Shown here piece after piece: positions 1 to 33,198 of a stretch of DNA of 33,198 nucleotides; within the stretch, counting starts at the first letter, position 1; every line of letters begins with the position of its first letter. The DNA comes from Promethearchaeota archaeon (GTDB lineage Archaea > Asgardarchaeota > Lokiarchaeia > Sigyniarchaeales > SOKP01). The position numbers and the translations under genes are program-made. Location: assembly GCA_048940925.1 (NCBI GenBank), contig JBHLOC010000029.1, positions 1-33,198 of the forward strand. The letters are read 5' to 3'. Below the pieces are notes generated by a model, which was not told the DNA's origin, made no database searches, and worked only from the letters and a program-made list of their open reading frames with translations.

Positions 1-33
1 TTATATATAAAGTTTACAGAATTCTTTTGATCA

Positions 34-1398
34 ATGATTCCTTTATCGGATTTAAATTGGGATTTTCTTCATATTTTTTTCTTGATAATTATATTTTTTG
101 GGGGTTTTTTAACCACTTATTTTATACTCCCTTATATCATGAATTTAATGAAGAAAAAGGGTTATGTTGGTTATGATATTCATAAAAATGCCAGACCTGA
201 AATCCCAGAATCTGGAGGACTTAGTATAGTTATTGGATTCACGGTTACAGCAATACTTTTAATGGTCTTTTTTATTGATTTTATTAATGAAATTTTAATC
301 TTTCTTTTTACAGTTTTATTAACAGCAGCTATCGGTTTTTTTGATGATCGTAAAAAGCTAAAATCACGATATAAAATACTTTTATCTATTTTCTCTGGAG
401 TTCCGTTTTTCTTAGCTAACTATTTTGCCTTTGTAAATATCTCATCTCCAATTATTCCTATCCTTGATAGAACAAGATTAACTATTATATACCCCTTACT
501 AATTCCAATTATTATTGCCATTTCTACAAATACTGTCAATATGTTAGAGGGATATAATGGTGAAGGTTCAGGAACTTGTTTGATAGCTGCTTGTTTTCTT
601 CTTATTTGTAGTATAATTTGGGGTTCTACTGAAGGTATTTTATTTACTATTCCATTTATTGCAGTTTTAATTCCCTTTTTTGTATATAATAAATATCCGG
701 CTAAAATTTTCCCTGGAGATGTTGGAACATTAAGTATGGGTGCGATGTTAGCATGTATTATGTTATTTGGTTCACTTGAAGTTGCTACTTTTTGTGTACT
801 ACTAATACAGATATTCAATAGTTTTTATGTAATTTATTCAGTACGAGGTTTTTTAGAAAGTGATAAAATAAGAGAAACTAAAGAAGACATAATTTTACTA
901 GAAAATGATCAAATTAAAGCGTCTGATCAAAAGGATGCTGCCTTAACTCTGCCACGATTAATCCTTGCGAAAGGTCCCTTATCAGAACCAGATTTAGTTA
1001 ACAATTTCTTAGCAATTTCAACAATATGCGGTTTTTTATCAATTATATCAGTCCTATTTACGCAATTCACAAGAGGGGAGTTAGATTTCATAATCTTTCT
1101 TATCATATCCCTACTTATTGTAATACCTATCGGATTGTTATTATTAAAATTCCCTAGGATAAGAGGAATAATTGTTTTAATGGTGAGTCTATTAATAGGG
1201 ATAGTTATTTTTCTAATAATAATAGAATCTCTTATAATGCCAATACCTTTAGGAAGTATAAATATAGGAATAATTCAATTACCTCTAAATATAATTCTCA
1301 TATTTATCTTATCGATTGTAGGAATTTTAATATGGTATTTTGTCACAATTAAATATTTTTGGTATCAGATTAAAAATATGAAAATAAATAAGGTTTAA
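34..1398 (+). CDS. aglH: UDP-GlcNAc:dolichol-phosphate GlcNAc-1-phosphate transferase (AglH/Alg7/DPAGT1-like, MraY/GT4 family) with C-terminal membrane extension
   Basis: GYDIHK..RPEIPESGG, GFFDD, TNTVNMLEGYNG, NKYPAKIFPGDVG and the TLPRLILAKGPLSEPDL motif characteristic of the GPT branch; polytopic membrane protein. Confidence 0.85.
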   Translation: MIPLSDLNWDFLHIFFLIIIFFGGFLTTYFILPYIMNLMKKKGYVGYDIHKNARPEIPESGGLSIVIGFTVTAILLMVFFIDFINEILIFLFTVLLTAAIGFFDDRKKLKSRYKILLSIFSGVPFFLANYFAFVNISSPIIPILDRTRLTIIYPLLIPIIIAISTNTVNMLEGYNGEGSGTCLIAACFLLICSIIWGSTEGILFTIPFIAVLIPFFVYNKYPAKIFPGDVGTLSMGAMLACIMLFGSLEVATFCVLLIQIFNSFYVIYSVRGFLESDKIRETKEDIILLENDQIKASDQKDAALTLPRLILAKGPLSEPDLVNNFLAISTICGFLSIISVLFTQFTRGELDFIIFLIISLLIVIPIGLLLLKFPRIRGIIVLMVSLLIGIVIFLIIIESLIMPIPLGSINIGIIQLPLNIILIFILSIVGILIWYFVTIKYFWYQIKNMKINKV

Positions 1399-1427
1399 AA
1401 TTATTAATTAGACCCAAGGTATATCCA

Positions 1428-3971
1428 ATGAAAAACTATACAAGGTTCATTCTATTCATATTTTATCTTATGGGATCAATTGTGTTTTTTTACTTATTTA
1501 TAGTAATTTTCCTTAATATCAGTTTTATTGAACTTATAACAGATTGGAGTTTTATTATAACTGCTTTTCTTTATTTTTTAACAATTGAAGAATTTTATCA
1601 ATGGTTAAAAAATGGAAAAAGAAGTGAAATGAGTGATCTTGTCGCAATACTATTTTTCTTTTTTGTTATTTTTTTCTTTTCGAAAGATCTATTGACTTCA
1701 ATAATGGGAGCATTTTCAATTTACTTATGGATAGGCGTTTTTGAATTGAAAGAATATCCCGTTCTTAATAAAATTTTAATTATCTCATTAGTGACTTACA
1801 ATATTATCTTTATAGCTGGCATTTTCTCTTTTTATTTGGATGATCCCTTTTATATAAATACAAGTTTTGCCTTTTCATTCTGGATTATACTTATTATGGG
1901 ATTTCTATTGTTTGGAAGAAAGTATTTAGTTGTTTGGCGTTTTATGAGCCCTGAATACTTAACATTATTTCTCTATATTATCGCATGGCTGGCTGTTGTT
2001 TTTATTAATCAATTTACTCCATTTAATTTGATCACATCCAGACCTGTTGATTTCAAACATTTTCGATTAACTGATTTCTTTTTAAATATTTATTTTGCTT
2101 TAATTATAGTAAATTGGTTAATTTATTTCATTTCGGGTATAGTTTTAGATAGGTTACTTGGTATTAAAAAAGTTGAAAATAATAGCATAATAGATTTAGT
2201 AAATGAAGTTAAAAATAATATTGGTATAAAAAATAGAGTAAAAATTGGATTTGGAAAATATCCAATCTTGAATGCTATGGCATATGGATCTTTTTTTGAT
2301 AAAAGGATCGCTGTTATTGCCGATGATATTAATTCTATTCCAGAAGATGAGTTACGTGGAATTGTTGCTCATGAATTAGCTCATACTAAAGGAAACCATA
2401 CACTTATATTAACACTTATTACTTCACTTGATCTTATAATTAGAATGATAATTGGTATCCCTGCTACTTATTATGATTATACTTTTGGACACCCTCAAAT
2501 TCCGTTATTAATATTTATTCTCATAAATTTATTGATATACATTATTCTCTTTATTTTTGTGAGATTTCTGGAGGGAAAGGCAGATTTAAAAGCAAAAAAT
2601 TCAGGTTATGGGAAAGAACTTGTCAAGGCTTTATATAATTTGGAAAGCTTTTATGCAACAGGTCGAGAGATTGGACTCAATACAATGTTATTATGTGACG
2701 AAAAAATATCAAAAGATAATCAACTTTTAGATTACATGAAAACTGCTTCATATTTGTATCAATCAATGATAAAACCATCAAAAACGTCTCTTTTAAGCAA
2801 TTTTATAAATTCTCATCCACCAAGTTATTTTAGAATTGCAACAATTTTAAGTGATGAAATAAAACCAAGCAAAGAGGCAATTTTGCCATTTACTTGTTTA
2901 AAAAAATCAAAACAAAAGAAATATGCACATAAATTTGAAACATCAAGAGAATTATTCAAAAGGATAGCAAATACTAAATTCAAAGAACTTTTTCAAATTC
3001 ATGATATCTCATTATTAATGAGTGATCTTAGAAGAAATGAATTATATAAAGATGAACTTAATAGAGATTTCATTTTCATAAATAAAATTACAGATGAGAT
3101 TATTGTCGGTCATTTAGAGACTGTCCGCTTTATTGATGATATATGTGACAGCGATCAACTAATTATTAAGAATTTAAAAACTAATCAAAAACAATTTTTA
3201 GAATCATCATTATATACTCGCATTCGAATCGATTTGAATGAAATATACTTTTTACATAAAGATAATCCCTTAATTTTAACGGATATTAATTTGAAAACTG
3301 ATCAAAACAACAAGGCATTCTATGTCTTTATAGATAACGACAAAAATCAAATTCTGAAACCTATTTTAAAAACAAAATTACCAAATTCAATAGGATTGAT
3401 TAAAAATCTTAAAGGATCTACAATATTTTTAAAATTAAAAGGAAAATTACAGATATTAACATGTTCGAATCTAGCTGTCGCTAATAAGTATAATGAATAT
3501 GTGATATCTTTATCTAAATCAAGTGTTATTAAAAATCAAGATCAAGATGTATTGACATACACTCTCAAAGATTTAATTATTAGACCAAAAAATATCTTTC
3601 TTCCTGTTATGAAAGATAAAACTTATAGAAAATCTGAACTTGAAGTTATACAATGGTTAATTCAGAATCAAGTTCTAACTCATATTTATCTTAAAAAACC
3701 TGTAAATAATGTGGAATTAGGATTTGTTAAGACAGTTATTTTAAAATCCTCAGATACAAAAACTAAACCAAATGAAAAAAAAGAAATCAATACCATTATT
3801 GTAATTAATATTTTTGGAAATGAAATAAAGATATCATACGATATAATAGATTTAATTGCTTTTGAGTATAATAGCGTAATGATTCAAATCAAATCTGCAA
3901 CTAGCATTACCAGTCGTTTAGGTTATAAAATTTTGAAGAAATTTAAACCTGAAAGAATTATTATAACCTAA
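1428..3971 (+). CDS. M48-family (HtpX/Ste24-like) zinc metalloprotease with N-terminal multi-TM region and long C-terminal soluble region
   Basis: NAMAYG, ELRGIVAHELAH (HEXXH), EGKAD (third zinc ligand), SHPPSYFRI; 847 aa. Confidence 0.85.
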   Translation: MKNYTRFILFIFYLMGSIVFFYLFIVIFLNISFIELITDWSFIITAFLYFLTIEEFYQWLKNGKRSEMSDLVAILFFFFVIFFFSKDLLTSIMGAFSIYLWIGVFELKEYPVLNKILIISLVTYNIIFIAGIFSFYLDDPFYINTSFAFSFWIILIMGFLLFGRKYLVVWRFMSPEYLTLFLYIIAWLAVVFINQFTPFNLITSRPVDFKHFRLTDFFLNIYFALIIVNWLIYFISGIVLDRLLGIKKVENNSIIDLVNEVKNNIGIKNRVKIGFGKYPILNAMAYGSFFDKRIAVIADDINSIPEDELRGIVAHELAHTKGNHTLILTLITSLDLIIRMIIGIPATYYDYTFGHPQIPLLIFILINLLIYIILFIFVRFLEGKADLKAKNSGYGKELVKALYNLESFYATGREIGLNTMLLCDEKISKDNQLLDYMKTASYLYQSMIKPSKTSLLSNFINSHPPSYFRIATILSDEIKPSKEAILPFTCLKKSKQKKYAHKFETSRELFKRIANTKFKELFQIHDISLLMSDLRRNELYKDELNRDFIFINKITDEIIVGHLETVRFIDDICDSDQLIIKNLKTNQKQFLESSLYTRIRIDLNEIYFLHKDNPLILTDINLKTDQNNKAFYVFIDNDKNQILKPILKTKLPNSIGLIKNLKGSTIFLKLKGKLQILTCSNLAVANKYNEYVISLSKSSVIKNQDQDVLTYTLKDLIIRPKNIFLPVMKDKTYRKSELEVIQWLIQNQVLTHIYLKKPVNNVELGFVKTVILKSSDTKTKPNEKKEINTIIVINIFGNEIKISYDIIDLIAFEYNSVMIQIKSATSITSRLGYKILKKFKPERIIIT

Positions 3972-3988
3972 TAAAATTTAATATAAAT

Positions 3989-4924
3989 GTGCCTTTCAAA
4001 AAGTTAATTATGGTTGGGAAAATCAAAAGTCTAATAACTCTATTACGAGTACGCCAGTACTACAAAAATGGAATGATATTTATTGGAATTTTTTTTAGTG
4101 AACGCTTGTTTGATAATTCCCTTTATCTTTCACTTATAATTGGGTTTATACTTTTATGTTGTGCATCTTCTATTAACTACATAATTAATGACATAAAAGA
4201 TATTGAACGAGATAAGTTACATTCAGAAAAGTTAAAAAAGAGACCTCTTGCTTCTGGAGCTCTCTCTGTGCATTTTGCGGTATTAATGATAATTATCCTA
4301 GTAGCGATCATTACATTATCTCTCATATTTTTGATCCCACATCTAGGTTTTATAATAATGATAATTTTAATAATTGTTACTGGTCAACTTTATAACCATC
4401 TCTTCAAAAATTATGCTTTTATAGATATATTAATATTATCTACCGGTTATATATGGAGAACTTTGGCAGGTTGTATAGTAATTAAGGAATATGTCTCTGC
4501 TTGGTTACTTCTAGCTATTTTTGAAGTAGCTATATTTTTAAGTATTGCTAAAAGAAAAGGAGATTTAAAATTTCTAGGTGATGATATCGCTTTTGAACAT
4601 AAAAAAGTCTATGATCAATATTCTCTTAATTTGTTGGATCAATTTAACACAATTGTTGCTGGTTCATTGTTTATGACATACTCTCTTTATTTAATTTTAA
4701 AATTTAATTTATTTGAACCTGGAATTCCCTTATATGAATATATTGCAGTTGCAACCATCCCTCTTTCGTTATATATTCTCATGAGATATATGTATTTAAC
4801 TTCAGCTAAGCCTGAAATTGCCCGTAATCCAGAGAAAGCCTTTTTTGATAAAGGAATTGTGATTGCCGCTTTAGGACTTATTTTGATATTATTTTTCGCT
4901 TTTTATTTCGATGATGTTATCTAG
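3989..4924 (+). CDS. UbiA-family prenyltransferase, decaprenyl-phosphate phosphoribosyltransferase (DPPR synthase)-like; start may be ATG at 4010
   Basis: LLRVRQYYKNG, YIINDIKDIERD..H..KKRPLASG, LSIAKRKGDL, HKKVYDQYS motifs typical of the DPPR-synthase subfamily. Confidence 0.8.
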   Translation: MPFKKLIMVGKIKSLITLLRVRQYYKNGMIFIGIFFSERLFDNSLYLSLIIGFILLCCASSINYIINDIKDIERDKLHSEKLKKRPLASGALSVHFAVLMIIILVAIITLSLIFLIPHLGFIIMIILIIVTGQLYNHLFKNYAFIDILILSTGYIWRTLAGCIVIKEYVSAWLLLAIFEVAIFLSIAKRKGDLKFLGDDIAFEHKKVYDQYSLNLLDQFNTIVAGSLFMTYSLYLILKFNLFEPGIPLYEYIAVATIPLSLYILMRYMYLTSAKPEIARNPEKAFFDKGIVIAALGLILILFFAFYFDDVI

Positions 4925-5149
4925 AAATAAAACTAATAATAACAATCCCATTAGATTCCCATATCCCCTTTCTCTTACTTTAACTATAGTTTAACACGAA
5001 CAGCTAACTAAATCTTTTATAAAAGTTGATGATAATAAGCAAAACTACAATCAAGAATAAATTATCAAATTGGGAAGACTAATTTATATTCATAATTGCC
5101 ATATATCCAATAAATAGTTATGATTTCAAGAAATAATGAAAAAAAAAAG

Positions 5150-5164
5150 ATAAAACTTATAAGT
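5150..5164 (+). promoter_or_regulatory. Putative BRE-TATA promoter of the substrate-binding protein gene
   Basis: A-rich BRE followed by CTTATAAG (ATAAAACTTATAAGT), about 75 nt upstream of the ATG at 5241. Confidence 0.4.
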
Positions 5165-5240
5165 ATACGAATTTAAAAACATATTTAACAACAAATCTAA
5201 AAAAAATAAAAAAAAAAACACAATATATAGTGAATTCAAT

Positions 5241-7094
5241 ATGGAAATGGAAAAGAAAAACTTAGCTATTATAATTTTAGCAGTTGTACTTGCAGCCTCT
5301 GGAATCGGTAACGTCGTACTAGCTATAACCGGCGGATTAATTACCACACGTCAAGAAAAGAAAACAACCCTTGTTTATGGACTCGGTTCAAATCCTGCCG
5401 CGCTTGATCCTGTCGATACTTGGGATATCCCCTCACATCCATTACAACACCAAGTTACTCAGTCTTTAGTTGAATATGATATATCACACCACCCTAACTA
5501 CACTATAAAATTGGTGTTAGCCACAGACTATGTATGGCTATCTAACACATCAATTAAATTTAGGCTCAGAGATAATGTATTTTTCCACGATGGCACACCA
5601 ATGACAGCTGAATCAGTTTTATGGAATTTTGAAAGAGTAAAGTACTTTTTTAATGCATCTGGAACACTTGTAGCTAATGAAACTTCATGGCAAGGTTTCC
5701 CGGCATCTCTATTCTTTTCTTCTTCTAATGCCTCGCAATTCATATTCAAAAGTTTTGCAGCTAATGAAACAGACCTTTGGCCATCAGCAGATCCTATGCT
5801 TAAGCCTGAACCATGTATGACCTTTACCATCAATTTAAACTTTCCTTTTGGGCCTCTATTAGATCTACTCTGTTTTGGCGCCACTAATATTTTATCCCCT
5901 GCTTCCACACCTAGATATAAATATGTAGATTTAGCTACTGATACATTAGTAGGAACTGGTCCTTACAAATGGATTCATTTCAAGAGAGATCGTGAAGTAC
6001 GAATGGAGAGATTTGAAAGATACTGGGGTACTCCAGGGTATTTTGAAGTAGTTATCTTCAGAATTATAGAGGATGACACTGCAAGAATGACCGCAGGTCT
6101 AGCGGGACAATTTGACTATGTTGGTGGAGTTCCAAAATCGTATATTGATACGTTCAAGAATAGAGATGAATTTATCGTTAAGGATGTTGGTGAAGACTTA
6201 TGCTATTTCTATTTAGAAATTTATTGTGGTCCATATGATGCCGAAGGTGATTGGTTTTCAGGTCATGTGAAAGATTATCAATATCAGAAGAACCCTGCTT
6301 ACTTAAGAAGAGCTATTGCATTAGCAATTAACTATTCTTATATTATTGAAGAAATTCAATCGGGATATGCCGATGAGGGAACTCCTGCTGTACCCCGATC
6401 GATGCCTGGATACAATGCTTCAGTTGTACAAGCAAGTGACCCCCAATTTAAATGGGCAGAAAATGTTGTAAAAGCAAGAGAACTCTTGATTCAAAACTCT
6501 GCTGATATTAAAGCTCGTGGTGGTCTAGATGTTTCTGGATTTGATCCTGAAAAAGACTCTGATTGGAAAGGGAAAAATATACTTGGTAGAAAACTTGAGC
6601 TAAATAGACATTTTGGGAGTGTTACCAATCAACGATTAAATGAACTCATGGCACAAAATTTTGACCTGATCGGGATCCAAACTGAAGAAACAATCAGAGA
6701 ATGGGGCGATTACTTGGATACTGGTGAAAACAATCCATATCAAATGGATATTGGGTATGTTGGTTGGTGTCCAGATTATCTTAACCCCTTTAACATGATC
6801 GATCCATTATTCAACTTAAATTCTGGTTCATGCTTCTCTCGAATCAATGATACCAAATTAACTGCCTTGATGCAAGCTGGTGCGACTGAACTAAATGAAA
6901 CCAAGCAATTAGAAGATTGGATGGCTATTCAATCTTTGATCTACGATATTCAGCGACCGGTAAATCACGCAAGCCATGCTCATATATCTGGTTGGGTTTA
7001 TTTAGTACAACAAGTTCATAAGAAGGGCTTAATGGGAGTTCAATATAACGTTATGACTACTTTTGAAGTTTGGAAATGGTATTATGAAGAATAA
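5241..7094 (+). CDS. dppA: Peptide ABC transporter substrate-binding protein (DppA/OppA, family 5), N-terminal membrane anchor
   Basis: N-terminal hydrophobic anchor; LDP, FRLRDNVFFHDGTPMTAESV, VGTGPY, LRRAIALAIN, GWCPDY motifs. Confidence 0.9.
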   Translation: MEMEKKNLAIIILAVVLAASGIGNVVLAITGGLITTRQEKKTTLVYGLGSNPAALDPVDTWDIPSHPLQHQVTQSLVEYDISHHPNYTIKLVLATDYVWLSNTSIKFRLRDNVFFHDGTPMTAESVLWNFERVKYFFNASGTLVANETSWQGFPASLFFSSSNASQFIFKSFAANETDLWPSADPMLKPEPCMTFTINLNFPFGPLLDLLCFGATNILSPASTPRYKYVDLATDTLVGTGPYKWIHFKRDREVRMERFERYWGTPGYFEVVIFRIIEDDTARMTAGLAGQFDYVGGVPKSYIDTFKNRDEFIVKDVGEDLCYFYLEIYCGPYDAEGDWFSGHVKDYQYQKNPAYLRRAIALAINYSYIIEEIQSGYADEGTPAVPRSMPGYNASVVQASDPQFKWAENVVKARELLIQNSADIKARGGLDVSGFDPEKDSDWKGKNILGRKLELNRHFGSVTNQRLNELMAQNFDLIGIQTEETIREWGDYLDTGENNPYQMDIGYVGWCPDYLNPFNMIDPLFNLNSGSCFSRINDTKLTALMQAGATELNETKQLEDWMAIQSLIYDIQRPVNHASHAHISGWVYLVQQVHKKGLMGVQYNVMTTFEVWKWYYEE

Positions 7095-7125
7095 ATTAAC
7101 AAATAAATTATTTTAAAAAACTAAA

Positions 7126-7168
7126 TTTTTTTTTTTTTTTATAGTTCAGTATTTTACTTTTTTTTTTT
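7126..7168 (+). terminator. Oligo-T archaeal terminator after dppA
   Basis: T15 run at 7126-7140 and T11 run at 7158-7168 shortly after the stop at 7094. Confidence 0.65.
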
Positions 7169-7969
7169 CATTTTTTACAATATCAGAACCGACATTATTC
7201 TCTTTTTATTAAATTCTCCGTGTGATTTTTACTCACAAGTTAGAAATGTTTTTACTTAAATATCTTGATGTTGATAGTGTATTGAATCTCTTCTACTTAA
7301 TATTTTATTTCTGCCCTGCTTTAATAATGAACTGTCGATTTTACAAGAAATATAAAGAAATATATGATTTAATATATCTCAATTTGTGCTTAATCCAATT
7401 TAAGGTTTAAATTAAATATTCAATCAACCGACTTCATTTGCAAAACAATGATGTGCAAGAGGTCCCCAAGAACATGACATTCCTTTCGATTTTTATGTTA
7501 TCATAATTGTGTAAATCTTTAGGTGAGTAATCTTTAAAGAAATTTTACTGCTCCTCTATTAATCCTTATTAACATCTTTTAGAGAAAAACCTTGCTTTGC
7601 TTTTATTATCCGCTTTATATTTTGAAAAAACAGTAGATTGCTACACTATTACTTTATATCGTATATTACTTACTCATTTACTTTTTACATTTAATTATCA
7701 AGATATTTTGATATAGTCATTTAATATTGGAAGTTATCATTTTATCACGATAATTATAAAGAAGTACAAAATGAGTATCAAAAAATATTATATTACTTAA
7801 TGGAATTGATTTAGCATTTTTACTACTTTCATATGGTATATTAAATAAAATGAGTCTTAATAACTCAAATGTTTATAATACCAATAGAATAATTAATAAA
7901 TGATCAAATCTAAATATGTATAATTTTCATTAAATATAAAAAAAATTATGACTTCTTGAAGAAGAGAAA

Positions 7970-8413
7970 ATGAAGTTTTCTAAAATTGAACTTGGGAGAC
8001 AAGGAAACTTTATATTGGGCCTTTTTTTGCTTTATTTTGTATTTTTTGGATATATATGTAATGCTTATAAAAAACAAATTGGACAAAAACTTATATTTTT
8101 ATATCAGGTATTTTTTAATCCAAATACTTTCTTATCATTAATCATACTCTTTATTATTATTTTCTTTATTTCAATAAGAGAAAACTTTTTTGAATATGCA
8201 ATAAGAAATAGTATTTGGTATATTCCAGCAATTATGATAATGTCCTGGTTTTGGTATTGGTTCATTTTTGGTTTTGATGCCACTGTCTTTTACATTTATT
8301 TCATAAGAATTGAAGGTTATCTTACAATAATATCATTATTATGTATAAATTTGTTAGCTGCAATTTTAGCATCTATGATTATTGAAAGACGTAAACAATT
8401 AAAACAAATTTAA
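7970..8413 (+). CDS. Hypothetical protein with about 4 TM helices, first gene of the dppBCDF unit
   Basis: 147 aa with four hydrophobic aromatic-rich segments and a basic C-terminal tail; 27 nt upstream of dppB on the same strand. Confidence 0.75.
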   Translation: MKFSKIELGRQGNFILGLFLLYFVFFGYICNAYKKQIGQKLIFLYQVFFNPNTFLSLIILFIIIFFISIRENFFEYAIRNSIWYIPAIMIMSWFWYWFIFGFDATVFYIYFIRIEGYLTIISLLCINLLAAILASMIIERRKQLKQI

Positions 8414-8423
8414 AAAAAAATTT

Positions 8424-8430
8424 AGGAGGT
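8424..8430 (+). promoter_or_regulatory. Shine-Dalgarno site of dppB
   Basis: AGGAGGT 10 nt before the ATG at 8441. Confidence 0.7.
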
Positions 8431-8440
8431 AATAAGCTAT

Positions 8441-9472
8441 ATGAGTTTACTCAAATATATATTAAGAAGAATAGTTGTCATGATTCCAGTATTATTCGGA
8501 GTATTAACATTAACGTTCATTCTCACTAGATTGATGCCAGGGGATCCGATTGCTGCTCGATTAGCTGCTTCAGGACAACATAACCCCTCAGAACATCTCT
8601 ATCACCAGATGAAATGTCAACTTGGTCTTTGTGATCCTATAATAATTCAATATTTTCGATATATAGGCGAATTGTTTACAGGACATTGGGGTGTGTCTGT
8701 CTCTATTACTCGAAATCAACCTGTCTGGGATCTTGTAACGGAGAGAATGCCTCTAACCATAGATCTAACTATATTTTCAATGGCAATCGCATCTTTTTTA
8801 GGAATCAAGGCAGGGGTAATTTCTGCTGTGCATAGAAATAAAACAACCGATACCGTGGTAAGAGGTCTTGCCTTAGTAGGAGTTGCGCTTCCAGTCTTTT
8901 TTCTAGGAATGTTATTACAATATTTTCTCGGCTATGTAGTAAATATTTTCGAACCAACAGGGTATTTAAGTAACGATATTGAAAATCCTCCATATGTCAC
9001 AGGTTTTATTATAATTGACGCTTTGTTGTCGGGACAATATTATGTAATAATAGATTACTTATGGCATATGTTCTTACCTGTTTTTTGTTTATCATTTATA
9101 ATGCTTGCATCAGTTACAAGACAAACTCGGTCAAGTATGCTGGAAGTAATGGAACAAGATTATGTAAGAACTGCAAGAGCAAAAGGATGTAAAGAGAAAG
9201 TAGTAATCCATTCCCATACTTTAAGAAATGCTTTAATTCCAACTGTAACTATAATAGGAATGAGTATTGCAGGACTATTAGGAGGAGCTGTTCTAACAGA
9301 AACTACTTTTGGATTAAATGGAATGGGGAAATTGTTTGTTGATGCTATTTTACTCTATGATTATTGGGTATTAAACGCATTGGTGTTTATGATAACAATC
9401 ATTTTCATATTTGCAAACCTCATGACAGATGTTATATATGCTATATTAGATCCGAGAATAAGATATACATAA
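8441..9472 (+). CDS. dppB: Peptide ABC transporter permease DppB/OppB
   Basis: YILRR..PGDP, RSSMLEVMEQDYVRTARAKG (EAA loop), LRNALIP, LDPRIRY. Confidence 0.95.
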   Translation: MSLLKYILRRIVVMIPVLFGVLTLTFILTRLMPGDPIAARLAASGQHNPSEHLYHQMKCQLGLCDPIIIQYFRYIGELFTGHWGVSVSITRNQPVWDLVTERMPLTIDLTIFSMAIASFLGIKAGVISAVHRNKTTDTVVRGLALVGVALPVFFLGMLLQYFLGYVVNIFEPTGYLSNDIENPPYVTGFIIIDALLSGQYYVIIDYLWHMFLPVFCLSFIMLASVTRQTRSSMLEVMEQDYVRTARAKGCKEKVVIHSHTLRNALIPTVTIIGMSIAGLLGGAVLTETTFGLNGMGKLFVDAILLYDYWVLNALVFMITIIFIFANLMTDVIYAILDPRIRYT

Positions 9473-9500
9473 TGAAATAAAAAGAGGAAATGAAAAAATT

Positions 9501-10511
9501 ATGGAAAAACCTTATGTAATCGTTGAAGAAGAAAAATTAGAGGAAATTGAAGAAAGAGAAAAGATTCTAAAAAAGATTATTTCATGGATAGGCAAAAATA
9601 TCAAATTTCTACTCCTCCCAGGGTCTAGAATAGAAGAATTATCACGCCGAGAATTTGAGTATGAAAGGAATATAAGTAAACGAAAATTATTGAAAAGATT
9701 GAAAAATCCATTAACTATCTTGGGCTTTTGCATTATTTTCTTTATTACTACCTTAGCGGTATTTGCTCCTTGGATTTCTCCACAATCTTTTGCAGTAGCC
9801 ATGCAACATCATGCAGGTTCGTGGAATCCCCCTTCTCCTGAACATCCTTTAGGACAAACTGTTATGGGTGGTGATGTATTATCGAGGTTAATCTGGGGTG
9901 CAAGAACATCGTTAACAATATCTCTACCTTCGATTTCTATTAGTGTGTCGGGCGGAATAATATTTGGGGTAATTTCTGCTTACTATGGAGGATGGGTAGA
10001 TTCGTTAATAATGAGAATCTGTGATGTCTTTCTAGCCTTCCCCTCTTTAATTCTTTCATTAGTTTTTATTGCAATTTACGGTCCTTATATTGAGATTATT
10101 CTAATGGTGTGGGGTTTTCTTGGAATTCCTATATATGCAAGATTAATTAGAGGAAATGTATTACAAGCAAGACAACTTCCTTACATAGAAGCTGCAAGGG
10201 TAGCTGGAGCAGGAAATTGGAGAATTATGTTTAGACATATATTACCAAATGTAATACAACCCATCATTATCTTCTTCACTCTTGACATTGGTGGGTACAT
10301 CCTAGGATTAGCGGGACTTTCGTTCTTAGGAATGAATCAATCTGTATTGATTGAATGGGGAAATGATATTAATGTGGCTAGAGAGAATCCATATGAAGCA
10401 CCTTGGGCAGGATTATGGCCTGGTTTCATGATTTTCCTCACTGTATTGGGATTCATGTTAGTAGGTGATGGTCTAAGGGATGCATTAGATCCAAGATTGA
10501 AAAACTTATAA
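9501..10511 (+). CDS. dppC: Peptide ABC transporter permease DppC/OppC with long N-terminal cytoplasmic extension
   Basis: PPSPEHPLG, DVLSRLIWGAR, YIEAARVAGA, RHILPN, GDGLRDALDP. Confidence 0.95.
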   Translation: MEKPYVIVEEEKLEEIEEREKILKKIISWIGKNIKFLLLPGSRIEELSRREFEYERNISKRKLLKRLKNPLTILGFCIIFFITTLAVFAPWISPQSFAVAMQHHAGSWNPPSPEHPLGQTVMGGDVLSRLIWGARTSLTISLPSISISVSGGIIFGVISAYYGGWVDSLIMRICDVFLAFPSLILSLVFIAIYGPYIEIILMVWGFLGIPIYARLIRGNVLQARQLPYIEAARVAGAGNWRIMFRHILPNVIQPIIIFFTLDIGGYILGLAGLSFLGMNQSVLIEWGNDINVARENPYEAPWAGLWPGFMIFLTVLGFMLVGDGLRDALDPRLKNL

Positions 10512-10563
10512 TATTTTTCTAAATTTTATTTTTTATCTAACTTAACTATAGGAAAAAAATACA

Positions 10564-11832
10564 ATGGATATTTTGGAAAAAGAAGATTCTAGCGATGTTG
10601 TTATGAAAGAAGATTTTGAATCTTCTAAAAAATTGATTGAAGTTAAAGGTTTAAAAACTTATTTTTATACTGAAGAAGGTATTGTTAAAGCAGTTGATGG
10701 TGTATCTTTTGATATTTATGAAGACGAAGTTCTTGGCCTTGTAGGTGAAACTGGATGCGGAAAATCTGTTACCGCTCTTTCAATTTTACGACTTGTACGG
10801 GCACCAGGAAAAATTATTGATGGGACTGTTTTTTTCAAAGGAAAAAACCTTCTTACATTAAAAGAGAGTGATATGAGAACACATCGAGGTAAAAATATAA
10901 CAATGATTTTTCAAGATCCCTTGAACTCTCTTAATCCTGTTTTTACAGTGGGTAAACAGGTTGCGGAAGTATTTTATTTACACCAAGAAACAGAGATGAA
11001 AAAAGACCTTGATAAACGCCTATTAAAGAGAACACAAAAGCTAGAAGAAAAAAATAGATTAAAGAAACTATTAGAGGAAGATGAAGATCAAAATCGATTA
11101 ACGGTAGAAGAAAAAAAAGACCTTGAATCTAAGATTAAGCAACTTAAAAAAGAAACTGCTCATACTCCCAATTTAAAAGAAATTGCGAATGAGAGAGCTG
11201 AGCAAATAATAAAGGAAGTAGGAATACCAGACGCAAAGGGGATCTTAAAAAGATATCCACATGAGTTAAGTGGTGGGATGCGGCAAAGGGTTATGATTGC
11301 TATGGCACTTTCCTGTAATCCAGCACTGTTAATAGCAGATGAACCAACTACGGCTTTAGACGTAACAATTCAAGCTCAAATTCTCGATTTAATGAAAGAT
11401 CTAATTAAAAAATTCAGAACTTCAATCCTTATAATAACTCATGATTTAGGAATCATAGCAGAATTATGTGATAGGGTTGCAGTAATGTATAGTGGAAATA
11501 TAGTAGAATACGCAACAGCAGAAGATTTATTTAAAAATCCAAGACATCCATATACACAGGGACTAATTGGTGCCATTCCAAGCATAGAAAAAAAGGACCA
11601 AAAACTCCAAACTATTCGCGGTATGGTACCAAATTTGATTTATCCCCCATCAGGTTGTAGATTCCATCCTAGATGTGATTATAGGTTAGAAGTATGTGAT
11701 AAAATAAAACCAATTCTAACTGAAATTGCAGATAGATATTTTGTAGCTTGTCATCTTTTTGATAACAAGTATAAAGATTCACCTAAATACGTGTGGACTG
11801 AAGAAGAAAAAGAAGTTTCTTTGAGAGTATAA
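10564..11832 (+). CDS. dppD: Peptide ABC transporter ATP-binding protein DppD/OppD
   Basis: Walker A GETGCGKS, Q-loop IFQDP, signature LSGGMRQR, DEPTTALD, C-terminal GCRFHPRC...C...ACH domain. Confidence 0.95.
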   Translation: MDILEKEDSSDVVMKEDFESSKKLIEVKGLKTYFYTEEGIVKAVDGVSFDIYEDEVLGLVGETGCGKSVTALSILRLVRAPGKIIDGTVFFKGKNLLTLKESDMRTHRGKNITMIFQDPLNSLNPVFTVGKQVAEVFYLHQETEMKKDLDKRLLKRTQKLEEKNRLKKLLEEDEDQNRLTVEEKKDLESKIKQLKKETAHTPNLKEIANERAEQIIKEVGIPDAKGILKRYPHELSGGMRQRVMIAMALSCNPALLIADEPTTALDVTIQAQILDLMKDLIKKFRTSILIITHDLGIIAELCDRVAVMYSGNIVEYATAEDLFKNPRHPYTQGLIGAIPSIEKKDQKLQTIRGMVPNLIYPPSGCRFHPRCDYRLEVCDKIKPILTEIADRYFVACHLFDNKYKDSPKYVWTEEEKEVSLRV

Positions 11833-11872
11833 AATTGAAAATTTAATATTAATTATATCTAAAATCTATAAT

Positions 11873-13132
11873 ATGACTGTTCCAGAATTAAAAACTAAAA
11901 AAACTGCAGTAGAAAAACCAAGAAAGTATAATAAAAAAACAGATGCGATAATAACCGTAAAGAATCTTAAGACGTATTATCCTATATATGGAGGAATGTT
12001 CAAACGTAAAGTAGGTGAGGTCAAAGCTGTTGACGGTGTTACTTTTAATTTTTATAGAAATGAAACCTTAGGATTGGTTGGAGAGAGTGGTTGCGGAAAG
12101 ACAACAATTGGGAATACTATTTTAAGATTAGTTCCAAATACTGATGGAGAGATTTATTATGAAGACCTGAGAATCGATCCAAGAAAAGTTCAGGGACTGC
12201 TTGAACGATGGTTAAGAAGATATAAGACTTTAGTACTTTATGCAATTCCAGGAATCTATGAAAAAAATAGAGAAAAATTTGAAAAATGGTTTTCCAGATT
12301 ACCTTCATTTCTCTCTAAACGATATAAAAAACTTAAAATTGATATTAGAAAACTTCAGAAAGAATTTCTTGTAGGTAAATTTATCCGAAAGAGAATTCAA
12401 ATGGTTTTTCAAGATCCCGATGCCTCCTTAAATCCTAGATGGAAAGTAGTAAATATCATCGGCGAACCACTTAAAATATTAGAAGGAATGACTAAAAAAA
12501 GAGAAATGCGAGCAAGGGTTTTAGAACTCCTTGCAACAGTATCTATGAAGCCTGAACACTTAGATCGATATCCACATGAATTTTCAGGGGGACAAAAACA
12601 GAGGATAGTGATCGCCAGAGCATTAGCATGCAATCCTGAAGTAATTATCTTAGATGAACCCACTTCTGCTCTGGATGTATCAGTACAAGCTCAAATTTTG
12701 AATTTATTAAAAGAACTTCAAAGAGAATTTAATCTCTCATTTCTCTTTATTACCCATGATCTTAGTGTTGTTCAACATATAGCTGATAGAATTGCTGTAA
12801 TGTATCTAGGTAAGTTTGTTGAAACAGGAACGGTAGATGAGGTATTTTATAATCCTTCTCATCCATATACAAGAGCATTATTATCTGCACGACCTACATT
12901 CGATCCTACAACAAAATCAAATAGAATTATTTTAGAAGGAGATGTTCCTAGCCCAATTAATCCACCAGAAGGTTGTCCGTTTCATCCAAGATGTCCCGAA
13001 AAAGATAAACATGTTGGATGTGGTATTGAAAAACCAAGGAAAATTCATTTAGGTGGAGACCATTACATAGTGTGCTTACCTTTCAAAGATGAGAAAAAAT
13101 CCTATGAAGGTATGGAATATATATCAGATTAA
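11873..13132 (+). CDS. dppF: Peptide ABC transporter ATP-binding protein DppF/OppF
   Basis: Walker A GESGCGKT, VFQDP, FSGGQKQR, DEPTSALD, GDVPSPINPPEGCPFHPRC. Confidence 0.95.
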   Translation: MTVPELKTKKTAVEKPRKYNKKTDAIITVKNLKTYYPIYGGMFKRKVGEVKAVDGVTFNFYRNETLGLVGESGCGKTTIGNTILRLVPNTDGEIYYEDLRIDPRKVQGLLERWLRRYKTLVLYAIPGIYEKNREKFEKWFSRLPSFLSKRYKKLKIDIRKLQKEFLVGKFIRKRIQMVFQDPDASLNPRWKVVNIIGEPLKILEGMTKKREMRARVLELLATVSMKPEHLDRYPHEFSGGQKQRIVIARALACNPEVIILDEPTSALDVSVQAQILNLLKELQREFNLSFLFITHDLSVVQHIADRIAVMYLGKFVETGTVDEVFYNPSHPYTRALLSARPTFDPTTKSNRIILEGDVPSPINPPEGCPFHPRCPEKDKHVGCGIEKPRKIHLGGDHYIVCLPFKDEKKSYEGMEYISD

Positions 13133-13145
13133 ACAAAATTAGATC

Positions 13146-13170
13146 TTTTTTTTTTGCTTTTTCATTTTTC
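13146..13170 (+). terminator. Oligo-T terminator after dppF
   Basis: T10 at 13146-13155 followed by further T5 runs, 13 nt after the stop. Confidence 0.55.
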
Positions 13171-13271
13171 TATCATTATTAATAATTCTTATTTCTAATT
13201 GTAAATTTCAATAATTATCATATTGATTTAATTCAACAAAATGAATAAAAATACATTCTATTTCTAATAAA

Positions 13272-14444
13272 ATGACATTAAAGAATTCTCAAATATTTAT
13301 TACTAAAACAACGCCTAAAACAATTTTGAAAGATTACCAGAAATTAATGCATATGGCTAATTATCAAAATTATTATCATAAAAATAATAAGATTATTATT
13401 AAACTAAACTTGAGTTGGTCCAAGTTTTTCCCTGCTTGTTCTAGTCCTCCATGGCAACTTGAGGGTGTTCTTAAAACTATGATGGAGGATGGATATGATT
13501 CGAAGAAAATCTTTAGTGCTGAAAATAGAACAGTCGTAACAAATATAGAAAAGGGATTAAATGGAAATAAGTGGAATCCAATTATTAAAAAATACGGTGT
13601 TTGGTTTGTACCATTAACTAGGATTCCATTTGTACCTTATGAATCTTTAAGATCTAAATTTTTAAGGTTGAAAGATAAAAAATTGTACGCATTAGATACT
13701 AAAATATTCCCAGAGGGATTTAGAATACCTAAATTTTATGTAGGGAAGCCTATAATACATCTCCCAACCATGAAAACTCATGGACATACTGGAGCAATAG
13801 GGGGTAGTTTGAAACATACCTCTGAAGAATTAAAAAATGGTGGAATAACTTGTGCCATGAAAAATGCATTTGGGGGACTCTTAACAAAAAGAAGGCATTT
13901 TTCGCATCAATTTATGTCTGAAGTTTTAGTTGATCTATTAATTATTCAAAAACAAATTCACCCACATATATTCGCTATTGTTGATGGAACAATTTGTGGG
14001 GATGGAGCAGGTCCTCGAATAATGCTACCTCGAATAAAGAACTTTTTACTCGCTGGCTATGATCAAGTTGCTGTTGATACAATTGTAGCGAAAATGATGG
14101 GTTTCGAACCATTAAAATTGCCTGCGATAAAATTAGCCCATGATGAGGGTTTAGGATGTGGAGATTTTGATCAAATTGAAATAATTGGGGAAGACATATC
14201 ACATATAAATTGGAATTTTAAGGTTAAACGTAGTATTGTTATCTGGGGAGATCAAATGGTCAGAAAAGGACCATTACAATTTCTTTATCCCTTATTTCGT
14301 AGTGATTTCTTTTTTTTAGGTCCAACGTATGCTTCTATGATATACCATGATATGTTTTGGTATCCACTAATTGGTAAACATAGAATTAGAAAATTCTACC
14401 ATACAGAATGGGGTAAGCTGTTTAACAGTTATCCACAAAATTAG
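13272..14444 (+). CDS. DUF362 domain-containing protein (putative Fe-S protein)
   Basis: IIKLNLSW..FPACSSPPWQLEGV, HLPTMKTH, TCAMKNAFGG, DGTICGDGAGP, DQVAVD motifs. Confidence 0.8.
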   Translation: MTLKNSQIFITKTTPKTILKDYQKLMHMANYQNYYHKNNKIIIKLNLSWSKFFPACSSPPWQLEGVLKTMMEDGYDSKKIFSAENRTVVTNIEKGLNGNKWNPIIKKYGVWFVPLTRIPFVPYESLRSKFLRLKDKKLYALDTKIFPEGFRIPKFYVGKPIIHLPTMKTHGHTGAIGGSLKHTSEELKNGGITCAMKNAFGGLLTKRRHFSHQFMSEVLVDLLIIQKQIHPHIFAIVDGTICGDGAGPRIMLPRIKNFLLAGYDQVAVDTIVAKMMGFEPLKLPAIKLAHDEGLGCGDFDQIEIIGEDISHINWNFKVKRSIVIWGDQMVRKGPLQFLYPLFRSDFFFLGPTYASMIYHDMFWYPLIGKHRIRKFYHTEWGKLFNSYPQN

Positions 14445-14461
14445 TTTAGATTCAAGACTTA

Positions 14462-15256
14462 TTAATTATTTTTTCCTTTTAAAAGTTCATCAATATTTTT
14501 ATTATAATCAAGATTTAAACTAGGTTTTTCTAATTTAAAATGAATAAAAAATTCAATTGATCCTTTTTTTCCTAAATTAGGAGAATTAATGATCTGACAT
14601 GGATAAAATTGATTAGTTAAACTCCATTGAATTAAATTTTTAAGAATTTTATTTAAATGTTCATGGTCATTTATAATTCTAAATTTAGTTTCACCTTGAT
14701 ATTCTGTCTCAAAGAGTGGTTTTACCAATGCGATAATATCACCGTCGTCTTTTAGAAAATACTTTACATTTGGAAGGATTTCTTTTAATGAGGCGAATGT
14801 AATATCAATAGTACAAATATCAACATTTTCTTTTAGTTTTATTAAATTTCGAGCATCTATACCTAATTTAGGAATTACTTTTCCTTTTATTTTTTCGCAT
14901 TGTAGTGATGGATGTAGTAAGGTTGTAGCTTTATCTATAGCATATACTTTTTTAGCTCCATGTTTTAGTAAACAATCTGTGAATCCTCCAACTGACGCAC
15001 CTATATCAACACATACTTTATTTTCAACTGATATCGAAAAATTTTTTAAAGCTGCTTCTAATTTTAAACCTCCTCGACCAACAAATGGGAATTCTTTTTT
15101 TAGGTGAATTTCAAGAGTATTATCTACTCTTTTTCCTGGTTTTGCTATTGTTTTTTTATTAACAGATACATAACCCTTCCTTATTAGCCATTGTGCCTTT
15201 ACTCTGCTTTCTGCTAACCTTCTTTCTACTATTAGAATATCAATTCTTTCCTTCAT
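14462..15256 (-). CDS. tlyA: TlyA-family rRNA 2'-O-methyltransferase (S4 domain + FtsJ-like MTase)
   Basis: KERIDILIVERRLAESR..A (S4 domain), FVGRGGLKL, DIGASVGGFTDCLL, DITFASL, LVKPLFE. Confidence 0.9.
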   Translation of the reverse strand: MKERIDILIVERRLAESRVKAQWLIRKGYVSVNKKTIAKPGKRVDNTLEIHLKKEFPFVGRGGLKLEAALKNFSISVENKVCVDIGASVGGFTDCLLKHGAKKVYAIDKATTLLHPSLQCEKIKGKVIPKLGIDARNLIKLKENVDICTIDITFASLKEILPNVKYFLKDDGDIIALVKPLFETEYQGETKFRIINDHEHLNKILKNLIQWSLTNQFYPCQIINSPNLGKKGSIEFFIHFKLEKPSLNLDYNKNIDELLKGKNN

Positions 15257-16370
15257 CGATAATCTGTACTTTTATTAATAATTTTTCCTCGATTATTAAT
15301 GCTAATCTATAACTCAATCTCCCTATCTGGAATTTTATTGATGCTTTTCCTTCCCATTTTTTGTAAATTATTCTCAGAATAACTCCAATTATAATAAAAG
15401 CACCAGCAGCAAAAAACCAGATATTAAACACATTTAATTGGTCTAGAAAAAGAAAATATAATATATTATGAGCAAGATAAATAGTTAGAGAATAATACGA
15501 ATAATAAAATAATAATTTATAGCTCTTTTTCGTCTTAACAAACTTAAATATATCAAATATTAAAAGTATCGAAATTAAAACTATGTTAATGCCTAAAGAA
15601 TAAATTATCCATGAAAAACTTTCTCTTCTCAAGAATTTTGGATAACTAAATAAGATACCACAAATAATAAGAATTGTTCCAATTATCATTGCTGGAAATA
15701 AAAATTTATTTCTAAAAGCTTTTTGTCTATTAGTATCATCACTAATAAGAGATGTATCAAAAAGTGAATCTCCAATAACTGTGCCAAATAGAAAAAAGGG
15801 AAAAAAAGTCAATATGGGATCCTGGGAAATAGGAAAGTATAAAACATGAAATAAAAACCCATATATATTTGAATTACCATCAAATGGTATTAATAATTGA
15901 ATGATAATCTGATTAGTTATTAAAATTATTATTCCAACTATAATTCTAAAAAATTTTGATATTTTTAAAAGTGGCCATCCTATAAAAAGTGATACTGCTG
16001 AAGTTAAAAGTACAAACCAAGACCATATCATGGAAGGATCAAGTAACCTTATTGCAATTGTGGAATTATAAATTATGGCTACAAGAAATACAAAAAATGA
16101 TCTTAAAAAATAGGAATTTCGCATTATTCTATAGTTGTAATCTTCTGAATTAAGCACTCTAATTATTCTTTTTCTAACTGATAGACTTATACTTACTCCT
16201 GAAATAAATAAAAATCCAGAAGCACCAATAGGATCTAATATCATTATCGTAATTGAATGTAGCCAATGATATTCACTTTTTAACCACCAATCAATTAAGT
16301 GTGTTAAAATCATCCAAGACATGCAAAGTCCACGAAAAATATCTATACCCTTTAATCTTTGAAGCTCCAT
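15240..16370 (-). CDS. DUF1624 / heparan-alpha-glucosaminide N-acetyltransferase-like membrane acyltransferase
   Basis: RLKGIDIFRGLCMSWMILTH, FLFISGVS, SLTIYLAH; many TM helices. Confidence 0.75.
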   Translation of the reverse strand: MELQRLKGIDIFRGLCMSWMILTHLIDWWLKSEYHWLHSITIMILDPIGASGFLFISGVSISLSVRKRIIRVLNSEDYNYRIMRNSYFLRSFFVFLVAIIYNSTIAIRLLDPSMIWSWFVLLTSAVSLFIGWPLLKISKFFRIIVGIIILITNQIIIQLLIPFDGNSNIYGFLFHVLYFPISQDPILTFFPFFLFGTVIGDSLFDTSLISDDTNRQKAFRNKFLFPAMIIGTILIICGILFSYPKFLRRESFSWIIYSLGINIVLISILLIFDIFKFVKTKKSYKLLFYYSYYSLTIYLAHNILYFLFLDQLNVFNIWFFAAGAFIIIGVILRIIYKKWEGKASIKFQIGRLSYRLALIIEEKLLIKVQIIDEGKN

Positions 16371-16459
16371 TATAATTTTTGATATTGTTAAACTCCATTA
16401 ATCGTTTAAAATAATCTAAATCGAGATTTTTTTATACTATCATTTTTTAATTCCACATA

Positions 16460-17314
16460 TTAGTTAAGTTGTTTTTGAGCTTTTAAAAATTCATATGATT
16501 CAATAAGAGAAATCTCATCATTTAGTATTTTCTTTATAATCTCCCTTAATCCAGATGTTACAGCCTTGAGTTCTATAGTATTTTCCTCATTTCTCTTCTT
16601 ACTATTTGAAAATTCTGTTCGAATTTGCCTTAAAGTTTTAAAATAATTGGACTTTTTTATCTCTATCCCGCTTCTTAATGCTAATACTAAAGCAGAAATT
16701 TCATGTTTTGTTATACCCTTTTTTATATCACGTATTTTTAGTTTTGATGATTTTGATTCATCAACTAAGTAAATTTTTAAAAATTTTTCATTTTTAAAAA
16801 GTTGATAAAGACTTCTTACTAGTTCAATAGTAATAGATAATACTCCGCTCCCTAATTTAAATTCCAATTCCAATGGGCAAGAGTTGTTTATTTTAAAGCT
16901 TCTTATCACATCAATAATAATTCTAAAAAATTCTCTTTTTTCATAAATTGTATGAGAAATTAAGTAAAAATTATCTAAAAAAACAACAATCCCCATGTAT
17001 TTTGAACCGGGATCAACAGAAAAAGTCAATTTTGTATAATTATCTTTATATTCTATTCTAAATGCTGCTAACACTTTTAAAATATAACTGTTAAAGTCTT
17101 GATTTAAAGAGTAGGGAAGAAACTTTAAATTCTTATACGAATTTCTAAATAAATTAATTTCTCTAGATGTGGTAAGAAGTATAGAGTTATTATCTGGAAT
17201 ACTAGTTCTTGAATTTAAAATTGCAAAATTGATATTAAGTTGTTTTAATGCCCTGTTTAGCCTATAGAAGAAATTTAAATTTTCTGTATATATATATAAA
17301 GTTTTATTTCTCAA
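16460..17314 (-). CDS. Archaeal conserved protein with YqgF/RuvC-like RNase H-fold domain (TTG start)
   Basis: FSVDPGSKYMGIVV (beta1 Asp), ELEFKLGSG, YLVDESKSS, HEISALVLALRSG. Confidence 0.6.
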   Translation of the reverse strand: MRNKTLYIYTENLNFFYRLNRALKQLNINFAILNSRTSIPDNNSILLTTSREINLFRNSYKNLKFLPYSLNQDFNSYILKVLAAFRIEYKDNYTKLTFSVDPGSKYMGIVVFLDNFYLISHTIYEKREFFRIIIDVIRSFKINNSCPLELEFKLGSGVLSITIELVRSLYQLFKNEKFLKIYLVDESKSSKLKIRDIKKGITKHEISALVLALRSGIEIKKSNYFKTLRQIRTEFSNSKKRNEENTIELKAVTSGLREIIKKILNDEISLIESYEFLKAQKQLN

Positions 17315-17357
17315 ATTATAATTAATAATAGTAAATAAAATTAATAATTTTTAATTA

Positions 17358-18044
17358 ATGAAATTTCCAACAGTTAGATTAAATACTTATTTTAACAAGT
17401 TTGAATTTTTTAAAGGCATTATTTCTATTTGGGGTGATTTTGGTGTAGGAAAAACCACATTTGCCCTCCAGACTGCATTTAGAAATATAAATGATGGGAA
17501 AAAAATACTATTTTTTTATACTAAACCAAATTTCCCTACGGAAAAGATGTTAGCTCTTTTTAAAACCTCACCACAGTTAATTGATAAAATTACCTATATA
17601 AATCCTAAAGATTTTTATGATTTATATAGAATTGTTTTCAATTTAGAATTTCTAATTTTAAAACGCAATAAGAATAAAGAAAATCCATTCAAATTAATTA
17701 TTATTGACTCAATTACTGATCTTTATCGTTTAGAATTAAATAAAGAAAAAAAAGAAAGAAATTACAATTTAAATTATAATTTGAATCAAATTTTAGCAAA
17801 TTTGTTTTATATCAATAAAACATATAAAATTGAAATTCTAATCATTAATGAATTAAGTCGAAAAACTTTAAATGATCATATTATCGAAGTACAAGCAGGG
17901 GGAAAAGTGATGGAATACTGGATTTCTTACAACATAAAAATAAACAGAACAGAAAAGCTCAATGAAAGAAGATTTTTGGTATTTCAAGAAGGAAAACTAT
18001 TACTAGAATGTCTCACAAATTTAACTATCAATGGCTTTATTTAA
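17358..18044 (+). CDS. RadB-like RecA/RadA/Rad51 paralog
   Basis: Walker A GDFGVGKT, Walker B IIIDSITDLYR, LIINE, AGGKVMEYW; no N-terminal HhH domain. Confidence 0.8.
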   Translation: MKFPTVRLNTYFNKFEFFKGIISIWGDFGVGKTTFALQTAFRNINDGKKILFFYTKPNFPTEKMLALFKTSPQLIDKITYINPKDFYDLYRIVFNLEFLILKRNKNKENPFKLIIIDSITDLYRLELNKEKKERNYNLNYNLNQILANLFYINKTYKIEILIINELSRKTLNDHIIEVQAGGKVMEYWISYNIKINRTEKLNERRFLVFQEGKLLLECLTNLTINGFI

Positions 18045-18288
18045 TATATACATTAAATTAATTAGATCACCATGAGTTTGTTTATATATTAGCTGATTAT
18101 ATTTGAATTTTTTATTAGATTTATGAGATATTTGAACATAAACTGAATTCAAAATTAGAAACTCGTCTTTAAAATTCCTCAACTAATAATTTAAAAAAAT
18201 CTTAATATTACTATAAATGATTGATTAAATTAAAAGTTCAACTAGTATAATATTTATGTCTATCCTAAACTTTTATTAATGTAAAAAA

Positions 18289-19527
18289 ATGGAAGAAAAA
18301 GATTTAATTATAAAAAGAGAAGGTTTAGCTAACTTTTACATTTATAATATTGATAACAGTTTAATTCCTTCAAAATCTATGAATGTCTTTTACAATGAAA
18401 AGATGGTTATAAACCGTGATATCACCAATCTTGCGATAAATGCGTATAATAAGTTATATAATCCTGTTTTAATCTCAATTGTAGACTCAATGGCTGCATC
18501 TGGAATAGGATCAATAAGAATACTAAAAGAATGTAAAAAAATTAAAAAAATATACATAAACGATATAAACCCAATGGCGGTTGCCTTAATTAAAAGGAAT
18601 ATTAATTTAAACAAATTAGAAAAATTAAAAATTCAGATTGAAGTTTCAAGGAAAGATGCTAATTTTCTCTTTTCTGAAATTGCCCAAGCTAACCTTTTTG
18701 ATTTAAATAAAAAAAATGAGAAACCAGATGTAATTATTATCGATCCGTTTGGTACACCAAATAATTATATAGATTCTGCTTTTAAAGCTATAAGAAAAGT
18801 AAATGGATTATTATGTATTACAGCTACCGACACTCCAGTATTATTTGGAATTAAACCAAAAGCATGTTTACGAAAATACATGTCTAAAGCTCTTCATAAT
18901 GAGTATTGTAAGGAAACTGGAGCAAGAATTCTAATTTATTTCATATCAAGAATGGCTAATATAAACAACCTTGGCATCTACCCTTTACTTACTTTTTATT
19001 CAAATCATTTTATAAGAGTGTTTGCGCTAACTTTTAAAAGTAAAGAAAGAATTTTGAAATATATCAGAAATTTCGGATATATTGTTCATTGTCAACAATG
19101 CGGGTTTAGATCCATCTCAAGTAATAATTTATTTAAGAATCCACAAAAATGTCCTCAATGTAAATTTAACCATAAGATGGATTATGCAGGACCATTATGG
19201 CTTGGAAACCTTCATGATACTAAATTTTTAGAAGAACTCATAATTTCAAATGCTACTTTCAAATTTAAAACGAAAAAAAGACTAGATAAACTCTTAAATT
19301 TAGCTTTAAGTGAAAATAACATGCCAATTACATATTATAATATTCATAAACTTAGTGAAAAACTAAAACTACCTTTTATTCCAAAAGTTGAATCTATAAT
19401 CAAAAAAATTAAGGAAAGTGGTTATGAAGTTTCTAGAACTCATTTTGATTTTCTATCAATTAAAACTAATATGGATATTGAACTTATTAAGAATATATTA
19501 CTAGATTTACAAAAAAAAGAAATTTGA
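18289..19527 (+). CDS. trm1: tRNA (guanine26-N2)-dimethyltransferase Trm1
   Basis: VFYN..M..NRD, DSMAASGI, NDINP, IDPFGTP, ITATD, CQQC/CPQC zinc ribbon, AGPLWLG, SRTHF. Confidence 0.95.
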   Translation: MEEKDLIIKREGLANFYIYNIDNSLIPSKSMNVFYNEKMVINRDITNLAINAYNKLYNPVLISIVDSMAASGIGSIRILKECKKIKKIYINDINPMAVALIKRNINLNKLEKLKIQIEVSRKDANFLFSEIAQANLFDLNKKNEKPDVIIIDPFGTPNNYIDSAFKAIRKVNGLLCITATDTPVLFGIKPKACLRKYMSKALHNEYCKETGARILIYFISRMANINNLGIYPLLTFYSNHFIRVFALTFKSKERILKYIRNFGYIVHCQQCGFRSISSNNLFKNPQKCPQCKFNHKMDYAGPLWLGNLHDTKFLEELIISNATFKFKTKKRLDKLLNLALSENNMPITYYNIHKLSEKLKLPFIPKVESIIKKIKESGYEVSRTHFDFLSIKTNMDIELIKNILLDLQKKEI

Positions 19528-19533
19528 AAAAGA

Positions 19534-20169
19534 GTGCCAAATAAACATCATTTTAATAAAAATGAGCCATATTATAAAAGGGCTAAATTTAATGGATATC
19601 GAGCAAGATCTGCTTATAAATTATTAGATATTCAAAACAGATATAAAATTTTCAAAAGAGCATTTTATATTTTAGATTTAGGATCTGCTCCTGGTTCCTG
19701 GCTTCAGGTAGCTAAAAAAATTGCTGAAGATAATTTAGAAAAATATAAGGATCAATATTACCACCGAGAATATTATAGAATTATGGGTGTTGATATTAAA
19801 TCCATAACTCCTATTGAAAATGTAAAAATCTTAAAAATGGATTTTACCACACCTAAGTTTAATAATGAAATTGAATCCTACTTTAAAGATAAATTAGATT
19901 TAATCCTATCTGATGCTTCAATATCTAAAATTGGGAACAAATTTACCGATCAAATAAGACAGATAAATCTTTGTTATAATGTTCTTACTATAGTCCTAAA
20001 ATTTCTGAAATATAAGGGTAATTTTGTGATGAAAGCTTTTCAAGGATCTGATTTTGCGGAGTTAACTGAACATTTACTAACAGAATTTAAAATATTTAAA
20101 ATTTTTAAACCTCAATCTTCCAAAAAGAAAAGTAATGAAATTTATCTAATAGGTCTGCAAAAGAAATAA
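19534..20169 (+). CDS. rlmE: 23S rRNA Um2552 2'-O-methyltransferase RlmE/FtsJ (GTG start)
   Basis: YYKRAK..GYRARSAYKL, DLGSAPGSWLQ, LSDA, K..SSKKKSNEIY. Confidence 0.93.
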   Translation: MPNKHHFNKNEPYYKRAKFNGYRARSAYKLLDIQNRYKIFKRAFYILDLGSAPGSWLQVAKKIAEDNLEKYKDQYYHREYYRIMGVDIKSITPIENVKILKMDFTTPKFNNEIESYFKDKLDLILSDASISKIGNKFTDQIRQINLCYNVLTIVLKFLKYKGNFVMKAFQGSDFAELTEHLLTEFKIFKIFKPQSSKKKSNEIYLIGLQKK

Positions 20170-20170
20170 C

Positions 20171-20782
20171 TTACATATCTTGGAAATTTGATTCAATTTC
20201 ATCAAAATTGATAAAATATTCTTTTCCTTTTGAAGTCAACTCAATCCATTCTGTTAACCAGGGGCAATAAAGTGGATTAAATTGATCTAAGTTAGTATCA
20301 TTGCATTTATCTCGAAAGGGACAGATGAAACAAGGTTGTCTAGAAAACATGTTCCAAATGAAATCCTTTCTTTTTCTATCAATTTTAACCTCTTTAACCT
20401 CTCTATCAATATCCTCAAGAGAATAAATATGTTTTGTCCAAGAAGCATCGACTAATTCCCTTCTGAGTTTAATCTTTGATTGTAGAGCTAATATTTCAAT
20501 AATTTCTTCTAGATCATTCGGTTTTTTATCACTAAGTTTTAAAAGATCATTAAAATAAAGATCTTTTTCTCGATTTATTATATCTAAGATCTTTTTCTCA
20601 TCTTTACGTAATGTCCGAACAAACTCTTTTTTCTTTTCTTCTATTCTTTCAATTCTTCTTTCAACTTCAGATTTTTCATCTATAGATCCCTCAACACGCT
20701 CCTTTATTTTGCATTTATGACGGGATAAATAAGCAAAACTTTTGCCACAATAAGGGCATGTCTCTTTTTTCTTCTTGGCCAT
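20171..20782 (-). CDS. TFEbeta / RNA polymerase III RPC34(RPC39)-like protein: N-terminal zinc finger, winged helix, C-terminal [4Fe-4S] motif
   Basis: C-terminal PCFICPFRDKC-x12-CPWLTEW matches the RPC34/TFEbeta PCxxCPxxxxC...P..C.(Y/W)..EW motif; central wHTH-like segment; N-terminal CPYCGKSFAYLSRHKC. Confidence 0.8.
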   Translation of the reverse strand: MAKKKKETCPYCGKSFAYLSRHKCKIKERVEGSIDEKSEVERRIERIEEKKKEFVRTLRKDEKKILDIINREKDLYFNDLLKLSDKKPNDLEEIIEILALQSKIKLRRELVDASWTKHIYSLEDIDREVKEVKIDRKRKDFIWNMFSRQPCFICPFRDKCNDTNLDQFNPLYCPWLTEWIELTSKGKEYFINFDEIESNFQDM

Positions 20783-20981
20783 GGTTATGATATTTTATTA
20801 TATTATCCTTGAAGTTAAAAATTAATATTAAATTCAAAATTCAAGTAGTATAATATTAATTCTTATGATTTTTTAAAAAATAAATTTTTGTTTTCAATAA
20901 TTTATTTTTATAATTTGTAATGTATTATCTAATTAGTAATTTCAACTTATATTTAAAATAACTCTTGATTATAAGTTAATA

Positions 20982-21794
20982 ATGAGTCTTCATGAAATTT
21001 TAGAAATTAAAAAACACCAAATAATTAAACCCATAAATATTTTAAATGAATTTCAAAAAAATAAAGACAAACAAATTGCATTAACTTCAGGCTCAAATAA
21101 TTTTGATGAAACTATAGGAGGAGGGTTCTACTCAGGTAGAACTTATTTAATTTTTGGTGCAACCAAGACTGGTAAAACACAACTATGCCATCAATTATGT
21201 ATACAAGCATATAAACTATTCTCAAAAAAATTAAAAAAAAGAGAAATTTCACAAATATTTTATTTTGATACAGAAAATACATTTCGCCCTGAGAGAATAA
21301 AAGATTTATCTTCTTCTTCTAATCTTGAATATGAAAAGGTATTAAAAAGTATAATTGTATCTACAATCATGAGTAATTCTGCTTTACAATTTGCTGTGAA
21401 AGATCTTGTACAAATTCTTAATAAAAATCAATCTAGTGTTTTAATTATTGATACAATCAATAACTACTATCGGTCTGATTTTAGTAATAATAACATAACT
21501 TTTACTAAAACTAAGGATGTTTTTCTGAAAATATTAGAATCTATTCATACACTTGCTAAAACACATAATTTAATTACGATTTTAACAGCTCAAGTATCAT
21601 CAAATTTTGCTGAAAATGCTATTATTCGAGAAATTCCAGTTGGAAACCAATTTTTAAATCATTTTTTTTCAGACTATTTATATCTGAGTTATAAGGATGA
21701 AAAAAAAATCTACGTTCAAATGATTAACTCATTAAAATACCCTAATAAAAAACTAATCTTCACAATAACAAAATCCGGAATTCAAGATAGCTAA
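20982..21794 (+). CDS. RadA/Rad51 paralog lacking the N-terminal HhH domain
   Basis: TSGSNNFDETIGGG, Walker A GATKTGKTQLCHQL, FDTENTFRPERI, Walker B LIIDT, TAQV, PVGNQFLNHF. Confidence 0.85.
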   Translation: MSLHEILEIKKHQIIKPINILNEFQKNKDKQIALTSGSNNFDETIGGGFYSGRTYLIFGATKTGKTQLCHQLCIQAYKLFSKKLKKREISQIFYFDTENTFRPERIKDLSSSSNLEYEKVLKSIIVSTIMSNSALQFAVKDLVQILNKNQSSVLIIDTINNYYRSDFSNNNITFTKTKDVFLKILESIHTLAKTHNLITILTAQVSSNFAENAIIREIPVGNQFLNHFFSDYLYLSYKDEKKIYVQMINSLKYPNKKLIFTITKSGIQDS

Positions 21795-21807
21795 ATATAG
21801 ATAATTC

Positions 21808-22641
21808 CTACTTAATTATATTTATAAAATCCCTAATTGAAAGGTGAGTAAATTTTTCAGATATGGAGTTTGAAATTACAAAATAAATATCATTTATCAT
21901 TTTTTTTTTTAACCATTTAATTAATTCCATTGCATATCGAAGTTTTTTTTTTTTCATTAGACTTCCTTCTTGATCTGCATTAATATCTAATTTTGAATAT
22001 TTTCCAATGATATTTTGGAAATCCATACCAATTAAAAATAATTTTTGCATTGGTTTTATTAGAGGACGTAGGAAATACAGAATTCTATCTCCATCTGTAA
22101 AGCCTCCGGGATTAATAATATTATTAGATGGTTCAATTTGGGTAGTCCCAATAACATTATGAAATTTTAAGATTTCTGGTTCAAATAATTTAATTTTATC
22201 TATATTATCTCCATGAGCATGGATTACTATGAAATCAGTGATGTTAAATTCTTTAACAGTAATTCCATCAAGATCCGAAAAAATACAATTTATTGGTAGC
22301 CCTCTCTCTCTCAATAAAATAGAAGCACCATCTGCTGTAAAATTTAAAAACTCACTAAATAATCTTATACCAATATGATTTACAAGATTATCTACAGTAG
22401 ATTCAAGGGAAGGACCACATCCATATATTAAAATATAGGATTTATTTTCAACCATAGTTTGGAAATCTTTTAAAATTGTTTCCAGATTATATTTATTTAC
22501 TTTTTTTTGAAGTATATTTGCCAAATAATCTCGTGATTCAGATTCCTTTTGATAGTTAAAGCCAAAATCATTCGAAATCTTATAATACCAGTCTTTAAAC
22601 TCAATATAAAAATTTAAGCGGTCTTTTAATTTCAAATCCAT
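21808..22641 (-). CDS. mptE: 6-hydroxymethyl-7,8-dihydropterin pyrophosphokinase MptE (DUF115)
   Basis: YGCGPSL, ADGA, SDLDG, IHAHGDN, GTTQ, PGGFTDGDR, LIGMDF. Confidence 0.88.
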   Translation of the reverse strand: MDLKLKDRLNFYIEFKDWYYKISNDFGFNYQKESESRDYLANILQKKVNKYNLETILKDFQTMVENKSYILIYGCGPSLESTVDNLVNHIGIRLFSEFLNFTADGASILLRERGLPINCIFSDLDGITVKEFNITDFIVIHAHGDNIDKIKLFEPEILKFHNVIGTTQIEPSNNIINPGGFTDGDRILYFLRPLIKPMQKLFLIGMDFQNIIGKYSKLDINADQEGSLMKKKKLRYAMELIKWLKKKMINDIYFVISNSISEKFTHLSIRDFINIIK

Positions 22642-22771
22642 GTTAACTTAAGAATCTACATAATTAATTTAATAATAAAATTTTAAATTATTACTTTAAT
22701 TAATAAATTCATAATAATTAATACAAATTAATTTTAATTCATACAAAAATTAAGAAAGAGTGGAAAATTTA

Positions 22772-23164
22772 ATGGCAAAATACTTCACTAAAACGCATCA
22801 ATGGTTTGATGATGGAACAAAAGAGGTAGGAATCACTCCTTATGCTGCTGAACAACTCGGAGAAATAAGTTTTGTTGATGTAGAGGGACTTATTGATGCC
22901 GAACTTGAACAAGTAAAAATGTCTGGAGATGAACCAGCAAGCGATCCTATTGATTGTACTGTAGAATCCTCAAAAGCTGTTGGAGATATTTATTCTCCAG
23001 TTTCTGGGAAAGTAATTGAGATTAATGAAGATTTGATGGATGAACCAGAAAAGATTAATGAAGATGCCTTTGCTGCTTGGCTTTTCAAGATTGAACCATC
23101 AAATTGGGATGCTGAAAAAGCTAACTTATTGGATGAATCTGCTTATAATGCTTTCGTTGGGTAA
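22772..23164 (+). CDS. gcvH: Glycine cleavage system H protein / lipoyl carrier (the ORF track start at 22760 is GTG; ATG at 22772 preferred)
   Basis: YFTKTHQW, VGITPYAAEQLGEI, VESSKAVGDIYSPVSGKV (lipoyl Lys), N..L.DEPEKINED. Confidence 0.9.
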   Translation: MAKYFTKTHQWFDDGTKEVGITPYAAEQLGEISFVDVEGLIDAELEQVKMSGDEPASDPIDCTVESSKAVGDIYSPVSGKVIEINEDLMDEPEKINEDAFAAWLFKIEPSNWDAEKANLLDESAYNAFVG

Positions 23165-23197
23165 TAAATAATTATTGAATTGAATAAATTTACACAA

Positions 23198-23212
23198 TTT
23201 TTCCTTTTTTTT
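23198..23212 (+). terminator. Possible oligo-T terminator after gcvH
   Basis: TTTTTCCTTTTTTTT downstream of the stop. Confidence 0.4.
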
Positions 23213-23225
23213 ATTAATTAATTCA

Positions 23226-24380
23226 TTGAAATTTATGAACCAAAACAATAAATTCACCATAGGATTAATAATAAATCCAATATCCGGAATGGGAGGAACA
23301 GTAGGTTTAAAAGGTACTGATGGTAGATCAATTTTGAAGCAAGCTATTAATTTAGGAGCAACTCCCAGAGCAACAAATAGAACTGTAGATTTTTTAAAAG
23401 GAATAGAATCAATAAAAAATAAATTGCTTTTTGTAACGTGCCCTGGAATTATGGGTGAAAAAGTTCTAAAAGAAATGAATTTCAATTATGAAACTATTCA
23501 AGATATATTATTTGAAAAATGTGATACTATTTTAGACACTACTCCAGAATATACCAAGTTAGCAGCTAAGATTATGATGAATGATAAAAGTATAGAAATT
23601 ATAATCTTTGTTGGAGGTGATGGTACAGCAAGGGATATACAAAGTGTAATTAAGAAACATAAGCCATGTTTAGGAATACCAGCTGGTGTAAAAATTTATT
23701 CCAGTGCATTTGCACTTAATCCAATTGATGCAAGTAATCTCTTAACGCAATTTCTTTGTGATGAAATTCCCTTGAAAGAATCTGAAGTGCTTGATATTGA
23801 TGAAGAGCAATATCGAGTAGGACAGTTAGTCTCTAAGTTTTATGGGTATTTACTCACACCTTTTAATCCTGATTTTTCTCAATTTTCTAAAATAGGGACA
23901 CCAAAATCAGATCTTAACAATCAAGAACGAATAGCTAACAGAATTATAGAGATTTTAGAAGATAATGTTTATTATTTGTTAGGACCAGGTACTACAGTTA
24001 AATCAATTACTGATAAATTGCATCAAACTAAAACACTGTTAGGAATTGACTTGCTTCTGAATAAAAAAATTATTTCTAAAGATTTAAATGAACAACAAAT
24101 TCTTGAGCATGTCAAAGCTAAGAAAGTTAAAATAATAACATCTATTATTGGGAGACAAGGATTCATCTTTGGAAGAGGAAATCTACAACTTTCACCTATG
24201 GTTTTGAAAGAAGTTGGTTGTAAAAACTTTATAATAGTTGCTACAAGGTTTAAATTACAAAGTATTCCTAATATAATATTAAAATTAGATACTAGAGATC
24301 CTAAACTAGACAATAAAATGAAAGGTTTATATAGAATAATTATTGATTACGATGAGATAAAAATATGTGAAGTAAGATAA
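23226..24380 (+). CDS. ATP-NAD kinase family protein (AcoX-like); start may be ATG at 23235
   Basis: GLIINPISGMGGTVGLKGTDG, FVGGDGTARD, LGIPAGVKIYS, GPGTT, TLLGID, GRQGFIFGRGNLQ. Confidence 0.88.
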   Translation: MKFMNQNNKFTIGLIINPISGMGGTVGLKGTDGRSILKQAINLGATPRATNRTVDFLKGIESIKNKLLFVTCPGIMGEKVLKEMNFNYETIQDILFEKCDTILDTTPEYTKLAAKIMMNDKSIEIIIFVGGDGTARDIQSVIKKHKPCLGIPAGVKIYSSAFALNPIDASNLLTQFLCDEIPLKESEVLDIDEEQYRVGQLVSKFYGYLLTPFNPDFSQFSKIGTPKSDLNNQERIANRIIEILEDNVYYLLGPGTTVKSITDKLHQTKTLLGIDLLLNKKIISKDLNEQQILEHVKAKKVKIITSIIGRQGFIFGRGNLQLSPMVLKEVGCKNFIIVATRFKLQSIPNIILKLDTRDPKLDNKMKGLYRIIIDYDEIKICEVR

Positions 24381-24398
24381 ATTATTATTTATATATTC

Positions 24399-24920
24399 TT
24401 ATTGACTTATATTGCCTGTTTTAATAGCTAAAATATACTGAAGAGCGATAAATGTGATGATTGTCATTAAAACTCCGATTACTAAAATATATATTGCCAT
24501 TTTCCTATTATACACATATTTTGATGCTTGGTATAATAATATAAACCCAGTTGAACATAAAAATATTAAAATTGAAGCTACAATACCCTCAATAATGAAA
24601 GATTCATGTATGTCTGGATAAATAAATATAGGATTTCCCTGGCTATCTGCTCCTAATGCTGGAGGTTTTCTAACTATAAAATAAGCTACTCCTGTTTGAA
24701 GCACAAACAAGATTATAAAAATTGCTATAATACTTAAAGAACGTGTTGGCATTGGAAGTGATAGCCTCGGAATTTTAAATTTTGGAAATTTTAGTTTAGG
24801 TTTTCTTAGCTTACTTCCAAATACCCAGGGAGTCTTTCTTTTAATTTTTTCTAAGACTGTTTCTGATCCAATTATTTCTTCTTTCTTAATCTCTTCCTTT
24901 GCTACTTGCTGTTTTTGCAT
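24399..24920 (-). CDS. Oligosaccharyltransferase subunit OSTC/DC2-like (OST3/OST6 family TM domain)
   Basis: KPKLKFP..RLSLPMP, then TM ending TGVAYFIVRKPPALG, loop, FIIEGIVASILIFLCSTGFILL and a third TM; same motif order as eukaryotic OSTC (GG..Y..I.EPP..G ... QY..EG..SS.LF..GG.GFI.L). Confidence 0.8.
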   Translation of the reverse strand: MQKQQVAKEEIKKEEIIGSETVLEKIKRKTPWVFGSKLRKPKLKFPKFKIPRLSLPMPTRSLSIIAIFIILFVLQTGVAYFIVRKPPALGADSQGNPIFIYPDIHESFIIEGIVASILIFLCSTGFILLYQASKYVYNRKMAIYILVIGVLMTIITFIALQYILAIKTGNISQ

Positions 24921-24992
24921 AATAAATTATAGTTAAAATATTAATTAATGTTTAATAATTTTTTTAAATAAATTTAAACAATATTAGATATT

Positions 24993-26501
24993 TCAATCTA
25001 ATTTTTGTAATAATCTTAATAAAAAGTTCCAAATTTTTTCTACAGATTTTACTAATAAACGTTCCTCGGGCGAATGAGCGCCCTCATTTCTAGGACCAAT
25101 TGAGATCATTTCCATATGAGGAAATTTTTTCTTTAAGATACCACATTCTAGTCCCGCATGAATTGCTTTCACAAGTAATTCATTATTGAATAATTGACGA
25201 TAAGCATCTTTAGTTAAAGTTAAAAGTTTTGAGTTAAAATTAGGTGTCCATCCAGGATAATCACTATCAATTATAGTCTCAACATTTAAACCGGTTAAAT
25301 TAATCAAAGAATTAGTTTTTTCCCAAATCACATTTTTGAAATATTCACTTAAGCTTCTTTGACTTAACTTTATTACAACCTTATCTTTTTCAGTCTTTAT
25401 AACCGCTAAATTTGATGATGAAAAAACAAGATCCCTTATTTTTGGGTGCATAGAAAGAGGACCATTCGGAATTGTATACAGGATATTAAGTAAGTTATTT
25501 TGAATTAGTTTTGTTAATACTTTCTTATTATCATAATTTGTTAATCTTTTAATTGATATATTGATGTCAGGGTCGATACCCTCAAAAAGAATTTTAATTT
25601 TCATAAGTTGATCTAAAATAAACTCTTTTACCTTCAAAAATTCATCTTCTCTTACAAAGAAAATAGCACTGGCTTCTCTAGGTATAGCATTAGTTCTATT
25701 ACCACCATTAATAGATGCAATATTCATCATAAAATTGTGGTTTAATTTCCAAAGTATTTGTCCTATAATTTTTAATGAATTTCCCCTTCCTATATGAATA
25801 TCTACCCCTGAATGCCCTCCAATTAAACCAGAAACAAATAATTTTATTGGAATTAGGTTTTCATTCTCATTAATATTAATAGTGTCTTTACTTATACGAA
25901 AAAAAGTTACTATCCCACCTGCACAACCTATCGTTACAGCATCTTCATCTTCAGCATCTAAATTTATTAGAAAGTCACCACTAATTAAATTATTATCGAT
26001 TTTAAAGGCACCACGTAAACCCATTTCCTCATCAACAGTAAATAATAAATCAAATCCAACTGATTCGTAATCAAGTTCTCCATCATGAATTTTTTTCATC
26101 AATGCTAATAAATAACAAATACCAACTCCATTATCTGCACCTAATGTAGTTCCTTCTGCTGTTACCCATTTTTCATTCTCAATTTCTATAATTTTTATTT
26201 TTAATGGATCGATAGAAAAATCGTGAATACTTTCTTCATTCTTTTCACACACCATATCCATGTGACATTGTAATACTATATTGTACTTTTTCATAGTTTT
26301 AGCTGGAATTCTCACTACTAGATTTCCTGCAATATCAACTTGAGTTTTAAATCCTAGCCTCTCTGCCTCTTCTTTTATGAAAGCTCTCACTTTTTCTTCA
26401 TGTTCAGAACACCGAGGGATTTTTGTAATTTGCTCAAAATATTCCCAAAATTCAAGAGGTTTGCTTAACTCTTTTAAATTTAACAAAAAAATCGCTTCCA
26501 A
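24993..26501 (-). CDS. pepD: Aminoacyl-histidine dipeptidase PepD (M20C); exact start uncertain
   Basis: IPRCSEHE, LQCHMDMVCEK, TTLGADNGVG, TVDEEMG, NLDAE, GGHSGVDIH, YPGW.PN, IHAGLECG, AHSPEE. Confidence 0.93.
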   Translation of the reverse strand: MEAIFLLNLKELSKPLEFWEYFEQITKIPRCSEHEEKVRAFIKEEAERLGFKTQVDIAGNLVVRIPAKTMKKYNIVLQCHMDMVCEKNEESIHDFSIDPLKIKIIEIENEKWVTAEGTTLGADNGVGICYLLALMKKIHDGELDYESVGFDLLFTVDEEMGLRGAFKIDNNLISGDFLINLDAEDEDAVTIGCAGGIVTFFRISKDTININENENLIPIKLFVSGLIGGHSGVDIHIGRGNSLKIIGQILWKLNHNFMMNIASINGGNRTNAIPREASAIFFVREDEFLKVKEFILDQLMKIKILFEGIDPDINISIKRLTNYDNKKVLTKLIQNNLLNILYTIPNGPLSMHPKIRDLVFSSSNLAVIKTEKDKVVIKLSQRSLSEYFKNVIWEKTNSLINLTGLNVETIIDSDYPGWTPNFNSKLLTLTKDAYRQLFNNELLVKAIHAGLECGILKKKFPHMEMISIGPRNEGAHSPEERLLVKSVEKIWNFLLRLLQKLD

Positions 26502-26582
26502 TCAAAATATATATATTAAAGTTTTTATAATAATTATAAAATAACACTAGATTCCTTATAATTTTATTTAAAGGCTGATCAA

Positions 26583-27716
26583 ATGAGTTGGAAAGACCTT
26601 TATTCAGAAGTTAAGAAACGCAAAATGGAAGCACTTGATAAAAAGGATGTTGTGAAAGCCGTAGAAAAACATGGAAAAATCCTTGCTGTTAGTGGAAGAT
26701 ATGAAAAACCTAAAAAAGTAGTAGAGCATATGTATGCATCTATGAAGAAAATAATAAGAGAAAAAGAAATTATGAAAGAAGACTTAAATCAATATGACGT
26801 AACTCTTATTGGATGCCCTGGTAGCGATATCCCTTATGCAGCTCATCCCAAAATAAAAGATTTCGTCAATAATGGAGGTTGGTTAATAACTACTGATTGG
26901 GCACTTCGAAGCATTGTAGAAATTATTTTTCCTGGATATATAAGATGGAATCATGCAAAAACTGCCGATGCTGTAGTAGCATGCCAAGTTATCGAACCAA
27001 ATCATCCATTTCTAGAGGGAGTCTTAAGTGAAATTCAACAGAGCAAATGGCAGAAGAAAACAGATAAAAATATAAAAAAAAGTGAATTTAAATGGTGGTT
27101 AGAAACTCGCTCATTTCCTATTCAAGTTATAAATCCACAAGCTGTAAGGGTATTAATAAGCTCATGGGAAATCCAGAATAAATGGGGAGAATCTCCTGTA
27201 CTTGTAGAATTTGATTACGGAAAAAAAAGTGGGCGAATTATTCATATGATAAGTCATACCCATTTACAAAAAGGTAGTATAAAAGGAAAATACGCCTCTG
27301 CTTTAATTCTGACTAATATATTAGACGAAAAAATATCTCAAAAAATGGGAATTTCAAAATTATCTGCACCCGGATATGTCTCTGATTGGCAATCATCTCA
27401 AATTCAATCACGACAGCAGAATCCACAAAATCCCTTAGAAGAACAGTGGATATCTCCAACACAAGAAAAAAATTATATAACACCTGCTATTGGATCCGAA
27501 GGATTGACAGAAACCTCTCAAATCATAGAAGTAGATGTAAATAATTCTAATTTTTCATTCGCAAGAAAATGCGTATACTGCAGTTTCGATTTTGCTGAAT
27601 ATGAAGGGAAAATCTATTTTTGTCAATCATGTAATGCGTTTTACCATGAGAATTGCATTAATATTCAAATTAATGAAGGAACATGTAAAAATTGTGGTAG
27701 AATCTTGTTATGGTAA
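26583..27716 (+). CDS. Hypothetical protein: class I GATase/ThuA-like domain + Q/S/P-rich linker + C-terminal C4HC3 (RING-variant/PHD-like) zinc finger
   Basis: DLNQYDVTLIGCPG, KIKDFVNNGGWLITTDWAL, GRIIHMISH; C-terminal CVYC-x13-CQSC-x4-H-x2-C-x9-CKNC. Confidence 0.7.
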   Translation: MSWKDLYSEVKKRKMEALDKKDVVKAVEKHGKILAVSGRYEKPKKVVEHMYASMKKIIREKEIMKEDLNQYDVTLIGCPGSDIPYAAHPKIKDFVNNGGWLITTDWALRSIVEIIFPGYIRWNHAKTADAVVACQVIEPNHPFLEGVLSEIQQSKWQKKTDKNIKKSEFKWWLETRSFPIQVINPQAVRVLISSWEIQNKWGESPVLVEFDYGKKSGRIIHMISHTHLQKGSIKGKYASALILTNILDEKISQKMGISKLSAPGYVSDWQSSQIQSRQQNPQNPLEEQWISPTQEKNYITPAIGSEGLTETSQIIEVDVNNSNFSFARKCVYCSFDFAEYEGKIYFCQSCNAFYHENCINIQINEGTCKNCGRILLW

Positions 27717-27759
27717 ATGATCTCTGATTTTCAATAAGAATTTATAGGTGAATATTGAT

Positions 27760-29048
27760 ATGGTAAATTTACAGAAAATATTTGAAGAAGTTGATAATTT
27801 GGATAAAGAAAGAATCATGAGCATTATAAGAACTCTCGTACACGTTAATATAGTCGTTCCGCCAGGTGATTCTTATAGAGAATATGTAGATGCATTATCA
27901 CCTTTTTTTAAGGATCTTAATTTTTGTTTAGAAGAAGTTATTGTTCCAGAAGAGTGTGTTAAACAGATTCCTTATCCTTTAGAAGGACCTCGGATTAATT
28001 TAATAGCAAATAAAGATTTTGGTAAAAAAAAATTCATATCTTTTTATGGTCATATGGATGTTGTACCGGCTCCAAATGAAGGAGCATAAAGATGGCGATT
28101 TCCTCCATTTGAAGCTACAATAATTAAGAGTGGGAAAATTTATGGACGTGGAGTTGGAGATATGAAGGGTGCAATGGCTTGTTTGATTTTAGCACTTCAG
28201 CGTATAGAAAAACTAAACCTTATGCCAAAATATAATGTTCAAGTATTGAACTGTACAGACGAGGAAATTGGATTTTATCCTGGAATTCGATACTTAGCAG
28301 AACATGGTTATATTAAAGGGACCCTTTTTTCGATGGATTATACGGTTGAGCCAATTATTTTAATGGGCTCAGCAGGTGATTTAGAAATAGAGATTCAAAC
28401 AATAGGTAGAAGCTCTCATTCCGGATTAAATGTATTAGGTATCAATGCTTTGGAGGAAATGATACCAATTTTGGTAGAACTTAAAAAATTGAAAGAAGAA
28501 GTGGAAACTCGTCAAAGTAAAGATATTCCTGGATTTCCAGACCCTCAATCTGGTGAAAAACGTAATTTAACTCCCCTTTTTAACTTGGATATAATAAAAT
28601 CAGGTGACAAATCAAATATTATCTCAGATATTTGTTCATTAATAATTAATAGACGAGTCATACCAGATGAAAATATTCAAGAAGTAAAACAAGAAATTAT
28701 AGATGCTGTAGAAAGAGGTAAAGCGAAAAGTAATGCATTAGATGTAAAAATTTCCTTTAAATATCCCTATCCTCCTTTAAAAGTAGATATTAACAGTTCA
28801 GAAGTACAGAGGATTCAAAAGTGATTAAACTTGTACATATAATTCCAGAGGAAAAAATTCGAAAGACTGGAATGAGTATTACATTTGATGCTGGTTTTGT
28901 AGCTCAAATCTTAAAAACTCAAGAGGTTATTCTTCGTGGTGTTGCCACCGGGGGATCCAATACTCATGGAGTAAACGAAACAATTAGATTAAAAGATATA
29001 AAAAAATTAATTAAAGAAATAATAGTTTTTTTATGCGCTGATTTATAA
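27760..29048 (+). pseudogene. Disrupted M20/ArgE/DapE-family metallohydrolase (in-frame TAA at 28087-28089 and a frameshift at 28817-28824)
   Basis: FYGHMDVVPA-(stop)-RWRFPPF...IYGRGVGDMKG continues in the same frame; DEE, GRSSHSG; C-terminal FDAG...NTHGVNE lies in the -1 frame; SD AGGTGA precedes ATG 27760. Confidence 0.85.
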
Positions 29049-29110
29049 ATTTAACACAAAATTATAAAAAAAAATAAAAAAAAGAAAATAGATTTACCGC
29101 TTCTTATAAG

Positions 29111-29308
29111 TTAGTTTTCGATGATTTCTATGGCTTCCTCAGAACATTGTGTCTCACATGCTCTGCAACCTACACAATCCTCTCTGTTTTCTTCAATTAC
29201 ATTGACTTTTCCTCCCTCAGGCTCGCCAAAACATTCAGAAGGGCATACTTCATAGCATGTACCACACCCTGAACATGCATCCATATCTATTTTTATCTCA
29301 AAGGACAT
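29111..29308 (-). CDS. 2[4Fe-4S] ferredoxin
   Basis: CSGCGTCYEVCP and CVGCRACETQC; AGGAG SD upstream; T-rich tract downstream on the minus strand (A-runs at about 29065-29088). Confidence 0.93.
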   Translation of the reverse strand: MSFEIKIDMDACSGCGTCYEVCPSECFGEPEGGKVNVIEENREDCVGCRACETQCSEEAIEIIEN

Positions 29309-29726
29309 TATTATTAAACTCCTTTCTGTTCTTACATTCTAATTTTTGATTTTTTTAATAAATTCTATCTTTGATAATAGTATAAAAAATATAAATTTCG
29401 TTTTTATTATCAAAAATTAATGTTGGAGAATTATTTTTAGATTTTTGACATTCGATTTTTTATAATGAGAATATAATTGAAATATCTTTTATCAATGAAA
29501 ATCTAGTTAAAAATAAGTAGTAAATGAGGATTTCAGTTCTAATTACTTTTAAACAATAAAACTTTTACTTTATATTAAGAATTTTTCTTTTAATTCATAC
29601 TCAATATCAAGAAAGTATAGAATGGTTTTAATTTAATAATTTTTTAAAAATCATATTAAACATAATAATTGTTTAAATTTTATATAATATAACAAAAATG
29701 ATAATTATTTGAGGAGTTGAGTTACA

Positions 29727-30053
29727 ATAGCAAAAGATAAGATTATTGGTGCCATTGTAATGATCATTGGTATTATAATTGCCATTGTTTATACTATGGG
29801 CTCAATTGTCGATCTTGCTTTCAATACTATTTGGAATAATCCAGGATGGGATGATTGGACTAGGATCTTTGGTATTAATTGGTTAGACTGGAGATTGTTC
29901 GTGGTTCTACCTATGTGGTTAATTGTTATTTTAATTTCAATTATCGCAATCTGGATTGGTTATTCCATGCTGACGACCCCTGCACCAGTTCCCTTAGAGG
30001 AGCTCGAGGAAGAATTGGCTGCAGAAGAGGAATCTGAAGAATCTGGAGAATAA
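29727..30053 (+). CDS. Small 2-TM membrane protein, DPM2-like (dolichol-phosphate-mannose synthase regulatory subunit-like); probable ATA start at 29727, first ATG at 29760
   Basis: In-frame upstream extension (I/M)AKDKIIGAIV after SD GAGGAG (29711-29716); DKIIG...IVYT and VLP...IWIGYSMLTT resemble DPM2 DQxxG...YYT and AIP...FISYVMLKT; acidic tail. Confidence 0.6.
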   Translation: MAKDKIIGAIVMIIGIIIAIVYTMGSIVDLAFNTIWNNPGWDDWTRIFGINWLDWRLFVVLPMWLIVILISIIAIWIGYSMLTTPAPVPLEELEEELAAEEESEESGE

Positions 30054-30261
30054 AAATCTATTTCAAATCAATACTTTTATTTTTTTCATTTTTTGATATC
30101 TATTTTTCTCAGAAATTATAAAATCAATCATGAATGAAAGCAGTGATTATTTTTTTTCTTAGGCATTTAAAAGTTAATCACAAATATCATAAGATAATAA
30201 GTCATTAATAATAATTAGGAAGTGAAGACAAATAAAGTTGAAAATTGAACTTAGAGTGTAG

Positions 30262-31236
30262 ATGATGATGTTAGAAGAAACTGATTATGTTCTAATTATT
30301 GGTTCAAGTAATATGGATTTAAACATCTATTCTAAACGCTTTCCAAATCCGGGTGAAACAGTTACAGGTGGAACCTTTAAACAATTTTTAGGTGGTAAAG
30401 GAGCTAATCAATCAGTTGCTTCTGTTAGATCTGGTGTGAAAACGGTATTTATTGGAAAGATTGGGATTGATATTTTTGGTGATCAGATGATTTCTCAATT
30501 AACTAAAGAAGGAATTAACATGAATCATGTTATTAGAGATCCTGAAGAGATGAGTGGTGTTGCATTTATTTTGATCGATGAAAATGGTGAAAATATGATT
30601 AGTGTAGCTCCTGGAGCAAATATTAAGTTATCTCCTCAAGATATCCGATCAAAGACAAGTATCATTGAAAATGCCAAATGTATAGTTGTGCAAATGGAAA
30701 TTCCAATGGATACAATAAAAGAAATCTTAAATATATCTACAGAATTAGATAACATTAAAATCTTAAATCCTGCACCTTTAAAACCATTACCAAAGCAGCT
30801 TTTGGAAAAAGTAGATATTATAATACCGAATAAAGGAGAGCTTTTTAAAATGCATTCTCTTTTAGGATTTGAAGATTTAGATGTAGAAGAAAATGAAAAC
30901 ATACTACAAGTTTCAAAAGATATTGCGAGTTTGGGAATAAAATATGTAATAACTACATTAGGTGCGAGAGGATGTTTCATCTATTCAAGGGGAGAAAATA
31001 AGGCAATCGAAGTTGCTGCTCCTAATGTAAAAGCTGTAGATACCGTGGGTGCCGGAGATTGTTTTATTGGAGTTTTGGCAAGTAGATTATGTAAAGGGGA
31101 AAAGGTTCTTAATGCTGTTAAGTATGCTTCTGTTGCAGCCTCTATTGCAGTGACTAGAAAAGGAGCACAGGTTTCAATGCCTTTTTCAAATGAAGTTGAA
31201 GCTAAATTAAAAGAACTTGCCATAGAAATAGAATAG
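30262..31236 (+). CDS. rbsK: Ribokinase (PfkB family)
   Basis: GSSNMDL, P.PGETV, GGKGANQ, GENMISVAPGAN, QMEIP, LNPAP, DTVGAGDCF. Confidence 0.92.
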   Translation: MMMLEETDYVLIIGSSNMDLNIYSKRFPNPGETVTGGTFKQFLGGKGANQSVASVRSGVKTVFIGKIGIDIFGDQMISQLTKEGINMNHVIRDPEEMSGVAFILIDENGENMISVAPGANIKLSPQDIRSKTSIIENAKCIVVQMEIPMDTIKEILNISTELDNIKILNPAPLKPLPKQLLEKVDIIIPNKGELFKMHSLLGFEDLDVEENENILQVSKDIASLGIKYVITTLGARGCFIYSRGENKAIEVAAPNVKAVDTVGAGDCFIGVLASRLCKGEKVLNAVKYASVAASIAVTRKGAQVSMPFSNEVEAKLKELAIEIE

Positions 31237-31249
31237 AAGGGATTTTGAA

Positions 31250-31924
31250 TTGAAAGAAGAAAAAATTCTCGCTAGAAGAAGTACGACATTAAGAAAAAAT
31301 AACTCTAAAGATTTAATTATTAATTTAAATCAAATAAACTTCAAAAATATTTTTCTAATTAATGGAACACAGTTTCTAACTAAGAATATATCAAAATCCC
31401 ATTTAATCGTTAAACCTCATGATTTTTATATGATATTTAATCATGAAGAAAAACCAATCACAGTTACATATAATCAAGATATTTCAAAACACCCAATTAT
31501 CTACGATCCATTCAAATATGAATACTCAGAAAGAATTGATTTAACACCTGAAATGTTTTTTGAGAGATATGATATACCAAAAAACTATGTTAGCACACTT
31601 CCCAAATGGTATAGTTTTAAATTTTCATATTCTAATTATAATCTGATTTTTTTACGTCCTGAATTCGGACTTTCAATACAAATTCATAAAGATAGAAATG
31701 AATTCTGGGAAATTTTAGAAGGTGAACCGATCTTAATTATTGGAAATAAAGTACATTATTTTGTACAAAGCGGAACCAAGTTGCAAAATCCAAGAAATTC
31801 ATATCATTCTATAATCAATCCTAATAAGCAGAAAAACAAATTTGTTATAATAAAAGAGAAGTGGACTGGAAAATTCGACGAAAATGATATAGAAAGAGTT
31901 TTTAATCCCAATCATTATGAATAA
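31250..31924 (+). CDS. Cupin protein resembling the type II mannose-6-phosphate isomerase C-terminal domain, with unknown N-terminal region (TTG start)
   Basis: LSIQIHKDRNEFWEILEG, YHSIIN, GKFDENDIERV (cf. LSLQxHxHRxEHW, HRLxN, GEDDIVR). Confidence 0.7.
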   Translation: MKEEKILARRSTTLRKNNSKDLIINLNQINFKNIFLINGTQFLTKNISKSHLIVKPHDFYMIFNHEEKPITVTYNQDISKHPIIYDPFKYEYSERIDLTPEMFFERYDIPKNYVSTLPKWYSFKFSYSNYNLIFLRPEFGLSIQIHKDRNEFWEILEGEPILIIGNKVHYFVQSGTKLQNPRNSYHSIINPNKQKNKFVIIKEKWTGKFDENDIERVFNPNHYE

Positions 31925-32150
31925 GATTTTTCAAAAAAGAATTAGCTAATTCAAAAATAATTAATGATTTGAGATTCAAAATTTGATAAGGTTCTCTTCA
32001 ATTTACATCTAACACTTATAAGTTTTATGATTTTTGCCTTCTTAACCTAAAAGTTAAAATTAAAAGTAATACTAAAAAGCTTACCGTAATAAGTTTTATG
32101 AGAAAATTTGTACTGAAAAAAATAATTGGAATAAGCAGATTGGTTAAAAA

Positions 32151-32684
32151 ATGGCTCCTGAAGAAGAAAATAATAAAGAACTTGAAGAAGAATTAGAAAA
32201 GGAAGAACCTACTAAAGAAATTGTTGAAGAATTCGAAGAAAAAGAAGGAGAAAGAGAATTAGATACCGAAGCAGAGCTAGATCGACTTAGATTTAAATAT
32301 AGAGGTTATACATTAGAGGATTTAAAGAAGATGAATATGGATCAATTCATTCAGCTATTACCAGCTAGATCAAGACGTTCATTAAAAAGAGGATTGCCTC
32401 CAAGACAAAAAAAGTTGCTCGAAAGGCTAAGAAGGGCATATCGAGCTAAAAAAAGAGGTAAAGATTTAATTACAAGAACTCATATACGCGATATGATAGT
32501 TTTTCCTGAAATGTGTGGGCTTAAAATTTCAATTTATAATGGAAGAGATTATACACCTGTTGAAATTCGCCCTGAAATGATTGGTCATTATCTTGGGGAA
32601 TTTTCTTTAACTAGAAAGAGAGTACAACACGGTTCGCCGGGAATAGGAGCCACTCGAAGTTCTAAGTATGTTCCACTAAAATAA
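32151..32684 (+). CDS. rps19p: 30S ribosomal protein uS19 (S19p/S15e type) with acidic N-terminal extension
   Basis: [62 protein letters not shown]. Confidence 0.97.
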
Positions 32685-32716
32685 TTTAAGATAATAAAAA
32701 ATTGAGATGATAATAA

Positions 32717-33196
32717 ATGCCTAACTGGGGTTATTCTTTCATTGAACAAAAATTCGATAAAGAGAGGTTAGCAAAGGCTTCAGGCCGTGATCTTAGAATA
32801 AAACCCAAACATGCTCGAGAAATATGTGCTGTAATCAAAGGAATGAATGTAGATCATGCTAAAAAATATCTTGAAGATGTCATTAACTTGAAGCAATCAG
32901 TTCCATTTAGACGCCATAAGAAAAAACTAGCCCATAGAAAAGATTTAAAACAATTTAAATGGTACGCAGGAAAATATCCCCAAAAAGCTGCTGCAAGAAT
33001 CTATGAAGTTCTCTCTTCTGCAGAGTCTAATGGGGAATATAAAGGATTAGATATTGATCTATGTAAAATTATACATGCAGCAGCACATAGAGGAAGAATA
33101 ATAAAAAGATACATTGAACGTGCACGTGGACGTAGTACTTCATATTTTAAACATCTTACTCATATAGAGCTTGTGATTTACGAATTTCCAAGTTAG
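32717..33196 (+). CDS. rpl22p: 50S ribosomal protein uL22 (L22p/L17e type)
   Basis: AKASGRDLRIKPKHAREIC, VPFRRH, GKYPQKAA, RARGRS, THIELV. Confidence 0.97.
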   Translation: MPNWGYSFIEQKFDKERLAKASGRDLRIKPKHAREICAVIKGMNVDHAKKYLEDVINLKQSVPFRRHKKKLAHRKDLKQFKWYAGKYPQKAAARIYEVLSSAESNGEYKGLDIDLCKIIHAAAHRGRIIKRYIERARGRSTSYFKHLTHIELVIYEFPS

Positions 33197-33198
33197 GT

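Follow-up and report, generated by a model that had tools for sequence, protein, structure and literature searches.

The stretch of DNA analysed here (the window, 33,198 nucleotides of a Lokiarchaeial genome) encodes, to judge from sequence, separate relatives of a number of proteins that take part in glycosylation in the eukaryotic ER. A first-pass annotation had described them as a dispersed N-glycosylation toolkit of an Asgard-type archaeon. All the genes it listed are present where it placed them or within a few bases, and its by-eye family calls are right, including that of an OSTC-like protein (as opposed to a thioredoxin-bearing OST3/6) and, at superfamily level, that of a DPM2-like one. 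The Asgard origin stands too: proteins 75-90% identical to those of the window are labelled Promethearchaeota or Lokiarchaeota.

The only tight unit in the window consists of three plus-strand genes, aglH-M48-UbiA, of which aglH is the first. Its 454-aa product (34..1398) is a polyprenyl-phosphate GlcNAc-1-P transferase of the AglH/Alg7 (DPAGT1-like) type, assigned by Pfam search to PF00953 (Glycos_transf_4, E 1e-30, 107 bits) and by alignment to PDB chains, among which human DPAGT1 (6bw6/5lev) is the best match at 1.4e-13, with MraY behind at 5e-9. The alignment to 6bw6 takes in the DD, TNxxNxLxGxNG and GD motifs, which pair as FDD/ADD, TNTVNMLEGYNG/TNAINILAGING and PGD/VGD. With PNPT fold motifs and a closer likeness to DPAGT1 than to MraY, the protein is predicted to be of the GPT class; work cited in PMC8993221 reports that yeast alg7 is complemented by AglH from Sulfolobus and from Methanococcus. 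The middle gene (1428..3971), separated from its neighbours by gaps of 29 and 17 nt, encodes an M48-family membrane metalloprotease-like protein of 847 aa (PF01435 at 6.4e-16). The last (3989..4924) encodes a UbiA-family polyprenyl-phosphate transferase (PF01040 at 7.9e-22) whose best NCBIfam model is decaprenyl-phosphate phosphoribosyltransferase (DPPR synthase), NF008977. The score of 171.8 bits lies below the cut-off of 234, is far above those of DGGGP-, UbiA- or heme O-type models, and comes from a nearly full-length match (residues 12-305 against positions 2-288 of 297). Among the GTDB families surveyed, numbered f1, f2 and so on, the three-gene order is kept in f1 and the M48-UbiA pair in f2, and a second copy of the unit lies on another contig of the same genome (C89). 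Families f1, f2 and f7 have orthologues of the UbiA gene; homologues 34-37% identical adjoin a DPM2/PIG-P-like gene in f22.

What would such a unit do? Most likely the DPAGT1-like enzyme would transfer HexNAc-1-P onto dolichyl phosphate and so start the lipid-linked glycan, while the DPPR-synthase-like UbiA would make another sugar linked to polyprenyl phosphate, perhaps a pentose phosphate derived from PRPP. The N-glycan of P. syntrophicum, to date the single one from an Asgard archaeon to have been characterised, carries a pentose at position 2 (PMC11284389), and the idea of a lipid-linked pentose thereby gains some plausibility. It may be that the operon provides a lipid-linked pentose made from PRPP, and that this pentose ends up as the second residue of the Lokiarchaeial N-glycan. 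With a predicted DPPR-synthase-like enzyme encoded in one operon with AglH, there is a concrete candidate source for a pentose that is otherwise unexplained.

A putative substrate is encoded nearby. The surface protein of the first-pass annotation (5241..7094, plus strand) is an extracellular solute-binding protein of family 5 (oligopeptide-type), anchored at its N-terminus (SBP_bac_5, PF00496 at 2.8e-49), and its gene is the first in a set for a Dpp/Opp ABC transporter extending as far as 13132. It has exactly 10 N-x-S/T sequons, or 1.6 per 100 aa, the most of any window protein checked. In P. syntrophicum the principal N-glycoprotein is of this class (PMC11284389), and the protein is likely an N-glycoprotein and a substrate of the machinery considered here. 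Further along, the minus strand encodes an Acyltransferase-3/HGSNAT-type multi-pass membrane acyltransferase (15240..16370), with eight hydrophobic segments and matches to PF01757 (Acyl_transf_3, 43.9 bits, cut-off 31) and PF07786 (HGSNAT_cat, 38 bits, cut-off 22).

The minus-strand gene at 24399..24920 encodes a 173-aa OSTC/DC2-like small OST subunit with a basic N-terminal tail, three TM helices and no thioredoxin domain. It matches PF04756 (OST3_OST6) at 46.2 bits (cut-off 27) in its TM part only, at model positions 171-290 of 294; positions 1-170 are unmatched, and residues 1-55 of the protein are basic and modelled at low confidence. Human OSTC is its only significant match in the PDB (2.2e-7 with the single sequence, 2.1e-12 with a family profile), and neither query retrieves an Ost3, TUSC3 or MagT1 chain at E<=10. 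Its hydrophobic segments begin with residues 53, 103 and 139, and an AF2 model of modest quality (pLDDT 63) places helices at 59-82, 104-134 and 139-168. When that model is compared by Foldseek, OSTC chains rank 1-4, with non-significant E values, and the yeast OST chain 8age_H, which we take to be Ost3, ranks 23, followed at rank 38 by 6s7t_H. The PDB and fold searches together place this small, three-TM, thioredoxin-less protein apparently nearer to OSTC than to the TM domain of OST3/6. A thioredoxin-bearing OST3/6 identity was rejected, since the protein is only 173 aa long and has no luminal CxxC domain. In naming, Asgard papers and Pfam PF04756 use OST3/OST6, and the P. syntrophicum protein is called Ost3/6 (PMC11284389).

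The OSTC-like gene was found in 167 of 201 Asgard genomes (about 175 matches), and among the 150 matches listed nearly all lie in open frames of 140-220 aa; by sequence and size the Asgard "OST3/6" is OSTC-like across the phylum. The first-pass annotation had further proposed a multi-subunit, eukaryote-like OST, and this holds in part: the genome contains a match to STT3/AglB (in a 1314-aa open frame), one to ribophorin I (626 aa) and a weak Ost5-like ORF, while searches of it for OST48 and Alg14 found neither. Most likely the three-TM subunit would bind AglB/STT3, together with the ribophorin I encoded elsewhere. In the OST-A complex of metazoans and plants, OSTC/DC2 is the subunit specific to STT3A, and it ties the OST to the translocon. 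Lokiarchaeia and most Asgard archaea may run an OST whose small subunit is of this translocon-docking type and not of the OST3/6 type. If so, an OST-A-like, co-translational architecture would be ancestral, and the identity of the Asgard "OST3/6" bears on whether co-translational glycosylation is.

The second small membrane protein (29727..30053, plus strand; about 100 aa) is a two-TM hairpin of the DPM2/PIG-P family, assigned by family alignments, Pfam searches of family members and AF2 modelling. At 29727, the position of the start codon (ATG) conserved among relatives, the sequence reads ATA; the next ATG is at 29760. The protein has a conserved WIGYSMLTTPAPVPLEELEEEL tail. The AF2 model (pLDDT 78.6) has helices at 2-34 and 55-83 and a tail helix, a hairpin with both ends on the same side, as in the two-TM hairpins, of about 80-130 aa, of the DPM2/PIG-P superfamily. 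The only recurrent fusion partner is a C-terminal soluble HHH_5+DUF4332 module, not a glycosyltransferase, and such fusions in relatives would fit a cytoplasmic C-terminus. Its 586 homologues include Lokiarchaeial ones 75-85% identical and some with a precomputed PF08510 label; the gene was found in 149 of 201 Asgard genomes.

Profile searches give a graded picture. The first-pass annotation had let its OSTC-like and DPM2-like calls hang on HMM or structural matches. The OSTC-like protein has a Pfam match above cut-off and a significant PDB sequence match; the small protein's own sequence stays below threshold, with 22.4 bits against a cut-off of 39.3 for PIG-P (PF08510) and no DPM2 (PF07297) match at E<=0.1 in it or anywhere in the genome, and it is members of the family that match both models. 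Among 56 diverse members, 34 match PIG-P (best 2.3e-10) and 22 match DPM2 (best 1.7e-8) at E<=0.01; among 20 Lokiarchaeial members, 17 match PIG-P and none DPM2. Part of the Pfam signal appears to be generic hairpin composition, because a holin two-TM model matches 31 of the 56.

The surroundings of the small gene were surveyed at 57 loci from 21 GTDB families. At least one neighbour of a sugar-activation type is present at 34 of the loci, in 10 of the families. A PGM/PMM gene lies within 3 kb at 16 loci of five families (co-directional with a SIS gene in f3 and f21), GlmS/SIS genes are nearby in four families, an NTP-transferase-hexapeptide gene in f12, and a DPPR-like UbiA gene in f22. The gene is thus repeatedly found beside hexose-phosphate or nucleotide-sugar genes. 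In the window it is followed by a ribokinase (30262..31236, plus strand; TIGR02152 at 311 bits, above the equivalog cut-off of 299.65) and a type II PMI-like cupin (31250..31924, plus strand), which matches the PMI C-terminal domain PF01050 at 27.9 bits (cut-off 23.6; residues 132-217) and TIGR01479 weakly, and has no PDB sequence match. The cupin is a conserved neighbour in f1 and f2, and the ribokinase stands between the two genes in f1 only. Ribosomal protein S19 (32151..32684, plus strand; PF00203 at 3.3e-30), with which a ribosomal protein cluster starts, is no more than 3 kb from the small gene in seven GTDB families and marks the conserved block that holds it.

Which enzyme might such a protein serve? 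Two GT2 glycosyltransferases of the same genome (289 and 278 aa) have the Dol-P-Man synthase of Pyrococcus furiosus (5mlz) as best match, at 1.6e-27 and 1.4e-21, and align to its catalytic and interface-helix part (residues 19/25-235/244 of 374). Both are without a strong TM segment, and their nearest NCBIfam models are AglJ, PpgS and ArnC-like. Such TM-less, DPM1-like enzymes could need a separate membrane subunit. Their genes are on contig C87 and the small gene on contig C3, with no adjacency seen, and co-occurrence is not strict: all 21 genomes of f5 have DPM1-like GT2s and none of them the small protein. For the Dol-P-Man synthase system suggested at first pass, the two TM-less GT2s are candidate partners; against it, DPM3 was looked for in the genome and not found, and the small protein of Lokiarchaeia scores as PIG-P, not as DPM2. 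Most likely the protein would act as a membrane-embedded helper of a TM-less polyprenyl-phosphate glycosyltransferase, and the one archaeal forerunner of DPM2 and PIG-P may have the role of membrane subunit in a split synthase of the human kind, one that makes polyprenyl-phosphate sugars and has the TM-less DPM1-like GT2s as its core.

Could the partner instead be a transferase that uses UDP-GlcNAc? PIG-P carries a cytoplasmic C-terminal extension, which DPM2 is not known to have. The Lokiarchaeial members resemble PIG-P in this respect as well as in their profile matches, and the small gene of other Asgard families has as neighbours genes of the UDP-GlcNAc pathway: GlmS-like ones, a phosphohexomutase (GlmM/PMM-type) and a GlmU-like NTP-transferase-hexapeptide gene. 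A PIG-P-like protein partnering a GlcNAc-lipid synthase or an AglH-type enzyme, and not a Dol-P-Man synthase, is a possibility to be taken seriously, though on balance an unlikely one: a PIG-A domain and a PIG-C/GPI2 homologue were both sought in the genome and not found, mannose activation would account just as well for the phosphohexomutase and the PMI-like cupin, and the two TM-less GT2s are at hand as partners. DPM2 and PIGP go back to a pre-LECA duplication, and in the published tree of PF07297 their Asgard relatives are sister to both paralogues (PMC12872463); for this reason neither function can be read from the archaeal family. The same tree weighs against a more radical doubt, that the protein is an unrelated archaeal hairpin drawn to these models by hydrophobic composition. 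The sub-threshold PIG-P score and the holin matches would suit such an origin, as would weak PIG-P matches in 4 of 14 control genomes (E<=0.1), a strongly conserved acidic tail with no counterpart in DPM2, and the lack of any PDB sequence or fold match to the protein. We consider it very improbable, given the strength reached by HMM-linked family members in both models, the sugar-activation context of the gene, and an independent language-model search in which archaeal ESM Atlas clusters named DPM2 or carrying PF07297 are among the nearest neighbours.

A further matter is whether the genes are together for a reason. The OSTC-like, DPM2/PIG-P-like, UbiA, aglH and cupin genes might form a loose glycosylation island kept close by selection, for instance for co-regulation or so that their products are assembled co-translationally at a single place in the membrane. 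Where the OSTC-like and DPM2/PIG-P-like genes, both single-copy, share a contig in f1, they are mostly 4-10 kb from each other (20 kb in one exception, G040). The distance is 2.5 kb in G089, a genome of f2, and 4 kb in G076, of f8; the UbiA and cupin genes of G089 fall together with these two within about 11 kb. By our estimate, two given single-copy genes would lie within 5 kb by chance in about 0.2-0.3% of cases in a genome of 3-5 Mb, and the proximity in f2 and f8 is more recurrence than pure chance predicts. Yet in f3, f7 and f13 the two genes are more than 200 kb apart, and their phyletic patterns are independent, with the OSTC-like gene in 18 and the small protein in none of the 21 f5 genomes, and f17 and f22 showing the reverse. 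The genes of this supposed island lie on differing strands without operon-like gaps, among genes for RadA paralogues, NAD kinase, an MptE-like protein, GcvH and M20 peptidases (in f8, a topoisomerase); those between them in the window, rRNA and tRNA methyltransferases included, are unrelated to glycosylation. Asgard agl genes have also been published as dispersed (PMC11284389). Selection for such an island therefore seems improbable. The first-pass caveat that co-location may be incidental proves largely correct, with unrelated genes intervening and conservation of synteny at the level of the order, outside which linkage is gone. We favour, with a probability of roughly 0.7, a reading of the window as an ordinary, syntenically conserved stretch of Lokiarchaeial chromosome that holds several independently transcribed parts of an archaeal dolichol-linked N-glycosylation machinery, whose proximity comes mainly from inherited order-level synteny and not from membership of one functional unit.

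Asgard homologues of proteins for glycosylation in the ER serve as evidence on the origin of the eukaryotic endomembrane and secretory system, and a eukaryote-like OST and dolichol toolkit in these archaea is already in the literature (PMC10307638, PMC11284389, PMC12872463, PMC12338589), including homologues of all OST subunits (PMC10307638). Most of the interpretation given here is thus published: the OST subunits, the sister of DPM2 and PIGP, the dispersed agl genes, and the glycosylated solute-binding protein with its pentose-bearing N-glycan. Little is added to that catalogue, and three points are sharpened. In the papers searched we did not find it stated that throughout the phylum the Asgard "OST3/6" resembles OSTC in sequence and size, that the DPM2/PIG-P-like gene repeatedly adjoins hexose-phosphate or nucleotide-sugar genes, or that a DPPR-like UbiA could be the source of the pentose in the Lokiarchaeial N-glycan. 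The archaeal DPM2/PIG-P ancestor is among the most conserved small membrane proteins of Lokiarchaeia, and its sugar-activation neighbours give a handle on its function. Whereas families, phyletic distribution and gene neighbourhoods are observed, the protein contacts and enzyme activities in this scheme are all ones that we infer; that an OSTC-type ancestral OST, a DPM2/PIG-P ancestor in a split synthase and an operon-supplied pentose should all hold jointly is a speculative proposition with rather low odds.

Set against known systems, the parts show both kinship and divergence. DPAGT1/Alg7 and archaeal AglH have in common PF00953, the Mg-binding DD and the GPT-type NxxNxLxGxNG motif. The archaeal enzyme differs from DPAGT1 in its length of 454 aa and in some six additional hydrophobic segments (C-terminal TM helices) past residue 320, and the alignment ends at residue 268, leaving the C-terminal nucleotide-sugar loop region unaligned; DPAGT1 is a GlcNAc-1-P transferase, and the linking sugar of P. 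syntrophicum is a modified HexNAc. For the UbiA protein, mycobacterial DPPR synthase (UbiA, Rv3806c; NF008977) is the best curated family, and a polyprenyl-phosphate acceptor would be common to the two, but the archaeal protein scores below the equivalog cut-off, would be expected to use a dolichol-type lipid, and uses PRPP by prediction only. Its partner gene in the operon encodes an M48 protease-like protein and not a DprE1/DprE2-type epimerase.

OSTC/DC2 (PDB 6s7o chain H, 6ftg) and the archaeal OSTC-like protein are alike in their size of about 150-175 aa, in having three TM helices and in being thioredoxin-less, and the profile alignment (2.1e-12) spans residues 13-142 of the 149-aa human protein; the archaeal one has a longer basic N-terminal tail (about 55 aa) and a host without an ER. 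With OST3/OST6 (TUSC3/MagT1) it shares the C-terminal TM part of PF04756, presumably as a member of the same superfamily, but it has three TM helices instead of four and no luminal thioredoxin domain. The DPM2/PIG-P-like protein differs from both eukaryotic paralogues in a nearly invariant WIG(W/Y)(T/S)MxTTPPPxPxEE motif with an acidic tail, in a sequence below both Pfam cut-offs, and in a genome with no detected DPM3, PIG-A or PIG-C, while the small N-in/C-in helical hairpin is common to all three. The P. furiosus synthase (5mlz) is fused, with a four-helix TM domain that the GT2s of the present genome do not have; apart from DPM3, which was not found in the genome, the arrangement resembles the human-type (type II) split Dol-P-Man synthase, in that the GT2s, like human DPM1, are free of that TM domain and a separate two-TM protein is encoded elsewhere in the genome.

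The window forms the start of contig C3 in a 4.8 Mb assembly of 90 contigs (completeness 100%, contamination 8.4%) and has a G+C content of about 28%. Its Asgard-type origin holds, because public records label proteins 75-90% identical to those encoded here as Promethearchaeota or Lokiarchaeota. Pfam and NCBIfam scans of 30 ORFs recover every gene that the first-pass annotation had assembled into a dispersed ER-like dolichol and N-glycosylation toolkit. The map opens with a tight trio of an aglH-like GT4 gene, an M48 protease-like gene and a UbiA gene (34-4924), followed by a Dpp/Opp-type ABC transporter (5241-13132) with DUF362 next to it, a TlyA-like methyltransferase and an Acyl_transf_3 membrane acyltransferase. 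It also holds two RadA/Rad51 paralogues, Trm1, FtsJ, an MptE-like protein, GcvH, NAD kinase, a small PF04756 protein (24399-24920, minus strand), M20 peptidases and a small two-TM protein (29727-30053, plus strand), as well as a ribokinase, a PMI-type cupin, ribosomal protein S19 and then another ribosomal-protein ORF. The GT4 protein is nearer to human DPAGT1 (1.4e-13) than to MraY (5e-9), with its DD, TNxxNxLxGxNG and GD motifs aligned with those of DPAGT1, and the ribokinase and PMI-type cupin score above curated cut-offs. The presumed surface protein with 10 sequons is a solute-binding protein of family 5 in which N-x-S/T occurs exactly 10 times; between its gene and the first Dpp/Opp permease gene lies a 147-aa ORF (7970-8413) that has three hydrophobic segments and matches nothing in Pfam.

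The PF04756 protein (173 aa) matches the OST3_OST6 model (46 bits, cut-off 27) in its TM part only, at positions 171-290 of 294. In a search of all PDB chains, human OSTC/DC2 is the sole match of the single sequence (2.2e-7), and a profile of 22 Lokiarchaeial homologues likewise retrieves OSTC alone (2.1e-12, residues 13-142 of 149). Structures of yeast Ost3 and human TUSC3/MagT1 are deposited in the PDB, and these proteins are absent from the sequence searches even at E<=10. The AF2 model has three TM helices (pLDDT 63 overall, 70-86 in the membrane part); OSTC chains from structures of human OST-A take the top four places in Foldseek, at non-significant values (probability about 0.8, E 0.14-0.39), and the search also returns the yeast OST chain 8age_H and the OST-B chain 6s7t_H. 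The family is present in 167 of the 201 sampled Asgard genomes and in 79/85 of high-quality ones. Among the matches listed, nearly all come from open frames 140-220 aa long; a short form without thioredoxin is therefore the norm in Asgard. The first call of an OSTC/DC2-like subunit was right. Published work names the Asgard protein "Ost3/Ost6" or "Ost3 (Tusc3)" (PMC11284389, PMC11417166, PMC10307638); in the literature searched, Asgard, OST3 and thioredoxin were never found treated together, and "OSTC" was found with "Asgard" only where it abbreviates the complex as a whole. "OSTC/DC2-like" is the slightly more precise name, refining a known protein and not adding a new one. This OSTC-type identity of the Asgard "OST3/6" is one of the points that retain value.

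Could the two-TM protein be named as closely? By itself it matches PIG-P below threshold (22.4 bits vs a cut-off of 39.3) and has no DPM2 Pfam match. It has 586 homologues, the Lokiarchaeial ones 75-85% identical with an MAKDK N-terminus, and the family signature consists of two TM helices, the motif WIG(W/Y)(T/S)MxTTPPPxPxEE and an acidic tail. An HMM scan of 1.8 billion cluster representatives places the family in 86 clusters only, about 100 aa long in all but a few, with some truncated or fused forms. Among 56 diverse members, 34 match PIG-P (best 2.3e-10) and 22 match DPM2 (best 1.7e-8); part of this signal is generic, because 31 also match a two-TM holin model. Neighbours in a language-model search include archaeal clusters that bear either the name "Dolichol phosphate-mannose biosynthesis regulatory protein" or PF07297. 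Foldseek of the model against the PDB gave no match, a helical hairpin being too simple for this result to weigh, and the family profile gave only chance-level matches to PDB sequences. For the PF07297 tree, Kay et al. list a duplication before LECA that yielded DPM2 and PIGP and has an Asgard sister (PMC12872463), and Tobiasson et al. assign the GPI-GnT complex Asgard ancestry (PMC12338589). We conclude that the protein belongs to an archaeal family co-orthologous to DPM2 and PIG-P, as already published in outline. The earlier DPM2-like label holds at this level.

Several features of the locus deserve record. The conserved ATG of the small gene, present in four relatives of the same genus and family, is ATA here (29727), with a GAGGAG motif 10 nt upstream; the next in-frame ATG is codon 12 (29760), and a start there loses 11 conserved residues. 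A near-cognate start, an error in sequencing or a genuine mutation could each account for the ATA. Directly upstream is a short Cys-rich ORF (29105-29309, minus strand) resembling, by eye, a small 4Fe-4S ferredoxin. Before it, an M20 peptidase is apparently spread over three consecutive same-strand ORFs (27748-29047; 113, 220 and about 75 aa), with M20 and M20_dimer matches in the middle one only; it adjoins an intact 502-aa M20 gene (24993-26501) and may be a frameshifted gene or a pseudogene. A Rosetta-stone search turned up no glycosyltransferase fused to the small protein. The only recurrent fusion is to HHH_5 (PF14520) and DUF4332 (PF14229), which lie C-terminally in about 20 metagenomic relatives of 238-315 aa (P0330-P0347, P0203).

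The surroundings of the small gene were compared across 60 loci fetched from 21 GTDB families of the phylum, 57 of which have a callable ORF of the family. Ribosomal protein S19 lies within 3 kb in 7 families. A PGM/PMM-type phosphohexomutase does so at 16 loci in 5 families (median distance 185 bp) and runs in the same direction as a SIS-domain gene in families f3 and f21. GlmS/SIS genes are near in 4 families, a GlmU-like NTP-transferase-hexapeptide gene in f12, a PMI-like cupin in f1 and f2, and in f22 a UbiA 34-37% identical to that of the window; the ribokinase, 25 kb from UbiA, is a neighbour in f1 only. On these grounds a ribokinase-PRPP-UbiA route was set aside. At least one such sugar gene accompanies 34/57 loci in 10 of the 21 families, counts that amount to no statistical test because the loci are related. 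The recurrence of different sugar-activation genes across lineages lends contextual support to a role in glycosyl transfer, without telling a DPM2-like role with mannose from a PIG-P-like one with GlcNAc. These surroundings of the DPM2/PIG-P ancestor remain of interest in their own right.

The first-pass annotation had allowed that the co-location of the toolkit might be incidental, and this is largely the case. The sole operon-like unit among its genes is aglH-M48-UbiA (34-1398, 1428-3971 and 3989-4924; gaps of 29 and 17 nt), which is kept in f1, as M48-UbiA in f2, and as UbiA alone in f7 and f22. Where one contig carries both the OSTC-like and the small gene, most f1 genomes place them 4-10 kb from each other (20 kb in G040); the distance is 2.5 kb in one f2 genome (G089) and 4 kb in one of f8 (G076), but exceeds 200 kb in f3, f7 and f13. 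Unrelated genes stand between them (RadA, NAD kinase, MptE-like, peptidases or topoisomerase), and the two families differ in phyletic pattern. We attribute the proximity to inheritance of gene order and leave a slight chance that selection has kept it. The assembly holds a second complete trio (C89:3053-8037), 64-67% identical in protein, which may stem from an ancient duplication into paralogues or, given the 8.4% contamination, belong to a second organism.

The proposed lipid-linked pentose donor is made somewhat more plausible by P. syntrophicum, whose chief N-glycoprotein is a family-5 solute-binding protein with 12 sequons, 8 of them used, and whose three N-glycans all read 304.13 (probably a HexNAc derivative)-Pen-Hex-... 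(PMC11284389). We infer that a HexNAc-1-P transferase and a DPPR-synthase-like enzyme in one operon may be a candidate source of polyprenyl-linked pentose. The top curated family of UbiA is decaprenyl-phosphate phosphoribosyltransferase, matched over nearly its full length, but its 171.8 bits fall below the equivalog cut-off of 234, and a second sugar added cytoplasmically could come from a donor that is not lipid-linked. The operon keeps its value as a candidate pentose source.

Partners expected of such a toolkit are encoded elsewhere in the genome in part: matches to STT3/AglB (1314-aa frame, C76:16392 region) and ribophorin I (626-aa frame, C63:85533 region) are present, as are DPM1-like GT2s. 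The searches found no DPM3, Alg14, OST48, PIG-C or PIGA domain, the OST48 and PIG-C absences being weak because no control genome gave any match; a GPI-GnT-like complex was considered and set aside, as the genome yielded neither a PIGA domain nor PIG-C. A 71-aa ORF (C40:241479-241667) matches Ost5/TMEM258 weakly (24.4 bits vs a cut-off of 27.4), in line with the Ost5 homologues reported in most Asgard classes (PMC10307638). This ORF is distinct from the two-TM protein, for which an Ost5 identity was rejected (PF05251 matched by 0/56 family members). The first-pass observation is confirmed; its interpretation has partial support, and most of it was known already.

Six GT2 genes are present in the genome. 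A 257-aa product on C24, of a size suggesting DPM1, was rejected as a member of the arsenosugar-type family TIGR04283. A locus on C24 (34219-37828) joins four adjacent genes, for a radical SAM/SPASM protein, an ArsM-like methyltransferase and TIGR04282- and TIGR04283-family proteins, the last two belonging to arsenosugar-biosynthesis glycosyltransferase families (NCBIfam) with scores below cut-off, the second only just; the group may form a Lokiarchaeial cluster of arsenosugar type. DPM1-like GT2s are nearly ubiquitous (174/201 genomes), including 21/21 of family f5, where the OSTC-like protein occurs in 18/21 and the small protein in 0/21, so their co-occurrence with the small protein says little. 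The f5 absence could be a true loss or divergence beyond the profile. The best match of two GT2s on C87 (289 and 278 aa; C87:67557-68426 and C87:45983-46819) is the P. furiosus Dol-P-Man synthase 5mlz (1.6e-27 and 1.4e-21), aligned over the catalytic and interface-helix part only, and neither has a strong TM segment. Human DPM1 depends on DPM2 and DPM3. Its TM-less catalytic architecture is shared by the two C87 GT2s, which would fit a split synthase formed with the small protein.

Follow-up and report, generated by a model that had tools for sequence, protein, structure and literature searches.

A 108-amino-acid protein encoded by an Asgard archaeon is best read, on sequence comparison, as a relative of the eukaryotic pair DPM2 and PIG-P. 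The explanation that best accounts for the evidence is that it probably acts as a non-catalytic membrane subunit of a dolichol-phosphate (Dol-P) sugar synthase, with an inferred partner enzyme. The gene lies in a stretch of 33,198 nucleotides (the window) from a genome of 4.8 Mb with roughly 28% GC that is 100% complete.

DPM2 is the regulatory subunit of the eukaryotic Dol-P-Man synthase and a component of the GPI-GlcNAc transferase (in yeast, Yil102c-A), and PIG-P, or Gpi19, is a subunit of the GPI-GlcNAc transferase; both are usually described as eukaryotic ER proteins. In humans, DPM2 and DPM3 supply the membrane part of DPM1, providing anchoring and a lipid groove, and DPM3, which has two membrane helices and a cytoplasmic helix, is the membrane tether of DPM1.

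The homology of the archaeal protein to DPM2 and PIG-P is not new, as it is already contained in a large-scale dataset and in automatic names, so that the interest of the archaeal family lies in its function and its partner. In a 2025 Nature study that dated gene duplications, “DPM2 and PIGP” appear among the pre-LECA duplications with an archaeal origin, so that PIG-P is treated there as a paralogue of DPM2; in the supplementary table of the study, the PF07297 tree, which holds both proteins, stands under an Asgard sister (PMC12872463). An archaeal cluster in the ESM Atlas has been automatically named [quoted passage not shown]. In the literature searched, we found no study of the free-standing archaeal protein, experimental or other, and none that names it in the main text among the Asgard “eukaryotic signature proteins”. 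Its relatives are inconsistently named in databases, appearing as hypothetical proteins, as “predicted DNA-binding transcriptional regulator” and as “BrkB/YihY family”.

Reading frame and translation start

The following features define the gene and the signals at its 5' end:

29727..30053, forward strand: coding sequence of the 108-amino-acid DPM2/PIG-P-family protein, stop codon counted in
29711..29716, forward strand: Shine-Dalgarno-like GAGGAG, 10 nt 5' of the ATA, read directly from the sequence
29727..29729, forward strand: probable non-canonical ATA start codon, from comparison with homologous loci

The frame is bounded upstream by an in-frame TGA (29718-29720) and ends with a TAA stop (30051-30053), both on the forward strand, and its first ATG lies at 29760, downstream of the ATA at 29727. 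An earlier interpretation made from the sequence alone (the sequence-only reading) had quoted protein strings from this locus, and these were confirmed to be in frame at 29727-30053 on the forward strand; the residues gained by starting at the ATA (AKDKIIGAIV) are exactly those that it quoted. A word-indexed search of Asgard metagenome bins returned 586 close homologues with 73-85% identity, which bear Promethearchaeota or Lokiarchaeota names, and a reading frame with this many homologues at such identity stands far above chance.

Across 47 homologous loci, the codon at the start position is ATG in 42, ATA in three, ATC in one and TTG in one, the ATA carriers being the window and two congeneric genomes. 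A strong GGAGTTGA box is present upstream of the gene in all five non-ATG genomes (the window and four others), and it is the genus subclade with this ribosome-binding box that uses ATA (3 genomes), ATC (1) and TTG (1); the 42 ATG loci have a weaker AAAGGT-type box instead. Among 30 close relatives, 11 of the 18 variable sites in codons 2-12 fall at third positions with the residues kept. As these codons vary mainly at third positions without changing the protein, the N-terminal extension is taken to be translated, and initiation at the ATA is the simplest reading of the start. As a separate observation, the third-position GC content of the small gene is 0.34, compared with 0.16-0.21 in six neighbouring genes including those for S19 and L22, a difference that could stem from codon choice linked to expression or from a constraint acting on the mRNA.

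Architecture of the protein

The protein consists of two transmembrane helices and an acidic C-terminal helix. An AlphaFold2 (AF2) model built on a 105-sequence alignment reached a mean pLDDT of 86.7 and placed helices at residues 3-35, 55-83 and 90-107. The segments map to the window as follows:

29733..29831, forward strand: transmembrane helix 1, residues 3-35 (AF2 model, Asgard alignment)
29832..29888, forward strand: Trp-rich loop (alignments A2 and A3; AF2 pLDDT 62-68)
29889..29975, forward strand: transmembrane helix 2, residues 55-83 (Pfam DPM2 match, alignment, AF2)
29973..29993, forward strand: TTP-x-P-x-P linker, residues 83-89 (alignment A2)
29994..30047, forward strand: acidic C-terminal helix, residues 90-107, LEELEEELAAEE... 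(AF2 pLDDT about 90; conserved)

A conserved K-D-K-x-x-G precedes helix 1, in which K5 and G8 are invariant in the 24 Asgard sequences of alignment A2, with G8 invariant in the broader alignment A3 as well. The Trp-rich loop, which differs in length and sequence among lineages, is followed by helix 2 with its invariant residues P62 and W76-I77-G78-x-x-M81, and by the linker, in which T83, T84, P85, P87 and P89 are all invariant in A2. The TTP-x-P-x-P motif is also kept in Bathyarchaeia and other Thermoproteota, and throughout the family WIG[YW][ST]M-x-TTP-x-P-x-P shows little or no variation. Written as a signature, the N-terminal part of the family reads M-x-K-[DE]-[KQ]-x-x-G, followed by helix 1, by a loop that varies and by a P where helix 2 begins; the C-terminal part reads W-I-G-[YW]-[ST]-M-x-T-T-P-x-P-x-P-[LI]-E followed by an acidic tail.

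The tail is predicted to lie in the cytoplasm, as relatives carry C-terminal fusions to HhH and DUF4332 domains. Both termini would then be cytoplasmic, the Trp-rich loop would face outside, the TTP-x-P-x-P linker would lie at the cytoplasmic end of helix 2, and the acidic helix may be a cytoplasmic docking element. The natural fusions of the two-helix module are rare (P0194, 289 aa; P0262, 166 aa), carry DUF4332/HhH or HhH domains, and may be the reason why relatives have been called “transcriptional regulator”. A search for longer forms returned one match of 269 aa on a contig of 985 bp, which is probably a read-through.

Profile evidence for a DPM2/PIG-P relative

The sequence-only reading had proposed a DPM2-like protein on the basis of landmark residues shared with human DPM2. 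On its own, the window protein matches DPM2 (PF07297) below the cut-off (14.8 bits, E 0.036; cut-off 27.3), with its residues 59-83 aligned to profile positions 47-71 with no gap, a stretch that holds the “P ... Y.ML.T” landmarks. Its top Pfam match is PIG-P (22.4 bits, E 1.2e-4; cut-off 39.3), covering profile positions 7-85 of 121 and thus both helices and the loop, and it also matches Holin-X (15.3 bits, E 0.02) and, over helix 2 only, DPM3 (13.4 bits, E 0.09). Support for the DPM2 reading came through its orthologues from further Asgard lineages. Using hmmscan, the orthologue G001 matched the Pfam DPM2 model with 54.3 bits (E 1.7e-14), twice the cut-off of 27.3, and the orthologue G303 matched it with 42.3 bits; both matches span profile positions 2-71 of 75, which is the full length. 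The window protein is linked to the 54-bit orthologue G001 by a BLASTP match of 37% identity (E 2e-9). One family member, P0128, clears both cut-offs, with 32.6 bits for DPM2 and 39.8 against 39.3 for PIG-P, and the PIG-P cut-off is just passed by two members, with 40.1 and 39.8 bits (P0190 and P0128).

When 105 diverse members were compared with all 24,736 Pfam families, only PIG-P, Holin-X and DPM2 recurred at E<=1e-3. PIG-P was matched by 49 members (best 2.3e-10), Holin-X (PF07332) by 37 (best 2.4e-6) and DPM2 by 25 (best 1.7e-8). The PIG-P matches end at about profile positions 85-101 of 121, leaving about positions 100-121 unmatched, and the match of the orthologues to the DPM2 model covers protein residues of about 4-74, stopping short of the TTP-x-P-x-P linker and the acidic helix.

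Matches that rest on a pair of membrane helices may be spurious, a problem for which the Pfam model of PIG-P has been named in particular (PMC2912341). As the literature contains this warning, whole-genome six-frame scans with the Pfam models were run on 81 Asgard genomes together with 14 control genomes, with the following results:

DPM2 (PF07297): 29 of 81 Asgard genomes, 19 over cut-off, best 54.3 bits; 0 of 14 controls
PIG-P (PF08510): 34 of 81 Asgard genomes, 0 over cut-off, best 38.6 against 39.3; 0 of 14 controls
Holin-X (PF07332): 14 of 81 Asgard genomes, 0 over cut-off; 6 of 14 controls

The DPM2 matches fell on the gene of the A3 family in every case in which coordinates were compared, and the Holin-X matches fell mostly on other genes. 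The DPM2 signal, with over-cut-off matches in 19 of 81 Asgard genomes and none among 14 controls, thus goes beyond the generic transmembrane similarity that the sequence-only reading had named as what would refute it. Membership of the DPM2/PIG-P family is well supported by these comparisons, with the whole signal residing in the membrane helices, and the family appears to be about equally related to PIG-P.

A sequence search of the PDB with the family profile and with P0128 found no DPM2 or PIG-P chain, so that there seems to be no relative of solved structure, and Foldseek against the PDB returned nothing at E<=0.001. Ranked by probability, its top rows were ArnC (prob 0.51, E 3.8) and GtrB, matched at their membrane hairpins; as two-helix hairpins are unspecific, this offers a hint only. 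Searching the ESM Atlas by shape and features gave archaeal clusters as the nearest, one of which has PF07297 on 11% of its members. No NCBIfam family was matched.

Conservation in Asgard archaea and Thermoproteota

The family is close to universal in the two groups in which its spread was sampled, Asgard archaea and Thermoproteota, and is very strongly conserved. Of 400 Asgard genomes scanned with a narrow profile, 313 gave a match. Asgard genomes, together with a search of 1.84 billion cluster representatives that returned 365 matches at E<=0.001, then served to build a broad profile (A3). This profile matched clearly, at 1e-15 or better, in 29 of 30 additional Asgard genomes, which represent 26 families, and weakly in the remaining one. 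An apparent absence from one Asgard family (f13, 0 of 31 genomes) proved to be an artefact of the narrow profile, as the four f13 genomes tested with the broad profile matched at 1e-15 to 1e-21. In Thermoproteota, 279 of 301 evenly sampled genomes matched the broad profile, usually with one or two copies, and more than 485 stretches from Bathyarchaeia were confirmed separately.

No paralogue of the small protein was found in its own genome. Some Asgard genomes have a second, diverged copy of up to about 150 aa that adjoins the main one, and the TTPxPxP tail is missing from some of these copies. The diverged second copies are located at:

L034:5420-5878
L035:4543-4995
L036:3471-4013
L044:6634-6993

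Candidate partner enzymes

The genome contains six GT2 genes, and for three of them (289, 278 and 300 aa) the best solved relative is the Dol-P-Man synthase of Pyrococcus (5mlz), with E-values of 1.6e-27, 1.4e-21 and 1.5e-12 and with the catalytic and interface region covered. The open reading frames of these DPM-synthase-like GT2 enzymes are:

C87:67557-68423 (GT2-a)
C87:45983-46816
C45:96766-97665

A hydropathy scan identified no membrane domain in any of the three, the third having one borderline internal segment. The genome therefore encodes DPM1-like GT2 enzymes with no membrane helices, as in a type-II synthase, and the C-termini of these membrane-less enzymes are strongly basic. The best of them (289 aa) sits between two polytopic membrane proteins of 1046 and 729 aa (L137:5961-12815, G000:C87), which could be enzymes that use lipid-linked sugars. 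Some Lokiarchaeial relatives of the DPM-synthase-like GT2 (P0331 and P0363, 481-485 aa) are fused to hexapeptide-repeat domains, a left-handed beta-helix of the type typical of sugar nucleotidyltransferases or acetyltransferases.

DPM3 (PF08285) gave no match at E<=0.1 in this 100%-complete genome, and the system is for this reason not classed as a full type-II Dol-P-Man synthase complex. Searches of the same genome gave no match to the PIG-A-specific domain (PF08288) or to PIG-C/GPI2 (PF06432), the latter being a weak negative, since that model is silent in control genomes too. When the small protein and the best of the DPM-synthase-like GT2 enzymes were co-folded (alignments A3 and A6), the score was 0.00, which carries no weight either way.

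Gene neighbourhood

Within the window, the small gene is followed on its 3' side by genes for a PfkB kinase, a cupin with a mannose-6-phosphate isomerase domain and the ribosomal proteins S19 and L22, these last two housekeeping proteins being its nearest conserved neighbours. The cupin gene lies 1.2 kb downstream of the small gene, and a homologue of it stands beside the small gene in five loci of the order:

31250..31924, forward strand: cupin whose C-terminal domain is of the mannose-6-phosphate isomerase family (PF01050, 27.9 bits; cut-off 23.6)

Two further features of the window concern other genes. An M20-family peptidase appears to be split over three frames (27748-28089, 28162-28824 and 28821-29048, together 27748-29048), the second of which contains an M20_dimer and a partial Peptidase_M20 domain; this may be a frameshifted gene or a pseudogene, and an intact M20 gene is located at 24993-26501 on the opposite strand. 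The S19 frame (32151-32684) encodes 177 aa with the Pfam S19 domain only on residues 76-160, and it has either a long N-terminal extension or a true start further downstream.

Among 37 Asgard loci, drawn from many families, 12 have S19 nearby and nine have a phosphomannomutase/phosphoglucomutase. Examination of 149 neighbouring open reading frames from 29 non-redundant loci identified about 15 with PGM/PMM, MannoseP_isomer, NTP_transferase, PGI/PMI, GT4 or GT2 domains, so that sugar-activation and glycosyltransferase neighbours look enriched relative to a rough expectation of ~1%, a comparison that is uncorrected for relatedness and made with no matched control gene. In one Asgard family, the small gene is found within a glycosyltransferase cluster, 27 nt downstream of a membrane-less GT2, and in one complete Thermoproteota genome a DPM-synthase-like GT2 is positioned 60 nt upstream of it.

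Genes of sugar activation and of dolichol glycosylation also recur nearby. In 9 of 40 Thermoproteota loci the directly adjoining gene encodes a sugar-1-phosphate nucleotidyltransferase, in seven of them at distances of 3-88 bp and in two with matches that overlap the target frame, and in two Asgard families such an enzyme is encoded 4 and 92 bp from the small gene. The best solved relatives of the adjacent nucleotidyltransferase are UDP-glucose pyrophosphorylase and mannose-1-phosphate guanylyltransferases. Another Thermoproteota lineage has a divergent cis-prenyltransferase gene 48 bp away, with a sugar aminotransferase, a GT2 and an AglH-type transferase within 6 kb, and three further lineages have GlmS and GT1 or GT4 genes nearby. 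In Bathyarchaeia, ahcY (S-adenosylhomocysteine hydrolase) is the neighbour in 69 of 80 loci, which is uninformative on glycosylation. The small gene is found there about 78 bp downstream of ahcY on the same strand, often after an amidohydrolase gene (L056-L135), and the pairing is very stable with no obvious functional link.

Comparison with characterized synthases

The archaeal protein resembles DPM2 in its size class of about 80-110 aa, its two membrane helices and, as predicted, its cytoplasmic ends, and its clear orthologues are homologous to the family model. Membrane-less catalytic GT2 enzymes paralleling human DPM1 are present in the archaeal genome as well. The family differs from DPM2 in the invariant TTP-x-P-x-P linker and acidic helix that follow helix 2, and the genome differs from the eukaryotic DPM2 system in that no DPM3 was found. 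To PIG-P the window protein is likened by its top Pfam match over both helices and the loop, whereas the C-terminal part of that model is unmatched and neither a PIG-A domain nor PIG-C was detected in the genome. The likeness to DPM3 is one of analogy, as both have two membrane helices followed by a cytoplasmic helix able to hold a soluble catalytic subunit; homology to DPM3 (PF08285) is not claimed, the Pfam match being faint.

In the type-III Dol-P-Man synthase of Pyrococcus furiosus (5mlz), membrane helices 1 and 3 resemble DPM2, two helix pairs correspond topologically to DPM2 and DPM3, and the interface helices and TMH4 touch the isoprenoid chain (Gandini et al., PMC5526996). The hairpins of the Pyrococcus synthase are fused to the enzyme, whereas in the archaeal family described here a gene of its own encodes the hairpin. 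Neither sequence nor fold comparison gave a significant match between the small protein and the 5mlz membrane domain, and comparison of the family profile with the membrane hairpins found at the C-terminus of some GT2 enzymes revealed no similarity.

Proposed function and alternatives

Under the explanation that we favour, the protein would form a two-helix hairpin in the membrane beside a glycosyltransferase that loads sugar onto dolichol phosphate, most likely one of the three membrane-less, DPM-synthase-like GT2 enzymes of the genome. It would supply the membrane part of that enzyme, providing anchoring and a portion of the lipid-acceptor groove, in analogy to DPM2 and DPM3 in the case of human DPM1 and to the membrane domain that is fused to the Pyrococcus synthase. 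The end of the protein that comprises WIG-x-x-M, TTP-x-P-x-P and the acidic helix may be the cytoplasmic docking piece, and we speculate that the invariant linker and the acidic helix dock onto the enzyme with its strongly basic C-terminus. Such a subunit could also have a regulatory role in a Dol-P-Man synthase, as was proposed in the sequence-only reading.

Several observations stand against this explanation. The window protein falls below both Pfam cut-offs, the DPM2 match leaves out the linker and acidic helix that are the best-conserved part of the family, and no DPM3, PIG-A-specific domain or PIG-C was found in the genome. The nearest conserved neighbours in the window and in Bathyarchaeia are housekeeping genes, and the family profile does not resemble the hairpins of membrane-anchored GT2 enzymes. 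Moreover, all similarity lies in the two membrane helices and their linker, and matches of this kind can mislead. If the likeness to DPM2 and PIG-P were generic two-helix similarity, the protein could be an unrelated membrane protein, for example an anchor for a cytoplasmic factor, which we consider quite unlikely. The restriction of the similarity to membrane helices, the published warning on the PIG-P model (PMC2912341), the Holin-X matches in 37 of 105 members (best E 2.4e-6), the inconsistent names of relatives and the rare HhH and DUF4332 fusions would all be in keeping with such a protein. Against it, the DPM2 matches are full length, reach twice the curated cut-off and fall on the family gene wherever coordinates were compared, with 0 of 14 controls matched, and the Holin-X matches never exceed their cut-off and mostly lie on other genes. 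The recurrence of glycosylation and dolichol neighbours in unrelated lineages argues in the same direction and is independent of any sequence match. A PIG-P-like subunit that takes part in transferring GlcNAc onto an inositol lipid, as the first step of a GPI-like or glucosaminyl-archaetidylinositol pathway, is very unlikely. PF08288 and PF06432 were not found in the 100%-complete genome (with the PF06432 negative being weak), the whole-genome scans gave 0 PIG-P matches over cut-off compared with 19 for DPM2, and the PIG-P model has its positions of about 100-121 unmatched, even though PIG-P is the top Pfam match of the window protein (E 1.2e-4) and is matched by 49 of 105 members, and even though two lineages have GlmS, an enzyme feeding UDP-GlcNAc synthesis, in the neighbourhood.

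The protein could also be a true relative of DPM2 and PIG-P that tethers or organises a different enzyme of the pathway, either the nucleotidyltransferase or the dolichol-making cis-prenyltransferase, and this too is unlikely. Its invariant cytoplasmic tail resembles a docking site for a soluble protein, and the adjacency of the nucleotidyltransferase (9 of 40 Thermoproteota loci and two Asgard families) and of the divergent cis-prenyltransferase (48 bp away in one Thermoproteota lineage) would be expected of such a tether. Adjacency to nucleotide-sugar genes is, however, equally expected for a subunit of an enzyme that consumes nucleotide sugars, neither gene is adjacent in the lineage of the window itself, and the known members of the family, DPM2 and PIG-P, are subunits of glycosyltransferase complexes (established knowledge and PMC5526996). 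The reading as a membrane subunit of a Dol-P-sugar synthase remains our preferred one.

Extending this reading to the origin of the family is more tentative. It is possible, if doubtful, that the family represents a single ancestral membrane subunit of the membrane-less Dol-P-sugar synthases of archaea, combining a DPM2-like hairpin with a DPM3-like tether made of the TTP-x-P-x-P linker and the acidic helix. If so, the ancestor common to Asgard archaea and Thermoproteota would already have had both the division of the eukaryotic ER enzyme into several subunits and the adaptor from which DPM2 and PIG-P later arose by duplication.

Finally, if the protein is the membrane partner of Dol-P-sugar synthases in archaea, a function could be assigned to a widely conserved hypothetical protein, and the question would be testable in cultivable Thermoproteota. 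The multi-subunit design known from eukaryotes would in that case date to before eukaryotes.
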